Origin: Verrucomicrobiota bacterium
GTDB lineage: Bacteria > Verrucomicrobiota > Verrucomicrobiia > Limisphaerales > UBA11358
Assembly: GCA_049522015.1 (NCBI GenBank)
Contig: JBEKOG010000024.1
Location: 5,291-69,290 of the forward strand
DNA: 64,000 nt
Reading direction: 5' to 3'
Position 1 is the first letter of the stretch. The number at the start of each line of letters is the position of its first letter. The notes under the pieces were generated by a model. The model was given only the letters and a program-made list of their open reading frames with translations. It was not told where the DNA came from and ran no database searches. Positions 1 to 64,000 of the stretch are shown here, piece by piece. The translations under genes were made by a program, and so were the position numbers.

Positions 1-812
1 GCGACCGCCAGCCAGTCCACGAAAACGATTCCCGCAAGCAGGCCCGACACAATGTGCCCGACATTGGCTTCGCCCGCCTGAAAAATTGTCCGCACCCAAA
101 GTGCGACCCACAGCGCGAGCACGAGCGACAACCACATTGCGGGAACGCGATATTCCGCCGAGTTTATCAGCATGGCGAAAAAGATCGGCGCCGCCAGCAT
201 GGCCAATGGCCAATAAGAAACCCGTCCGCGGGAACTTTCGTGCTGCGCCAGGTAACCCCGGCCGGCCACATACAACGCCAGCGCGACGCCGCACCAAACC
301 GGCCCGCCGTTGACGCCCGCCGCGCCCGCTGAACCGGCGATGACATACACCCAGAACCGGCACAAGCCCATCAGCCACGGCGATGCGGTGACGACCTTGT
401 GCGTCGCGTCGTAAATGATGATGCACAGGAGCAGCGCCAGCGTGAGTGCCCCGGTCGTTTTGCTCACGGCAGTCAAACACAGCGCGCCCAGACCGAGCCA
501 AGCCAATCCCCAGCGCCAGACGGCTGGCAACGAAATCGCACCGGACGGTATCGGCCGTTCCGCGCGCCGCTGGCGGTCGAAATCCGCGTCAAACGCGTCG
601 TTCAAAAACATTCCGCCGGTGTACAGCGCGCTTACGCCCAGAAACAGCAGCGGCAGTTTCGCAAAATTTCCGCCACCGCCCAGCCACCAGCCGGCCAGAC
701 AATTCGACCAGACCGTTGGCAAATGCGACACGCGACTCAAAGCCAGCAACGCGCGCAGCGGCCGCTGTTTGGCGCCGGACGGGTGCAAATGCTTGATTTG
801 TTCTGCATCCAT
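1..812 (-). CDS. UbiA-family prenyltransferase (EboC-like), runs off the window start
   Basis: Manual translation from ATG at 812: ...LALSRVSHLPTVWSNCLAG...GGMFLNDAFDADFDRQRRAERPIPSG, the UbiA NDxxDxxxD and RPIPSG motifs, with many TM segments. Absent from the ORF track because it is truncated. Confidence 0.85.
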   Translation of the reverse strand, partial: MDAEQIKHLHPSGAKQRPLRALLALSRVSHLPTVWSNCLAGWWLGGGGNFAKLPLLFLGVSALYTGGMFLNDAFDADFDRQRRAERPIPSGAISLPAVWRWGLAWLGLGALCLTAVSKTTGALTLALLLCIIIYDATHKVVTASPWLMGLCRFWVYVIAGSAGAAGVNGGPVWCGVALALYVAGRGYLAQHESSRGRVSYWPLAMLAAPIFFAMLINSAEYRVPAMWLSLVLALWVALWVRTIFQAGEANVGHIVSGLLAGIVFVDWLAV

Positions 813-914
813 GCGGTAAAAGATGAAGCGAAATAAAGGTTTGGCAAGGCACAAACTGGCGTTGACACATTGGGCGCAAACGTATAACTTGACGGCAAAA
901 CTGCAAACCAAGCC

Positions 915-1682
915 ATGTTGATTCGCATCAGTCTGATTTTGGCCATTATTGCGGCGCTGGCCGCGGGCACGTTAAACATCCTTCTGGTGAAGGATAAAAT
1001 CACCACGCTGATTTCGCAACGTGACGATGAACGTGGCAAAAAGCAACAAGCCCAGTCCGATCTCTCCAAAGCAAAGACCGATCTGACGAAGTCACAAGCC
1101 GCGCTCAAGCAGACCACCCAGGATTTAGCTGATTCGAAGTCCGAACGCGACAAGGCGGTCGTCACCGCCACGGCGCAGACCAAGCGCGCTGATGAATTGT
1201 CGGACAAACTTGCCAAGACCACACAGGAGCGTGACGACACGCAAAACCAACTGGCCGCTTACAAGGCCACCGGCATCACTCCGGATCAAGTCGGCAAACT
1301 CAGCCGTGCGCTGAAAGAATCACAAGAGGCGGTCGAAATCGTTAACGAAGAAAAATTGGTTTTGATGCGCAAAGTTACCCGCTTGACCAGCGAACTCGCC
1401 AAATTTGTGGGTCCGGACCCAACCATCCGATTGCGCGCGGACCTCAGGGGCAAAATTCTGGTGGTTGATCCGAAATGGGATTTTGTCGTGCTGAACATCG
1501 GCCAGGATCAGGGGGTTCTCGAAAACGGTGAGCTTTTAGTCAGCCGGGAAGGCAAGCTGGTTGCCAAAATTGTCGTGCGCAGTGTCGAAAAAAACCGCTG
1601 CATTGCCAATGTCGTGCCGGGTTGGAAACTCGGCGAAGTGATTGAAGGCGATGAGGTCAGCCCTGCACATCCTGCCTCCTGA
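915..1682 (+). CDS. Membrane-anchored coiled-coil protein with a C-terminal beta-rich domain, function unknown
   Basis: N-terminal TM helix, long helical K/Q/A/D-rich stalk, C-terminal GKILVVDPKWDFVVLNIG...VAKIVVRSV domain. Confidence 0.75.
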   Translation: MLIRISLILAIIAALAAGTLNILLVKDKITTLISQRDDERGKKQQAQSDLSKAKTDLTKSQAALKQTTQDLADSKSERDKAVVTATAQTKRADELSDKLAKTTQERDDTQNQLAAYKATGITPDQVGKLSRALKESQEAVEIVNEEKLVLMRKVTRLTSELAKFVGPDPTIRLRADLRGKILVVDPKWDFVVLNIGQDQGVLENGELLVSREGKLVAKIVVRSVEKNRCIANVVPGWKLGEVIEGDEVSPAHPAS

Positions 1683-1683
1683 C

Positions 1684-1854
1684 ATGAAATGCCGCGTTGT
1701 GAGATGGCTCCTGCTCCTTTTGCTTGGCGGTATGCTTGTTGGTGTCAGTGGTTGCGAAACCAATGAGCCGGAAAATGATTCAGTCCGCCCGTGGAACACG
1801 CCGCAAGGCTGGGAAGGCACCATGCCCATGATGAACCAGCAGCAGCAGCATTAA
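1684..1854 (+). CDS. Small lipoprotein (56 aa)
   Basis: ATG immediately after the upstream stop; signal peptide with lipobox VSG-C, followed by RPWNTPQGWEG. Confidence 0.7.
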   Translation: MKCRVVRWLLLLLLGGMLVGVSGCETNEPENDSVRPWNTPQGWEGTMPMMNQQQQH

Positions 1855-1872
1855 TCATCATCACGCCGCCCT

Positions 1873-2457
1873 TCAACCCGCAATTTCCGCACCGCGCGTC
1901 GGTGTCAAAATAAAATTCATGCGCACGTCCGACGGTCCGGCCGGGACTTCATTCACCATCTGCCCGTCACAGGTGATTCCGCATTTCACCCCGCGCGTGC
2001 CTGCCAGCAAACGGTCGTAAAATCCTTTGCCGCGGCCCAGCCGGCCCCCGTGCCAGTCAAACGCGACGCCGGGCACGAGAATCAAATCAAGACGGCTTAA
2101 GGGGATTTCAGGGCACCGGGCTGCCGGTTCGCGGATGCCAAACTGCCCGGTTACGATGTCACTCCGCACATTTTGCACCCGGCACGCAACGTAGTTTTTG
2201 TCCGCCGGATGGTAGCGGGGCAGGGCGGCGATTTTCCCCCCTGCCAGCGCAGCCTCCAACAACGGCCATAAATCCAATTCGTCCGGCCGCGACGCGAAGA
2301 ACAGGACCGATCCGGCGTTTTTCCAAACGTCCTGTTCCTTGAGCCGGTCGCGAATTTGCGCCGACAACGCGGTGCGCGCCGCCGGGGAAATCTTTTCCAG
2401 CGCACCGCGGATTTGTTTTCGCAGCGCGGCCTTGGCCGCTTGAATGTCGGGTTGCAT
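1873..2457 (-). CDS. ygfA: 5-formyltetrahydrofolate cyclo-ligase
   Basis: KAALRKQIR N-terminus, FGIREP, and DLILVPGVAFD..GGRLGRGKGFYDR signature. Confidence 0.93.
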   Translation of the reverse strand: MQPDIQAAKAALRKQIRGALEKISPAARTALSAQIRDRLKEQDVWKNAGSVLFFASRPDELDLWPLLEAALAGGKIAALPRYHPADKNYVACRVQNVRSDIVTGQFGIREPAARCPEIPLSRLDLILVPGVAFDWHGGRLGRGKGFYDRLLAGTRGVKCGITCDGQMVNEVPAGPSDVRMNFILTPTRGAEIAG

Positions 2458-2484
2458 TTTCAGGAAACAAAAAATTCAAAAATA

Positions 2485-2904
2485 ACCACGGATGAACACG
2501 GCGTAAAGCCGCGTGGCGGCCACGCCGCTATACGCGGATGGACACGGATAAAATATGGATTGACTGGTAGGGCGGGCAGTCCTTCCGCCTTCGCGGCGCG
2601 CCAAAGCGCCGCTACGGCGCGACGGCGGCTGGCCGCCGCTCGTCCGAATGCAAACTTCGGCGCGCACGGAGTGACGCGCCCTACCTTTAGATAATTTGCC
2701 CCATCCATAATACAATCCTGCAACTTCGCGCACGGATGACAAAGATTTGGACTGCGGTGGCAGAGCGCAGCGGCGACACCGCTTTCCGCACGGCCGGTTG
2801 CTTCCCAAAGCGGCGTGGCTCCCGCTCTGCGGGATTCCCGCCGCAGTCCAAAATCTGTGGTTACGGCGCAAGCCGCGTTAGGTTTATCCGTGTTCATCCG
2901 TGGT
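2485..2904. repeat. Nested palindromic (REP/MITE-like) intergenic repeats
   Basis: Outer 17-bp perfect inverted repeat ACCACGGATGAACACGG (2485-2501 / 2888-2904). Inner GGTAGGGCG...CGCCCTACC (2566-2685) and TTTGGACTGCGG...CCGCAGTCCAAA (2746-2852). Confidence 0.8.
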
Positions 2905-4270
2905 CAAGGTTTTGTTTTTTGATCTTGGTAAATTCCGCGCGCCATTTTTCAACCCGCTCCTTGATTTTCTTTTCCACGCCCTGTTCGGTCGGTTCGTAAT
3001 AATGCTTGTCCGCGCCAAGATAATCCTGCGCGACGAAATGTTCGGGATGGTCGTGCGCGTATTCGTAACCCTGGCCATGACCCAGCCGTTCGGCGCCTTT
3101 ATAATGAGTGTCCCGCAAATGTTCCGGCACCGGCAGCGTGCGACCGGAGCGGACGTCTTCGAGCGCGGCGTCAATCGCCAGATACGCGCTGTTGCTCTTG
3201 TTGGCGGTGGCAATATAGACCGTCGCTTCGGCCAGCGGAATCCGCGCCTCGGGCCAGCCCACAAATTCCGATGCCGACAACGCCGCATTGGCCAGCACCA
3301 GCGCCATCGGGTCGGCCAGACCCACATCTTCCGCCGCGCAAATCACAATCCGCCGCGCAATGAAACGCGGGTCTTCACCAGCGTGAATCATCTTCGCCAG
3401 CCAGTACAGCGCCGCGTCCGGGTCGCTGCCGCGCATGGATTTGATGAACGCGGAAATCGTGTCGTAGTGCGCGTCTTCGTCGTCATACACCACGGCCTTT
3501 TTCTGGATGCTTTGCTCGGCGGCGGCCAGGTCAATGTGAACGACTCCCTTTTTGTCCGGCGGCGTGGTGAGCGCGGCAATTTCGAGCGCGTTCAAAGCCT
3601 TGCGCGCGTCGCCGTCGGCAATTTTGGCGAGATGGCGCAAGGCATCTTCTTCCGCCTTGATCTTCAGGTAGCCGAGTCCGCGTTCGGCGTCGGCCAGGGC
3701 GCGTTGCACGAGCGAGAAAAGCTCGTCTTCGGTCAGCGGCCGGAGCTCAAAAATCTGCGAGCGCGAAACGAGCGGCGAATTGACGAAGAAAAACGGGTTG
3801 TGCGTGGTGGCGCCGATGAGCCGCACAACGCCGCTCTCGACATCCGGCAGCAGCACGTCCTGCTGCGCTTTGTTGAAACGATGGATTTCGTCAATGAACA
3901 GAATCGTCGGCTGGCCGGTGTTTTCGAGGCGGTTGGCCGCGGATGCCAGCACGCGGCGCATGTCAGCGACATTGGATTCGACGCCGCTGAGCCGCTCGAA
4001 TTTGCTTTTGGTCTGGCGCGCGATGATTTGGGCGAGCGACGTTTTGCCCGTGCCGGGCGGCCCGAAGAAAATCAGCGATTGGATGCGGTCGGCCTCGATG
4101 GCGCGGCGCAGCAACTGGCCGGGGCCGAGGATGTGCGTCTGTCCGGCGAACTCGTCGAGATGGCGTGGCCGCATTCGCGCGGCCAGCGGCTGATGGCGGG
4201 AAGATTCCGGCGTGGCCGAAGCGCGCGGCTTCGATTCAGCCGGAGTTGCAAACAAATCGTCGCGCGCCAT
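2894..4270 (-). CDS. rarA: Replication-associated recombination protein A (RarA/MgsA AAA+ ATPase)
   Basis: PLAARMRP, Walker A GPPGTGKT, Walker B ILFIDEIHRF, GATTHNP, and HYDTISAFIKSMRGSDPDAA. Confidence 0.95.
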   Translation of the reverse strand: MARDDLFATPAESKPRASATPESSRHQPLAARMRPRHLDEFAGQTHILGPGQLLRRAIEADRIQSLIFFGPPGTGKTSLAQIIARQTKSKFERLSGVESNVADMRRVLASAANRLENTGQPTILFIDEIHRFNKAQQDVLLPDVESGVVRLIGATTHNPFFFVNSPLVSRSQIFELRPLTEDELFSLVQRALADAERGLGYLKIKAEEDALRHLAKIADGDARKALNALEIAALTTPPDKKGVVHIDLAAAEQSIQKKAVVYDDEDAHYDTISAFIKSMRGSDPDAALYWLAKMIHAGEDPRFIARRIVICAAEDVGLADPMALVLANAALSASEFVGWPEARIPLAEATVYIATANKSNSAYLAIDAALEDVRSGRTLPVPEHLRDTHYKGAERLGHGQGYEYAHDHPEHFVAQDYLGADKHYYEPTEQGVEKKIKERVEKWRAEFTKIKKQNLDHG

Positions 4271-4309
4271 GAATTAAAATTAGCAGTTGGCAGAAGATTT
4301 GCCCAAAAC

Positions 4310-4336
4310 AAAAAAAGGCCGCCGACCGGCGGGTCT
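4310..4336 (-). terminator. Probable Rho-independent terminator downstream of the 6S RNA
   Basis: Minus strand reads CCGCC-GGTC-GGCGG followed by CC and a T7 tract. Confidence 0.5.
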
Positions 4337-4375
4337 AAATTCTTCATTCTGCATTCGTCATTCAACATTAAAATA

Positions 4376-4554
4376 AAACCCCGCCCTTGCCGTGTGCGAC
4401 ATGATCCTTTGAACATGTTTTACAACATGCGGAACCCGCCGGGCTGCTTTCGACTTCCAGTGAAGGCGTGTCGGCCACAGTCACAGATTGGCTCCATTGA
4501 TCGTTTTACTACGGTTCAAGGATTTGTTGCGAATCACGAACAGGGCAGGGAAAT
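4376..4554 (-). ncRNA. ssrS: 6S RNA
   Basis: About 180 nt. The 5' arm ATTTCCCTGCCCTGTTCGTG...TCCTTGAACC pairs with the 3' arm GTTCAAAGGA...CACGGCAAGGGCGGGG around an A-rich central bubble. It resembles the E. coli 6S arms (ATTTCTCTG..TGTTCG..CCTGAGCCG / GTTCAAGGG) and lies upstream of ygfA on the same strand. Confidence 0.8.
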
Positions 4555-4717
4555 CCGGTTAAACTTTCCAAAGAACAACGCGCGATTTTTCACTCGCGCT
4601 TTTCTGGTATATTACATCGCCCCAAGCAGGCATTTTCACAAGAATTATTTTTCAGTAAATTTCCCGGGACGCCCTTGACAAACGCATAAAGAGTTTTCCG
4701 AAAAACGCGGTGCCCGG

Positions 4718-6463
4718 CTATTCCACCTCCACCGTCACCACGCCCAGAATTTTTGTTTCCCGGCGTTGCAACAGGCGGCCCAGCGGTCCGAGTGTCTGCC
4801 AGTAGGCAAACGCCACCAGCGCCGCGAGCAGGAAAGATAGGATTAGATTGACCGACACCACATCCGGCCAGCCGGCCAGCCGCCACAGCAATTCGGCCAG
4901 TGGCGGTACGAATGCCGGGGCCATGGCGACAGGGAAAAGCATCTGACAGAGGATCATTACCAGCATTGTCAGGCCGGGCATTTTGGTCGGCTTCATCGAA
5001 CCGGGTTGGATGCGGTAAGGTGCGAGAATGGAGAGCAGATTGCCGCCAAGACCGGCAATCAACAACAGGGTGACCAACTGAAACAATGTTGCGATGACAT
5101 CGAGCAATGGCAGTTGCAACCGCACGGAAGTCAGTGTGAGCAACAGGATGCCGAAGAGGGCGCTGGCGGGCAGGCCCGCGAGGTTTTTGCCGAGCAGGAT
5201 GAGGCGCCGGTCCGCGGGAGAAAGGATCAGGGCGCGGAAGCCGTCGCGGTCAAAACCAAACTGGTTCACGAAAAAGCGGACGAGCATGAACATGGAGAAC
5301 ACGATTGAACCGGTTGCCATGAATGGCTTCGCCGTGTCCGGGAAATGGGGCGGAGAGCGAAGGAAGAACATTACGCCGAAAATCACCGTCACCAAAAACG
5401 AGCTTCCCAATGCAATTTTCACCTCAGGAGCCCGGAGCATTGAACGGAATGTCGCCAGCGCCAGCGCGGCGGCCTGTTCCGGCACGGCGGGGAGGCGGAG
5501 TTCGAGAAAACGACTGCCACCTTTGGCCGGTGCGGCCACCGCGGCGGTGTTGCCGGCCGGCTTGATTTGCGCCGGGGCCATCCCGCCGGTTTCACCGTAA
5601 TAAAAGCGCACCGTGCTGCGATACGCGCGGCGCAGACCGAGTGCGCCAAGGCCGAGACAGCCGAGCGTGCCGAGCAACGCGGGCAACACGCGTCCCTCTG
5701 CCAGTCCCTGCGCGCCGAGCGGCAGCCAGAGCGGCGGGATGAACTTCTGCGCGGCGAGCAGTTGATTGAGTTTTTCCCGTTCGACGGGCCGGCGCGCTTC
5801 CTGGCTAGTGGTGGACTGCCGGTTGGGATGAAAGTCCTCCCGATGGATGACGTTGAAATAAAGGTTGGGTCCCTGGCTGAGCAGGATGAAGGCGAAGGTG
5901 ATGCCCATGATGATTGAGCGGCGGCGGCGCGGGTTGGTCATCAGCGTCGCCAGCCAGCCGCGCAGGCAATACGTCCACGCCGTGATCATGAAGACCATGC
6001 TCAAGGCGAGTGGAATCAGCAAAACCATCTCCAGTCCGCGGGCGAACACGAGACCAATGCCCAGCCCCAGCATGATGGGGACGCCCACGATGATGCTCAA
6101 CGCAAAGTGCGATACGAGGTAATTGACGACGAACATCTGGCCCAGCGCAACCGGCAGGTGCATGAGCCGTTGCAAATCTATGGTCTCGGAGCGTTGCAAT
6201 TCGGCGAGCAGGCCGATCAGCCAGAAGAAAAGAAACGCGGCGGTGACGCCGAACCAGATCCCCATGATGACCAGCGGCGATGCCTGGGGCAGGCCGAAGG
6301 CCGCGCCGAGCAAGGCGCCCACGAAGCACAGCCCGCCCATCACGAATGCGCCCAGTCCGGCGAGCACGGCGATGACCGCGCCCAGCCCGCCGCTGCGCGC
6401 CCACTGATTGCGCGTGAGCCGCCAGCGCAGCCAGAGGATGGTCTTGAGTTGGCTCCAATTCAT
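4718..6463 (-). CDS. ABC exporter permease (multi-TM, ABC-2-like)
   Basis: About 12-14 hydrophobic segments, NQFGFDRDGFRALILSP motif, directly downstream of an ABC ATPase. Confidence 0.8.
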   Translation of the reverse strand: MNWSQLKTILWLRWRLTRNQWARSGGLGAVIAVLAGLGAFVMGGLCFVGALLGAAFGLPQASPLVIMGIWFGVTAAFLFFWLIGLLAELQRSETIDLQRLMHLPVALGQMFVVNYLVSHFALSIIVGVPIMLGLGIGLVFARGLEMVLLIPLALSMVFMITAWTYCLRGWLATLMTNPRRRRSIIMGITFAFILLSQGPNLYFNVIHREDFHPNRQSTTSQEARRPVEREKLNQLLAAQKFIPPLWLPLGAQGLAEGRVLPALLGTLGCLGLGALGLRRAYRSTVRFYYGETGGMAPAQIKPAGNTAAVAAPAKGGSRFLELRLPAVPEQAAALALATFRSMLRAPEVKIALGSSFLVTVIFGVMFFLRSPPHFPDTAKPFMATGSIVFSMFMLVRFFVNQFGFDRDGFRALILSPADRRLILLGKNLAGLPASALFGILLLTLTSVRLQLPLLDVIATLFQLVTLLLIAGLGGNLLSILAPYRIQPGSMKPTKMPGLTMLVMILCQMLFPVAMAPAFVPPLAELLWRLAGWPDVVSVNLILSFLLAALVAFAYWQTLGPLGRLLQRRETKILGVVTVEVE

Positions 6464-6526
6464 AGAGTTACCACTGTCAGGCGCCGCCCGGATGTTTTTG
6501 CATCATTCGCGGGGGTTGTGAAGCTT

Positions 6527-6779
6527 TGGAGTGATGGAGTTTTGGGTGAAGAACGTTTTGGGTGCAAAGGGACACCGTATCTGGAGCGCGGCTGTTCCAG
6601 CCGCAGCAGATTTAAAAAACAGGTGCGTTTACCCTGATACCATCGCGTTTTTTGTTTCGTGCTTGCTGCGCCCGGGACAGGCGCGCTCCGTCGGTTTGGC
6701 GGCCGCACAGATACAGTGTTAATTTGTGCCCGAACGTTTTCCACCCGGCACTCCAACACTCGATGACTCCATCTCTCCA
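6527..6779. repeat. Nested inverted repeats between the ABC ATPase and permease
   Basis: Outer TGGAGTGATGGAGT (6527-6540) versus 6766-6779 (13/14). Inner GGAGCGCGGCTGTTCCAGCCGCAGCA (6583-6608) versus 6664-6689 (22/26). Confidence 0.75.
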
Positions 6780-6784
6780 TTGCC

Positions 6785-7546
6785 TCATGCCTCCAGCCAG
6801 CTCAACTTCTGAACCTCGTGCCCGTCGCTGCCCACCACCGCGAGGAATTTGTCCTCCAGCGAGCCGGCGCGCCGCAATTCCTCCATCGTGCCCTGGTGAA
6901 CCAGTTTTCCCTGCGCGATGATGCCGACGTCCGAGCAAAGTTTCTCCACGATCTCCAGCACGTGTGAGGTGAGGAAAACCGTCGCGCCGCGGCTGACACA
7001 TTGCTTGAGCGTGTCGCGCAAGACCCGCGACGCCACCGCGTCCACACCCTCGAACGGTTCATCGAGGAACAGGAGGTCGGGGTTGGGAATCAGCGCGGCG
7101 GCGAGGGCGAGTTTCTTTTTCATTCCGTGTGAGAATTCCAGCGTCAGCTTCTTTTCCTCATGTGCCAGGTCCATCATGGCCAGCAACTCGTCGCAGCGGG
7201 CGCGCACCGTGTCGCGCGGCAGCAGGTACATGCGGCCGACGAAGGTGAGGTATTCGCGCGCCGTCAGGTTGTCGAACAGCGCGAGGTTTTCCGGCACCAC
7301 GCCGATGCGGCGCTTCACCTCCAGTGCGCGGCGCGGGTCGGCCACGTCCTCGCCGAGGATGCGCATCGTGCCACCGCTCGGCGCCAGCAGGCCGGTGAGC
7401 ATCTTGATGGTGGTGGATTTGCCCGCGCCGTTGGGGCCAAGGAAACCGTAAAATCGTCCGGATTCGACGCGGAGGTTCAATTCATTGACTGCGCGGAACT
7501 TCCCGAAATCACGCGTCAGGTTGGAGGTCTCGATGGCGACATTCAT
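6785..7546 (-). CDS. ABC transporter ATP-binding protein
   Basis: GPNGAGKST, FSHGMKKK signature, LFLDEP Walker B, TSH switch. Confidence 0.95.
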   Translation of the reverse strand: MNVAIETSNLTRDFGKFRAVNELNLRVESGRFYGFLGPNGAGKSTTIKMLTGLLAPSGGTMRILGEDVADPRRALEVKRRIGVVPENLALFDNLTAREYLTFVGRMYLLPRDTVRARCDELLAMMDLAHEEKKLTLEFSHGMKKKLALAAALIPNPDLLFLDEPFEGVDAVASRVLRDTLKQCVSRGATVFLTSHVLEIVEKLCSDVGIIAQGKLVHQGTMEELRRAGSLEDKFLAVVGSDGHEVQKLSWLEA

Positions 7547-7662
7547 GGGCTGGCAATGGGCCGGAAACTACCGGGTGCTGGCTGCCGGAGCAATTGTAAA
7601 GCGAATCAAGCGGCTGGTTCGGAGTGCAACTCGACACTGTTCTTGAACAAGCAAACCTGGGT

Positions 7663-7741
7663 TGGCAGGAACGGGCGACTGGAAAGTTGTCCGAACCCGC
7701 GGACAGGAATGTCCGCGCTACGTGTGGCGCAGGCTTTCCAG
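7663..7741. repeat. REP-like palindromic element
   Basis: Adjacent hairpins, including CGCGGACA-GGAA-TGTCCGCG followed by CTAC, in non-coding DNA. Confidence 0.55.
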
Positions 7742-7881
7742 TCCCCAGTCGAGATTAGTGTCGCATTGCACCTTGCGGCCGGCTACAGCTGCTTCCAAGG
7801 TTGCCTGAACGCACACGACCTGCAATATTGGCTCGCCGTCGAAACGCAGGGGTTTCCTGCTGTCGCCTGAAAATTCTGATC

Positions 7882-8136
7882 ATGAAAATCCGACGCCATC
7901 GAAGATTTCGCCTGTGGGCGGGGGTGGTTTTTTTACTGGCTCTCGCGTCGTTCGCCCGCAGGCAGGACGGAAATCACGAGAGCCTGCAACTCGACCTGAC
8001 TTATCCGACGATGAGACTTTTCGGCAGCTTCAGTTTATATCTGGACGTGCAATACTTCACCGGCTATGGCGAAAGCCTGTTGGGTTACAATAAAAAATCG
8101 GATGAACTCCGCGCGGGCTTTTCGCTTTTCCGATAA
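7882..8136 (+). pseudogene. Internally deleted outer-membrane phospholipase A (PldA-like): signal peptide joined to the last beta strands
   Basis: C-terminal LYLDVQYFTGYGESLLGYN...RAGFSLFR matches the PldA C-terminus (GYGESL.DYN). Only 84 aa, no catalytic HxSNG. Confidence 0.65.
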
Positions 8137-8269
8137 CCGGCGCTCAACTCCCGCTTCTCGCCAAACGGGGGAGGATCGGGGTGAGGATTACCAGGAATAT
8201 AAACACTCCAACTTTTTTGACTCGCGTTCGCGGCGCTGAACCCGGATGTTCGGAACTGAATCTGACACT

Positions 8270-8401
8270 ATGCAATCCGCCCTGACCATCAACGGCGGCT
8301 CGTCGAGCATCAAGTTCGCACTCTACCATGTCGAAGAACCACTGAAGCGAGGGCTTTATGGAAAGATTGATCGCATCGGCCTTCGTATTCCGCAACGGTG
8401 A
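8270..8401 (+). pseudogene. 5' stub of an acetate kinase
   Basis: 8281-8380 is 95/100 identical to ackA 42608-42707 (LTINGGSSSIKFALY...); stops after 43 aa. Confidence 0.85.
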
Positions 8402-8426
8402 CCTCAGACCACGACTGCGGAGGGAA

Positions 8427-9086
8427 TCACCAGATATGGATAATAATGTGATTCTCGACTTCGGACACGCCGGGGGCAGACCGGGCGGCGCGCTCGGCTT
8501 CCTCACGCTCTAAACAACTGCCAAGGGTGCCGCGGAGCACCACCTTGCTTCCGGAAGTCTCCACCGTGATTTTCTGGGCGTCGAGCAGAGCGTGCCGCTC
8601 AAAGGCGGCCTTAATCACCGTGTTTACGTCCGAGGGTGTCGGTTGCTTCGGTCTAATTATGATTAAATTGTTAATCCCTTTGACCCCCGTCAAACGCTGC
8701 ACCGCTTCTTCAGCGGCATACTTCTGGTGCGCCCACTCGACAACACCCTTCAAAGTAAGCCAGCCATCGCGGACCGTTACCGTGACCGCGCCGGTCGGAA
8801 CCGTGACAATCCAGTCCAACGATTTGGCCGCGGCAGCAGCAATCTCGTCGTCGGTGCGGCGGGAGGAAGCAGGCAGATGAACGGCAATTTCATCCGCCAC
8901 CCCCTTCACCCCGGCAACCCGTTTGGCCGCGTGCGCCGCCGCCTCTTTCGCGGCATAACTGCTCACCGAGCCATTGAGCAATACACCCCCTTGCTTCACC
9001 AAGACACCAATGTCCGCGGCGTTGATGCTGGGCTCGTATGCGAGTTCAGCCAATATGTCCTTTTTCAATTCCAGGTCAGTTTTCAT
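8427..9086 (-). CDS. BON-domain (OsmY-like) protein, 3 domains
   Basis: Repeated D..I...V.V..G.V.L.G.V...A..V.GV..V.N.I units. Confidence 0.9.
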   Translation of the reverse strand: MKTDLELKKDILAELAYEPSINAADIGVLVKQGGVLLNGSVSSYAAKEAAAHAAKRVAGVKGVADEIAVHLPASSRRTDDEIAAAAAKSLDWIVTVPTGAVTVTVRDGWLTLKGVVEWAHQKYAAEEAVQRLTGVKGINNLIIIRPKQPTPSDVNTVIKAAFERHALLDAQKITVETSGSKVVLRGTLGSCLEREEAERAARSAPGVSEVENHIIIHIW

Positions 9087-9261
9087 AAACCGGATCTTTC
9101 ATTCGTTGATGGTGGCCCTGCACTCGACACCAATCAGTCTCATTCCAGAAGCAGCATAATTGCCCTGCCAAAAAAGTCAGCGCCAAAACGCCCGGGAATT
9201 TATGTTGGATTGAGCGTTCGGCCGGATATAATAATTCAGGTGGACATTGAGAATTCCGACA

Positions 9262-9993
9262 ATGGTTATGATTGACGTTGAAGATTATGTCAAAAAGCAA
9301 ATCGCCGTTTTTCAAGCAAACAAACTCCAGGAAAACCGTGAGCAGCGACTGGGGCGGGGCAAGGAAGGCAACCTGTTCTACGGTCCATACCTGCTGATTT
9401 CTCGCGAAAAGGGCGCCGGCGGGAACACCGTTGCCCGGCTTGTCGGAAAACGATTGGGCTGGCAGGTGTTTAACAATGAAATCGTGGATGAAATCTCAAA
9501 AAAGGCGCACATTCGCCGCCAATTAATCGAGAGCTTGGATGAGCGTGATCAGGCAACGATCCAAGACATTGTTGGCCAATTGCTGAACCCCGAGGAGATC
9601 GGCACACCAGACTACCTGGCCTATTTGAAGCAAGTAGTGCTCACGCTTGGTCATCAGGGTGACGTGGTCATCGTCGGCCACGCAGCGCGGTTCATTTTGC
9701 CAGCTCAGTTCGGTTTGAGTGTGCGGATGGTTGCGCCGATTGAGGTGCGTACCCGGCGGATCGCCGACAAAGCGCGCTTGAGTCTGAAGGCCGCCCGGGT
9801 TGAGATCGAAAGAATTGATCGCGAGCGAGTGAAATCGGTCCGTCGCCATTTTGGCCACGATGTGACCGACCCTTTGAGCCACGACTTGATCATCAACACG
9901 GCCGCGCTCAGCGTCGAGGCGGCAGCAGAAGTGGTCGTAACGGCACTTCAGCGAAAGTTGGGTGTACGGATCAAAGAGAGCGGACGGAAATAA
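9262..9993 (+). CDS. Cytidylate kinase-like family protein
   Basis: ISREKGAGG, VVIVGHAA and DLIINT motifs. Start could be 9262 or 9268. Confidence 0.85.
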   Translation: MVMIDVEDYVKKQIAVFQANKLQENREQRLGRGKEGNLFYGPYLLISREKGAGGNTVARLVGKRLGWQVFNNEIVDEISKKAHIRRQLIESLDERDQATIQDIVGQLLNPEEIGTPDYLAYLKQVVLTLGHQGDVVIVGHAARFILPAQFGLSVRMVAPIEVRTRRIADKARLSLKAARVEIERIDRERVKSVRRHFGHDVTDPLSHDLIINTAALSVEAAAEVVVTALQRKLGVRIKESGRK

Positions 9994-10022
9994 CAAGAAA
10001 GTGAAGGGATAGAGCGCCGTGG

Positions 10023-10700
10023 TCAGCGCCCCGGAATGCCAATTTCTGCCAGTAACGCCTTGATGCCGTTCCAAGTGATCCCCACACCGATGCACAGCAT
10101 GATGAACGCCGAGAGCCGCACCACCACCATCATGCCCGTATGCCCGATCCGTTTGCCGACCCGCTGGGCGTAGCGATAGGTCAAAAGAATGGACAGCGCG
10201 ATGATGCCGGCACCGATGGCGGCGGCGAGAAGCTGGATCACCGCGTGTTTAAACGTGTGCGCATGATTGGCGCCGACGGTGATCGCGACCGAAATAACCC
10301 CGGCATCAATCGTCATCGGCAAAGTCAGGGGGGAAAAGGCCCGCCCCAGCGCGATGAGCTTGGCGTGGATCGGGTCCAAGGTCACATCGGCCGGTTTGGG
10401 GATGTCGGCCAGGAGTTTCCAGCCCAGCGCACACACCACGGCACCGCCCGCCACCTGCACCACAGGTATCGAAAGGCCGAACAAAAGCAGGACGAACGAG
10501 CCAAGCAACAACGACCCCAGCACAAGGAAAAACGAGTAGAACGCAATTCGTTTCGCCAGAAAGGCGCGGGTTGATTCATCGCAGCCGGGCGTCATTCTTA
10601 GGAAAATCGGAGCGTCGCCCAGTGGATTAACGACGGGCAGTAAAGCGCCGACGATCAGCAGAATTGCACCGATAAGTTGGGAAATGTCGGACCAGATCAT
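10023..10700 (-). CDS. MarC family membrane protein
   Basis: VVNPLGDAPIF, VQVAGG, PLTLPM and RLSAFIMLCIGV motifs; ATG at 10700. Confidence 0.9.
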   Translation of the reverse strand: MIWSDISQLIGAILLIVGALLPVVNPLGDAPIFLRMTPGCDESTRAFLAKRIAFYSFFLVLGSLLLGSFVLLLFGLSIPVVQVAGGAVVCALGWKLLADIPKPADVTLDPIHAKLIALGRAFSPLTLPMTIDAGVISVAITVGANHAHTFKHAVIQLLAAAIGAGIIALSILLTYRYAQRVGKRIGHTGMMVVVRLSAFIMLCIGVGITWNGIKALLAEIGIPGR

Positions 10701-10786
10701 CGTGTCGCCTTTACTTTTCGGATTTTCCAAATGCCCGCCGAAGCCGTAGCGCATGAACGGACGGAAAGCGGCCGAACTTGCAGACG

Positions 10787-10827
10787 TGCTGCGGCTAGTC
10801 CCGCTCAACGGGACACAGCCGCGCTCC
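10787..10827. repeat. REP-like element of the same family as 6664-6689
   Basis: TGCTGCGGCT...GACACAGCCGCGCTCC with an internal GTCCCG/CGGGAC hairpin. Confidence 0.6.
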
Positions 10828-10856
10828 GGCAGAATTTTCAAATATGCCCGTGCAAA

Positions 10857-11408
10857 CTATGCTGCCACCGCGCACGCTTCCTTGCCGGCGCAGGAGGGCT
10901 GATGTTCCTGCAACGCTTCCGGGTTGGTGCGGCTGATAATCTCCCGGGCGTGAGTCGTCTCTGCATCGGAGCCGTGGGCGATCAGGACATATTTGCCGCT
11001 TTTCACCGCCGTCTCGTATTGCAGAATGCTGTCCTTGGGGATGCCCACGCTGTAAAGTCCGGCGCCCAGCGCGCTCAAACCGCCCACCACCACCGCGCCT
11101 TCCAAAGCCCCGACAATCCAGCCGACGAGCGGCCCGGCCACGAGCAACGGCCCGACGCCGGGAATCAAAAAGAACGCGGAGCCGAATAACAAGCCCCAAA
11201 AACCACCCCAGAAGGCTCCCAATTTTCCCCAGTATTTCATGCGGTCCCCGGCATTGTAATAGCCGATCACGTTTTCATCCGTGTGATAGTCGCGGCCGAC
11301 GATGGATAGTTTCTTCATGTCAAAGCCCGATTGCTGCAGTTCCTTGACGGCAGTTTCGGCTTCGATGTGCGATTTGAAAATCGCCACGATGGAATTGTTC
11401 TTGGTCAT
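10857..11408 (-). CDS. General stress membrane protein (YflT-like/DUF1269-like)
   Basis: AETAVKELQQSGFD..LSIVG plus glycine zipper WGGFWGLLFG..IPGVGPLLVAGP; paralog of 33311-33823. Confidence 0.85.
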   Translation of the reverse strand: MTKNNSIVAIFKSHIEAETAVKELQQSGFDMKKLSIVGRDYHTDENVIGYYNAGDRMKYWGKLGAFWGGFWGLLFGSAFFLIPGVGPLLVAGPLVGWIVGALEGAVVVGGLSALGAGLYSVGIPKDSILQYETAVKSGKYVLIAHGSDAETTHAREIISRTNPEALQEHQPSCAGKEACAVAA

Positions 11409-11471
11409 AATATTTTTTCTTTCGTTTTTGCTTTTATTGCTGGTGACACTTTAGGCCGTTACGGGGCCTTT

Positions 11472-11490
11472 GCTATGGGGTGAATCCCTA
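11472..11490 (-). promoter_or_regulatory. Copy of motif TAGGG-N4-ACCCCATAGC upstream of the general stress gene
   Basis: Minus strand TAGGGATTCACCCCATAGC; TAAAGT lies 17 bp after ATAGCA. Confidence 0.65.
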
Positions 11491-11554
11491 CCAAGAGTCA
11501 AAAAGCCAATGCTCTGCCGCATTCGCCAAAACCGAAGGGATCGGTGACGGTTTC

Positions 11555-11902
11555 GATGATCCAGGACTTGACTGTGCGGCAGTGTCACTGCCACACGGTG
11601 CTCAGGATTCTCGTTGTCCGGTAACCCAAGAAGCGCTGACCAATGTCGCCAGACACGCGCAGGCCAGCCGGGTGCAAGTAAACATTCAGAAACTGGCGGG
11701 CTGCATTTGCATGAAAATAAAAGATGACGGCAAATCTTTTCAGGTGCAACGTGTATTGCTGGCCCGCGGGTGCAAATGTCTGGGACTGCTTTGCATGAGG
11801 GAGCGGTTGGAGATGTTCGGCGGCAAATTCGTTGTCGAATCCTCACCCGGCAAGGCACGACCATTCTTGCTCAGATTCCCCTCGGCAAGGCCGCGCGAGG
11901 GG
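11555..11902 (+). pseudogene. Remnant of a NarQ/UhpB-type histidine kinase ATPase domain
   Basis: QEALTNVARHA, IKDDGKSF, LGLLCMRER and SPGK followed by a frameshift to TTILAQIP. No sensor or H-box region. Confidence 0.8.
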
Positions 11903-11945
11903 GAAACCGCTGATGGAGCCGGCTGGCAGCAAACCTTGAATGTCT

Positions 11946-12623
11946 ATGAAACGAATCACTGTTCTGCTGGCCGAAGACCACACGGTCGTGCGTGAGGGGT
12001 TTCGCAAGTTGCTGGAGTTGGAAGACGACTTCGAAGTGGTCGGCGAAGCGGAAGACGGACGCCAGGCGGTCGCCATGGTCAAAAGACTTCGCCCCGCCGT
12101 GGTGCTGATGGACATCGCCATGCCGCTGCTCAATGGTTTGGAAGCCACCCGTAAGATTCTCAAAGCCGTCCCCAGCACCAGAATACTCATTCTCACGGCG
12201 CACAGTGATGACGCGTATGTCAAAAACGCAACGGAGTCCGGCGCCGTGGGATTTCTGCTCAAACAAGCCTCCGCCCGCGTTCTGTCCAAGGGGATTCGGG
12301 AAGTCAACAAGGGGAATGTCTTTTTCGGCCCGTTCATTGCGAAGCTTCTTCCCAAACGTGAGCGAAAGTCGTTGGATCGAGCCGGACGGCCGAAACCGCG
12401 CAAGGGCCGCCTGACTTCGCGCGAAATGGAAGTGTTCCAACTGATTGCCGAAGGCAAAGCCAACAAACAAATCGCGGCGGAACTCAGCATTGGCATGAAG
12501 ACCATCGAAAGACACCGCGAGCATCTCATGGAGAAGCTCAACATCCACGGTACCGCCGGACTCACCCGCCTCGCCGTCGCCATGGGCATCATTGAGAGCA
12601 ATGTCCAGTTGACCATTATTTAG
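11946..12623 (+). CDS. NarL/FixJ-family response regulator
   Basis: Receiver (LAEDH, LMDIAMP, FLLK) plus LuxR HTH (LTSREMEV...ANKQIAAEL...HREHLMEKL). Confidence 0.95.
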   Translation: MKRITVLLAEDHTVVREGFRKLLELEDDFEVVGEAEDGRQAVAMVKRLRPAVVLMDIAMPLLNGLEATRKILKAVPSTRILILTAHSDDAYVKNATESGAVGFLLKQASARVLSKGIREVNKGNVFFGPFIAKLLPKRERKSLDRAGRPKPRKGRLTSREMEVFQLIAEGKANKQIAAELSIGMKTIERHREHLMEKLNIHGTAGLTRLAVAMGIIESNVQLTII

Positions 12624-12736
12624 CGCCGGAAACTTTTGGGGTTCTCCGCCTGCTCCGACTTGTCCCGGTCGCGTCAGGTTTCGCTCGCCACCCTTCCGAC
12701 CTGGCGTGTCGGGGCTGGATTCATCAAGTCTGGCAT

Positions 12737-12755
12737 GGGGAAAACACCCCATAGC
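12737..12755 (+). promoter_or_regulatory. Motif copy GGGGAAAACACCCCATAGC
   Basis: TATCAT lies 18 bp after ATAGCA; precedes the ATG at 12790. Confidence 0.6.
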
Positions 12756-12789
12756 ATCCACGCGCTTATCCGCCTATCATGCTATTGTT

Positions 12790-13119
12790 ATGAATCCTTT
12801 AGAAACAACAAATTATCTGGTGCCTGCTGGATTTAGGCTGGTCATCCAAGCGGCCGTCCTGGTGGTTGCGGTTATCGCTGCTCGGCGGTACAAACTGAAA
12901 GGTTTGTGGATTTTGGTGGCAGCGGCGCTTTTGGCTGCTTTACAAGACGTTATGGATATGGCGTTTTCTTCGTTGTTTCACGCCGGGCACGATAACGTAA
13001 TGGTGTATTGGGTAAGGCTCCAATATGTTCCTTTTGTTATTATGCTCATAACTCTCTGCGGCTGGTGTGTCTTGGCTTTCAGCCGCAAGCAAGGAGCGAA
13101 GCCGGATGCCAACCCATAG
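12790..13119 (+). CDS. Small 3-TM membrane protein, function unknown
   Basis: 109 aa with three hydrophobic segments; same-length paralog at 29819-30148. Confidence 0.7.
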   Translation: MNPLETTNYLVPAGFRLVIQAAVLVVAVIAARRYKLKGLWILVAAALLAALQDVMDMAFSSLFHAGHDNVMVYWVRLQYVPFVIMLITLCGWCVLAFSRKQGAKPDANP

Positions 13120-13230
13120 CAAGCCCCCTAGCGATTTTCCTTTTTCAGCGGAATAATGACTCGGTGACAAGCCAGGTATTTGCCAGACAGAAACTGGGTG
13201 TGCAAAACCGGTTTAAAAAGCGTCAGGCGG

Positions 13231-13395
13231 ATGGTGCCTCGGCGGATTCCCAATTACGATCTGGAGAAGTGCCACAAGGCGGAGCCGCTGTTTCAAACCG
13301 TGCCGCCCGTCACGCTGTTCTCCAGTCTCAAATCCTTCACCTTCCGGCTCTGGGATGAGGAGCGGCACCGGCTGGTTGGTTTCAGCCATCTTTGA
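13231..13395 (+). pseudogene. C-terminal fragment of a Des-type fatty acid desaturase
   Basis: PRRIPNYDLEKCH...VTLFSSLKSFTFRLWDE resembles the Bacillus Des-like tail after the last His box. No His boxes remain. Confidence 0.65.
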
Positions 13396-13400
13396 AATCT

Positions 13401-13419
13401 CCGGGAAACACCCCATAGC
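13401..13419 (+). promoter_or_regulatory. Motif copy CCGGGAAACACCCCATAGC, cut off from its downstream element by the repeat junction
   Basis: Identical to 30430-30448; homology ends at 13429. Confidence 0.55.
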
Positions 13420-13429
13420 GTCCGTGCGG

Positions 13430-13618
13430 CTAACCAAGCCACGCTGATGGCGAGCGCGTCTTCAAACCCACCAACGGCGTAAACCCAAAAAAGATTCCCA
13501 CCGCGACACCCACCGCCACGGCACGAGGTGAGACCTCAATGCCCTTGAGCTTGTTCCACCGCAAGGCCAGCCACTGGATCGGCTTCACGTCCGCCACACT
13601 AGCCGACGTGTCTTTCAT
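13430..13618 (-). pseudogene. Truncated DUF2062-like membrane protein
   Basis: SPRAVAVGVAVGIFFGFTPLVGLKT followed by an abrupt stop at the repeat junction. Confidence 0.65.
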
Positions 13619-13655
13619 TGAAAATCCCAAATATATTCCTGCGGAAGGCAAATCT

Positions 13656-15062
13656 TCATGCCAGGTGACCAGACTGCGAAATGACGACCGCGAACTCCGA
13701 ACCCTCGCCCGGCTGGCTCTGGACCGACACTTTGCCGTGGTGGGCTTCGACAATGGCTTTTACCAGGCTCAATCCAAGGCCAAGGCCGCGTTGGGAACGG
13801 CTCTTGTCGCCGCGGTAAAGACGCTCCCAGATACGTGGTTGCTCTTCTGGCGGGATGCCCATGCCGGTGTCATGCACCCGCACGGTCACGCGACCGGATT
13901 CAACGGCGCAGGCGAGGCGGACGTTGCCGCCCTCGGGCGTGTATTTGAGCGCGTTGTCGAGGAGGTTGGCAAAAGCCTGGCGCATGCGGGTCGCATCCAC
14001 GACGGCTTCGCACGGTGCGTTGAAGTCGGTGGCGACGGTGATGCGCTTTTCTTCGGCGACGACTTCGTAGAGTTCAACCACATTGGTCAGCAGCGAGGCG
14101 ATGGAAGTCTTTTCCAGGTTCAGTTTCATCACCCCCGCCTCGGCTTCGGTGATGTCCATAAGCGCGGTGAGCATGGTGAGGACGCGGTCGGATTCCTCGA
14201 CGCAATCGGCCAACGCTTCACGCGCAGCGGGATCGGGCGTGGCTTGCACGGCGAGTTCCGCCGTGCCGCGCAGTCGGGTGAGCGGGGTGCGGAGATCGTG
14301 GGCGACGTTGTCCAACGCTTCGCGCATGCCCTGGATCAGCGCCTGATTTTTGTCGAGCACGCGGTTGAACTGGCGGGCCAGGTCCTCCAGTTCGGTCTGG
14401 CGGGCGCTGGCGGGAACGCGGGCGGACAGGTTGCCGGTGTCAATGATGGCGCGGGCCGTGGCCACGACTTCGCGCACGGGTTTGGTCGCGCGATGGGCAA
14501 AGAAAGCACCGCCGAGCACCCCGAGCAACAGTGTGGGTGTCATCACAATCAGGAAATCTCGGCGGAAGGGCTGGAGCAAGGTCTCGCGGTTGTTCGTGCT
14601 GCGACCCACCTGCAGGACCGAGCCGTCGGGCAACCGCATCGCGGCGACCGTGAAATCACTTTGCTCATCTTTCGGAATGCGCAACCAGACGAGTCGCGAC
14701 GGGTCGCCGCCACGGTCGAGCGCCGAGGTGTCGAATTGGACCCAATCTTCTGGAGCGGTCAGCAACAATACACTGCCCTGTTGTCCAGCCAGGCGGATGA
14801 AAAAGGATTTGACCTTGCCCGAATCGCGGCTGCGCTGGACAAGATCCTGCAACGCGGCGAGGCCGCCGTTGTCATAGACCGCCGCGCATTCCCGGAGCCG
14901 GGCTTCGATGATTTCGCGATCCTTGCTTTGCAGCGTTGCCGCCAGCAGCAGATAAAGCAGGCCGAAGAGAACCACCGCACTGAACGTGAACAGCGCCGCG
15001 TAGCCCAGGCTCAGGCGAAACGTGAAGCTGCGGCCCAGGCGTTCAAGCGGGTTTGAGGACAT
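13656..15062 (-). CDS. Sensor histidine kinase (2 TM, HAMP, HisKA, HATPase)
   Basis: [37 protein letters not shown]. Confidence 0.95.
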
Positions 15063-15717
15063 AGCCGACTCCGCGGATGGTTTGGATGAGTTTTACAGGG
15101 AAATCCTTGTCCACCTTCGCGCGCAACCGGTGGACGAGCACGTCCACGACATTGGTTTGCGGGTCGAAGCTGTAATCCCAAAGATGCTCCAAAATCATGG
15201 TCTTGGTGACCGCGCGACCGGGATGGCGGAGAAGCTGTTCGAGCAGGGCAAACTCGCGGGATTGCAGTTCAATCTTTTGCCCGCTGCGCACGACCTCGCG
15301 CGTGAGCAAATCCATCGTGAGGTCGCCCGCCGCGAGTTTCATCGGCTCGGCGGTGTGCGTGGCGCGGCGGATGAGCGCCTGCACGCGGGCCAGCAACTCG
15401 GAAAACGCAAACGGCTTGGTGAGGTAGTCATCGCCGCCCGCCTGCAAGCCTTTCACGCGGTCATCGACGCTCGCCTTCGCGCTGAGGATCAGTACGGGCG
15501 TGTGGATTTTGTCCTGGCGCAACTGGCGCAGCAATGAAAGCCCGTCGAGCTTCGGCAGCATGATGTCGAGCACCGCCGCGTCGTAGGTGACCGCGCCGGC
15601 CAGCGCGAGTCCTCTTTCGCCATCGGCCGCATGGTCCACGGCGAAGCCATTTTGCTTCAGCCCGTTGACGACGAACGAGGCGATCTTGCTGTCATCTTCA
15701 ATCACCAGCACGCGCAT
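15043..15717 (-). CDS. OmpR-family response regulator (CusR/CzcR-like)
   Basis: [45 protein letters not shown]. Confidence 0.95.
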
Positions 15718-15819
15718 AATTCAAGTAGGGCGAGGGTATCCAAGACGCGCGCGCAAATACATCCTTAAAAGAATTCGGCATCCTGGCCGGTGTGACAGAG
15801 GGCGAAGCCATCGTCTCAA

Positions 15820-18033
15820 TCAATGCGTGGCCACGGCCACCACCGAGGACTGCCGCAGCATTGCCACATAATCCGCCAGGATGTGTTCGGACTCGCGGAG
15901 GATGGGATCACTTGGCGGAACACTGGTATCGGCCTGCTCCATTTTGTCAGCGGTGGAAGCCGATGCTTCGGCCACTGGCGCATTGGTCGTGACGACCGGT
16001 GCGGGCAGACCCGGGGTGTCCGCATTTTTGACCGTGACGTCGTAGATGATCGGCTGGCTCTCCTTGCGGGCGGCGAGCTCCTTTTTCCGGGAGGCTTCGC
16101 GCGCCTTGGCGGCTTCGTTTTCCCGGCGGCGTTCCGCCTCGTTCAAGGAAACCGTTTTGGTTGCGAGGTTTTGCTTGAATTGCGCGATGTCCTCGCGAAG
16201 ATCGGCGAAGTCCTGGTCTTTGGCCACGCGCAGGGCGGATTGTGCCCGGAGCTCATTCACGAAGGGACTGACGTGATCTTCCCGGGTGTAATCGGAAGAC
16301 GGAATGCGATCCCACGGCAACGGGTCTTGCAATTCGGCTTCGCCCACATCGGCCACATCGCTCAAGGATGGCAGCGTGATGTCCGCCGCCACTCCCTTGA
16401 GTTGCGTGGAGGCGCCGCTCGGACGGTAAAACTTCCGGATGGTGACTTTGAGCGCGCCGGGGTCAATGGAGTGCGCGAGACGATTCCGGTCCATCAACGC
16501 CGCCAGTGGGACAACGGTTTGTACTGTGCCTTTCCCAAAAGTGGATTCGTCCCCCACGATCAAAGCCCGGCCATAGTCCTGCAACGCCCCGGCCAGAATC
16601 TCCGACGCCGACGCGCTGAACCGGCTGGTAAGCACAATCAGCGGGCCATCGTAAAGCTCCGAATCCTCGGTGTCCGCTTCGACATCCGTGCGTCCGTCCA
16701 ATTCGCGGGTTTGCACGACGGGTCCATCATGGATGAACAGACTGGTGAGAGTGACAGCTTCTTCCAGGGAACCGCCGCCGTTATGCCGCAAGTCCAGGAT
16801 GAGACCCTGGATGTGTTCGGCCTCCAGTTTGTGGATGAGCTTGGCCACATCAGCCGTCGCGCTGCTCGGCGTGGCGCCAGCTCGTCGGTCGTAACCGCCG
16901 TAGAACGCGGGGAGATCAATGACGCCCAGACGCAGAACCGGCCCATTTGTTTGTGGCCAGTCCACAATGCGTGCCTTGGCCTGCTGATCCTCCAGCTTCA
17001 CCTCGTCGCGCACGATCGTGATGGTCTTGCGCACGGACGCATCGGCGCTGCCGGCGGGAATAAGCGTCAGGCGGACGCGCGTGCCTTTCGGGCCGCGAAT
17101 CAACTTCACCGCATCGGGCAGCGGCATGTCCACGATGTCCACCGGCCTCTGGTCCCCCTGCCCGACCGCGACAATGCGGTCGCCCGGTTTGAGCAGGCCA
17201 CTCCGGGCCGCCGGGCCGCCAGGTAAAAGTTCGGAAATTTTGCAATAGCCGTCCTCCGCCCGCAACGTTGCGCCGATGCCGAACAGGGACAGGTTCATGG
17301 CGATGGAGAAGTCGTCCATCTGTTCGCGTCCCAGGTAATCCGAGTGCGGGTCATACACGTGCGCCAGGGCATTGAGATACACTTCGAGCACATCTCCGGA
17401 GGTGAGTTTTTTCATGGTCAGCAACGTGCGGGTGTAGCGTTGCGTGAGGTTGGTGACGATGTCGGCGGGTTGCTTTCCCGCGAGCTTTTCTTGCAAATAT
17501 TCCGCGCGGACGTTCTGCCGCCACAGTTCGCAGGCGGCCGCAAGGTCCGCTGGGCGTGGAGCTTTCTCGCGGTCGAACGAGAAGGTGTCATGCCCGGTAA
17601 ACTCGAATTTCCCGCTCCGCAGCAGGTTCGTGACATACGCGACGCGCTGGTCCAGCCGTTCCAAATAACGCCGGAAGATGATCCGCTCCGGGGTCAGGTC
17701 GCCTTCGCGGCGGGTCATGTCGGGCAGACGCGAACGGAAGCCGTCAAACTCCTTCACATCCGGCTGGAGGAACAGCAGGCGGGCCGGATCCAGTGAATCG
17801 AGGTAGCGGTCGAGAAATTTCGCGGCCAGTGCGTCGTCAAGCCGGTGCTGTGAGAATTGGGAATGTTCCAGCAAGTCGGCGGTGATCCGCGTGATGTTGC
17901 CGTCGGTCGGGTCGTTCGTTTTCGCCGCGACCGAAGCCGGGCGGTTGGCCAGGGTGGCCGCCGTGACGAGGCCGGCGAGAACCAATAAAGCCAGCACGGC
18001 AATAATCCGGGGCACGAACCGTTTTAATTTCAT
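15820..18033 (-). CDS. prc: Carboxy-terminal processing (tail-specific) protease, S41 family
   Basis: Signal peptide, DPHSDY, PDZ (GIGA), DLRHNGGGSL, SASASEILAGALQDYGR, TFGKGTVQ. Confidence 0.93.
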   Translation of the reverse strand: MKLKRFVPRIIAVLALLVLAGLVTAATLANRPASVAAKTNDPTDGNITRITADLLEHSQFSQHRLDDALAAKFLDRYLDSLDPARLLFLQPDVKEFDGFRSRLPDMTRREGDLTPERIIFRRYLERLDQRVAYVTNLLRSGKFEFTGHDTFSFDREKAPRPADLAAACELWRQNVRAEYLQEKLAGKQPADIVTNLTQRYTRTLLTMKKLTSGDVLEVYLNALAHVYDPHSDYLGREQMDDFSIAMNLSLFGIGATLRAEDGYCKISELLPGGPAARSGLLKPGDRIVAVGQGDQRPVDIVDMPLPDAVKLIRGPKGTRVRLTLIPAGSADASVRKTITIVRDEVKLEDQQAKARIVDWPQTNGPVLRLGVIDLPAFYGGYDRRAGATPSSATADVAKLIHKLEAEHIQGLILDLRHNGGGSLEEAVTLTSLFIHDGPVVQTRELDGRTDVEADTEDSELYDGPLIVLTSRFSASASEILAGALQDYGRALIVGDESTFGKGTVQTVVPLAALMDRNRLAHSIDPGALKVTIRKFYRPSGASTQLKGVAADITLPSLSDVADVGEAELQDPLPWDRIPSSDYTREDHVSPFVNELRAQSALRVAKDQDFADLREDIAQFKQNLATKTVSLNEAERRRENEAAKAREASRKKELAARKESQPIIYDVTVKNADTPGLPAPVVTTNAPVAEASASTADKMEQADTSVPPSDPILRESEHILADYVAMLRQSSVVAVATH

Positions 18034-18110
18034 AAAATATTGTATCTTGATCTGCGTTGGTTGCCGGGGAACAGCGCGGTCAACCAGCACCCAACTTTAT
18101 CGTTGCTGCC

Positions 18111-18167
18111 AATAATAGAACATCGCCACGTTGCGGGGTGCTTTCCCGGAGATTACAAGTTTGCAAG
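18111..18167 (-). promoter_or_regulatory. Putative promoter with a CusR/CopR-like inverted repeat upstream of prc
   Basis: ATTACAAGTTTGCAAG (18152-18167), with GCTTTC and AATAG at the same offsets as upstream of moxR. Confidence 0.55.
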
Positions 18168-18295
18168 ACAGCGGGTTTAGCTGGTGCGGAAGAACCAGGA
18201 GAAAGGCTGTAATCAAAGGCGTTTGTTTCGTTTTATAACGAAATCATGAAAAAGCCAATCTTCTCTCGTTCGGAGAACCCCAAAAGTTTCCGTTG

Positions 18296-18973
18296 CTAAA
18301 CCATGGTTCGCTGGACACTGCTCTCAATGATACCTGCTTCGATCGCGTGGCGGGTGAGTCCGGCGGTACCGTGGAGGTTGAGCTTCTCCATGATATGCTC
18401 GCGATGTCTTTCGACGGTCTTCATGCCGATGCCCAGTTCCGCCGCGATTTGTTTGTTGGCTTTGCCTTCGGCAATCAGTTGGAGCACTTCCATCTCGCGC
18501 GAAGTCAGGCGGGCCTTGCGCGGCTTCGGCCGTCCGGCTCGATCCAACGACTTTCGCTCACGTTCGGGAAGAAGTTTCGCAATGAACGGGCCGAAAAAAG
18601 TATGACCCTTGTTGACTTCCCGAATCCCCTCGGACAGAACGCGGGCGGAGGCTTGTTTGAGCAGAAATCCCACGGCACCGGACTCCGTTGCGTTTTTGAC
18701 ATACGCGCCATCACTGTGCGCAGAGAGAATGAGTATTCTGGTTTTGGGGACGGCTTTGAGAATCTGACGGGTGGCTTCCAAACCATTGAGCAGCGGCATG
18801 GCGATGTCCATGACGACCACTGCGGGGCGAAGTTTTTTGACCATGGCGACCGCCTGGCGACCGTCTTCCGCTTCGCCGACCACTTCGAAGTCGTCTTCCA
18901 ACTCCAGCAACTTGCGAAACCCCTCACGCACTATCGTGTGGTCTTCGGCCAGCAAAACAGTGATTCGTCTCAT
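18296..18973 (-). CDS. NarL/FixJ-family response regulator, close paralog of 11946-12623
   Basis: Receiver plus LuxR HTH; nearly the same sequence and the same downstream GGAAACTTTTGGGGTTCTCCG. Confidence 0.95.
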   Translation of the reverse strand: MRRITVLLAEDHTIVREGFRKLLELEDDFEVVGEAEDGRQAVAMVKKLRPAVVVMDIAMPLLNGLEATRQILKAVPKTRILILSAHSDGAYVKNATESGAVGFLLKQASARVLSEGIREVNKGHTFFGPFIAKLLPERERKSLDRAGRPKPRKARLTSREMEVLQLIAEGKANKQIAAELGIGMKTVERHREHIMEKLNLHGTAGLTRHAIEAGIIESSVQRTMV

Positions 18974-19052
18974 AGACTTTCAATTTTGGTTTCAGTTTCA
19001 TCGTTTGCGCTTTCACGCCTGATTAACCTTGCGGTCTTAACTGCATTCGGGA

Positions 19053-19359
19053 TCAACTCACAGCGATGAGCGATACCGGTTCATCACGTTCATCGCGGGC
19101 GGTGCCAGTGGCGTGCAGGTCAAGCGTAGGCTCGCCATCCACTAGGAACCGGTATTGGGTGATGGCCATGAGGCAGCCACATCTGAATAAACCACCAGCT
19201 ATCCTCCCGTTGGGCCATCAGGATGGGGTGCCAGTGATTGAAATCGCCCGCCAACTGAACAGTCTTTGCCCCACGCGCGGAGCAGAAGAAATTGACCGGC
19301 TTGATGGAATTACTTGCGGAATAAATCCCGTTGCTGGGTTTGTCATGCGTGGTGTTCAT
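19053..19359 (-). pseudogene. Frameshifted glycogen-binding (CBM48/AMPK-beta-like) protein
   Basis: AKTVQLAGDFNHW...LPHGHH, then an extra base; continues in another frame as QYRFLVDGEP...LIAVS-stop. Confidence 0.75.
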
Positions 19360-19405
19360 AAAGAAGGATTTTCCTTGATGCTTTCCTTCCATTTTTGATT
19401 CGTTT

Positions 19406-20152
19406 TCATTTTGATTCCATCCTGGATAGGATGAAATTTGGCCGGCTGTTCTGCGGGAAGCGGGACAACGGCTGTGTGCCATCAACCGATCCACGCAAAT
19501 TCCCGGCGAAGCGATCAGGTTTCGAGCCATTGGCTTGATGAGCAGGCCACGCCTTCGCCGGTCCTGCCAGCGGATCGGGATGGACCGAGAAGCGCACCAT
19601 GTTGGCCAGGTTCAGAACGCCGATTCCGCCGGTGCGGAGTCCGAAGATCAAACTCCGCTCTTTGAGGAGGGAATAGATCCTCAACAATCGGTCGGCTGGC
19701 AACCCGGCAACGATTTCCATCCAAAGGAACGAGTGTTGGCCATTGACCATTTCTATATCGAGAAATACCGGATAGTCGCCTGACGTGCGTGTTTGTACCC
19801 GTCCTTGTAAGTCGTGAAGAAACTTGTGGAACTCCGCCTCCGTTAGCTCCACCAAGGCTCCGATTACGAAATGGAAATCCCAAACCGAAAGCCGGTCGGT
19901 GATCAGGTCGATCCGCGTGATCAGGGGAGGAATAAACGTGGTTACCGAATGGTTGCCGACAATGGTGATTTTGGTTTGAGTAAGGATTCGAGCAGGGTTG
20001 AGTTCCTGCAGAGTGTGATTTACCAGATCGGGATCGTTTTGGGTAAACGTTGCGACCGAGCCATCGACACCTTGTATGCGGATTTGCAGGTTTGTCCCCG
20101 CATCCTTAATGGGCCTCTCCAAGGTGGCGTAATCGTGTGATTTCGAGTTCAA
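19406..20152 (-). CDS. Hypothetical protein
   Basis: 248-aa ORF overlapping the TlpA stop; TTG start uncertain; no recognised motif. Confidence 0.55.
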   Translation of the reverse strand: MNSKSHDYATLERPIKDAGTNLQIRIQGVDGSVATFTQNDPDLVNHTLQELNPARILTQTKITIVGNHSVTTFIPPLITRIDLITDRLSVWDFHFVIGALVELTEAEFHKFLHDLQGRVQTRTSGDYPVFLDIEMVNGQHSFLWMEIVAGLPADRLLRIYSLLKERSLIFGLRTGGIGVLNLANMVRFSVHPDPLAGPAKAWPAHQANGSKPDRFAGNLRGSVDGTQPLSRFPQNSRPNFILSRMESK

Positions 20153-20715
20153 TTTTTGTAATGGGCTGGCAAAACACGGACGATAGTTTGCTCATCAAGC
20201 TCCATCGGATGGCCGGACCAAACGACCCGGCCATCTTTGTCCAGAAGCCAGACCTGTGGGATGGTCTGCACCTGAAACTCGGTGGCCAGCGCCTGGTCCG
20301 CATCCAATGCCACGGCATAATCCATCGGCGTGCGCGCCCGGAAGCGTTCGACCACGGCCTTGTCCTCACCGGTGATCCCGACGATTTGCAGCCCGCGGTC
20401 GTGGAATTGTTTGTTGAGCTCGTTCAGGTGCGCGATACTCGCGCGGCAGGGCGGACACCACGTCGCCCAGAACTCAATCAGCACTGGATGGCCGTTGAGC
20501 GCAGGTTTGTCACCGAGAAATTCGAGATTCGCGGCGAGTGCCTTCACGTTGACGCGGGCGGATGATTCGGTTTCAGCGGGCGCGGCGGCGTTGGCGGCCG
20601 GTTTCGGCGTTGGTCCGCCCGTGTCAGTGCCAGTATGAGTCAAGGCCGCGTAGGTGCCAACGACCGCGAGGCCGAGGGTAACGGTGAGGAGTGCAATGAG
20701 AGTTTTGGTTTTCAT
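20149..20715 (-). CDS. TlpA-family thiol-disulfide oxidoreductase
   Basis: Signal anchor, EFWATWCPPC, and IP..WLLDKDGRV. Confidence 0.9.
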   Translation of the reverse strand: MKTKTLIALLTVTLGLAVVGTYAALTHTGTDTGGPTPKPAANAAAPAETESSARVNVKALAANLEFLGDKPALNGHPVLIEFWATWCPPCRASIAHLNELNKQFHDRGLQIVGITGEDKAVVERFRARTPMDYAVALDADQALATEFQVQTIPQVWLLDKDGRVVWSGHPMELDEQTIVRVLPAHYKN

Positions 20716-20739
20716 GGAATTCAGTGTGTCGAGCTTGAG

Positions 20740-21606
20740 TCAGGTTCGGTGAGTGGATTGGGAACGGTCGCCGGATTGCGGCACGACGCGGGCGAGATCC
20801 GCACGCGCCACCCAGCCGGAGCGGCCCGCTGAAGTTTGCACGAGCGCGAAGCCCTGGTGCTCGGCGCGCACTGTCACCGTCTCGCCTGAATGCAACTGGA
20901 ACGCCGGCTCAGCATCCGAGACCGGCGAAATGCGGGCCGGGGTTTCGCCGGTGATGACGACGGCTGCTTTCATCATTGGCCACGTTGTGATCGCACTGCC
21001 GATGGCGGTGGCGGCGAGCAATGCGCCCACGACAGTCAATGAGCGGAAGGTCAATCGACGTTGCGGATGCATGCGAACGAGGAGCAGGCTCATGCCGGCG
21101 AGCACCACGCCGAAGCTGCCAAACCAAGCCAGCGTATTTGGGCGGGCAAAGGTCAAGCTGCGGGCGAACCAGTTCTCCGGCGCGTCCGGCAGGCCCGCCT
21201 TGGCACGGACGAAGTGCAAGTTCGCGGCGATGTCGGCATCGTTGGGCGTGAGCAGGAGCGCGCGTTCGTAATTCAGAATTGCCGGACCGGTCTTCCCTTG
21301 GCGGGCGGCGGCGTTGCCTTGATTGAAAAGTGCCGCCGCCGAGTAGCCGCTCGTTGCCGTGGTGTTCAAACTGGGTTGCGTTCCGGTCGCTGCGTGCGCG
21401 GTGACGAGGCAAATCGGCAGCGTCAGTGCCGCCACCAGTGCGGCGCAGCACAAACGGGCGAAGCCGTGATATTTCCTTCGGCACGCGAACGACGGCTTGG
21501 AACAAGATTCACCGCTCATTTTACGGCGCACTCGATGGAGCAATTTTCGCGTGACCATCATTTTTTCCGGATCAATGCGAACTGTCAGAATATCGAACAA
21601 TCTCAT
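20740..21606 (-). CDS. batE: BatE-like TPR + SH3 protein
   Basis: FNQGNA...AILNYERALLLTP.DADIAANL, two TM segments, C-terminal SH3-like domain ending GRSGWV. Confidence 0.8.
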   Translation of the reverse strand: MRLFDILTVRIDPEKMMVTRKLLHRVRRKMSGESCSKPSFACRRKYHGFARLCCAALVAALTLPICLVTAHAATGTQPSLNTTATSGYSAAALFNQGNAAARQGKTGPAILNYERALLLTPNDADIAANLHFVRAKAGLPDAPENWFARSLTFARPNTLAWFGSFGVVLAGMSLLLVRMHPQRRLTFRSLTVVGALLAATAIGSAITTWPMMKAAVVITGETPARISPVSDAEPAFQLHSGETVTVRAEHQGFALVQTSAGRSGWVARADLARVVPQSGDRSQSTHRT

Positions 21607-23468
21607 AATGCCTCCGTATCTTTAAGTTGGTCATGGATGGTTTCTTTCCACTGCTGGAAATCCGCCATGCTGAGGTGTTGTCCGGAATAGGCGGCTTGGT
21701 CCGCCAAGGCGAAGATGCGGCGGATTTCCGCGCTGTCACCGTTCAGGCGCGCGTCAATTTCCGCAATCGTGATCGAGGCGGGCGCGACGAGCCAGCGCGT
21801 GGCCAGTTTCTGCTGCAACGCGGCGCGCCCGGATTGAAAGAAGCGCAGCGAGTCACCGGCGGCTGACGCGGCCTCCATCTCCGCCAGACAACGCCCGATG
21901 TCGCCCGAGGCCTCGCGCTGGCGTGCGCCGTCCGCGTCCTGTGTGTGTCGTTCACGGCGGCGCAAGAAAATCAGGCCACCCGCAAAACCGAGCACCAACG
22001 TGCTTTGCGTGCCCACAAACCACGGTTGAAAATAGAGCGGACGCAGCGTCGCAACCGTGCCGCCCGTTTCGACACGGTCCGGGCGGAGTCCATCGCGCGG
22101 CGGTTCGCTGGCCGGAGTCGGGCTTGCGTTTGAAGCCGGCGCAGCGGCTGTGGCTAGACCTCCAGCGGATGTCGGCGAAACTTCCACGCTCAAGGGTGTG
22201 GTCAGTTTACTTTCGTAGCGGCGTGTCTCGGGATTGAAGAAGCTGAACGCCAGCGTCGGCACGGTTTGCCGACCTGGTTGCATCGGGATGACCGCCTGCT
22301 CAAAATCCTTCTCGCCGCTGTAACCGGCGCTGTCGGCCGGTGCAAACTTCGCGGTTGGCTGGTAAGTCTTCCAACCGTCCGCTGCGCCGAGCATCGCGCT
22401 GTTGACACGGTCGAAATCGCCCGTGCCGGTCACTTTCAGTCGCAGCGTGAGCGGGTCGCCGGCGGCGCTCCGGGCAGAGGAAAGTTCGCTGCTGACTTCG
22501 AATTTTCCGACCGCGCCGCTGAAGCCGGCGGGGCGGCCCGCAGCGGGCAACGCCAGCACCGTGAGCGCATCCGGGTCGCTCGCCACGGTGATTTGTTTTT
22601 CGGTGGTGCCGCCGCCAAAGAAACTTTGGAAAAACGGATCGTTCAACATGGAACCATCCAACATGCCTTCCGGCATTTGGGCGCGGCGCGGCGCGGTGCG
22701 AATTTGCACGGTGAGCGGCGTTTCGACGGTGAGTGGGAATTCGCCGGGCTTCACGGCCGCCAGAACGCTGTGCCAGGTGAGCACTGTGTATGGCTGGCCT
22801 TCGACCATTTCCTGCGTCTGCTCCGGCTTGTCGGAAAGTTTGTTTAACGTGAAGGAATCACCATTCAGGGTCGGCAGGCCATCCAACTGTGCCACCAAAC
22901 CGGGGCGCAACCCCACCTGGATTTCCACCGGTACGGTTTCTCCGACATAAAGTTCATGCTTCGGCAAAAGCAGCCGCGCGAAGGCCGCGCCATCCTGCGT
23001 CGTGTGTGTCTCCCCAGCGGACAATCCACTCGTGGCCGGTGGCGGCAGGCTGGACGCGCCGGAGTTGTTGCCCGTCGTCGCGCTGCTGCCACCGTTGCCG
23101 GGTAGGACGTGCAGCACGAGCGATTGGGATCCACGGCTCAGGGCCGGGATGGTGAACGTGCCCGCGTGCTGCGGCGTCACCGCGTAAGTTATCGAAGTGG
23201 TCGAGGTAGTGACGCCGTTGATGGATTCATATTGGCTCGATTGGCCGACGGCTGCGAACTCCAAGCCCGGCACGACCGGTGGCGAAATGTCATCTGCACT
23301 GCTGCCGGATACCGAGAGGGTCAGTTGCGCGGAATCACCCAGCGCAATGTTGGCACGGTCCAGTTGCGCGGTGACGGCGGGCGCCGCTACGGCCGCCGTG
23401 CCGACGAGCGCAACGACGGCGGCTAAAACCGCAATCAGCGGACGGAAGCGAGACAAGTTTGTTTTCAT
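21603..23468 (-). CDS. batD: BatD family protein
   Basis: Signal peptide, Ig-like repeats, FSGAVGKF and FFNPET motifs; position in the operon. Confidence 0.85.
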   Translation of the reverse strand: MKTNLSRFRPLIAVLAAVVALVGTAAVAAPAVTAQLDRANIALGDSAQLTLSVSGSSADDISPPVVPGLEFAAVGQSSQYESINGVTTSTTSITYAVTPQHAGTFTIPALSRGSQSLVLHVLPGNGGSSATTGNNSGASSLPPPATSGLSAGETHTTQDGAAFARLLLPKHELYVGETVPVEIQVGLRPGLVAQLDGLPTLNGDSFTLNKLSDKPEQTQEMVEGQPYTVLTWHSVLAAVKPGEFPLTVETPLTVQIRTAPRRAQMPEGMLDGSMLNDPFFQSFFGGGTTEKQITVASDPDALTVLALPAAGRPAGFSGAVGKFEVSSELSSARSAAGDPLTLRLKVTGTGDFDRVNSAMLGAADGWKTYQPTAKFAPADSAGYSGEKDFEQAVIPMQPGRQTVPTLAFSFFNPETRRYESKLTTPLSVEVSPTSAGGLATAAAPASNASPTPASEPPRDGLRPDRVETGGTVATLRPLYFQPWFVGTQSTLVLGFAGGLIFLRRRERHTQDADGARQREASGDIGRCLAEMEAASAAGDSLRFFQSGRAALQQKLATRWLVAPASITIAEIDARLNGDSAEIRRIFALADQAAYSGQHLSMADFQQWKETIHDQLKDTEAL

Positions 23469-23469
23469 A

Positions 23470-25521
23470 TCACCAATCCTTGATGGGTTGATCCGACTGC
23501 TGGCTGATGTTGCCATTGCGCGCGACCGGTGCGGTCGGCAGGCGTTGTTCTTCGTTTTTCACCGAGTCGAGGAGCGCTTGCGCGTCCGCTTTGCTCATCT
23601 GGCCCGGCTCGACCTGCGAATCGGCAGCCTGCGCGGCAGCGTTCTGGTCCGGGTTCGCGCCGGCCTGGGCTTGGGCGTTACCTTGCGGCTGACCATTGGC
23701 CGGCTGGGGTTGCTGCCCGTTTTGATCGGGCTGCTTTTGCTGGTCTGGTTTTGAACCACTGTTGGCCTGCTGCTGATCTTTTTGTTGATCAGGTTTGGAA
23801 CCCGCGCCCGATTTCTGGTTTTGATTTTCCTGGTTCTTCGCCTGGGAATTTTGACCCGATTGATTCTGCTGATCCGATTTCTGGTCTTTATTCTGCTGGT
23901 TTTTCTGGCCGGAGTTTTGGGCCGACTTGTTCTGTTGATCCTGTTTTTGATCCTGATTCTGCTTTTGGTTCTGCTGCTGTTGCTGCTTCTTCAATTCCTC
24001 CAGTTTTCGCTGCACGAGGTCGCGGTTGAATTTGGCGTCGGCGTCATTGGCGTGGAGTTGCAGGGCGGCGTCATACGTTTTCACCGCCTGTTCCCAGGCC
24101 TGGATGGTTTGCTGCGGATTGGCCGGCTCGGTCTTCTGCCCGTTGCGATAAAGCGTGTTGCCGAGGTCGTAATAGGCGTCCTCCTGCGCGGCCAGGCGCT
24201 TGGGATCGGCGGACGGTTTGCCGTCGAGCGATTTTTGAAACGCCGCGGCGGCCTGCGGGAACTGGCCCGCCTTGTAAGCCGCTGTGCCGGCATTGAACAA
24301 GAGATCGGGCTGCTTGGGGTTGCGTTGCGCGGCGGCGGCATACTCGCGTTCAGCCGCGGCAAAGTCGCCCTTTTGATAAGCCTTTTCGGCGGTGGCAGTG
24401 GAAGCCTGCGCGTTATGGAATGGCAGGAACAAAAGCAAACCGAGCATGGCCGCCGCCGGTTGCGTCATCAGGTTTGGCCGCGTTTTGCCGGTCGCCGCCG
24501 CTGGCGCTTCAAGTTTCCGCGCGCTGCGCCGCCGCGTGCCGACGAGCGTGCTGGCAAGCAGCAGGACGAGTGAAGCCGCCAGCGGCCAATGGAATCGTTC
24601 CGTATAGACCCGTTGCCGCCGCGACGCGAGTTCGTGTTTGGCCAGCGGCGCGAGCGCCTGCTGGTAAATGGTGTCGAGTCCCTGGCCTTGCGCGCCGAGC
24701 GGCGCGTAGATTCCGCCGGTCACCGCGGCAATCGCCTGCAAGCCCGCTTGGTCGAGATGCGACTTCACGAACTGGCCGGACTCGTCCTTCACAAAACCGC
24801 CGCCCTGTTCCGGCGGAATGGGAATCAAGTCGCCGGTCGCCGTACCGACACCGACCGTGCAAATCTTCAGGCCATCTGTCGCCGCCGCCTTGGCTGTGTC
24901 CAGCGCGCTGCCTTCGAGGTCTTCACCGTCCGTGAGCAGGACGAGAACATTGTCCGTGGCCGGGCGATTTTGCAGCGCGGCCTGCGCCTCGTGTATCGCA
25001 CTCGCGATGTCCGTGCCGCCCCGCGGGATGATGGTGGTGTCGAGCGCCGCGAGCGATTCGTGGAACGCGTCATAGTCGAGGGTGATGGGGCATTGCAGAA
25101 AGGCGTTGCCCGCAAAGGCGATCAGGCCGACGCCGTCGCCGTTCATTTTGCTCACGAAATCATCCACCGCGAGTTTGGCGCGGGTGAGGCGGTCGGGCTT
25201 CATGTCCGGCGTCAACATGCTGCGGGAAGTGTCCACGGCAAAGATAACTTCGATGCCGTGCCGCTTCATTTCCTCCCAACGGAAACCGGCCTGGGGGCGT
25301 GCGAGTGCGACGAAGAGGCAGCCGACGGCGGCGAGGAACAACCCGCGTTTCCAGTTTCGCCGGACGGTGGAGAACGACGCGGTGAGTTGCGCGTGCAGGT
25401 GCGACGACGCGAACGTGGCGAGCGCCGCGCGCTGGCGGGCGTCGTAACGCCGCCACGCCCAAACGAGCGCGCCACAGGCGATCAAACCGGCCAGCAACCA
25501 GATGGGTTCAGCGAATTTCAT
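23470..25521 (-). CDS. batB: BatB-BatC fusion (VWA + TPR + Q/N-rich tail)
   Basis: MIDAS DTSRS, PDRL, LLTDGE, TPRs (YYDLGN), Q-rich linker, and terminal KDW. Confidence 0.85.
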   Translation of the reverse strand: MKFAEPIWLLAGLIACGALVWAWRRYDARQRAALATFASSHLHAQLTASFSTVRRNWKRGLFLAAVGCLFVALARPQAGFRWEEMKRHGIEVIFAVDTSRSMLTPDMKPDRLTRAKLAVDDFVSKMNGDGVGLIAFAGNAFLQCPITLDYDAFHESLAALDTTIIPRGGTDIASAIHEAQAALQNRPATDNVLVLLTDGEDLEGSALDTAKAAATDGLKICTVGVGTATGDLIPIPPEQGGGFVKDESGQFVKSHLDQAGLQAIAAVTGGIYAPLGAQGQGLDTIYQQALAPLAKHELASRRQRVYTERFHWPLAASLVLLLASTLVGTRRRSARKLEAPAAATGKTRPNLMTQPAAAMLGLLLFLPFHNAQASTATAEKAYQKGDFAAAEREYAAAAQRNPKQPDLLFNAGTAAYKAGQFPQAAAAFQKSLDGKPSADPKRLAAQEDAYYDLGNTLYRNGQKTEPANPQQTIQAWEQAVKTYDAALQLHANDADAKFNRDLVQRKLEELKKQQQQQNQKQNQDQKQDQQNKSAQNSGQKNQQNKDQKSDQQNQSGQNSQAKNQENQNQKSGAGSKPDQQKDQQQANSGSKPDQQKQPDQNGQQPQPANGQPQGNAQAQAGANPDQNAAAQAADSQVEPGQMSKADAQALLDSVKNEEQRLPTAPVARNGNISQQSDQPIKDW

Positions 25522-25563
25522 ATTGGTCCTTTTGAGTGTGAGTTGAAATGGATGGGTTCCGGT

Positions 25564-26562
25564 TCATGGCAGCCTCCGATAACGTATCTGCTCCAACCCC
25601 ACGGCCAGGCCGAGCACGCCGAGGGCGGGAATCAAGGCCCAGGCAAACAAGTCCTGATAATGTTCAAACTTGTGAATAGTCTCCTTGCTTTTTTCGAGAC
25701 CGTTGATACTGGCGTAAATGTGTTTCAGCGAATCGGTGTCCGTGGCGCGATAGAATTGGCCACCCGTCTCGGCGGCGATTTTCTGGAGCGTGTCCTCGTC
25801 CACGTCCACTTTGGCCATGACGATCTGGGTATTCCCCATTTGATCCTTCACCGGCACGGGCGCTTCGCCGCGCACGCCGGCCGCGATGGTATAGACTTTT
25901 ACACCCATCGCCTTCGCGGCCTCGGCGGCGGCAGCGGGCGAAATTTTACCGCAATTGTTCATGCCGTCGGTGAGCAGCACGATAATTTTCGATTTGGCGG
26001 GCGTATCGCGCAGCCGGTTGACGCAGGCGGCAATCGCCGAGCCGATGGCCGTGCCGTCTTCGACCCCGGCGACCTGGACGCGGCTGAGGTTTTGTTGCAG
26101 CCAGTCGTGATCGAGCGTGAGCGGGCTGACGAGGTAAGGCAGGCCGGCAAACGCGACAATGCCAATGCGGTCGTTGGGCCGGTCTTCGATGAACTTGCTG
26201 ACAACGGACTTTACGACATCAATGCGGTTGGCCGGTTGGCCGTTCACTTTAAAATCGAGTGCCTGCATTGAGCCGGACACATCCAGCGCGAGCATGATGT
26301 CGATGCCGCTCGCCTGCACGTTGGCGCCGCCATGGCCGAATTGCGGCCGGGCAAGTCCGACGACCATCAGCGCACCGGCGAGGATCGGCAGCAGCCAGAC
26401 CCAGCGGCCGGCGCGACTGCGCGTTTGGCGGGCGACCTGCCGGGCGAGGCTGACATTGGAGTATTGGACGGCGGCCACCGCGCCGCGCCGTCCGCGCCAG
26501 AGCAGCGCGAGAGGCAACAGCACCAGCAGCCAGAGCCATTCAGGTTGAAGAAAACGAATCAT
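25564..26562 (-). CDS. batA: BatA VWA-domain protein
   Basis: F..P.WLWLL N-terminus, LARP, DVSGSM, GTAIG, LLTDG.NN.G. Confidence 0.9.
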   Translation of the reverse strand: MIRFLQPEWLWLLVLLPLALLWRGRRGAVAAVQYSNVSLARQVARQTRSRAGRWVWLLPILAGALMVVGLARPQFGHGGANVQASGIDIMLALDVSGSMQALDFKVNGQPANRIDVVKSVVSKFIEDRPNDRIGIVAFAGLPYLVSPLTLDHDWLQQNLSRVQVAGVEDGTAIGSAIAACVNRLRDTPAKSKIIVLLTDGMNNCGKISPAAAAEAAKAMGVKVYTIAAGVRGEAPVPVKDQMGNTQIVMAKVDVDEDTLQKIAAETGGQFYRATDTDSLKHIYASINGLEKSKETIHKFEHYQDLFAWALIPALGVLGLAVGLEQIRYRRLP

Positions 26563-26574
26563 AGATTTAATGAG

Positions 26575-27327
26575 TTAAGGGTTTGCAGGAACGGGTTCGG
26601 ACACAATGGCAGTTCCTTCAGGAATCGGCGGCGCGTCGTCGGCTTTGGTTTCGGGCGGCAGCGGTTTGCCGGTTTCGAGCACGAAGTTGTGCGCGCTCTG
26701 GAGCATGGTTTCCATCTCTTCAATCGAGAGAATCCAGCGGGCGAACTTCGCGAGGTCGCAGTGCCGGAGAAAATCCGCCAGCAATTCGCGATGGCTCACG
26801 AGCAAGGCGTCGGACGGGTCGAGCAGGTCGTGGAGAAACTCCTCGGTGGTCCGGCGCGCGGCCCAGACCCGGAAACGTATCTCAATGTATTGGCGCACGA
26901 TTTCCGAGACGCTGATGGAGAATTCGCGGGCATTTTCCGGCTGCATCAGGGACCGGGCTTCCTCCAGCTTGGCGAGCGCGATTTCATACGGGAGCAGCGC
27001 GGCAATCAGAGCGCGACGACGATTCCAGCGCCAGGCGGCGTAAAGCAGGGCGGCGAGCGCCGCGCCGCCGGCCAGCCACAAAGGCCAGAGCCAGGGCGAC
27101 GCAATGGGTTTCGGCCCGCGAATATCGCGGATGTCTTCGTTCACAGCGCCCGACGGTGTCGCGGATACCGCTTTCGTCAAAGCCGGCGCAGTCATTCTGG
27201 TGGCGGGAGTTGCCGGCTTGGCCGGCGTCGGACTGGATTGCGCGAAAACGTTAGAACTCGCGAGCGACAGCACCACCACTGTCAAGGCCAGTCCGCGCCA
27301 CAGATTGAGTTTGAATATCGGTTTCAT
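26575..27327 (-). CDS. DUF4381-like membrane protein of the Bat operon
   Basis: IRDIRGP plus TM, TTEEFL, CDLAKFA. Confidence 0.75.
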   Translation of the reverse strand: MKPIFKLNLWRGLALTVVVLSLASSNVFAQSSPTPAKPATPATRMTAPALTKAVSATPSGAVNEDIRDIRGPKPIASPWLWPLWLAGGAALAALLYAAWRWNRRRALIAALLPYEIALAKLEEARSLMQPENAREFSISVSEIVRQYIEIRFRVWAARRTTEEFLHDLLDPSDALLVSHRELLADFLRHCDLAKFARWILSIEEMETMLQSAHNFVLETGKPLPPETKADDAPPIPEGTAIVSEPVPANP

Positions 27328-28235
27328 CAGTGTCTCCGTTCCCGGTTTTTGAAGAAGCGTTGCAGCGCCGGCAAATACGGCACGGCGGTGTCCAGCTCCA
27401 GGGTGTCAATCGCCTCCGCGCGAAACCCGCGCACGAGCCTTTGCGTCCTTTCGTTCACTTCCGCCTCGAAACGGGCGCGGATCTTCGGGTCGGCGGTGTC
27501 GAGTTCGACCACTTCGTCGGTTTCCGCGTCTTCGATGGCGAGCACGCCCACGTCCGGCAATGACTTTTCACGGGCGTCCTGGATGTGCAACGCGACGAGG
27601 TCGTGGCGGCGGTTGGTTTGCCGCATCGCGCGGCGCAAGTTTTCGAGCGCCTGGTCGGGATCGTCCGATGACTGAAAGTCCGAGATGAGAAACGCAATCG
27701 CGCGCCGATGCAGGATGTGATTGGCAAAGTCGAGCGCCTTGACCGTGTCCGTGCCTCGTCCGCGCGGTTGATGGAAAAGGATTTCCCGCACCACGCGGAG
27801 AACATGGCGGCGGCCTTTCTTGGGCGGGATGTATTCCTCGACGCGGTCGGTGTAGAGAATCAGGCCGACTTTGTCGCTGTTGCGGATGGCGGAAAAGGCC
27901 AGCACGCTGGCGATTTCGGCGGCGAGTTCGCGTTTGCTATTCGCGGCCGAGCCGAAGTTCCCCGACGCGCTCACGTCCACCAGGAGCAGGATGGTCAACT
28001 CGCGCTCCTCGGTGAATTTCTTCACGAACGGGTGGCCGCTGCGGGCGGTGACGTTCCAATCAATCGTCCGCACCTCGTCACCCGGCACGTATTCGCGCAC
28101 CTCGTCGAAGTCCATGCCCCGGCCTTTGAAGACCGAGTGGTATTGGCCGGCGAGCGTGTCGTTGACCAGGCGGCGCGTGCGAATTTCAAGCTGCCGCATC
28201 CGGCCCAGGATGTTTTTGGCTTTTTCAGGGTTCAT
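27327..28235 (-). CDS. DUF58 (VWA-like) protein
   Basis: GRGMDFDEVREYVPGDEVRTIDWNVTAR, DVSAS, ISDF. Confidence 0.92.
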   Translation of the reverse strand: MNPEKAKNILGRMRQLEIRTRRLVNDTLAGQYHSVFKGRGMDFDEVREYVPGDEVRTIDWNVTARSGHPFVKKFTEERELTILLLVDVSASGNFGSAANSKRELAAEIASVLAFSAIRNSDKVGLILYTDRVEEYIPPKKGRRHVLRVVREILFHQPRGRGTDTVKALDFANHILHRRAIAFLISDFQSSDDPDQALENLRRAMRQTNRRHDLVALHIQDAREKSLPDVGVLAIEDAETDEVVELDTADPKIRARFEAEVNERTQRLVRGFRAEAIDTLELDTAVPYLPALQRFFKNRERRH

Positions 28236-28267
28236 AATGGTTGTTCCGTTCAGGGTTTGCCGGCGGT

Positions 28268-29440
28268 TCAGGGCACGGGCAGCGTGTCGAGAATTTTCTG
28301 GATCAGGTCGTCCGAGTTGATGTTCTCGGCCTCGGCCTCGTAACTCACCGCCACGCGGTGACGCAGCACGTCGGGCGCGAGCTTCTTCACATCCTGCGGC
28401 GTCACGTAGCCGCGGCCCTCGAGGAACGCGGCGGCCCGCGCGGCGAGCGTGAGGTTGATGGTGGCGCGCGGTGAAGCCCCGACCTGGATGTAACCATTGA
28501 GGTCCAGCCCGGCGGCCTTCGGATCGCGGGTCGCCAGCACCAGGCTCACGATGTAGTCCTTGATCTTGTCGTCCACGTAAATGGTGTTGACCACGCGGCG
28601 GGCGCGAATGATTTCCTCGCCGGAAACGACCGGCTGCACGCCAAGCGAAGGTTCGCTGGTGGCCATCGCATCCAGAATGGCGCGTTCCTCGACGCGATTC
28701 GGGTAGCCGATGAGCACCTTCATCATGAAGCGGTCCACCTGTGCTTCGGGCAACGGATACGTGCCTTCGTGCTCCAGCGGATTCTGCGTGGCGAGCACGA
28801 GGAATGGATTGGGCAGTTCGTAGGTCGAATCGCCGAGGGTCACCTGGCGCTCCTGCATGGCTTCGAGCAACGCGCTTTGCACCTTGGCCGGCGCGCGGTT
28901 GATTTCATCGGCCAGAATGAGGTTGGCGAAAATCGGGCCGTGCTTGGTGCGGAATTCGCCGTCCTGCGGATTGTAAATCATCGTGCCCACAATGTCGGCG
29001 GGCAGCATATCCGGCGTGAATTGGAGACGCTGGAAGCGGAGGCTGACGCCGCCGGCGAGCGTTTTGAGCGAAAGCGTTTTCGCCAGCCCGGGCACGCCTT
29101 CAAGCAGGACATGGCCGTTGGTGACGAGCGCAATAAGCAGGCGATCAATCAGTTGCTTTTGTCCGACAATGACGCGCCCCATCTCCTGTTGCAGAGGGCG
29201 CACCCAGGCCGAAGTTTCCCGCACCGCGTCATTGACCGCCTGAATGGTCACGTTCGGTCCGGCGACCGGCGAAGTTGCTCTGGCCACTGGTGCCGGCACG
29301 GGCCGGGGATTGAGGCGTGGAGTAGGTTGGTATCGGAGTTTGTCGAAGGCAGCGTCATTCGTGGCCGGCCCCGGCGCGGGCAGCGTGGCGACGTTGGCAT
29401 CGCGGTCTTGAACTAGCGGATTTAATTGATTGTTTTTCAT
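28268..29440 (-). CDS. moxR: MoxR-family AAA+ ATPase
   Basis: GHVLLEGVPGLAKT, QFTPDMLPADI, LADEINRAPAKVQSALLEAMQE, GASPRA; about 65-aa Pro-rich N-terminal extension. Confidence 0.95.
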   Translation of the reverse strand: MKNNQLNPLVQDRDANVATLPAPGPATNDAAFDKLRYQPTPRLNPRPVPAPVARATSPVAGPNVTIQAVNDAVRETSAWVRPLQQEMGRVIVGQKQLIDRLLIALVTNGHVLLEGVPGLAKTLSLKTLAGGVSLRFQRLQFTPDMLPADIVGTMIYNPQDGEFRTKHGPIFANLILADEINRAPAKVQSALLEAMQERQVTLGDSTYELPNPFLVLATQNPLEHEGTYPLPEAQVDRFMMKVLIGYPNRVEERAILDAMATSEPSLGVQPVVSGEEIIRARRVVNTIYVDDKIKDYIVSLVLATRDPKAAGLDLNGYIQVGASPRATINLTLAARAAAFLEGRGYVTPQDVKKLAPDVLRHRVAVSYEAEAENINSDDLIQKILDTLPVP

Positions 29441-29510
29441 ATACTGTGAGCGGTCGTTTGTTTTATTTTTTGCTTTCGCGGCATCACCCCGACACCGCTT
29501 CGTTCTGTAA

Positions 29511-29567
29511 GCAATAGACCACAGGAAAATGGCTGGGAGCTTTCGGCAGGCTTACAAATTTGTAAGC
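29511..29567 (-). promoter_or_regulatory. Putative promoter with near-palindrome CTTACAAATTTGTAAG upstream of moxR-bat
   Basis: Inverted repeat at 29551-29566; same element spacing as 18111-18167. Confidence 0.6.
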
Positions 29568-29765
29568 TGCGAATGGAGAATAAGAAATGAGAAGCAGGCT
29601 GATCCTCACTTCAGTCATCATTGAAAGCAGTGTCCAGTTGACCATTATTTAGCGCTGGAAACTTTTGGGGTTCTCCGCTTCGCTCCGATTTGTCCCTGTG
29701 CGTCAGGTTTCACTCGCCATCCTTCCGGCCTGCCGTGTCGGGGCTGGATTCATCAAGTCTGGCAT

Positions 29766-29784
29766 GGGGAAAACACCCCATAGC
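29766..29784 (+). promoter_or_regulatory. Motif copy GGGGAAAACACCCCATAGC
   Basis: TATCAA lies 18 bp after ATAGCC; precedes the ATG at 29819. Confidence 0.6.
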
Positions 29785-29818
29785 CTCCGTGCGCTTCTTC
29801 GCCTATCAAGGTGTCGTT

Positions 29819-30148
29819 ATGCATCCTTTAGAAGCTACAAGTTATCTGGTGCCTGTTGGATTCAGGCTGGTCATCCAAGCCGCCATCTTGGTGGTTGCGG
29901 TTATCGCTGCCCGCCGATACAAACTGAAAGGCTTGTGGATTTTGGTGGCAGCAGTTTTTTTGGCCGTTTTCCAAGACGTCATGGGCCTGGTGTCTTCCTC
30001 GTTGTTGCGCGCCGGGCACGAAAACGCCATGACCTATTCGGCATGGCTCCAATATGTTCCTTGGGTGACCATGATCCTCGTTCTCTGCGGCTGGTGTGTC
30101 CTGGCTTTCAGCCGCAAGCAAGGAGCGAAGCCGGAGGCCAGCCAATAA
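29819..30148 (+). CDS. Small 3-TM membrane protein, paralog of 12790-13119
   Basis: 109 aa, intact frame in both copies. Confidence 0.7.
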   Translation: MHPLEATSYLVPVGFRLVIQAAILVVAVIAARRYKLKGLWILVAAVFLAVFQDVMGLVSSSLLRAGHENAMTYSAWLQYVPWVTMILVLCGWCVLAFSRKQGAKPEASQ

Positions 30149-30259
30149 CAAGCCCGCCAACGATTTTCCTTCTTCAGCGGAATAATGACTCGGTGACGGG
30201 CCAGGTATTTGCCAGACAGAAATTGGGTGTGCGAAACCGGTTTGGAAAACGTCAGGCGG

Positions 30260-30424
30260 CTGGTGCCTCGGCGGATTCCCAATTACGACCTGGAGAAGTG
30301 CCACAAGGCGGAGCCGCTGTTTCAAACCGTGCCGCCCGTCACGCTCTTCTCCAGCCTCAAATCCTTCACCTTCCGGCTCTGGGATGAGGAGCGGCACCGG
30401 CTGGTTGGTTTCAGCCATCTTTGA
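30260..30424 (+). pseudogene. C-terminal fragment of a Des-type desaturase, copy 2
   Basis: Same peptide as 13237-13395. Confidence 0.65.
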
Positions 30425-30429
30425 AATGT

Positions 30430-30448
30430 CCGGGAAACACCCCATAGC
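30430..30448 (+). promoter_or_regulatory. Motif copy CCGGGAAACACCCCATAGC upstream of the SPFH-BON run
   Basis: TATCTT lies 19 bp after ATAGCG. Confidence 0.65.
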
Positions 30449-30542
30449 GTCCGTGCGGTTGCCCGGATTATCTTCGCATTTATGAACGCATCAGCGACTG
30501 GCGATGCTGACACGAAAGAAACCATCTACGGAGATAATTAAA

Positions 30543-31535
30543 ATGAAACAAAACAGATCGTTTGCAGTATTGTCATTCTTGGTAATTTTAGGCATTGGGG
30601 CAGCACTGGCATACGCCCGGTATAGAGTTGGAGCCAATTTAGAAGCAGGCGGAATTGGCGTCGGCGCCTTTGTGCTGGCCCTGGTCGTTGCGTCCGCCAT
30701 TCAGGTGGCCGATCAGTGGGACCGAGCGGTGATATTGCGTCTGGGTAAGTTCCGCTCCTTGAAAGGGCCGGGACTGTTTTTCATTATTCCGGTTCTGGAT
30801 GCGATTCCTTACTGGATTGACACCCGCGTCATCACGACGGGTTTCAAGGCGGAAAAAACTCTCACCAAAGATACGGTGCCGGTGGATGTGGATGCCGTGC
30901 TGTTTTGGAAAGTGGTGGACCCAAAGAAGGCGGCCTTGGACGTGGCCGACTATCAAAGCGCCATCAGTTGGGCCTCCCAAACCGCCCTGCGCGATGTGAT
31001 CGGCAAGACCATGCTTTCGGACATGCTGGAAGGCAGAGACAAAATCAGCGCTCTGTTGCAGAAGATCATTGATGAGCGCACCGAACCCTGGGGCATCAAT
31101 GTCATTTCCGTGGAGGTGAAGGATGTTTTGATTCCCTCCGGTTTGGAGGATGCGATGTCCATGCAGGCCCAGGCGGAAAGAGAGCGCCAGGCCAGGGTAA
31201 TCCTGGGTGATGCCGAGCGGCAGATCGCGGAGAAATTTACCGAAGCGGGCAAGAGCTATGAGCACAATCCGATTGCCTTTCATTTGCGGGCCATGAACAT
31301 GCTTTATGAGGGTTTGAAGGAGAATGCCACCATCGTCATCGTTCCCAGCACCGCCGTGGAATCCATGCAATTGGGCGGGCTGGCCGGGATGACCGCGCTG
31401 ACCATGGGTTTGGGCCAGGAACGCACCAATGGAGACAAGGCGGCTGAACTTAAGAAACAACCAGCAGCGGAAACACCTCCGGTCAGAGAAACCCTCAACG
31501 GCGCCAAACCGGAGATATTGGAGCGCCATCAGTAA
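30543..31535 (+). CDS. SPFH/stomatin-like (slipin) protein
   Basis: RAVILRLGK...GPGLFFIIP, LTKDTVPVDVDAV, QTALRDVIG, WGI.V.SVEVKDV, QAQAERERQA. Confidence 0.92.
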   Translation: MKQNRSFAVLSFLVILGIGAALAYARYRVGANLEAGGIGVGAFVLALVVASAIQVADQWDRAVILRLGKFRSLKGPGLFFIIPVLDAIPYWIDTRVITTGFKAEKTLTKDTVPVDVDAVLFWKVVDPKKAALDVADYQSAISWASQTALRDVIGKTMLSDMLEGRDKISALLQKIIDERTEPWGINVISVEVKDVLIPSGLEDAMSMQAQAERERQARVILGDAERQIAEKFTEAGKSYEHNPIAFHLRAMNMLYEGLKENATIVIVPSTAVESMQLGGLAGMTALTMGLGQERTNGDKAAELKKQPAAETPPVRETLNGAKPEILERHQ

Positions 31536-31619
31536 ACGCACCACCGACTGACTGTATCGACACGAAAGAAACCATCTACAGAGGCAATTGAAATAAAACA
31601 AAACATAAAAAGACAGTAT

Positions 31620-33257
31620 ATGAAAACTATGAAAACATTAAAGTTGAAGGAATGGGCTAAACGCGCGGCGATTGGCAGATGGTCTGCCTGCCTGCTGATT
31701 GCGGCGGGAATTCAAACTCTGGTTCTGCCCTCGTTACAAGCGGCGACCACGGAAAAGGAAATTACCGACCGCGGCATCACCACCGCCGTTGAAGGTGGAT
31801 TAAAACTCGATAAAGGCGTCTTTCCGAACGATGTGGATGTCAGCACCAGTCAGGGGATCGTCACACTTTCTGGATCGGTGGACAACCTCCTCGCCAAAGA
31901 GCGGGCGGTCCTGTCCGCCAAGAGCGTCCGGGGCGTACGCGAGGTGATTGACAAGATTACCGTAACGCCGGTGTCCCGCTCCGATGAAGACATCCGCAAG
32001 GACATCCAGACGGCGCTGCAGCAAGATCCCGCGACGGAATCCTATCAGACGACCGTTTCCGTCCAGGGCGCGGTCGCCACGTTGACCGGCAGCGTTGGTT
32101 CCTATGCGGAAAAACAACTCGCCACCCGGATTGCCAAGGGCGTCAAGGGAATCAAGGAGGTCCGCAATGACGTCACGATCAACTATCAGGCGAAGCGCAC
32201 TGACCCGGAAATTGCCGCCGATGTCAAAGCCCGTCTCCAATGGGATATTTGGATCAACGGCGGCCTGATCAATCCCGTGGTGAAAGATGGCAAAGTGACG
32301 CTCACCGGAACGATTGGAAGCGCGATCAGCAAATCGCGAGCCTTCGATGATGCCTGGGTGAACGGGGTGACGTCCGTGGATGACAGCGGCTTGAAAATCG
32401 AACCACAGGCACACAACGGCGCACAACAAAAGCTCAAATCCGTTATCAGTTCTGACAGTGAAATCAAACAGGCAGTCCAGGCGGCCCTTCGTCTTGACGC
32501 GCGCGTTTCGGCTTTTTCTCCCGACGTAACCGTTGAAGACGGAGTGGTCATTCTTGGCGGCTCCGTGGGCAATTTAAAGGCGAAAACTGCCGCCGCACAG
32601 GATGCAAAAAACGTGGTGGGAGTGTCGCTGGTTGACAACCATCTGAAGGTGAGACCCAATGGATCCGCTGATGCAGCGGCAATGGAGAAACAATTGAAAG
32701 CGGCCTTGTCCTGGGATCCGTTTTTGGACAACTCCACAATAGATGCGGCTGTCATCCATCGCGTCGCGTATCTCTCCGGGGCGGTGGATTCAAGTTTTCA
32801 AAAGACTGAAGCGCAGGATGTTGCTTCGCGGATCAAAGGCGTGGTGGAAGTTCGGAACCGTCTGAAGGTTGAACCGGAGTATTATTCGATCTCCGACTAC
32901 GACTACGATTATTATAACGACTATTACTATCCCGACTACGACTATGGTTATTACGACGACTATGGTTATTACGGCCGGCCTTATTACAACCAGTCGCCTT
33001 ACTACGTTTCCGAGATGTCTGGACCGCAGCCATATCTGAGCGACGAACAGATCAAAAAGAACATCGAGGATCGGTTTTTCTGGAGTCCCTTCGTGGACAG
33101 GGATGACATCAAGGTAACCGTTGACGGAGGGGTAGCCACCTTGACCGGTACCGCCGGAACTTGGGTCGGCTGGGGTGAAGCTGAAAAAGACGCCCATAAG
33201 GGTGGCGCGACCTTTGTGTTGAACCGGGTCACGGTTAACAAAGGCCATTGGTGGTGA
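31620..33257 (+). CDS. Secreted six-BON-domain protein with a Tyr/Asp-rich insert
   Basis: Signal peptide and six BON repeats; Y-rich low-complexity tract before the last domain. Confidence 0.88.
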   Translation: MKTMKTLKLKEWAKRAAIGRWSACLLIAAGIQTLVLPSLQAATTEKEITDRGITTAVEGGLKLDKGVFPNDVDVSTSQGIVTLSGSVDNLLAKERAVLSAKSVRGVREVIDKITVTPVSRSDEDIRKDIQTALQQDPATESYQTTVSVQGAVATLTGSVGSYAEKQLATRIAKGVKGIKEVRNDVTINYQAKRTDPEIAADVKARLQWDIWINGGLINPVVKDGKVTLTGTIGSAISKSRAFDDAWVNGVTSVDDSGLKIEPQAHNGAQQKLKSVISSDSEIKQAVQAALRLDARVSAFSPDVTVEDGVVILGGSVGNLKAKTAAAQDAKNVVGVSLVDNHLKVRPNGSADAAAMEKQLKAALSWDPFLDNSTIDAAVIHRVAYLSGAVDSSFQKTEAQDVASRIKGVVEVRNRLKVEPEYYSISDYDYDYYNDYYYPDYDYGYYDDYGYYGRPYYNQSPYYVSEMSGPQPYLSDEQIKKNIEDRFFWSPFVDRDDIKVTVDGGVATLTGTAGTWVGWGEAEKDAHKGGATFVLNRVTVNKGHWW

Positions 33258-33310
33258 CAGCGGCAGGAACCCGGGGGGCAACAAATGAACAATGAAGCGA
33301 AAGGAAGAAC

Positions 33311-33823
33311 ATGAACAAGAACAATTCAATCGTGGCGATCTATCCATCGCATACGGCTGCCGAAGCGGCGATCAAGGAACTACAGCAATCCGGTTTCGAT
33401 ATGAAGAAACTCTCGATTGTCGGACGCGACGAACACACGGATGAACACGTGGTCGGCTACTACAATGCCGGGGACCGCATGAAATACTGGGGTAAACTGG
33501 GGGCCTTTTGGGGTGGGTTTTGGGGCTTGTTGTTCGGTTCCGGGTTCTTTTTGATTCCCGGCATCGGGCCGTTGCTCGTGGCAGGGCCGCTCGTCAGTTG
33601 GATCGTCGGGGCGCTGGAAGGCGCGGTCGTGGTGGGCGGTTTGAGCGCGCTGGGCGCCGGACTTTACAGCCTGGGCATCCCCAAGGACAGCATATTGCGA
33701 TACGAGAAGGCGCTCAAGACCGGCAAGTATGTCCTGATTGTCCACGGCTCCATGGATGAGACAACGCGGGCCAAGGAAATCCTTGACCGCACCAAGCCGG
33801 AGACATTGGAGCACCATCAATGA
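33311..33823 (+). CDS. General stress membrane protein (YflT-like/DUF1269-like)
   Basis: Close paralog of 10857-11408. Confidence 0.85.
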   Translation: MNKNNSIVAIYPSHTAAEAAIKELQQSGFDMKKLSIVGRDEHTDEHVVGYYNAGDRMKYWGKLGAFWGGFWGLLFGSGFFLIPGIGPLLVAGPLVSWIVGALEGAVVVGGLSALGAGLYSLGIPKDSILRYEKALKTGKYVLIVHGSMDETTRAKEILDRTKPETLEHHQ

Positions 33824-33890
33824 ACGCACCAGCGATGAGCCACTGACGGGATTAACGAAAATGGCCCACCGCGTCGGCGTCGCAGCCGAC
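33770..33890 (+). repeat. 121-bp diverged direct repeat with 35718-35838 (stress-gene tail plus rpiB start)
   Basis: Constant offset of 1948 bp. Encodes AKEILDRTKPETLEHHQ-stop and then the stub MAHRVGVAAD. Confidence 0.8.
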
Positions 33891-33907
33891 TTTGGATAAA
33901 ACCAGAG

Positions 33908-34459
33908 ATGAAACGTATGAATGCGACTGCAATACGAGAAGAAAATGTTATGGACGCGACCATGAATGCGGTGATCATTTACGACGAATTCGATTACGCG
34001 GCGAAGGCGAACGCGATGCTGGAGCGTGCGGCGCATCGGATGGACGAAACCACGCATTGGAGCATCAAGCCGTGGCGCGTGGACATGCTGAAACTGCCGC
34101 CAGCGGCGGAAGCGGCGCTGGCGGAAGCGGCGGAAGCGCACCTCATCGTGCTCGCGGTGCGCCAGGTTCAATCCCTTCTCCCCTGGCTGATGGACTGGCT
34201 GGAGCGGTGGGCCACATGCAGGCAGGTCCAGGAAGCCGCCTTGGCTGTATGGGATGGTGAAAACGCCGCCACACGCTCGGCGCGAGCGACACCTGAGTTG
34301 TCGCAATTTGCCGGGCACCATGGCTTGAGCCTCATATTTGACGACAACGCGCTGGTCGAGGACAAATCCTCGATGGTTGCGAGCGACCTGCACAAGCGTG
34401 AGATTTATTTGCCCCCGACGTTTCAGCACATCCTGGAGGAGCCAGTGTGCGACTACTAA
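33908..34459 (+). CDS. Hypothetical protein (alpha/beta, possibly a degenerate receiver-like fold)
   Basis: 183-aa ORF with typical codon usage; fold call is a guess. Confidence 0.6.
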   Translation: MKRMNATAIREENVMDATMNAVIIYDEFDYAAKANAMLERAAHRMDETTHWSIKPWRVDMLKLPPAAEAALAEAAEAHLIVLAVRQVQSLLPWLMDWLERWATCRQVQEAALAVWDGENAATRSARATPELSQFAGHHGLSLIFDDNALVEDKSSMVASDLHKREIYLPPTFQHILEEPVCDY

Positions 34460-34479
34460 CACAAACAACAAGAAGAGCT

Positions 34480-34716
34480 ATGAAAACACACCTGACTTTG
34501 AAATCGTTCAACGAATTGCCTGTTGAAAAACTGTTGCTGCCAAACCCGCGTCCGCCTCGCGCAAACACCGGAGAGGATTTAAGCCGGACTGTCGCTTCAC
34601 CCCGCCGCTCGCTACCTGTGGCAGGGAACGGCGCGGAAAAGTCCGGGCCCGTCCACCTCTGGCAAGTGGCGGCCTCCGATTCCTACTCCTGGGTTCATGG
34701 GGGATTGAACGATTGA
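34480..34716 (+). CDS. Small hypothetical protein (78 aa)
   Basis: ATG after a purine-rich leader, co-oriented with neighbours. Confidence 0.45.
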   Translation: MKTHLTLKSFNELPVEKLLLPNPRPPRANTGEDLSRTVASPRRSLPVAGNGAEKSGPVHLWQVAASDSYSWVHGGLND

Positions 34717-34798
34717 ACCAGGTCCGGCACGTTCGCGAACCGGCGAAAGCCATTCCGCGTGCAAATAATGAACAAACGCAAGTAGAAAGGAAAAACAC

Positions 34799-35092
34799 AT
34801 GGCAAAAAGAACGAATTCAAAAAACAGCAGCGATGATAGGAGACAAACCTTCGCATTCACCGCCCCTGACGCGTTAAGCGTATTGCTGGCAGGCGACTTC
34901 ACACAATGGCAGGCGCAAGCCATTCCCATGACGAAGGATACCGAAGGGGTTTGGAAGACCACTGTGGCCCTGCCGCCCGGCACCCACCACTACCGGTTCA
35001 TCGTGGACGGCGAGTGGCGGGACGACCCGGAATGCACGCTGCGCGTGGCCAATCCTTACGGCACTCAAGACACCGTCAGGCAGATCGCTTGA
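34799..35092 (+). CDS. Stand-alone glycogen-binding (CBM48/AMPK-beta-like) protein
   Basis: A.SV.LAGDFTQW...IPM...GVW...LPPG.HHYRFIVDGEW..DP...NPYG. Confidence 0.88.
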   Translation: MAKRTNSKNSSDDRRQTFAFTAPDALSVLLAGDFTQWQAQAIPMTKDTEGVWKTTVALPPGTHHYRFIVDGEWRDDPECTLRVANPYGTQDTVRQIA

Positions 35093-35168
35093 TGTTGAAC
35101 GACAGACCCTCGGGGTGGGCCGGCAAGGGCAATGGAAAAATCCGCGGCGCACCAAAGTTGAAAGCATC

Positions 35169-35279
35169 ATGATCAACGGACTGCTTTTCTGGCTGATTTT
35201 GCTTTTGGTGTTCTACGTGGCCTTATACCTTGGGCGCGCGCTTTACGAGGTCATTGGGTTACATTGTCCCAATCTCTAA
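35169..35279 (+). CDS. Putative 36-aa single-TM peptide
   Basis: MINGLLFWLILLLVFYVALYLGRALYEVIGLHCPNL. Confidence 0.35.
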   Translation: MINGLLFWLILLLVFYVALYLGRALYEVIGLHCPNL

Positions 35280-35311
35280 AGCGGCGCACCGGCTGAAAAG
35301 AAACACGTCTT

Positions 35312-35698
35312 ATGAAATCAACCACATCTCCCACACAAATCCCGCTTGAGGAAATCGCAAACCCAGACCCGGGCGCACATGGTAAGAACCGATGGAAGAA
35401 TTGGCCAAGTGCAAGCGTGGGACCACGCATGATGATGGGCCTTCTATCACGTTTATTATTTGTCACATTATTTATGACCGCACTGATCGGTCGCCCAGCG
35501 GACACAACGGCCGCCAACGACATCAAAAGCCTTGCCGGGGGAAACACGGTTTTCGCACTGGGCCTCTACGCCCGGCTCAAAACCGCCGACGGCAATCTGT
35601 TCTTCTCCCCTTACAGCATCTCCACCTGCCTGGCCGTGACCTATAATGGCGCGCGAGGAGCCACTGCCGCACAGATGGCCGATCCGACCCGAGCCTGA
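35312..35698 (+). pseudogene. N-terminal stub of a secreted serpin
   Basis: NTVFALGLY...GNLFFSPYSISTCLAVTYNGARGATAAQM matches serpin helices A-C; truncated just before the repeat at 35718. Confidence 0.8.
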
Positions 35699-35799
35699 TC
35701 AAATCCCTGTCGCATATGCCAAAGAAATCCTCAACGGCACCAAACCGGAGACATTGGAGCGCCACAAATAAAGACACCAGCGATAAACCGTTGAAGGAA

Positions 35800-36279
35800 T
35801 TGACGCTAACGAGCCAACGCATCGGCATCGCCGCCGACCACGGCGGTTACGAGTTGAAGGAATATCTGGCCGGGAAATTGCGCGAAACCGGTCATGAAGT
35901 GGTTGACTTCGGCGACGGCCGTCCGAAAGAGGACGATGACTATCCTGATTTTATCGTGCCGCTGGCGCGCGCGGTTGCTGCTGGGACGGTGGACCGCGGC
36001 GTGGGCATCTGTGGAAGCGGGGTTGGAGCATCGGTCTGTGCGAACAAAGTGGCGGGGGTTCGGGCCTGCTTGATTCATGAAAACTTTTCGGCGCATCAAG
36101 GCGTCGAGGACGACGATTTGAACCTGATCTGTTTTGGCGGCCTCGTGGTCGGTCACGCCCTCGCCTGGGAATTGGTGCAGACATTTCTCGCCGCGCAATT
36201 CATCGGCGCGGAGCGTTTTCGTCGCCGTCTGGCGAAAGTGGCGAAACTCGAAAGCAAACCACCAAAAAAAACGTCATGA
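35800..36279 (+). CDS. rpiB: Ribose-5-phosphate isomerase B (start uncertain)
   Basis: IGIAADHGG, DDYPD, GICGSGVG...NKVAGVRA, ERFRRRLAK. Confidence 0.9.
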   Translation: MTLTSQRIGIAADHGGYELKEYLAGKLRETGHEVVDFGDGRPKEDDDYPDFIVPLARAVAAGTVDRGVGICGSGVGASVCANKVAGVRACLIHENFSAHQGVEDDDLNLICFGGLVVGHALAWELVQTFLAAQFIGAERFRRRLAKVAKLESKPPKKTS

Positions 36280-37970
36280 AAATAAGTCCCCTGGCCGGAA
36301 AGCCGGCACCACCCGGAATACTGGTCGATGTGCCGCGGCTCATCATGGCCTACTACACCGAAGTTCCAGACCCTTCGGTGCCGGAACAGCGAGTGGCGTT
36401 TGGCACCTCAGGACATCGCGGCTCGTCGTTCAAGCTGGCTTTCAACGAATGGCACATCCTCGCGATCACCCAGGCGATTTGCCTGTATCGCAAGCGGCAA
36501 AACATCTCCGGCCCGCTGTATCTCGGCATCGACACGCACGCGCTTTCCGTTCCGGCCTGCGCCACCGCGCTGGAGGTGCTGGCGGCAAATGGCGTCGAGG
36601 TGATGCTTGCCGAAGGGGACGAATACACGCCGACCCCGGTGATCTCCCATGCTATACTGACTTACAATCGCGGGCGCAAAAAGGGACTGGCCGACGGGAT
36701 TGTCATCACGCCCTCCCACAATCCGCCGCATGACGGTGGCTTCAAATATAACCCGCCGAGTGGTGGGCCGGCGGACAACGTCGTCACCGGTTGGATTGAG
36801 GCGAAGGCGAATGCGCTGCTCGAAGCCCGGCTCAACGGAGTGAAACGAATTCCCCACGAGCAGGCGCTGCGCGCCTCGACGACACATCAGCACGACTATC
36901 TTACCGCCTACATCAACGACCTCGGTAATGTCATCGACTTGGACGTCATTCGCAGCGCGAAAATCCATCTGGGCGTCGATCCGTTGGGCGGTGCCGGCGT
37001 CCATTATTGGGCGCGAATTGCGGAGCAACATGGTTTGAACCTCACGGTGGTTGACGAGACGGTTGATCCCACCTTTCGGTTCATGACGGTGGATTGGGAT
37101 GGCCAGATTCGCATGGACCCATCCTCGCCCTATGCGATGCAGCGGCTGATCGGGATGAAGGATCGTTTTGATCTCTCGTTCGCCTGCGACACCGACCACG
37201 ACCGGCACGGGATTGTCACAAGAAGCGAAGGATTGCTGCCGCCTAATCACGACCTCTGCGCGGCGATCTTCCATCTTTTTCAGAACCGGCCGAAGTGGTC
37301 CAAATCGGCGGCCGTCGGGAAAACGATAGTGAGCAGCCAGATGATTGACCGGATCACCGCCAAACTGGGCCGGAAACTCTTTGAGGTGCCGGTTGGTTTC
37401 AAGTGGTTCGTGGATGGCTTGCTCGATGGTTCGCTGGGATTTGCCGGAGAGGAGAGCGCAGGTTCGGTTTTCCTTCGTCTGGATGGCAGCGTCTGGACAA
37501 CGGACAAAGATGGAATTGTCCCGGCTTTGCTGGCAGCGGAGATCACCGCGCGGACGGGCCACGATCCCGGCGAAATCTACCGCGAATTCAGGCACGAGTT
37601 CGGTGAGCCTGCCTATGACCGTGTTGATGCCCCAGCCACTCCGGAACAAAAGGAACGGTTGTCGAAACTTTCACCGCAGCAGGTCAAGCTCACCGAGTTG
37701 GCGGGCGAAAAAATCAAGACCGTCCTCACCCATGCGCCGGGCAACGGCGCTCCCATCGGCGGGTTGAAAGTGGTGGCCGAAAGCGGCTGGTTCGCGGCGC
37801 GTCCGTCCGGCACCGAGGACATCTATAAAATTTACGCCGAGAGCTTCCAGGGAGAGGATCATCTGCACCGCATCCTGGCGGAAGCCCAGACAATCATCAA
37901 CGATGCTTTGGCGGCGTCGCCACCGAAGCCGGGGATTCCGTCCAAGCCAAAACGAAAGAAAAAGCTATGA
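36276..37970 (+). CDS. pgm: Phosphoglucomutase
   Basis: FGTSGHRG, ITPSHNPP, DTDHDR, GEESAG, RPSGTE. Confidence 0.95.
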   Translation: MKISPLAGKPAPPGILVDVPRLIMAYYTEVPDPSVPEQRVAFGTSGHRGSSFKLAFNEWHILAITQAICLYRKRQNISGPLYLGIDTHALSVPACATALEVLAANGVEVMLAEGDEYTPTPVISHAILTYNRGRKKGLADGIVITPSHNPPHDGGFKYNPPSGGPADNVVTGWIEAKANALLEARLNGVKRIPHEQALRASTTHQHDYLTAYINDLGNVIDLDVIRSAKIHLGVDPLGGAGVHYWARIAEQHGLNLTVVDETVDPTFRFMTVDWDGQIRMDPSSPYAMQRLIGMKDRFDLSFACDTDHDRHGIVTRSEGLLPPNHDLCAAIFHLFQNRPKWSKSAAVGKTIVSSQMIDRITAKLGRKLFEVPVGFKWFVDGLLDGSLGFAGEESAGSVFLRLDGSVWTTDKDGIVPALLAAEITARTGHDPGEIYREFRHEFGEPAYDRVDAPATPEQKERLSKLSPQQVKLTELAGEKIKTVLTHAPGNGAPIGGLKVVAESGWFAARPSGTEDIYKIYAESFQGEDHLHRILAEAQTIINDALAASPPKPGIPSKPKRKKKL

Positions 37971-40513
37971 ACAAACAAACATCTGTCAGAAAGCCGATCT
38001 ATTGTCAATTAACTACGGATGTTGAAGGCTTCGATTCCCTGGCGGAGTTGGCCTTGGATATGCGCTGGTCGTGGAATCATTGCGCCGACGAAGTGTGGCG
38101 GCAGCTTGATCCGGCGCTGTGGGAGTTCACTCAAAACCCCTGGGTGGTCCTGCAGACTGTCTCGAAGGACAAACTCCAGCGTGTGCTGGCCGATCCTGCC
38201 TTTCGCAAGAACATTGATGACCTGCTGCGAGCCAAGCGTCAGGCGGCGGAGGCGCCCGTGTGGTTTCAAAAAAATCATCCGCAGTCGCCTTTGAAGTGTG
38301 TCGCGTATTTCAGCATGGAATATATGTTGAGCGAAGCGCTGCCCATTTACTCCGGTGGTCTCGGCAATGTGGCCGGCGATCAGCTCAAAGCCGCCAGCGA
38401 CCTGGGCGTGCCGGTGGTCGGTGTGGGGCTGCTTTACCAACAAGGCTATTTTCGCCAGGTGATTGACAAGGACGGAGCGCAACAAGCTCTTTACCCATAC
38501 AACGACCCCGGCCAGTTGCCAATCACGCCTTTGCGCCAGGCGAATGGCGAATGGTTGCGGTTGGAGATCGCCGCACCCGGATACTCGGTCTGGCTGCGCG
38601 CCTGGCAGGTTCAGGTCGGTCGGGTGAAACTTTACCTGCTGGACAGCAATGACGCGGCGAACTTTCCTGCTCATCGCGGGATTACCAGCGAGTTGTATGG
38701 CGGCGGACCGGAGTTGCGCCTTTTGCAGGAAATGCTGCTTGGGATTGGCGGCTGGCGGCTGCTCGCCGCACTCGGCATCAAGCCGGATGTCTGTCACTTG
38801 AATGAAGGTCATGCGGCCTTTGCGGTGTTGGAGCGAGCCCGTAGTTTTATGCAAGAGAACGCGCAGCCTTTTGAAGTGGCGCTGGCCGCCACGCGGGCGG
38901 GGAATCTCTTTACCACGCACACGGCGGTGGCCGCCGGGTTTGACCGTTTCACTCCGGCGCTCATCGAACAATACCTCGGTGGTTATGCCACGCAGAAACT
39001 AGGCATAACTCTCCACGATTTATTAGCCTTAGGCCGCCAGAATCCGAACGACTCGTCGGAGAGTTTCAATATGGCCTATCTGGCCATCCGCGGCAGCGGG
39101 GCGGTGAATGGCGTGAGTCGCTTGCATGGAAAAGTTAGCCGGCATCTTTTTGAGCCTCTTTTTCCCAACTGGCCGGCGGACGAAGTGCCCGTCGGCCACG
39201 TGACCAACGGAATCCACATGCCGACGTGGGACTCAGCAGCCGCCGACGATCTTTGGACCAAGGCTTGTGGCAAAGACCGCTGGCTGGGGACAACGGAAAC
39301 CTTGGAGCAGGACATTCGCCGCGTCTCCGACGACAGCCTTTGGGAATTTCGCATCGCTACCAGCAAATCTCTTGTTGAATACGCTCGCGAGCGCCTGGCC
39401 CGGCACTATGCTGCCGCCGGCGCGTCGCCCGAGACGGTTGAGGAGGCGAAACATCTGTTTGATCCCAACGCATTGACACTGGGCTTTGCGCGGCGCTTCG
39501 CGACCTATAAGCGGCCAAATCTGCTGCTGCACGACCCGGAGCGGCTGCTACGTTTGTTATCCAATCCGCAGCGACCGGTGCAACTCATCCTTGCGGGCAA
39601 GGCTCATCCGGCGGACTTGGCGGGACAAGCCCTGATCCAGAAATGGATTCAATTCATTCGCCAACCGGCGGTTCGTCCTCATGCAATTTTTCTAAGTGAC
39701 TATGACATGCACTTGACCGAACGTCTGGTGCAGGGTGTGGATGTCTGGATCAACACGCCCCGGCGGCCCTGGGAGGCCTGCGGCACGAGCGGCATGAAGG
39801 TGCTGGTCAACGGCGGCATCAATCTTTCGGAATTGGACGGCTGGTGGGCCGAAGCGTTTGTCCCGGATTTGGGCTGGGCGCTGGGCGACGGTCAGGAGCA
39901 TGGCAGCGATCCGGCCTGGGACGCGGCGGAAGCCGAGACGCTCTACGAACGGCTCGAACGCGAGGTGATCCCTGAGTTCTATAACCGCAACGAGAAAGGC
40001 ATTCCCACGGCTTGGGTCGCGCGAATGCGGGAAAGCATGGCGCGTTTGACTCCGCGTTTTTCCGCCGACCGCACCGTGCGCGAATACACCGAGCAACATT
40101 ATCTCCCGGCGGCTGCCGCCTACCTTTCGCGCGTTGCCAACAAAGGCGCAATCGGCAAGCAAATGGTGGACTGGCGTCACAGCGTGGAACAGAAATGGGC
40201 CACACTGCACTTCGGCACCGTGAAGGTGGAGACTCGTGACGGGAAACACATCATTGAAGTTCAAGTTAGTCTTCATGGCCTCGACCCCAAGGCGGTGCGG
40301 GTGGAGCTTTATGCCGACGGAATCAAGGGCAGTCCGCCCGTGCGACAGGAGATGACCTGCCTTCATCCATTGGCCGACGAATCAGGCGGCTACGTTTACA
40401 GCGCGACTGTGTCTGCGGCACGGCCACCAATTGACTATACGGCGCGAGTAATGCCGCGCTGCGAAGGCGTTGCAATCCCGCTGGAAGACCCACGAATCCT
40501 CTGGCAACGATGA
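37967..40513 (+). CDS. glgP: Alpha-glucan (glycogen) phosphorylase
   Basis: YSGGLG, HLNEGHAAF, ARRFATYKR, and the PLP motif EACGTSGMK. Confidence 0.95.
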   Translation: MNKQTSVRKPIYCQLTTDVEGFDSLAELALDMRWSWNHCADEVWRQLDPALWEFTQNPWVVLQTVSKDKLQRVLADPAFRKNIDDLLRAKRQAAEAPVWFQKNHPQSPLKCVAYFSMEYMLSEALPIYSGGLGNVAGDQLKAASDLGVPVVGVGLLYQQGYFRQVIDKDGAQQALYPYNDPGQLPITPLRQANGEWLRLEIAAPGYSVWLRAWQVQVGRVKLYLLDSNDAANFPAHRGITSELYGGGPELRLLQEMLLGIGGWRLLAALGIKPDVCHLNEGHAAFAVLERARSFMQENAQPFEVALAATRAGNLFTTHTAVAAGFDRFTPALIEQYLGGYATQKLGITLHDLLALGRQNPNDSSESFNMAYLAIRGSGAVNGVSRLHGKVSRHLFEPLFPNWPADEVPVGHVTNGIHMPTWDSAAADDLWTKACGKDRWLGTTETLEQDIRRVSDDSLWEFRIATSKSLVEYARERLARHYAAAGASPETVEEAKHLFDPNALTLGFARRFATYKRPNLLLHDPERLLRLLSNPQRPVQLILAGKAHPADLAGQALIQKWIQFIRQPAVRPHAIFLSDYDMHLTERLVQGVDVWINTPRRPWEACGTSGMKVLVNGGINLSELDGWWAEAFVPDLGWALGDGQEHGSDPAWDAAEAETLYERLEREVIPEFYNRNEKGIPTAWVARMRESMARLTPRFSADRTVREYTEQHYLPAAAAYLSRVANKGAIGKQMVDWRHSVEQKWATLHFGTVKVETRDGKHIIEVQVSLHGLDPKAVRVELYADGIKGSPPVRQEMTCLHPLADESGGYVYSATVSAARPPIDYTARVMPRCEGVAIPLEDPRILWQR

Positions 40514-40736
40514 TGAAATTGCAAAGCCAAAGAGACAGCCTGTAGAAGTTGCCAGCAACCTGACGAACGAACAAATTCGCGCATTGCTGGAAAAGGATTT
40601 GTCGAAGGATGAACTGAAAGCCATTGCCGCGCAGAGAGCAATTTCAATTGGGGAATTGAATCGCGAGGAAATCAAGCGAAGCATATTGAAAAAATTGGAG
40701 CGCCAAGAAAGCTATGGACGGCTTGCAAATCCATAA
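40514..40736 (+). pseudogene. AT-richer start-less fragment of an unknown helical protein
   Basis: Open frame (...LSKDELKAIAAQRAISIG...) fused behind the glgP stop, with different base composition. Confidence 0.35.
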
Positions 40737-40951
40737 AGAGTCAGTCTCAAGAAATGAAACAATTTTTCTGCGCCGTGTTGTTGCCATAATTTTCATCCGT
40801 GTCTCATCCGTGGCTAAAAATTAATTCATTCTGCCTTCGCCTCACGGCCCAAGCAGTTCATCAAAGTTTTTCTGGATGGCGGTTCGCTGGTTTTTTCCCC
40901 GGCCCCGGCTTCGCCCTTGTCAAAATTCATTTTGTAAGCGAGACTTGCCCC

Positions 40952-41185
40952 ATGCCGATAACGCTTGATCAAATTGTCGAAGAAACCCGCGAGATGCCGG
41001 GCGAGGTCGTGGCGGAACTGGTTGACCGCATCATGGTCGCGCGACACGGCGGCATTGAGCCGTCCGTGGCTGAATCGTGGAAAGCCGAAACTGACCGCCG
41101 GATCGCGGAAATCGAATCGGGGAAAGTCAAAGGTGTTCCGCTGGAAGAATCGCTGGCGCGCGCGCGCAAAATCGCCGGGCTGTGA
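40952..41185 (+). CDS. Addiction-module antitoxin (TIGR02574-like)
   Basis: 77 aa, SWKAETDRRIAEIESGKVKGVP; its stop overlaps the toxin GTG start. Confidence 0.85.
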   Translation: MPITLDQIVEETREMPGEVVAELVDRIMVARHGGIEPSVAESWKAETDRRIAEIESGKVKGVPLEESLARARKIAGL

Positions 41186-41475
41186 ATCATCTGCTGCATC
41201 CCGAAGCGGACGAGGAATTTGCCGGGGCGGTTCGTTATTATTCCGAGATTTCGCCTGAACTCGGCGTGCGCTTTTACCGGGAGATGGAGCGGTTGTTTCG
41301 CGAAGTTTGTGCCGACCCGGAACGCTTCCGCAAATTTGATCCGCCCGCGCGCCGGCATTTCAGCCGCGATTTTCCTTACGCGATTATCTTCATGGAAAAA
41401 CCGGAACACCTCTGGATTGTAGCCGTGATGCACATGAAACGGAGTCCCGGTTATTGGCGCGGGCGGCTGACCTGA
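41182..41475 (+). CDS. RelE/ParE-family toxin
   Basis: HPEADEEF..AVRYY...LG.RF, FPYAIIF, IVAVMHMKRSPGYW. Confidence 0.88.
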   Translation: MNHLLHPEADEEFAGAVRYYSEISPELGVRFYREMERLFREVCADPERFRKFDPPARRHFSRDFPYAIIFMEKPEHLWIVAVMHMKRSPGYWRGRLT

Positions 41476-41592
41476 TTTTTCACGCCAGATTTCATTCTGC
41501 ATTCTGCATACTAAATTCCATCTTCGCCTCCCGGCCCCGGCTCCGTAGGTGATAGCCACGCATGGCGCAGCACGTCCCGCCATCATTCACGG

Positions 41593-41611
41593 TAGGGTTT
41601 CACCCCATAGC
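41593..41611 (+). promoter_or_regulatory. Motif copy TAGGGTTTCACCCCATAGC upstream of DUF1737-HAD-ackA-tal-pgi
   Basis: CATGCT lies 19 bp after ATAGCG. Confidence 0.65.
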
Positions 41612-41753
41612 GAACGCTCCGTTGTTCAATTCATGCTCACCGCATGAAACAAAATAAAATTTCCCGGAACCAAAATCAAAAACCGCCCGGCGCACCACCT
41701 GGTTGCCGGTGATTTTGATTCAGGCCCGGCGCGATTATTTTGGATCGCATAAC

Positions 41754-41954
41754 ATGAAACCTCCTATCGAATACATAATCGTCGCGGTGCCTTTTCACGC
41801 CGATGCCGCGACCCATGACGAGCTGGCGCGAAAAGTGAACGAAAAATTAAACGCCGGGTACGAACTCTATGGTTCACCGTTCCTCAGCGAGGAAATGATG
41901 TATCAGGCAATGATGAAGCCAATTCTCCAGATTTCCCAACCACCCGCCCCATGA
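41754..41954 (+). CDS. DUF1737-like small protein
   Basis: LARKVNEKLNAGYELYGSP...YQAM; 66 aa. Confidence 0.75.
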   Translation: MKPPIEYIIVAVPFHADAATHDELARKVNEKLNAGYELYGSPFLSEEMMYQAMMKPILQISQPPAP

Positions 41955-42598
41955 AAAAAACCATCCCGATCACAACCTTGTTCCTGGACATCGGCGGGGT
42001 TCTGCTCACCGACGGGTGGGATCATCTTGCCCGCCGGCGGGCGGCGAAGCACTTCAAGTTGAACTGGGCCGAAATGGAGGAGCGGCATAGCCTGACCTTC
42101 GACACCTACGAGGAGGGAAAGCTCACGCTGGAAGAATATTTAGGTCGGGTGGTCTTCCACCAAAAGCGACCGTTCACCCAGGCTCAGTTTCGGCGCTTCA
42201 TGTTCGCGCAATCGAAACCTTATTCCGAGATGATCGAGTTGGTCCGCAAGCTCAAGGCAAAGTACGGATTGAAGATCGCTGTGGTCAGCAACGAAGCACG
42301 GGAATTGAATTCTCATCGGATTCGAAAGTTCAAGTTGTATGAGTTCGTAGATTTGTTCATTTCCTCCTGCTTCGTCCACGTTCGCAAGCCCGACGCGGAC
42401 ATTTTTCGGCTGGCGCTGGACATTGCCCAGGCGCCGGCGCGGCAGGTGGTCTATATCGAAAACACCCCGATGTTCGTCCAGATCGCTGAAGGTTTGGGTA
42501 TTCGAAGCATTCTTCACACGGATTACAGGTCCACGTGCGCGAAACTGGCTTCGTTGGGCTTGCAGCCTGACGAAGGAGTCATCCATGAAACCCGCTAA
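41951..42598 (+). CDS. HAD-IA family phosphatase
   Basis: FLDIGGVL, VVSN, RKPD.DIF, YIEN. Confidence 0.9.
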   Translation: MKKTIPITTLFLDIGGVLLTDGWDHLARRRAAKHFKLNWAEMEERHSLTFDTYEEGKLTLEEYLGRVVFHQKRPFTQAQFRRFMFAQSKPYSEMIELVRKLKAKYGLKIAVVSNEARELNSHRIRKFKLYEFVDLFISSCFVHVRKPDADIFRLALDIAQAPARQVVYIENTPMFVQIAEGLGIRSILHTDYRSTCAKLASLGLQPDEGVIHETR

Positions 42599-43784
42599 CC
42601 CACACATCCTGACCATCAACGGCGGCTCATCGAGCATCAAGTTCGCGCTTTACCATGTCGAAGAACCGCTGAAGCGAGGGCTTTATGGAAAGGTTGATCG
42701 CATCGGCTTGAGCGGGACAAATCTGACGTTCAATGAACCGACGAAGAAAAAGCCGGAGCGTCACAAGCTCGTCGCCGCCGATCACAAATCAGCGGCGAAT
42801 GCCCTGATAGACTGGCTGGAAAAGCAAATTGATTTCAAATCGGTAAAAGGCGTGGGACATCGCGTGGTTCATGGGATGAAACACACCGAGCCGGAGATTG
42901 TCACAAAAAAACTATTGGATGAACTGCGTCGCATCAGTCCAAACGACCCGGATCATCTGCCCCGCGAGATTGAACTGATCGAGGCGTTCCGCCAGCGTCA
43001 TCCGAAACTGCTCCAGGTGGCCTGTTTTGACACGGCGTTTCATCAAACCATGCCGCGCGTGGCCAAGTTGCTGCCGATTCCCCGCCGCTTCGATGCCAAG
43101 GGAATTCAGCGCTACGGTTTCCACGGTTTGTCCTACGCCTATCTGATGGAAGAACTCGCGCGTCTTGGCGACCTTGCGGCCACGAAGGGCCGCGTCATCC
43201 TCGCCCATCTCGGCAACGGCGCGAGTCTGGCCGCCGTGCGCGATGGCAAAAGCATTGACACCAGCATGTGCTTCACGCCGACGGCGGGATTGGTGATGAG
43301 CACCCGCTCCGGCGATTTGGACCCCGGCCTCGCGCCGTATCTGGCGCGAACCGAACAGATGACCACCAGCCAGTTTTACAAAATGGTCAACCACGAGTCG
43401 GGCCTGCTCGGCATCTCGGAAACCAGCTCGGATATGCGGGACTTGCTCGACCATGAAACGCAGGACGTGCGGGCGGCGGAAGCGGTGGCGCTATTTTGTT
43501 ACCAGGCAAAAAAGTGGATCGGCTCCTTCGCTGCCGCGCTTGGAGGATTGGAAACGCTCGTCTTCGCCGGCGGCATTGGCGAAAACGCGCCCGTCGTCCG
43601 CGCCCGCATCTGTGAAGGGTTGAACTTTCTCGGCATCGAATTAGATAAGTCGCGCAACGCGAAGACTGCGGCGGTGATTTCCAAGAATTCCAGCCGGGTC
43701 ACGGTTCGCGTCATTCGCACGGACGAAGAACTGATGATTGCCCGCTCGGTTTTGCGTTCCTGCGCAGAGACTATTGCCCAATGA
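42585..43784 (+). CDS. ackA: Acetate kinase
   Basis: INGGSSSIK, GHRVVHG, CFDTAFH, RYGFHGLS, AHLGNGAS, FAGGIGEN, TDEE. Confidence 0.95.
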   Translation: MKPANPHILTINGGSSSIKFALYHVEEPLKRGLYGKVDRIGLSGTNLTFNEPTKKKPERHKLVAADHKSAANALIDWLEKQIDFKSVKGVGHRVVHGMKHTEPEIVTKKLLDELRRISPNDPDHLPREIELIEAFRQRHPKLLQVACFDTAFHQTMPRVAKLLPIPRRFDAKGIQRYGFHGLSYAYLMEELARLGDLAATKGRVILAHLGNGASLAAVRDGKSIDTSMCFTPTAGLVMSTRSGDLDPGLAPYLARTEQMTTSQFYKMVNHESGLLGISETSSDMRDLLDHETQDVRAAEAVALFCYQAKKWIGSFAAALGGLETLVFAGGIGENAPVVRARICEGLNFLGIELDKSRNAKTAAVISKNSSRVTVRVIRTDEELMIARSVLRSCAETIAQ

Positions 43785-43796
43785 ACATTGAACATT

Positions 43797-44879
43797 ATGA
43801 AAGCCACCCAAACACTGCACGACCTAGGCCAGAGCCTCTGGCTCGACAACATCACCCGCGACCTGCTGAACAGCGGCACGCTCAAACGCTACATTGGCGA
43901 GTTGTCGGTGACCGGGCTGACCTCAAACCCGACAATCTTTGATCACGCCATCAAGAGTTCCGCCTACGACGCTGCGATCCGCGAGGGTCTGGACAAGGGG
44001 AAATCCGGCGAGAGCCTGTTTTTCGATCTGGCACTGGACGATCTCACCCGCGCCGCCGACCTGTTCCGACCGGTTCACGACCGCACGAACGGTGTGGACG
44101 GATGGGTGTCGCTGGAGGTGTCGCCATTGCTGGCGCATGACACGGCCAGCACCATCGCCGCTGCCAAGAAACTTTCCGCGCGGGCCGGACGGCCCAACCT
44201 GTTCATCAAGATTCCGGGCACCAAGGAAGGTCTGCCCGCCATCGAGGAGGCGATCTTTGCGGGTGTGCCGGTCAACGTGACGCTCCTGTTTTCGCGCGAG
44301 CAATACATGGCGGCGGCCGCGGCGTACTTGCGCGGCATCGAACGGCGCATTGCCGCCGGACTCAATCCCCAGGTCGGTTCTGTGGCTTCGATGTTCATCA
44401 GCCGTTGGGACGTTGCCGTGGCGGGCAATGTTCCGAAGACGTTGGACAACCGGCTCGGCATCGCCATTGCCGGTCGCATCTACCAGGCATACCTCGAACT
44501 GTTGAGCAACCCGCGCTGGCAGCGCGCGTATAATGCCGGTGCCCGGCCGCAACGACTGCTGTGGGCCAGCACCGGCACCAAGGACACCAAAGCGTCCGAT
44601 GTTCTCTACATTAAGGCGCTGGCCGCCCCGTTCACGGTGAACACGATGCCCGAGGCGACGTTGAAAGCTCTCGCGGATCATGGCGAACTTGGCCTGATCA
44701 TGGCGCCGGACGGCGGCGATTGCGAAAAAGTCCTGGCCGAGTTTGCGAAGGCCGGCATCAACGTGGACAGTCTGGCCGCGCAACTTCAGGACGAGGGCGC
44801 GAAGTCGTTTGTGAAATCCTGGAACGAATTGCTGGCGGTGATCGCATCCAAGAGCGACGCGCTCAAAAAAGCCGCCTGA
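43797..44879 (+). CDS. tal: Transaldolase
   Basis: [48 protein letters not shown]. Confidence 0.95.
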
Positions 44880-44908
44880 CCCGGGAGTGGAAAAAAAGTA
44901 TCACGAGT

Positions 44909-46552
44909 ATGACAACCAACATCAAATCACTCACCCAACGCCCGGCGTGGAAGGCCCTCGCCGCCCACCACAAGAAGATCCAAAAAAAGCATCTCCGACA
45001 GCTTTTCGCCGCCGACCCCCAACGCGGCGAACGCCTGACGGTCGAGGCGGCGGGCCTCTATCTGGATTATTCGAAGAATCGCATCACCGACCGGACCCTC
45101 AAACTGCTCGTCCAGTTGGCCAAGGAATCCGATTTGAGCGGGCGGATCGCAGCCATGTTCAGTGGCGAGAAAATCAACGTCACGGAAAACCGCGCCGTCT
45201 TGCACGTCGCTTTGCGCGCACCGAAAGGGGCAAGCATCCTCGTGGATGGAATGAACGTCGTGCCGGAAGTTCACGCCGTGCTCGACAAAATGGCGGAATT
45301 TTCCAATCGCGTCCGCAACGGCGAATGGAAAGGACATACCGGCAAACGCATCAAGAACGTCATCAATATCGGCATCGGCGGTTCCGACCTTGGTCCCGTG
45401 ATGGCCTACGAGGCGCTCAAACATTACAGCGAGCGCAGCCTGACGTTCCGCTTCGTGTCGAACGTGGATGGCATTGATTTCGTGGAGGCGACCCATGACC
45501 TCGACCCGGCGGAAACGCTGTTCATCGTTTCGTCAAAAACCTTCACGACGCTGGAGACGATGACCAACGCGCAAAGCGCGCGTGACTGGTTGCTCAAAGG
45601 ACTTGGTGGCGACGCCAAGGCCGTGGCCAGACATTTCGTGGCGGTGTCAACTAACTCCGAGAAAGTGTCCGCGTTCGGTATTGATACGGCCAACATGTTT
45701 GGCTTCTGGGACTGGGTCGGCGGACGCTACTCGATGGATTCGGCCATCGGTCTTTCTACGATGCTGGCCATCGGGCCGGACAACTTCCGCGCCCTGCTCG
45801 CCGGCTTTCACGAGATGGACGAACATTTCCGCACCGCGCCGTTCGAGAAAAACCTGCCGGTGCTAATGGGACTCCTGTCGGTTTGGAATAACGACTTTTT
45901 CGGCGCGCAAACGGTGGCGGTTTTGCCCTACGAACAATACCTGAAACGCTTTCCCGCGTATCTTCAGCAGTTGACGATGGAGAGCAACGGCAAGCACGTC
46001 ACGCTCGACGGGAAAAAGGTGAATTACCAGACCAGCCCGATCTACTGGGGCGAACCGGGGACCAACGGCCAGCATTCCTTCTACCAGTTGATTCATCAGG
46101 GCACGCGGCTGATTCCCTGTGACTTCATTGCGTTCGCGCACGCGCTCACTCCGCTGGGACGTCACCACGACATTCTCCTGGCGAATGTTTTTGCGCAGGC
46201 CGAGGCGCTGGCCTTTGGCAAAACTCCGGAGGAAGTCAAAGCCGAAGGCACGCCGAACTGGCTTGTGCCACATCGCGTTTTTGAAGGCAATCGTCCGTCC
46301 AATGTCATTCTCGCCGACCGGCTCACGCCGGAAGTGCTCGGCAAGCTGGTCGCGCTTTACGAGCACAGCGTATTCACGCAGGGCGCGATTTGGAACATTG
46401 ATTCGTTCGATCAATGGGGCGTCGAGTTGGGCAAGGTGCTCGCCCAGCGAATCGTTCCCGAACTTGAGAGCGCGACCACACCCAGGCTCAAACACGACAG
46501 TTCGACAAATAACCTGATCCGCCGTTATCGAAAATTGAAAGGGGCGAAATGA
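44909..46552 (+). CDS. pgi: Glucose-6-phosphate isomerase
   Basis: [40 protein letters not shown]. Confidence 0.96.
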
Positions 46553-46606
46553 AAAACTCCCGGCTGGATCTGTTTTCGGTGGGCGGTGTCCCCCCATAAT
46601 CCATGT

Positions 46607-46625
46607 CCGGGTTATACCCCATAGC
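46607..46625 (+). promoter_or_regulatory. Motif copy CCGGGTTATACCCCATAGC upstream of the PRC-barrel gene and xfp run
   Basis: CAATTT lies 18 bp after ATAGCA. Confidence 0.65.
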
Positions 46626-46761
46626 AAAGTCGCCCCCGCCGGCGCAATTTGAGTGAGTGTTGGCACCCGCGCAGATCGCGGCGCAACTGATTTGTCAAAC
46701 ACGCTGTCAACCGGACGCCAACAGCGAACAAAAACGAAACTCAAAGAACGAAAGAACTATT

Positions 46762-47520
46762 ATGTTAAGCAAAGCCAAAACACTAACAGGTTACAAATTG
46801 CACAGCCTTGACGGGGAAATAGGGAAGGTCAAAGAATTCTACTTCGATGACCGGCACTGGACCATTCGCTATCTGGTCGCAGAAACAGGAACCTGGCTCG
46901 CGGACAGGCAGGTGCTGATTTCCCCGTATGCGCTGGTCACCGTGAATAAAGAAGAAAAAAACATCGCCATTGATTTAACCAAAAAGCAGATCGAGCACAG
47001 TCCATCCTTGGACAGTGACAAGCCCGTCTCACGACAATTCGAGGAGTCCTATTACGGGTATTATGGATACCCGATGTATTGGGGCGGCCCATACAATTGG
47101 GGAGCTTATCCCTACATTGTGCGTGACCGTAAAAATTGGAGAAAATCAAACCAAGGTGGGAAAGCGTGGGATCCCCATTTGCGCAGCACTTACGGTGTGA
47201 GTGGCCATCACATCCAAGCCTTGGACGGCGGGATTGGCCACGTCCAGGATTTTATCATTGATGACGAGACGTGGGCGATTCGTTATCTCATCGTTGATAC
47301 CCATAACTGGTTGCCGGGAAAGCGGGTCCTGGTTTCACCGCAATGGATCGAGCGCGTTAGTTGGGGCGAGAGAAAAGTCTTCGTCAATCTTTCGCGCGAG
47401 ACCATCAAGCAGTCACCGGAATACACGGAGGAGTCTCTGCTAACCCGGGATTATGAGATCGGACTGCATCGCCATTACAATCGTCAGGGATACTGGGTTG
47501 ATGAACTGGTGGCCAAGTAG
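46762..47520 (+). CDS. Tandem PRC-barrel domain protein
   Basis: Two DG.IG.V.DF..DD..W.IRYL...WL....VL.SP repeats. Confidence 0.9.
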   Translation: MLSKAKTLTGYKLHSLDGEIGKVKEFYFDDRHWTIRYLVAETGTWLADRQVLISPYALVTVNKEEKNIAIDLTKKQIEHSPSLDSDKPVSRQFEESYYGYYGYPMYWGGPYNWGAYPYIVRDRKNWRKSNQGGKAWDPHLRSTYGVSGHHIQALDGGIGHVQDFIIDDETWAIRYLIVDTHNWLPGKRVLVSPQWIERVSWGERKVFVNLSRETIKQSPEYTEESLLTRDYEIGLHRHYNRQGYWVDELVAK

Positions 47521-47613
47521 CCTTCCGATTGACACGCTGCCTCCGCTCACATTCTGGATTGCCCGGTGGTGAGCTGGTCGCAGCGCAACGAAAAGTGCTT
47601 TATGAGGAATCTG

Positions 47614-47736
47614 ATGAATCATACAGACGGATGGGGGGGTAGCTGGACGGGAGGATGGATGTGGATGTGGGCGCTGATCATCGTTCTGGTGGTACTCCTG
47701 CTGGCCGCCGTGATTAACAGGCGGTCCAGGAAATAA
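47614..47736 (+). CDS. 40-aa single-TM peptide with a G/W/M-rich N-terminus
   Basis: GAGG RBS; MNHTDGWGGSWTGGWMWMWALIIVLVVLLLAAVINRRSRK. Confidence 0.6.
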   Translation: MNHTDGWGGSWTGGWMWMWALIIVLVVLLLAAVINRRSRK

Positions 47737-47792
47737 TCGTGCGTTCACGACCCGTCCGTGAAGTGAACTGAATTGATATGGCCATCGCTCCC

Positions 47793-47831
47793 ATCGGCAA
47801 CGCCTTGCGGCTGCGGAAAGTGAAACTCTGA
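47793..47831 (+). pseudogene. Extreme 3' end of a CopA-type P1B ATPase
   Basis: IGNALRLRKVKL-stop, the typical (SVSV)IGNALRL terminus; only 12 residues. Confidence 0.45.
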
Positions 47832-47834
47832 TTT

Positions 47835-50270
47835 ATGCAAAATATGAAAACAAAAACAACCACACTCACTCCTGAAATGCTCCACAAGATGGACGCCTAC
47901 TGGCGCGCTGCCAACTATCTGTCGGTCGGCCAGATTTATCTCTACGACAATCCGCTGCTGAAGCGGCCGCTGAAACTCTCGGACGTGAAGCCGCTGGTGG
48001 TCGGACACTGGGGCACGACGCCGGGCCAAAACTTCATCTATCTGCATTTGAACCGGGTCATCAAGAAGTATGACCTGGACATGTTCTACATCGCCGGCCC
48101 TGGTCACGGCGGCCCGGCGCTGGTGGGCAATACTTACCTCGAAGGCAGCTACAGTGAGATTTATCCCAACATCAGCCAGGACGAAGCCGGGCTGAAAAAA
48201 CTGTTCACGCAATTCTCGTTTCCCGGCGGGATTTCCAGCCATGTTGCGCCGACAACGCCGGGGTCAATTCACGAGGGCGGCGAACTGGGCTATTCGCTCA
48301 GCCACGCCTTCGGGGCCGCGTTCGACAATCCCGAACTGATCGTTGCCTGCATTGTCGGCGATGGCGAGGCGGAAACGGGTCCGCTGGCCACGGCATGGCA
48401 ATCCAACAAGTTTCTCGACCCAATTACCGATGGGGCCGTGCTGCCGATCCTGCACCTCAATGGCTACAAGATTAGCAACCCGACCGTCCTGGCCCGCATC
48501 GAGCATGAGGAATTGGAGCAATTTTTCCGTGGCTGCGGCTGGACGCCTTACTTTGTGGAAGGCGATGAGCCGAAAAAGATGCATGAACTCATGGCCACCA
48601 CCTTGGAAAAGGCCATCGAGGACATCCGGCGAATCCAAAAGAATGCGCGGAACAAGAACGACACTACCCGGCCGCGCTGGCCAATGATCGTCCTCCGGTC
48701 ACCCAAGGGCTGGACGGGACCGAAAGTCGTCGATGGTCTGCAAGTTGAGGGCACCTTCCGAGCGCATCAAGTGCCGCTCCTGGTGGACTCCGCGCATCCG
48801 GATCATGTCAAGCAGCTCGAAAGCTGGATGAAAAGCTACAAGGCCGAGGAGCTGTTCGATAAAAATGGCCGGCTCATGCCGGAACTGGCCGAGCTGGCGC
48901 CGAAGGGCGACCGCAGGATGGGCGCCAATCCGCACGCCAACGGCGGCATTCTGCTGCGCGACCTGCGCATGCCGGACTTCCATGACCACGCAGTGAATGT
49001 GCCTTCGCCCGGCGCCGTTGACGGCCAGGATACGCTCGTGCTGGGTAAGTTCCTGCGTGACATCGAGAAACTGAACCAGGATCAGCGTAATTTCCGTATC
49101 TTCGGTCCCGATGAGACGCTCTCAAATCTCTTGGGCGCGGTCTTTGAAGTCACCAACCGTCAGTGGGACGCTCGGGAAGTAAAAAATGATGAATTCCTCG
49201 CGCCCGCCGGACGCGTGCTGGATTCGATGCTCAGCGAGCACCAGTGCGAGGGTTGGTTGGAAGGTTATCTGCTCACCGGACGGCACGGGCTGTTCAACAG
49301 CTATGAGGCCTTCATTCGCATCGTTGATTCGATGTTCAGCCAGCACGCCAAGTGGTTGAAGGTGACGTTGGAATTACCCTGGCGCCGGAAGATCGCGTCC
49401 CTAAACTATCTGCTCGCCTCCCATGTCTGGCAGCAGGATCACAACGGCTTCACGCATCAGGATCCCGGTTTTCTCGACCACGTCATCAACAAGAAGGCCG
49501 ATATCGTGCGTGTTTACCTGCCGCCCGACGCGAACTGCCTGCTGTCGGTGTTTGATCACTGCCTGCGCAGCCGGCATTACGTCAACGTGGTGGTGGCCGG
49601 CAAACACCCCCTCCCGCAATGGCTGACCATGGACGCCGCGGTCGTGCATTGCACGGAAGGCATTGGCATCTGGCAATGGGCCAGCAACGACCAAGGCTCC
49701 GAGCCGGATGTGGTGATGGCCTGCTGCGGCGACACGCCCACGCTGGAGATTCTGGCCGCCGTTTCCATTCTACGCCAGCATCTGCCCGACCTGAAAATTC
49801 GTGTGGTCAACGTCGTCGATCTGATGAAGCTACAGTCTGCGAGCGAACACCCGCACGGGTTGAGCGAAACGGACTACGATTCGCTTTTCACGAAAGACAA
49901 GCACATCGTTTTTGGCTTCCACGGATACCCCTGGCTGGTTCACCGGCTGACCTACCGCCGGACCAATCGCAACCTCCACGTCCGTGGCTACAAGGAAGAA
50001 GGCACGATCACAACGGCCTTCGACATGCGGGTGCAGAATGACCTGGACCGCTTTCATCTGGTGCAAGACGTGGTGGATCGGCTACCGCACCTAGGCTCAA
50101 AGGGCGCCTACCTGAAGCAGCAGATGCAGGACAAGCTCATCGAGCACAAGCATTACATTGATCAACACGGCCAGGACCTGCCGGAGATTCGGAATTGGAA
50201 GTGGAGTCGGGGCGAAACGCAGAAAGGGAAACCGCTGGCGGATAAGGCGCGTGTGCCTGAACCAAACTGA
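47835..50270 (+). CDS. xfp: Phosphoketolase (XFP)
   Basis: [52 protein letters not shown]. Confidence 0.96.
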
Positions 50271-50334
50271 CGGTGGATCAGCGGGAGCAACCGTGCAAAA
50301 CAAAATAACCTGAAACGAACCAAAGGAGTCCAAA

Positions 50335-51108
50335 ATGCCCATTCAACTCAATGAAGAAAATGGCGGGAAGATTCTCGTCGTTCACGTCAGCGGGAAGCTG
50401 GCAAAGGCGGATTACGAGCACTTTGTGCCCGAGTTCGAGCGACTCGTCCAGCAGCACGGAAAGTTGCGCGTGCTGTTCGATATGACCGGCTTCCACGGCT
50501 GGGATGCCGCCGTGCTGTGGGACGAAATCAAGTTCGACATTAATCACTTCGCCGACATCGAACGGCTCGCGATGGTCGGGGATAAGAAGTGGCAGCACGG
50601 CATGGCGACGTTCTTCAAGCCGTTCACGAAAGCGACGACCCGATACTTCGATCACACCGATGCCGCTGAGGCACGGAAGTGGTTGGGCGAATCTGTAGCG
50701 ACAGGAAACGAAATAGGAGGACGACACATGCTGAAACACCAACTGCTTTTGCCGGAAGGGATACTCATTCTCGAACCCGACGCGCCGCTCGAAGCGGCCG
50801 ACTTCGAGGGCCTGGTTCGCGAGATCGATCCGTATATCGCGGAACATGGAAAACTATCGGGCTTGATGATTCGCGCCAAAGCATTTCCCGGCTGGGCGAA
50901 TCTCGAAGCGTTTCTCGCTCATATGCAATTCATCAAAAGCCATCACCAGAAGATTGTCCGACTGGCGATGGTCACCGACAGCAAACTTCTGGGGGAATTG
51001 CCCAAGATCGCCGCCCATCTTGTGCATGTGCAGGTCAAACACTTTTCGGAATCGCAGCACGAGGACGCGCTGCGCTGGCTCAAGGAGGGAACTCCGGTCA
51101 GTCCCTAA
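50335..51108 (+). CDS. Tandem SpoIIAA-like (STAS/SEC14) domain protein, possibly two fused genes
   Basis: Two HGKL..L....F.GW...RLAMV.D...A..WL domains; internal AGGAGG + ATG at 50728. Confidence 0.8.
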   Translation: MPIQLNEENGGKILVVHVSGKLAKADYEHFVPEFERLVQQHGKLRVLFDMTGFHGWDAAVLWDEIKFDINHFADIERLAMVGDKKWQHGMATFFKPFTKATTRYFDHTDAAEARKWLGESVATGNEIGGRHMLKHQLLLPEGILILEPDAPLEAADFEGLVREIDPYIAEHGKLSGLMIRAKAFPGWANLEAFLAHMQFIKSHHQKIVRLAMVTDSKLLGELPKIAAHLVHVQVKHFSESQHEDALRWLKEGTPVSP

Positions 51109-51122
51109 TCCGCACTGGAAAT

Positions 51123-51341
51123 ATGAATGAATTAAAGCACGATCACAAATCGCACGGAGATCCTAATGGCGGCCCGATTCATCACGGCCAACCTCCTTAT
51201 TGGCGACGCGCGCATCGGGATTGGCGAATTTGGTTTTGCGTGATTGTGATGCTCGTGGCCATGGCGGTCTATTTGATGACCGGTGATTTGCGCTGGCCGT
51301 TTCATGGCCATCCGCAGCCAATGGTGCCAATCGCCGGCTGA
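51123..51341 (+). CDS. Small His-rich single-TM protein (72 aa)
   Basis: PYWRRAHRDWRIW followed by a TM segment; co-oriented in the operon. Confidence 0.6.
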   Translation: MNELKHDHKSHGDPNGGPIHHGQPPYWRRAHRDWRIWFCVIVMLVAMAVYLMTGDLRWPFHGHPQPMVPIAG

Positions 51342-51370
51342 AAATATTTGGCGAGCCGCCAATTACCGAC

Positions 51371-52393
51371 ATGAACACGCAACTGTTAATAGATACTGCC
51401 AACAAACTGGTTGCCGACGACAAAGGTTTGCTGGCGATGGATGAAAGCAATCCCACCTGCAACAAACGCTTCGCGAAGCTGGACATCCCGCAAACGGTGG
51501 AGGCCCGCCGCGCGTATCGGGAATTGATCGTCACCACTCCCGGTCTAGGTGAGAGCATCAGTGGCGTGATCCTCTATGACGAGACAATACACCAGCAAAA
51601 GAAAGATGGCACGCCCTTTCTCAAAGTCCTAACCGATGCGGGAATTATTCCCGGCATCAAAGTAGATACCGGAGCCAAGGACCTGGCCGCTCATCCCGGC
51701 GAAAAAGTCACCGAAGGTCTGGACGGATTGCGCGACCGTCTGGCGGAATACTTTCAAATGGGCGCGCGTTTTGCCAAGTGGCGGGCGGTGATTGCCATCG
51801 GTGTTGGCATTCCCAGCCGGAGTTGCATAGAGGCCAACGCGCACGCGTTGGCGCGCTACGCCTCGTTATGCCAGGAAGCCGGCTTGGTTCCCGTCGTCGA
51901 GCCGGAAGTGCTCATGGACGGCGATCATACTCTGGAGCAGTGCCGCGCGGCGACGGAGGAAGTCCTGCGAACTGTTTTCAACCAACTGAATTCCCAGCGC
52001 GTGCTGCTGGAAGGCATGATTTTGAAACCCAACATGGTGCTGCCGGGATTGACCTGCCCCACGCAAGCATCCGTGGACGAGGTGGCCAACATCACGGTGA
52101 AGAGTCTATGGCGAACTGTCCCGGCTGCGGTTCCGGGGATTGCATTTTTGTCCGGGGGCCAATCTGCCGAACTGGCTTCGGCCCGTTTGAATACCATGAA
52201 TCTTCGATTCAAGTCGAAATTGCCTTGGGCGCTGGCGTTTTCGTTTGCCCGCGCCATCCAGCAACCGGCTTTGGAGACTTGGCAAGGCAAGGAGACCAAC
52301 GTGCCAGCGGCACAGCGATCTCTGCTTCATCGGGCAAGATGCAACCGGGCTGCACGCCGTGGCGAATACACTGCCGCGATGGAAAGGACATGA
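51371..52393 (+). CDS. Class I fructose-bisphosphate aldolase
   Basis: KGLLAMDES, GIKVD, FAKWR, VEPEVL.DG, LKPNMV, FLSGGQ. Confidence 0.95.
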   Translation: MNTQLLIDTANKLVADDKGLLAMDESNPTCNKRFAKLDIPQTVEARRAYRELIVTTPGLGESISGVILYDETIHQQKKDGTPFLKVLTDAGIIPGIKVDTGAKDLAAHPGEKVTEGLDGLRDRLAEYFQMGARFAKWRAVIAIGVGIPSRSCIEANAHALARYASLCQEAGLVPVVEPEVLMDGDHTLEQCRAATEEVLRTVFNQLNSQRVLLEGMILKPNMVLPGLTCPTQASVDEVANITVKSLWRTVPAAVPGIAFLSGGQSAELASARLNTMNLRFKSKLPWALAFSFARAIQQPALETWQGKETNVPAAQRSLLHRARCNRAARRGEYTAAMERT

Positions 52394-53412
52394 GCATGAC
52401 AACGAAGAGACATGTCATGGATCAAATACCGCTGTATCCGCTTCGATTTGAACCAATCTACCAGTATCGGCTTTGGGGTGGCCGGCGTTTGGCCAACCTG
52501 CTCTCCGCGCCGCTGCCCGGCGATGGACCCATCGGCGAAGCCTGGCTGCTGAGCGACCGCGATGATCATCCGAGCCACGTTGCCGATGGACCGCTCAAGG
52601 GACGGAGCATCGGGCAATTGCTTCATCAGTGGCCGGAGCAGTTGCTGGGAAAACTGGCCGGGCGCTTCCGCCAGTTCCCTCTGCTGCTGAAATTCCTCGA
52701 CGTGCGCGACACACTTTCGGTTCAGGTGCATCCATCGGATAATCAGACCCAGTATATTCCCGCAGGCGAGACCGGGAAGACCGAAGCCTGGGTGGTGCTG
52801 GAGGCGGGGACAAAAAGCCGCATCTACGCGGGCCTCAAGCCTGCCACCACGACAGACACTCTGCGGCAGGCGCTCGCGAACGGAACGGTGGCGGACCATC
52901 TCGCATCCTTCACTCCGAAGCCCGGCGACGGAATTTTCATTCCGGCCGGAACCGTTCATTCGTTGGGCGACGTGGTGGTCTTTGAAGTGCAGGAAAACAG
53001 CGACGTGACGTTTCGCCTTTACGACTGGAACCACGTTGATGCCAAGACCGGCCAGTCCCGACCTCTGCAAGTTGATCAGGCGATGGCCTGTATTGATTTT
53101 ACGCAAGGTGCAATCGGGCCGGTGGTGCCAATGGTGGATGAGGCAAAGCCGGTGTTGCGAGAGCGGCTCTTTGATTGTGAACTTTTCGGGTTGTGGCGGT
53201 TCGGGGCAGAATCGCCGTTTGGAGTCGGCGCCGAAGGAACCCCGCGCGTGCTGGTGTGCATCGCCGGCGACGGTCAGGTGGAGCACGATGGCGCCGATTA
53301 TGCCATCGGCAAAGGTGACGTGCTGCTCTTGCCAGCCGTGGTCGGAGCGTGTTTGTGCCGACCGCGTGGTGCCATCAGCTTGTTGGAAATTTCGCTGCCG
53401 GAAGGCACCTAA
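52390..53412 (+). CDS. manA: Mannose-6-phosphate isomerase, type I (cupin)
   Basis: LWGG, IGEAW, FPLLLKFLD...LSVQVHP, GKTEAW, AGTVH, EVQENSDVTFRLYDW. Confidence 0.9.
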   Translation: MSMTTKRHVMDQIPLYPLRFEPIYQYRLWGGRRLANLLSAPLPGDGPIGEAWLLSDRDDHPSHVADGPLKGRSIGQLLHQWPEQLLGKLAGRFRQFPLLLKFLDVRDTLSVQVHPSDNQTQYIPAGETGKTEAWVVLEAGTKSRIYAGLKPATTTDTLRQALANGTVADHLASFTPKPGDGIFIPAGTVHSLGDVVVFEVQENSDVTFRLYDWNHVDAKTGQSRPLQVDQAMACIDFTQGAIGPVVPMVDEAKPVLRERLFDCELFGLWRFGAESPFGVGAEGTPRVLVCIAGDGQVEHDGADYAIGKGDVLLLPAVVGACLCRPRGAISLLEISLPEGT

Positions 53413-53415
53413 TCC

Positions 53416-54198
53416 ATGAAAAGACTCATTGTTTTCGATCTGGATGGCACGCTTGCAGAAAGCAAAGCATCTCTCGATGCCGAGATGGCCAAACTGCTCA
53501 GCGCTCTGCTGGGAATTGTGAAGGTGGCGGTAATTTCCGGCGGCGATTGGCCGCAGTTTGAGAAACAAGTGCTCTCCAATCTGCCCCATGACGAACACCT
53601 GAAGAATCTATCTCTCCTTCCCACCTGTGGAACAAAGTTTTACCAATACGCAGAGGATTGGAAAAAGATCTACTCGGAAGATTTCACTGCGGATCAAAAA
53701 GAGAAAATCATCAGTTCGCTAAAGCAAGCGGTTGGGTCATCGGGCTTCAAGGTCGAAAAGACCTGGGGCGAGCAGATTGAAGACCGGGGAAGCCAGATTA
53801 CATTCTCGGCGTTAGGGCAGCAGGCGCCTATCGAAGAAAAGAAAAAATGGGACCCTGATTTCACCAAGCGGAAGAAGATCAAGGCACTCCTAGATAAACT
53901 GATCCCCGAGTTTTCCGTGCGCCTGGGCGGCACGACATCCGTTGACGTCACCAAGCCGGGCATTGATAAAGCCTACGGGATTCGGAAACTCCGGGACACA
54001 CTTGGCATTGTGATTCAGGAGATGATTTTTATCGGGGATGCCTTGTTCCCCGGCGGAAACGACTATCCGGCCGAACAAGCCGGTGTCGTGTCCATCCGCG
54101 TCCGGGATCCCAACGAGTCGAAACGGGTGATTGAAGCCATCGTCGCTTGTCTGGGTGGCGTTCAACCCACAAAGCCTGGTGAGGAGAAGACCGGATGA
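53416..54198 (+). CDS. HAD-IIB hydrolase, phosphomannomutase-like
   Basis: FDLDGTL, IEDRGSQITFS.LG, GGTTSVDV...DKAYG, FIGD...GGNDY, as in PMM-type HADs. Confidence 0.85.
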   Translation: MKRLIVFDLDGTLAESKASLDAEMAKLLSALLGIVKVAVISGGDWPQFEKQVLSNLPHDEHLKNLSLLPTCGTKFYQYAEDWKKIYSEDFTADQKEKIISSLKQAVGSSGFKVEKTWGEQIEDRGSQITFSALGQQAPIEEKKKWDPDFTKRKKIKALLDKLIPEFSVRLGGTTSVDVTKPGIDKAYGIRKLRDTLGIVIQEMIFIGDALFPGGNDYPAEQAGVVSIRVRDPNESKRVIEAIVACLGGVQPTKPGEEKTG

Positions 54199-55304
54199 GT
54201 GGCTTTCAATTACAGCGCCTGGGAATGTTGATGGAGCCGGAGCCGGGTAATCCGCAGGAGGTTGAAGGCGTCCTGAATCCGGCTGCCATTCGTGGCCCTG
54301 ATGGCAAGCTTTACCTGTTTCCGAGGCTTGTCGCGCGGGGCAATTATTCGCGCATCGGCATCGCCCGGGTCCGGTTTAATGAAGCCGGCGATCCGTCCGG
54401 AGTCGAGCGGCTCGGCATTGCGCTCCAGCCCGAGGCTGATTATGAGCGGCGATCTGACGGCAGCGGCGGCTGCGAAGATCCCCGCATCACGTTTGTCGAA
54501 CCGCTTCGGCACTACGTGATGACTTACACGGCGCTATCGCCGATAGGCCCACGGATCGCCCTGGCCGTATCGGAGGATTTGTTCCACTGGAAGCGACTGG
54601 GGCTTGCGACCTTTGCTGCGTTTCAGGGCATCGATTTCGTCCACGTGGACAACAAGGACGCCAGCATCTTCCCCGTCGCCATTCCCAATCACGCCGGGAA
54701 AATGCAGATGGCCATGCTCCATCGTCCTCTTTTCCCCGGCACTCGTCCCGAGGAAACCGCCTGCCAGACCGCGTCGCGGGTGGTGGACCTTGATCATGAA
54801 AGCATCTGGATTTCCTATTGTCCGATGCCACCCAAGGACCTGGCACCGCATCGTCCCGGCCTGTTCAACTCGCACCATCGGTTGGCAACTCCGGTGTCCC
54901 CCTGGGAGCGGCTCAAAATCGGTGGCGGCACTCCGCCCATACTAACTAAACACGGCTGGCTGATTATTTACCACGGTGTGAGCAAAATGGCGGAGCCGGG
55001 CAACGACGGACGCCAGCTCTGCTACTCGGCTGGGGTGATGGTGCTCTCGAAGGAGCATCCGCGCGAGATCCGCTATCGTTCGGTGGACCCAGTGTTGACG
55101 CCGGAAATGCCGCAGGAACGCCACGGGACCATCGCCAACGTCGTGTTCCCCACCGGCATTGACCGGCGCGAAGATCTCGGCTCACCGGACCGCTTCGACG
55201 TTTATTACGGGATGGCCGACAACCGGATTGGCGTGGCTCGCCTCGACGTGCCGGATTTCCTGCCGCCGGGAGGTGCCGCCGACCCGCCGGAAGCAAAGGT
55301 ATGA
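54195..55304 (+). CDS. GH130-like glycosidase/phosphorylase
   Basis: GVLNPAA, CEDPRIT, NKDA.IFP, LHRP, KIGGG.PP, YHGV, NVVFPTG, YYGMAD. Confidence 0.88.
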   Translation: MSGFQLQRLGMLMEPEPGNPQEVEGVLNPAAIRGPDGKLYLFPRLVARGNYSRIGIARVRFNEAGDPSGVERLGIALQPEADYERRSDGSGGCEDPRITFVEPLRHYVMTYTALSPIGPRIALAVSEDLFHWKRLGLATFAAFQGIDFVHVDNKDASIFPVAIPNHAGKMQMAMLHRPLFPGTRPEETACQTASRVVDLDHESIWISYCPMPPKDLAPHRPGLFNSHHRLATPVSPWERLKIGGGTPPILTKHGWLIIYHGVSKMAEPGNDGRQLCYSAGVMVLSKEHPREIRYRSVDPVLTPEMPQERHGTIANVVFPTGIDRREDLGSPDRFDVYYGMADNRIGVARLDVPDFLPPGGAADPPEAKV

Positions 55305-55346
55305 CGCGCCTGATTTCGAAAAATTGAACCGGAAAGGATACACATT

Positions 55347-58300
55347 ATGAAACCCAATGCCGACCAGCCCAAGGCTCCCGAACCGAAGCCCAGTGCATCC
55401 ACAGAATCGAAACCCAACGCTACCAATGCCAAGACTGACGCAAAGCCCACAGCACCCGCATCCAAACCGGGCGCGAAGCCTGATGCCAAGCCAGATGTCA
55501 AACCCGATCCGAAAGATGATTTGAAAACGCTGCCGCTGGCGGAGGTGGAGAAAAAATTGGAGTCGTCGCCCGACGGCCTCACCCAAGCTGAGGCGCAGAA
55601 ACGGCTCACTCAATATGGGCCGAATGAACTTACCGAGAAGAAGACAAATCTCTTCCTGAAATTCCTCTCCTATTTTTGGGGTCCCATCCCGTGGATGATA
55701 GAGATTGCGGTGATTCTGTCGGGAGTGGTCGGACACTGGCCGGATTTTTTCATCATCCTTCTCTTGCTTGTGGCCAACGCCGTGGTCGGATTCTGGGAAG
55801 AACGCGAGGCGAGCAACGCCATTGAGGCTCTCAAGGCCAAGCTGGCGATCAAGGCCCGGGTGAAACGTGATGGGAAGTGGATCAACCCGCCGGCGCGCGA
55901 GTTGGTGCCGGGCGATGTCATCCGCATGCGGCTGGGCGACATTGTGCCGGCGGATGCGCGACTGCTGGACGGCGACCCGGTGGAGGTGGATCAGTCCGCG
56001 CTGACGGGAGAATCTTTGCCCGCCGAGCGCAAATCGGGCGACGCGGTGTTTTCCGGTTCGATCATCCGCCAGGGCGAAATTGGCGCAATGGTCTATGCCA
56101 CCGGTGAGAAAACCTACTTTGGCAAGACGGCGCAACTCGTGCAGGAGGCGCACACCGTCAGTCATTTTCAGAAGGCGGTTTTGAAAATCGGCAATTACCT
56201 GATCATTCTCGCCGTGTCGCTGGTAGCGGTGATTATTGGTTTCGCAATCTATCGCGGCGACGCAATCCTCACCACGCTGCAGTTTGCCCTGGTGCTGACT
56301 GTGGCCGCGATTCCCGTGGCGATGCCAACGGTGCTGTCGGTGACGATGGCGGTTGGTGCGCGCCTGCTCTCCAAGAAACAGGCGATTGTGAGCCGGTTGG
56401 TGGCCATCGAAGAATTGGCAGGCGTGGACGTGCTGTGCGCGGACAAGACCGGCACCCTGACCCAGAACAAACTGACGTTGGGCGATCCGTTCAGCGTGAA
56501 TAATGTTCCTGCCGAACAAGTCATCCTCAATGGCGCGCTGGCGTCGCGCGCAGAGAATAACGACACCATTGACCTGGCCGTTCTGGGCGGACTGAAAGAC
56601 AAGGATTCTTTAAAAAGCTATGAGGTAGTCCATTTCCAGCCGTTCGACCCGGTGCATAAACGCACCGAGGCCACCGTCAAAGCCAAAGACGGAAAGACGT
56701 TCAAGGTGACGAAGGGCGCGCCACAGGTGATTTTGGCATTGTCGGCCAACGCCGGGCAGGTGAAGCCCGCCGTCGAGAAAGCCGTCAACGAATTCGCGGC
56801 GCGCGGCTTTCGTTCATTGGGTGTGGCGCGGGCCGATGGCAACGGGCAATGGCAGTTTGTTGGCGTGTTGCCACTGTTCGATCCGCCACGGGAAGATGCC
56901 AAGGCCACCATCGCGACCGCGCTGGCGATGGGTGTTAAAGTCAAAATGGTTACCGGCGATGCACTGGCCATTGCCAAGGAAACCGCCAAAAAGTTGGACA
57001 TGGGCACAAATATCCTCGATGCCGCCAGCCTGGGTGACACGAAAAAGGAAGAGACCACCGAGGTGGCCGAGTCCATCGAGAAGGCCGACGGTTTCGCCCA
57101 GGTGTTCCCCGAACACAAGTTTCACATTGTGGATGTCCTGCAAAAACGCGGTCACATTGTCGGCATGACGGGTGACGGGGTGAATGACGCCCCCGCGTTG
57201 AAGAAAGCCGACTGCGGCATCGCCGTTTCGGGTGCGACCGACGCGGCACGCGCGGCAGCAGCCATCGTGCTGACGACGCCCGGCCTGTCGGTGATTATTG
57301 ATGCGATCAAGGAGAGCCGAAGAATTTTCCAGCGGATGAACAGCTACGCGATTTACCGCATCGCCGAGACGCTCCGAGTGTTGTTCTTCATGACGCTGGC
57401 GATCCTGATCTTCAACTTTTATCCATTGACGGCGGTGATGATCGTGATGCTGGCGTTGCTCAACGACGGCGCCATCCTGTCCATCGCCTATGACAACGTT
57501 CATTACAAAGATAAGCCCGAAGCCTGGAACATGCGCATGGTGCTGGGGATTTCCACGGTGCTGGGCATCATCGGGGTCGTCTCCGCCTTCGGCTTGTTTT
57601 ATCTCGGTGAGCGTGTCTTTCATCTCGACCGCGCGCACATCCAGACGCTGATGTATTTGAAGCTGTCGGTGGCGGGACATCTGACGATTTTCCTCACGCG
57701 CACGCGTGGCCCGTTCTGGTCTCATCGTCCGGCGCGGATTTTATGGGTGGCCGTGGTCGGCACGCAAATCGTGGCGACGTTGATCGCGGTTTATGGTTTG
57801 TTTATGACACCCCTCGGCTGGGGATGGGCCGGGTTCGTGTGGGGCTATGCGCTGCTGTGGTTCCTCTTGAATGACCGCGTGAAACTGCTCGCGTATCGGA
57901 TTTTTGATCCCGTCAAAGCTGAGGCTAAATCTGAAGCCAAAGCCAAGCCTGATGCCAAAATAGTGTCTAAACCTGAAACCAAGGCTGAACCGAAGCCGGA
58001 AGCCACAGTCGAGCCAAAACCCGAAGCCAAAACCGAGCCTAAGCCTGAAGCCAAGGCCGATTCCAAAACTCAAGCCAAATCCGAACCAAAACCAAAAGCT
58101 GGAGCTGAAACCAAGCCTGTAGTCGAACCTAAACCTGAAGTCAAAATCGAGTCTAAACCGGAAGCGAAGGCCGAGCCGCAGCCTGAAGCCAAGCCTGATG
58201 CCAAACCTGATGCCAAAATCGAGGACAAGCCCGAAGTAAAAGACGAAAGTAAGCCTGACGCCAAAGCTGATGCCAAACCTGAAGCTAAAACTGAGGCTAA

Positions 58301-59144
58301 ACCCGAAGCCAAAGCTGCTGAGCCTAAACCTGAAGCAAAGGTTGAGCCGAAGCCGGAAGCCAAAGCTGAACCTAAGCCGGAAGCCAAAACCGAGCCTAAA
58401 CCCGAAGCTAAAGAGGCGTCTAAACCTGAAGCCAAGGCCGATCCCAAAACTCAAGCCAAAGCCGAGCCTCAGCCCGAAGCCAAAGCCAAGACACCGTCCG
58501 ATTTGACACCGCAGATCGCCAAACGAGCCTATGAACTTTACGAGAAACGAGGCCGCCAGAGCAATCCGGCAGTTCAGGACTGGGAGCAGGCGAAGGGGGA
58601 AATTCTAAAAGATGAGGCCAAGGCCGAGCTTAAGCCCAAAACTAAGGTTGAGCCTCAGCCTGAAACCAAAGCTGAACCTAAACCTGAAGCGAAGGCCGAG
58701 CCTACACCCGAAGCTAAAGAGGCGTCTAAGCCTGAAGCGAAGGCCAAGCCGCAGCCCGAAGCCATAGCTGAACCTAAACCTGAAGCGAAGGTCGAGCCTA
58801 AACCTGAAATCAAAACCGAGCCTGAACCCGAAGTTAAAGAGGGGTCTAAGCCCGAAGCCAAGGCCGATCCCAAAACTCAAGCCAAACCCGACCCGAAGCC
58901 CAAAGCTGAAACTGAAGCCAAGCCTACAGTCGAACCTCAACCTGAATCAAAGGTTGAGCCGCAGCCCAAAGCCAAAGTTGAACCGAAACCTGAAACCAAG
59001 GTCGAGCCGCCGTCCGACGTGTCGCCGCAGCTCGTCAAGCGCGTGCATAAACTTTACGAGGAACTGGGGCGTGAGGACGTTCGCGCGGTTGAGGAATCGG
59101 ATCAGGCGAAGCAAAAGACTCAAGAAGCGGAACCAAAAAAATAG
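55347..59144 (+). CDS. Plasma-membrane-type H+-exporting P-type ATPase (P3A) with a roughly 410-aa P/K/E/A repeat tail
   Basis: FWGPIPWMIE, DQSALTGES, IPVAMPTVLSVTMAVGA, DKTGTLT, FDPPR, GDGVNDAPALKKA, LLNDG. Confidence 0.93.
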   Translation: MKPNADQPKAPEPKPSASTESKPNATNAKTDAKPTAPASKPGAKPDAKPDVKPDPKDDLKTLPLAEVEKKLESSPDGLTQAEAQKRLTQYGPNELTEKKTNLFLKFLSYFWGPIPWMIEIAVILSGVVGHWPDFFIILLLLVANAVVGFWEEREASNAIEALKAKLAIKARVKRDGKWINPPARELVPGDVIRMRLGDIVPADARLLDGDPVEVDQSALTGESLPAERKSGDAVFSGSIIRQGEIGAMVYATGEKTYFGKTAQLVQEAHTVSHFQKAVLKIGNYLIILAVSLVAVIIGFAIYRGDAILTTLQFALVLTVAAIPVAMPTVLSVTMAVGARLLSKKQAIVSRLVAIEELAGVDVLCADKTGTLTQNKLTLGDPFSVNNVPAEQVILNGALASRAENNDTIDLAVLGGLKDKDSLKSYEVVHFQPFDPVHKRTEATVKAKDGKTFKVTKGAPQVILALSANAGQVKPAVEKAVNEFAARGFRSLGVARADGNGQWQFVGVLPLFDPPREDAKATIATALAMGVKVKMVTGDALAIAKETAKKLDMGTNILDAASLGDTKKEETTEVAESIEKADGFAQVFPEHKFHIVDVLQKRGHIVGMTGDGVNDAPALKKADCGIAVSGATDAARAAAAIVLTTPGLSVIIDAIKESRRIFQRMNSYAIYRIAETLRVLFFMTLAILIFNFYPLTAVMIVMLALLNDGAILSIAYDNVHYKDKPEAWNMRMVLGISTVLGIIGVVSAFGLFYLGERVFHLDRAHIQTLMYLKLSVAGHLTIFLTRTRGPFWSHRPARILWVAVVGTQIVATLIAVYGLFMTPLGWGWAGFVWGYALLWFLLNDRVKLLAYRIFDPVKAEAKSEAKAKPDAKIVSKPETKAEPKPEATVEPKPEAKTEPKPEAKADSKTQAKSEPKPKAGAETKPVVEPKPEVKIESKPEAKAEPQPEAKPDAKPDAKIEDKPEVKDESKPDAKADAKPEAKTEAKPEAKAAEPKPEAKVEPKPEAKAEPKPEAKTEPKPEAKEASKPEAKADPKTQAKAEPQPEAKAKTPSDLTPQIAKRAYELYEKRGRQSNPAVQDWEQAKGEILKDEAKAELKPKTKVEPQPETKAEPKPEAKAEPTPEAKEASKPEAKAKPQPEAIAEPKPEAKVEPKPEIKTEPEPEVKEGSKPEAKADPKTQAKPDPKPKAETEAKPTVEPQPESKVEPQPKAKVEPKPETKVEPPSDVSPQLVKRVHKLYEELGREDVRAVEESDQAKQKTQEAEPKK
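57915..59010 (+). repeat. Coding tandem repeat with a degenerate 24-bp unit encoding (A/V/T)EPKPEAK
   Basis: Dozens of GCCGAGCCTAAACCTGAAGCCAAG-like units in frame, interrupted near 58490-58610. Confidence 0.9.
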
Positions 59145-59186
59145 GCCGGTGCGAACAACGCGGCTGACATGGCCGAAAGAATAGAG

Positions 59187-60050
59187 ATGAAAATCAATTC
59201 AAAGGATTTTCGGGTGCGGACCGGAGAAAAGGTCAAACTCAAAGAGTGGCCGACGAGAGTGAAGCCCTTTTGCAAGTCGAAGAAGCGGTATCAAAAACTC
59301 CTGGGAGAACACGTAAAGGAGTTGAGCTCGCTGCAACGCCTTCACTACGCGTCCCACCGCTATGCGTTGCTGCTGATTTTTCAGGGAATGGATGCTGCCG
59401 GCAAGGACGGCGCCATCCGGCATGTCATGTCCGGGGTCAATCCGCAAGGCTGCCAGGTTTTCAGTTTCAAACAACCGAGCGCCGAGGAACTGAAGCACGA
59501 TTTTCTCTGGCGCACGACCCGCCGTTTGCCGGAACGCGGGCGGATCGGCATCTTCAATCGTTCCTATTATGAGGAGGTGCTGATCGTTCGCGTGCATCCG
59601 GAGATTCTCCTCAGCCGGGGGCTTTCGAAAAAGTTGCGCGACGGAAAAACCATCTGGAAGGAGCGGTATCGCTCCATCGTGGATTTGGAGGATCATCTCC
59701 ACCGCAACGGCACCCGGATCATCAAGGTCTTCCTCCATCTGTCGAAGGACGAGCAGCGAAAGCGCTTCCGCGAGCGCGTTGAGGAGCCGGACAAGAACTG
59801 GAAATTCAGCCTCTCGGACATTCACGAGCGGAACTACTGGAAGGATTACATGAAGGCATATGAGGCTTGCCTGAACGCGACCAGCACCCAGCACGCCCCC
59901 TGGCACGTCGTTCCCGCCGATGATAAAAAGAACGCCCGGTTGATTGTTTCCCAAATTGTCCTGGATGCGCTCAATGAACTTAAGATGGCCTATCCCAAAA
60001 CCACCGCGAAACGGCGGCGGGAATTGAAATCCATCCGCAAAAAACTCTGA
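59187..60050 (+). CDS. ppk2: Polyphosphate kinase 2 family protein (class III-like)
   Basis: [45 protein letters not shown]. Confidence 0.92.
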
Positions 60051-60104
60051 AGGCAAAACCACGACCAATACCAGAAGCAGCAACTGGCGTCCGCAACCAC
60101 ACCT

Positions 60105-60460
60105 TCACGTGTCACTGCTCCCGGCCTTCTCGACTTCGGCGCGCAACAGGTCGTGCAGGGTGATGACACCCAGAATTTTCCCGCCGTCGTCATCCACCAG
60201 GACGACGAAGTTGCTGGGGGATTCGACCAGCAGCCCTTGCAGCTTGCGGACCGTCTGGTGCGGCAGGCAGGTCGCGGCGCTTTCCAGTTGGGGGAGCGAT
60301 TTTCCCGCAGGGCTGCCTCGGCTTCCCGGCGCGTGAGAATACCCGCCAGTTTGTCCTCCTGCACCACGGGAAAACGCTGATAAGGATGCGACTTCAGGAA
60401 GTCCGGCAATTTGGCCGGGGCCAAGTCGTGGATGATCACCGGCCGGAAATTCGCGCCAAC
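60105..60460 (-). pseudogene. Frameshifted CBS-pair fragment, likely the 3' end of a ClC gene
   Basis: HPYQRFPVV...LAGILTRRE in one frame and ILGVITLHDLLRAE in another. Confidence 0.65.
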
Positions 60461-60654
60461 GTTTTGCTTCTTGACCAGGCGCGGCACGGCTGACACGTTC
60501 TAACTTGCGCATTTCTTCACCGGCCACGCAGGGCATTCCCGATCCCGGCGCGTGAATCATGGCCATGAAGCCAATCGCGGAAGCCTTTGGTGGCGGAGCG
60601 CAAACGCGTCAGGGGAGAAGCGGTCTGATTTGCGCCGGTTGATTTGCGGCACGT

Positions 60655-62439
60655 ATGTTGAAGCGGCTTTGGTTCAGAGAAATTCCCGACATCGGAGAGG
60701 GCGCAACCTTTCTCCGCAAGTGGGGATTCATCGGCATCTTGATCGGCATTGGCGCGGGGGTTGGGGCCTTGGCGTTGATCTGGTGCATTCATCTGACCAC
60801 GCATTACGTGCTCGGCGCGATTGTGGGTTACACGCCGCCGATGCCAGGCGCTGAAGGCGGTTCGGGGGAATATGTTTTCAACATGACCCGGCCGTGGCTG
60901 CTGCCGTTGGTTACGGGAGCCGCCGGTTTGGTCGGCGGCCTGTTGATTTGGAAACTGGCCCCGGAAACGGCGGGCATCGGCACCAACGCGGCCATCCGGG
61001 CGTTTCATAACAATGAAAAGATCGGACTCCGAACGTCCATCTTCAAACTGATCACTTCCGCCATCACGATCGGAAGCGGTTTGACCTCCGGCCGCGAAGG
61101 GCCGATCGCGCAAATCGGGGCCGCCACCGGCGCCAGCATCGCCAAGGCCCTCAAACTCTCGGCGCGGGAATGCAACATCGCCTTGGCCGCCGGACTGGGG
61201 GCCGGCATTGCCGCCATCTTCAAGGCGCCGCTGGCGGGCGCCATCATCGGCGCGGAAATTTTTTACACTGAGGATTTCGAGGTCGAGGCGCTGGTACCCG
61301 GCCTGATCGCGTCGGTGGTCGGTTATACCATCGTGGGTTCGGTCACGGGGTTTCAGCCCATTTTCAATCCGCCGCCCGAAATGATGCAATTCAACCACCC
61401 GTGGTCCCTGGTCCTGTATGCCTTGTTGGGGGTCGGTTGTGGTCTGCTGGCGCGGTTTATGTTCGGCGTTTATTTTCGCATCGAGCGTTTTTTCAAGCGT
61501 TTTCCCCTGTGGCTGGCCACCACCATCGGCGGGTTTTGCACGGGCCTGATTGGCCTGGCGATTCCGACCGTGGTGGGCACGGGTTACGGCTGGGCGCAAT
61601 TTGCCATCAACCGAAACATCATCCTGCTGCCGCCGTTGGTGCTGTTGGCGGCGGCCTTTGCGGAGATCTTCAGCTTGTCGCTGACGCTAGGTTCAGGCAA
61701 TTCCGGCGGTGCTTTCGGTCCGAGCGTGGTAACCGGCGGAATGTTTGGCGGGGCATTCGGCAACGCCGCGAGTTATCTTTTCCCCTCGCTGGAACCGCAT
61801 CCAGGCAACTTTGCCATCGTGGGCATGGTGGCGTTTTTCGCCGCGGCCGCCAAAGCGCCGATTTCCACCATCATCATGATTTCCGAGATGACCGGCGGCT
61901 ATGGTCTGTTGGCGCCAGCCATGTTTGCGGTCGTGACGGCCTTTATTCTCTCGGGCAAGAAAACCATTTTTCCGGCGCAAGTCCGCAGCCGGCTCGATTC
62001 GCCATTCCACGCCGACGAATTCGAACCGATCGTGCTTCGCCGCGTCAAGACCAGCGATGTGATGATTCACCTGCCGGTCTGTGTCAACGCCGACGCCTCT
62101 GTTGCCGATGCCATTGGTTTGATGGGCGATTACGGTCTCAGCGGGTTGCCCGTGGTGGAACAGCGCAAGTTATCTGGCCGGGTAACGCTGTTGTCGGCCC
62201 ATCGGATTCCAGATGCCCAGCGTCAGAGCGTCAAGGTCAAGGAAATCATGTCCAGCGACGTGTATCGGGCTTACCCGGACGAGGATTTGTTCACCATCCT
62301 TAAACGGTTTGCCGCCAAGGACGTCGGCCACCTGCCGGTGGTGACCCACCAGCAGCCGGATTGCCCCATCGGGCTGATCACGCGTTCCGGCCTCTGGACG
62401 GCCTTGGAAACGGCTCGTAAAGGTGTCTTGCCCGAATAG
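60655..62439 (+). CDS. ClC chloride channel or H+/Cl- antiporter with a CBS pair
   Basis: GIGTN (at the GSGIP position), GREGP, FKAPLAG, GGAFGP, SEMTGGY, two CBS domains. Confidence 0.92.
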   Translation: MLKRLWFREIPDIGEGATFLRKWGFIGILIGIGAGVGALALIWCIHLTTHYVLGAIVGYTPPMPGAEGGSGEYVFNMTRPWLLPLVTGAAGLVGGLLIWKLAPETAGIGTNAAIRAFHNNEKIGLRTSIFKLITSAITIGSGLTSGREGPIAQIGAATGASIAKALKLSARECNIALAAGLGAGIAAIFKAPLAGAIIGAEIFYTEDFEVEALVPGLIASVVGYTIVGSVTGFQPIFNPPPEMMQFNHPWSLVLYALLGVGCGLLARFMFGVYFRIERFFKRFPLWLATTIGGFCTGLIGLAIPTVVGTGYGWAQFAINRNIILLPPLVLLAAAFAEIFSLSLTLGSGNSGGAFGPSVVTGGMFGGAFGNAASYLFPSLEPHPGNFAIVGMVAFFAAAAKAPISTIIMISEMTGGYGLLAPAMFAVVTAFILSGKKTIFPAQVRSRLDSPFHADEFEPIVLRRVKTSDVMIHLPVCVNADASVADAIGLMGDYGLSGLPVVEQRKLSGRVTLLSAHRIPDAQRQSVKVKEIMSSDVYRAYPDEDLFTILKRFAAKDVGHLPVVTHQQPDCPIGLITRSGLWTALETARKGVLPE

Positions 62440-62492
62440 CCCCTTAATATAAGGCCAAAAACTTTCTTACCGAGGCGCTTGCGTCGTGGCGA

Positions 62493-63012
62493 CAGCGGTG
62501 TGTTGGAGGCTGCCGCCAGGCCCGCCGCCGCGACCGCCGTCGCCGCTAGCCGCCGGTTCTGCTTGGCTTCACCGGCCAGACCGTCCAGGTTCGAGCTCAC
62601 CGCGCCAGCCAGTTGCACGCTGGGCCCTTCGCGCCCGGAGACTCTGGCCGCCGCCGATGCTGACAATGCCGGCGACAAATTTTACCCAGGCCACGCGCCA
62701 CGGCACCGTCCCGAAATCCTTCCAGAAGGCGAGCTTGAGCTGCGGAATGCTGCTCCCGGCCGCCTCGCGGCAAAAAGAGTTCAGCAACCAGCCCATCAGC
62801 AGGGACGAAACGACGATGATTGCCAGGCTGCCGATGAGGAAAGTGGACGTTGACTGGTGGGACAGGCCGACCAGCCCCAGCCGATAGAGCCAGTTGATGC
62901 CCAATTGAAAAAACACCGCCGACGCGCCGGCGCCCAGGCCGTACAGGCACGTCTGCAACACGGCGCGGGACTGTTTTGGCAGCCTTTGGAGGTGACGGAC
63001 CAGGATCTCCAT
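62493..63012 (-). pseudogene. 5' part of a second ClC gene, frameshifted and truncated
   Basis: EAAGSSIPQ, KFVAG..SIGGGQSL, frameshift, then GREGPSVQ...AAGLAAASNTP. Confidence 0.8.
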
Positions 63013-63107
63013 ATCAAAAAAACGAAAGTCTCTCGCCTGCTCGCGGTCAGTTCAAGGTGAAATTTTCCCCGGCAGCCGGTAGAAACCGGAGAAAATCATG
63101 ACCAATA

Positions 63108-63215
63108 CTGAAGCAACAGTTCAAGGACAAGCTGATCGAGCACAAGCAATACATTGACAAGAACGGCGAAGACCTGCCGGAAATCCGGAATTGGAAATGG
63201 GGCGCAAACAAGTAA
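63108..63215 (+). pseudogene. 3' stub of a phosphoketolase
   Basis: [31 protein letters not shown] versus xfp [31 protein letters not shown]. Confidence 0.85.
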
Positions 63216-63439
63216 TCGACAGGCAGAACAGGCTCGCGCGCCTTTACCTCATTCGACACGGCGAAACCGAGTGGTCGCTCTCCGGCCAGCACACCAGTCG
63301 CACGGACATTCCGATGACCGCGCGCGGCGAGGACGGGGCGCGGGAACTTGGACAGCACCTCCGGGACATTCAGTTTGCTCGTGTGGTGACCACTCCGCGG
63401 CAACGAGCGCGGCGGACGGCTGGATCAGCTTTCGGGTGA
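63191..63439 (+). pseudogene. 5' stub of a histidine phosphatase (phosphoglycerate mutase family)
   Basis: LYLIRHGETEWS..G.HT.RTDIP.T..G and TP.QRARRTA, then a premature stop. Confidence 0.8.
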
Positions 63440-63459
63440 GCACCTCGAATGATGCACGG

Positions 63460-63478
63460 TAGGGTTACACCCCATAGC
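63460..63478 (+). promoter_or_regulatory. Motif copy TAGGGTTACACCCCATAGC upstream of the peptide and ohr
   Basis: TAGCGT lies 18 bp after ATAGCT. Confidence 0.65.
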
Positions 63479-63555
63479 TAAAGACCAGCCCATCGCGTAG
63501 CGTAACTCCAGAAAATGACGGCAAACGAATTGCCATCAAAAAAGAAAGACAAACT

Positions 63556-63663
63556 ATGCATCTATTATTATCGCCGGTTCTTGCCAGTGGCATCTGGATT
63601 GGCGGAGGCTCGCTCGGTCTTGTTCTCCTAATCGTTGTTATCGTTCTGGTGCTTCGCCGCTAA
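63556..63663 (+). CDS. 35-aa single-TM peptide
   Basis: MHLLLSPVLASGIWIGGGSLGLVLLIVVIVLVLRR, A-rich leader, directly behind the motif. Confidence 0.55.
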   Translation: MHLLLSPVLASGIWIGGGSLGLVLLIVVIVLVLRR

Positions 63664-63724
63664 CCGTTGAACCGTTTCGCCGAAGACTTCACCCGACCAT
63701 GTGACTGAGCAACTTAATGCCATT

Positions 63725-64000
63725 TTGAAAACCTTGTTCACAGCCGAAGCGATTTCCAAGGGCGGACGTTCGGGAACCATTCACACACCGGACGGGCTGC
63801 TGGATGTCACGTTGGGAAATCCTTTGGAGAAAGGCATCGAGAAACGCGGTCCCAATCCCGAGCTGTTGTTTGCAGGCGCGTATTCCGCCTGTTACCACGG
63901 CGCCTTGAACAACGCGGCCAAAAAGCTCGGCACAACGGTCAAGGATTCCACGGTGCGGGCGCTGGTGAGCCTGATTGAGGATGACCAGGGTGGCTACCGC
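63725..64000 (+). CDS. ohr: Ohr/OsmC-family peroxiredoxin, runs off the window end
   Basis: KTLFTAEA..GGR.G...DG.LDV.L...NPELLFAGAYSAC; TTG start (or GTG at 63701). Confidence 0.85.
   Translation, partial: MKTLFTAEAISKGGRSGTIHTPDGLLDVTLGNPLEKGIEKRGPNPELLFAGAYSACYHGALNNAAKKLGTTVKDSTVRALVSLIEDDQGGYR

Follow-up and report, generated by a model that had tools for sequence, protein, structure and literature searches.

One short motif recurs upstream of several genes in a 64,000-nt stretch of DNA (the window, analyzed here at its full length) from a soil or wetland bacterium of the Verrucomicrobiota. This raises the question of whether its copies mark a regulon and which protein reads them. The site is a 21-base near-palindrome, TGGGGT-N4-ACCCCA or TAGGGT-N3-ACCCCA, followed by ATAGC. 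Its promoter-side half-site, CACCCCATAGC, is invariant, and conservation extends to the upstream half. At eight sites the full 18-bp dyad ATGGGGT-N4-ACCCCAT is present, six of them also having palindromic inner bases, which bears out the pseudo-palindromic core described in a first-pass annotation; such symmetry is expected for a dimeric HTH protein. The N3 and N4 spacings are odd for a single rigid dimer. A description of the motif or regulon was not found in the literature searched.

Copies in the window and the genes behind them

The window was searched with the pattern GGGN4ACCCCATAGC, allowing up to two mismatches, against a background of 100 shuffles. Ten matches were obtained, compared to 1.16 expected (shuffle maximum, 4; none of the 100 shuffles reached 10). 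Eight carry zero or one mismatch, at 11472 (minus strand), 12739, 13403, 29768, 30432, 41595, 46609, and 63462; these are all of the copies listed in the first-pass annotation, whose coordinates begin 2 nt earlier through inclusion of a TA/CC prefix. The two matches with two mismatches, at 13104 (within ORF 12790-13119) and 27101 (minus strand, within a called gene), both scored below 10 bits in a PWM scan and were excluded from all later counts. The 843-bp duplication noted earlier is real (12587-13429 versus 29616-30458; 89% identity over 844 aligned positions) and makes 12739/13403 and 29768/30432 two paralogous pairs, so the count of six independent copies holds.

The leftmost putative operator and its −10 box (GGTAGGGATTCACCCCATAGC-N18-TAAAGT; 11448..11492, minus strand; PWM, 30.1 bits) lie upstream of a gene for a YflT-domain general-stress protein (10857..11408, minus strand; PF11181, 3e-08), whose start is 61 nt past the site. 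On the plus strand, a remnant of the cognate HisKA_3 kinase (its last 96 amino acids; 11621..11908; 62.5% identity to residues 248-343 of a kinase encoded on contig C57) directly precedes RR1, a NarL/FixJ-type response regulator with REC and GerE domains (11946..12623); Pfam matched HATPase_c on ORF 11480-11992, which overlaps this remnant. RR2, a paralogue 88% identical to RR1, is encoded at 18296..18973 on the minus strand.

All other copies are on the plus strand. The site at 12735..12780 (ATGGGGAAAACACCCCATAGC-N19-TATCAT) precedes a 109-aa membrane protein (12790..13119) with an ATG at 12790 compatible with a leaderless start; no Pfam family was matched on 12772-13116. The second duplication copy of this gene (29819..30148, ATG at 29819; weak DUF2231 likeness) follows a site at 29764..29809 (N19-TATCAA), and the pair corresponds to the three-TM target proposed before. 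The copy at 13399..13419, which has no −10 box and no same-strand gene downstream, is a decayed duplicate of the SPFH promoter at 30428..30474 (N20-TATCTT); the latter precedes genes for an SPFH/Band-7 protein, a six-BON-domain protein, and a YflT-domain protein (30504..33823). Further along, 41591..41637 (N20-CATGCT; PWM, 32.5 bits) is followed by genes for a DUF1737 protein, a HAD hydrolase, acetate kinase, transaldolase, and glucose-6-phosphate isomerase (41709..46552), and 46605..46650 (N19-CAATTT; PWM, 28.3 bits) by genes for a PRC-barrel protein and phosphoketolase (Xfp) (46657..50270). Same-strand genes continue beyond Xfp up to 60050 (STAS-like, class-I FBA, PMI, PMM, GH130, P-type ATPase, and PPK2). 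The last site (63458..63503, N19-TAGCGT) stands ahead of an OsmC/Ohr-like gene that extends past the window end (63701..64000; OsmC, 1.3e-05); its 100 aa that fall within the window score 26.0 bits, slightly below the 27.5 cutoff; an OsmC gene likewise lies downstream of the motif in L024. Pfam thus agrees with the targets named in the first-pass annotation (YflT, SPFH-BON-YflT, DUF1737-HAD-AckA-Tal-Pgi, and PRC-Xfp), the OsmC/Ohr-like gene falling just short of the cutoff.

Genome-wide distribution and promoter geometry

Genome-wide, 43 copies scored at least 16 bits in the PWM scan, a larger set than the eight first described. Between 40 and 42 of these lie outside called genes, with crude gene calls covering 79% of the DNA, and only 4 of 20 weaker matches do so. 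The motif is therefore not equally common in coding DNA, an outcome that would have counted against a regulon (40/43 strong matches outside gene calls), and neither chance, judged by the window shuffles, nor coding sequence explains it, in keeping with the reading of a regulon signal. In G000 (5.12 Mb), only six matches of at least 14 bits were found beyond the curated set. About forty stress and sugar-fermentation genes are preceded by the motif at a fixed distance.

A TAnnnT −10 box was present 18 to 20 nt after CCCCATAGC at 31 of the 43 sites (background, 0.42% per position), and TAnnnT, of the primary-sigma type, is the consensus across all sites. The seven −10-like hexamers that the first-pass annotation had picked out in the window (TAAAGT, TATCAT, TATCAA, TATCTT, CATGCT, CAATTT, and TAGCGT) were each found 18 to 20 nt after ATAGC. 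This fixed spacing would place the dyad center near −43, over the −35 position, as suggested by the earlier proposal of a site overlapping the −35 element. A −35 hexamer like TTGACA is absent at these promoters (ATAGCN or TAGCNN match about 3 of 6 bases), and they should therefore be weak unaided. First starts of ORFs of at least 50 aa cluster 24 to 39 nt after the 22-mer (16/43; other 8-nt bins hold 1 to 4), often coinciding with the predicted +1. In the 70 nt upstream of each of the 43 sites, no second site above 5 bits was found.

Linkage to a NarL-type regulator

The exact motif pattern was found in 21 of 41 relatives (reversed control, 0/41), and a class-A pattern in 15 of 200 further genomes from the phylum, where the control gave single matches in 2. 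Among 80 regulator loci drawn from named Verrucomicrobiota MAGs plus a few others, 58 had a match of at least 14 bits. Across Verrucomicrobiota and two Sedimentisphaerales MAGs, the same site stands upstream of BON, CsbD, YflT, and PRC genes as well as the operon that encodes the regulator and its kinase; downstream ORFs scanned in other genomes (n = 96) contained BON in 10, CsbD in 4, YflT in 2, and REC-only regulators in 7.

The two NarL paralogs to which the first-pass annotation tentatively attributed binding are indeed present in the window, but both are orphans, one of them behind the kinase remnant; a complete kinase-regulator operon of this family, with a third paralogue, is located on contig C57. 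In kinases of this type, the N-terminus is RsbU_N-like, and GAF or heme domains are absent. The motif lies upstream of the HisKA_3 gene heading such an operon in six loci and upstream of the regulator gene itself in one. The motif occurs in 16 of 21 relatives that encode a close regulator orthologue versus 5 of 20 that do not, and orthologues occur in 11 of 15 motif genomes of the phylum sample versus 20 of 200 overall, counts that overstate independence because the genomes are related. All seven genomes with at least three motif copies have an orthologue, and it lies within 5 kb of a motif site in 10 of the 11 motif genomes that encode one. As controls, an OmpR-type regulator was not enriched (6/15 motif genomes, 74/200 overall), and an ECF-like sigma (11/200 overall) and a second NarL subfamily were each found in 0/15 motif genomes from the same 200. 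Of the factors tested, only the RR1-type regulator tracks the motif. An orthologue was not detected in 4 of the 15 phylum-sample motif genomes (1 to 2 matches each) and in 5 of the 21 motif-bearing relatives; orthologues without the exact pattern were seen in 9 of 20 phylum-sample genomes and 5 of 21 relatives, and variant sites near the regulator gene account for 7 of these 14. Co-occurrence also fits a regulator gene that is a mere conserved regulon member.

Across 78 orthologues, the recognition helix K-T-V-E-K/R-H-R shows no or almost no variation, which agrees with the invariant motif core. The nearest solved relatives of the RR1 DNA-binding domain are EsrB, EL222, StyR, and GerE, and no target prediction by homology was obtained from this domain. 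RR1 scored 136.6 bits with the NarL equivalog model, whose cutoff is 250. DevR (3c3w) ranked below VraR, NarL, and DesR in a whole-protein comparison, and a search with the DNA-binding domain alone returned no DevR chain at E ≤ 1e-5. With orthologues that co-occur with and adjoin the motif in two independent genome samples, the NarL-type paralogues are the best candidate binder. Each element of the first-pass inference thus held up as far as sequence data can test it.

Competing readings and related systems

We consider it probable that the motif is the operator of the NarL/FixJ-type regulator (RR1, RR2, and the C57 paralogue) and forms the upstream half of activator-dependent promoters, most likely as a docking site from which a two-component response regulator switches genes on together. 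An alternative sigma factor, ECF-like or other, that uses the block as its −35 region, with the regulator gene merely a regulon member, is unlikely. The promoter-side half always faces a gene at one fixed distance, and strongly asymmetric conservation, with this half and ATAGC invariant, would be compatible with a sigma factor as well. Many −10 regions start with CGTA or GTAG, which resembles ECF −10 boxes, the spacer is partly conserved (AAAGnCCGGCCC...CGTAG), and a 500-aa ECF-like sigma gene lies near three sites on contig C95. However, orthologues of the C95 sigma (11/200 genomes) are absent from all 15 motif genomes, the −10 consensus is of the primary type, eight sites keep a full dyad that a sigma would not need, and 21 conserved bases far exceed a −35 element; the lack of a sigma gene in 207 ORFs around motif sites of other genomes adds little, because those loci were chosen by the regulator. 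Overlap with the −35 position would equally allow the same regulator to act as a repressor, with genes turned on when it leaves, and activation and repression are indistinguishable by sequence alone. We regard repression as improbable given the missing TTGACA-like hexamer and the center near −43, since lux-type boxes sit at the same position and both these and DevR boxes activate. At tgs1, the promoter-proximal DevR box is placed at −42.5 (PMC3177182). The regulator's own operon also carries the site, as is common where stress regulons use positive feedback.

A different dimeric factor of, for instance, the CRP/FNR type is quite improbable as well. No cNMP-binding or Crp-type HTH domain was found in Pfam matches of 463 ORFs in and around motif islands (150 + 106 + 111 + 96), the center is about 2 bp farther upstream than −41.5, and among the tested factors the RR1-type regulator alone tracks the motif. 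Yet TGGGGT-N4-ACCCCA does have the 5-N4-5 palindromic layout of FNR boxes and CRP/FNR class-II sites, near the class-II position, and four motif genomes of the phylum sample have no detected RR1 orthologue. It is hardly credible that the copies represent a dispersed, non-regulatory repeat (a miniature mobile element or a recombination scar). Beyond about 45 nt from the core, conservation stops; the copies are oriented toward genes, with −10 boxes and start codons at a fixed spacing; and the same gene families stand behind them in distant genomes. Two of the eight window copies do come from the duplication, however, and in metatranscriptome contigs of relatives position 29772 is followed directly by 30302, with 529 nt left out.

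The comparison with DosR/DevR of Mycobacterium tuberculosis stands as an analogy, not as membership in the same family. In both systems, HisKA_3-type kinases go with a NarL-type response regulator, the box is a G-rich palindrome with arms of GGG and CCC, the operon is autoregulated, and the regulon encodes survival proteins. A P-type ATPase, a CBS protein, and nitroreductases also belong to the DosR regulon, and genes of such kinds are found in or beside this island; no USP or Hsp20 family was found among the scanned targets. The kinase here has an RsbU_N-like N-terminus instead of a GAF or heme domain. The promoter-proximal DevR box lies near −42.5 (PMC3177182), similar to about −43 here, but the box is GGGACT..AGTCCC rather than TGGGGT-N3/4-ACCCCA, and DevR requires at least two tandem boxes, whereas the sites here are single within the 70 nt upstream.

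A GerE-type HTH dimer, a −35-overlapping palindrome, and a primary-type −10 box also recall LuxR/TraR- and NarL-type class-II activation. The NarL heptamer TACCCCT/TACCCAT has an ACCCC core in common with the half-site, but the half-sites are oppositely oriented (GGGGT...ACCCC versus TACCCAT-N2-ATGGGTA in NarL 7-2-7 sites) and the recognition helix reads E-R/K-H-R-E rather than K-V-H-V-K. In gene content, the set resembles sigma-run stress responses (sigma-B in Bacillus, EcfG-NepR-PhyR in Alphaproteobacteria, and RpoS), to which CsbD, YflT, Dps/ferritin-like, OsmC, BON, PRC-barrel, and DUF883 proteins classically belong, and the RsbU_N-like input domain is reminiscent of partner switching in the sigma-B pathway. 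In contrast to these, the signal shared here consists of a palindromic operator and a primary-type −10 box, the motif tracks a two-component regulator and not a sigma factor, and the EcfG promoter (GGAAC-N16-17-CGTT) is not the motif. The lxa low-oxygen locus of Burkholderia cenocepacia, which includes phosphoketolase and acetate kinase, is likewise a survival-gene island with one upstream motif in common. The lxa motif differs in being FNR-like (TGA-N6-TCA, with a 4-bp inverted repeat around a 6-bp spacer; PMC3721108), and the regulators proposed for it are of the Anr/FNR type.

As the operator of the NarL-type regulator, the motif would be a class-II activator site within an autoregulated two-component system. 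Dimers of the regulator would bind T(G/A)GGGT-N3/4-ACCCCA, with its center about 43 bp upstream of the start, with the promoter-side half in the place of the −35 box and the −10 box 18 to 20 nt later; transcription would begin about 33 nt past ATAGC, in many cases at the ATG itself, to give a leaderless mRNA. A soluble HisKA_3 kinase with an RsbU_N-like N-terminus, encoded beside a kinase paralogue without the ATPase domain, may phosphorylate the regulator in response to an inducing signal. Since the kinase-regulator operon carries the same site, we propose positive feedback. The gene content offers no particular hint of the hypoxia mentioned in the first-pass annotation; it looks like a general stress response together with glycogen-to-acetate fermentation. 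The output of some 40 promoters would comprise general-stress proteins (BON, YflT, CsbD, PRC-barrel, DUF883, ferritin/Dps-like, OsmC, SPFH, and MlaA), further signaling proteins, and a glycogen-to-acetate route (Pgi, Tal, Xfp, AckA, and class-I aldolase) that provides ATP without respiration.

A conserved near-palindromic motif and its predicted promoter geometry

The first-pass annotation had listed eight copies of a candidate regulatory motif in the window; all eight were recovered, being those with at most one mismatch to the pattern GGGN4ACCCCATAGC. With up to two mismatches allowed, the window contains 10 matches compared to a shuffle mean of 1.16, and none of 100 shuffles reached 10. Because 12587-13429 aligns to 29616-30458 (844 aligned positions, 89% identity), the copies include two paralogous pairs, leaving six that are independent of the duplication, as had been stated. 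The −10-like hexamers and downstream genes were also present as described; at copy 13403, both the −10 box and the gene are lost.

The window occupies contig C24:5291-69290 of the draft genome G000 (GCA_049522015.1; 5.12 Mb, 122 contigs, 56.7% G+C). A weight matrix was built on 40 seed sites, and a scan of this genome returned 63 matches of at least 10 bits. Consistent with the earlier proposal of a noncoding signal, 40 of the 43 matches of at least 16 bits fell outside crude gene calls that cover 79% of the DNA (3,848 genes), while just 4 of 20 weaker matches (10 to 16 bits) did so. A curated set of 43 sites was assembled from 39 of the 40 intergenic matches of at least 16 bits plus four chosen by eye, namely, one site of 35 bits at the margin of a gene that was miscalled and three sites below 16 bits with the full core. 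Outside this set, only six matches of at least 14 bits occur in the 5.12 Mb. Islands of sites lie on contigs C6, C24, C57, C95, and C103. A site at C24 71104 (35.5 bits, among the top scores) lies approximately 1.8 kb beyond the window end, on fetched locus L007, and a CsbD gene follows the OsmC/Ohr-like gene; the motif island therefore extends past the window. No Rfam RNA family was found at the motif sites of the window, where the sole Rfam match is a 6S RNA at 4374-4554 on the minus strand (RF00013, 62.7 bits). We conclude that the motif is almost certainly a genuine, conserved cis-regulatory element.

The 43 curated sites share an invariant core, A-CCCC-ATAG(C), and carry two G residues upstream of it (at 43/43 and 42/43 sites) with an A/T-rich spacer. 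Their logo, T(G/A)GGGT-N3/4-ACCCCA-TAGC, accommodates a class A register, GGTAGGGTTACACCCCATAGC (TAGGGT-N3-ACCCCA), and a class B register, TGGGGT-N4-ACCCCA. The full 18-bp dyad ATGGGGT-N4-ACCCCAT is found at eight sites, in six of which the inner bases are palindromic as well (e.g., ATGGGGTGAACACCCCAT). The hexamer TAnnnT, with a background frequency of 0.42% per position, follows CCCCATAGC at 31 of the 43 sites, after 18 nt in 3, 19 nt in 17, and 20 nt in 11, and one-mismatch versions occur at most remaining sites. Assuming that TAnnnT occupies −12 to −7, the dyad is centered at −43.5 (class B) or −43 (class A), and ATAGCN falls at the position of the −35 box, which it scarcely resembles. 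The first open reading frame (ORF) of at least 50 amino acids starts 24 to 39 nt past the 22-mer of the site in 16 of 43 cases, 13 of them with ATG; the remaining 8-nt bins out to 120 nt hold 1 to 4 starts each. This peak is the pattern that would be expected of leaderless mRNAs with a +1 approximately 33 nt after ATAGC, the same distance that the first-pass annotation had predicted. A scan of the 70 nt upstream of each of the 43 sites revealed no second site above 5 bits.

The spacer between operator and −10 box is also conserved in a subset of promoters, where it reads AAAGnCCGGCCCatCGCGTAGc (e.g., window 63479-63503; G000 C6 105359; and positions 2079, 1100, and 1028 of the fetched loci L024, L036, and L073, respectively). 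One promoter with this spacer belongs to a Sedimentisphaerales MAG. A second subset carries GCCCGCAAGGTTTCCCCG ahead of TATTnT. Such conservation could stem from a need of the polymerase itself or from a further factor.

A NarL/FixJ-type regulator as candidate binder

Two window genes, RR1 (11946..12623, plus strand) and RR2 (18296..18973, minus strand), encode candidate binders of the motif. Both have the NarL/FixJ architecture of an N-terminal receiver and a C-terminal GerE/LuxR helix-turn-helix (Pfam Response_reg and GerE at 6.5e-28 and 3.3e-19 for RR1, and at 3.4e-27 and 1e-20 for RR2), and they are 88% identical. Further paralogues are encoded on C57 (75%), on C90 (truncated, behind a class B site), and on C103 (a 44% relative). 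Residues D11 and D56, the latter within MDIAMP, are invariant among five paralogues, and this stretch is at least 95% conserved in 78 orthologues; by analogy, D56 would be the phospho-acceptor aspartate. The recognition helix, K185-T-V-E-(K/R)-H-R191, is invariant or nearly so across the same 78 orthologues, which are otherwise 56 to 90% identical, a constancy that parallels the invariant core of the operator. RR1 reached none of the NCBIfam equivalog cutoffs (score/cutoff: MctR, 177.7/300; PRK15369, 150.5/242; UvrY, 149.7/280; NarL, 136.6/250; UhpA, 110.5/258; FixJ, 78.8/255), and homology of the DNA-binding domain to the solved EsrB, EL222, StyR, GerE, SsrB, FixJ, and NarL yielded no usable prediction of a target sequence.

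The distribution of the motif was compared with that of the regulator in two samples of genomes, whose co-occurrence counts come from related genomes and are not independent trials. Among 41 relatives, the exact pattern was found in 21 (15 of 24 in the genus and 5 of 16 in other families of the order), and the reversed control was found in none. A close orthologue (at least 57% identity) is also encoded by 21 of the 41; the motif is present in 16 of these 21 and in 5 of the 20 genomes lacking one, those 5 being assemblies of 290 to 360 contigs. From the phylum, 200 genomes were sampled evenly and separately from the relatives; the class A pattern occurred in 15 of them, and the control gave single matches in 2. 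Orthologues at E ≤ 1e-60 were detected in 20 of the 200 genomes, in 11 of the 15 motif genomes, and in all 7 genomes with at least three motif copies, and 10 of the 11 genomes having both place the orthologue less than 5 kb from a site. Since the phylum sample was searched motif-first, this test is not circular. Across both samples, 14 genomes have the regulator without the exact pattern; in 7 of them, a variant site lies within approximately 3.4 kb of the gene.

Loci fetched by regulator protein (80 loci, 797 kb) contain a match of at least 14 bits in 58 cases, often directly after the regulator gene. Their titles name Limisphaerales, Methylacidiphilaceae, a Chthoniobacterales MAG, Akkermansiaceae/Luteolibacter/Haloferula, two Sedimentisphaerales MAGs, and a few other labels. 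At six foreign loci, the ORF behind the site is a HisKA_3 gene heading a kinase-regulator operon, and at one it is the regulator gene.

The best-supported reading is that the motif is probably an activator site of the RR1-type regulator. The rivals, which are less likely even when taken together, are that it is a sigma-factor promoter, that it serves repression and not activation, that another transcription factor binds it, or that it is a repeat element. Controls were run on the same 200 genomes. An ECF-like sigma factor encoded on C95 was found in 11 of 200 genomes and in none of the 15 motif genomes. Among other regulators, the OmpR-type regulator of the window is present in 74 of 200 genomes and 6 of 15 motif genomes, which is no enrichment, and never lies on a motif contig; the C103-type regulator is present in 2 of 200 and 0 of 15. 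Neither a cNMP_binding domain nor a Crp helix-turn-helix, as in CRP/FNR, occurs among 463 ORFs in and around the motif islands. As a separate observation, five paralogues (43 to 45% identity) of the 500-amino-acid C95 sigma factor stand in a row at G000 C53 5709-19022.

The gene order around an RR1-type regulator is conserved: a HisKA_3 protein of approximately 230 amino acids without an ATPase domain is followed by a kinase of approximately 390 amino acids and then by the regulator. The kinase combines an N-terminus common to the shorter protein with HisKA_3 and HATPase_c, and in all four loci in which both genes were scanned (L025, L044, L061, and L073), the regulator gene immediately follows that for a HisKA_3-HATPase_c kinase. 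Kinase genes sharing the N-terminus are found at L004:15794-17636 (part of G000 C57) and in L025, L027, L028, L044, L061, and L073. The proteins of this module showed neither a membrane segment nor a known sensor domain; the N-terminus resembles RsbU_N weakly but consistently (8 of 11 proteins at E ≤ 0.0015, two at the gathering score). To our knowledge, no histidine kinase with an RsbU_N-like input domain has been described. On C57 (L004:10917-17636, minus strand), KaiC, two KaiB genes, and a PAS-HisKA_3 kinase are placed between the kinase pair and the third regulator paralogue, and no Kai genes were found in eight other regulator loci with scanned ORFs. Through this insertion, timing or energy state may feed into the G000 regulon. 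In the window, a kinase gene ahead of RR1 is reduced to its final 96 codons, which makes RR1 and RR2 orphans.

Genes behind the motif

In G000, predicted general-stress targets comprise genes for BON, YflT-domain, PRC-barrel, DUF883, and SPFH proteins; dodecin, followed by ferritin-like and nitroreductase genes, behind the C24 71104 site; an OsmC/Ohr-like protein, with the CsbD gene after it; and an MlaA-domain protein, preceded by a 65-amino-acid gene and a DUF3309 gene. Central metabolism is represented among the predicted targets by Pgi, Tal, AckA, Xfp, and two class-I aldolases, and signaling by three hybrid kinases with PAS domains, a protein with a double receiver, and a truncated receiver. 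Two other proteins, an ABC1 kinase and a P-type ATPase, complete the list. Genes for phosphoglucomutase and glycogen phosphorylase belong to the same window island, and none of the eight window sites precedes them. From established enzyme functions, the metabolic set would lead from glycogen to sugar phosphates, through phosphoketolase to acetyl phosphate, and on to acetate and ATP. Similar families stand behind the foreign sites: among 96 ORFs, there are 10 BON, 4 CsbD, and 2 YflT proteins, 7 receiver-only regulators, and 4 PAS or hybrid kinases, with DUF883 and OsmC also present.

Two variants of the operator precede different genes. Sites with GGGTTAC or GGGTAAC precede BON, CsbD, and YflT genes, and an A-rich variant (GGGnAAAC or GAAC before ACCCC, often a perfect palindrome) precedes receiver-only regulators and hybrid kinases (G000 C57 22846, 25673, and 26842, C105 6650, and C90 1773; in fetched loci, L024 7341 and 8283, L072 6712 and 11481, L043 11081, and L057 1202). 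These variants may define two tiers of the regulon.

Gene fragments, the kinase remnant, and the 843-bp duplication indicate that the island has been rearranged. A 128-amino-acid ORF at 35312-35695 (plus strand) matches the serpin profile only over that profile's first 50 positions. At 62271-63009 (minus strand), next to an intact CLC gene at 60655-62436, a pair of short ORFs match pieces of a CLC channel. The two halves of the island are separated by a Bat-type aerotolerance operon without a motif of its own (20740-29437, minus strand), which encodes a MoxR AAA ATPase, a DUF58 protein, a pair of VWA proteins, of which the first has a BatA N-terminus and the other TPR repeats, as well as BatD and an SH3 protein.

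No metatranscriptome run from wetland, soil, or peat contained more than 0.19 of the words sampled from window 41400-50300, and four runs compared with 29600-49599 gave short contigs from mixed relatives, 93 to 99% alike. The RNA libraries do include homologues of xfp, ackA, and glgP, on contigs that carry no start, strand, or level information; a rise of the summed depth across 41606 was discounted under the criteria of the depth analysis. In two runs, contigs join window 29772 to 30302 with approximately 10 other letters between; some relatives therefore lack the 109-amino-acid membrane-protein gene that lies between two operator copies.

Relation to known systems and meaning

The proposed mechanism is that of NarL/LuxR-type class-II activators, and by analogy the nearest functional counterpart is DosR (DevR). 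In PMC3177182, DosR is described as a regulator of the NarL type whose operon is autoregulated and whose G-rich palindrome has its proximal box at −42.5; PMC13486717 describes contacts with the alpha subunit and with region 4 of sigma. Four features set the present system apart from that of DosR: the sequence of the box, the lack of tandem boxes, the sensor domains of the kinases, and the target families. PMC3177182 gives a Dev box with GGGACT in each half and promoters with at least two tandem phased boxes, whereas the operator here is T(G/A)GGGT-N3/4-ACCCCA and occurs singly within the 70 nt scanned upstream. Conditional on TAnnnT at −12 to −7, its center would lie at −43 to −43.5. DosS and DosT have heme-binding GAF domains; the kinases here gave no GAF match, with weak RsbU_N similarity in 8 of 11, and RR1 is no closer in sequence to DevR than to VraR, NarL, or DesR. 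The lxa regulon of Burkholderia was rejected as well, since its motif, as given in PMC3721108, is an FNR-like TGA-N6-TCA inverted repeat, unlike the operator here. In gene content, the present regulon is similar to the sigma-B and EcfG general stress regulons, but its signal is an operator whose occurrence follows that of a two-component regulator.

A broader reading, put forward tentatively and as a whole, is that the operator and its NarL/FixJ-type regulator constitute a master switch of a general-stress and dormancy response across Verrucomicrobiota and in some Planctomycetota. Its basis would be a two-component system and not an alternative sigma factor; the soluble kinase would receive input through its RsbU_N-like domain from a partner-switching or stressosome-like module, and from KaiBC in some genomes; the ATPase-less paralogue would tune the kinase; and N3 spacing before effectors versus A-rich N4 spacing before single-domain regulators and hybrid kinases would impose a regulon hierarchy. 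The kind of system, a two-component regulon, is already known. Unusual features, as judged from sequence, are the two operator spacings, the frequent predicted leaderless targets, and the RsbU_N-type soluble kinase with its ATPase-less twin. Literature matches listed for the motif strings were only primers and unrelated sequences, and none of the listed papers contained either 12-mer; by title and abstract opening, the matches listed on regulons, stress, and promoters of Verrucomicrobia held no description of this system, nor was a described global regulon for Verrucomicrobiota found among the listed matches, judged by those same parts.

Soils, peat, and fresh water harbor abundant Verrucomicrobiota, few of which have been cultured. 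A 21-base signal at approximately 40 promoters provides a list of candidate survival genes of these bacteria, including a glycogen-phosphoketolase-acetate kinase route that would supply ATP without respiration. The motif may serve as a marker for stress or dormancy states in wetland and soil metatranscriptomes, and the candidate regulator-operator pair is a simple one for a phylum short of genetic parts. So far as sequence tells, control of a general-stress gene set in these organisms would rest with a two-component regulator and not with a sigma factor dedicated to it.
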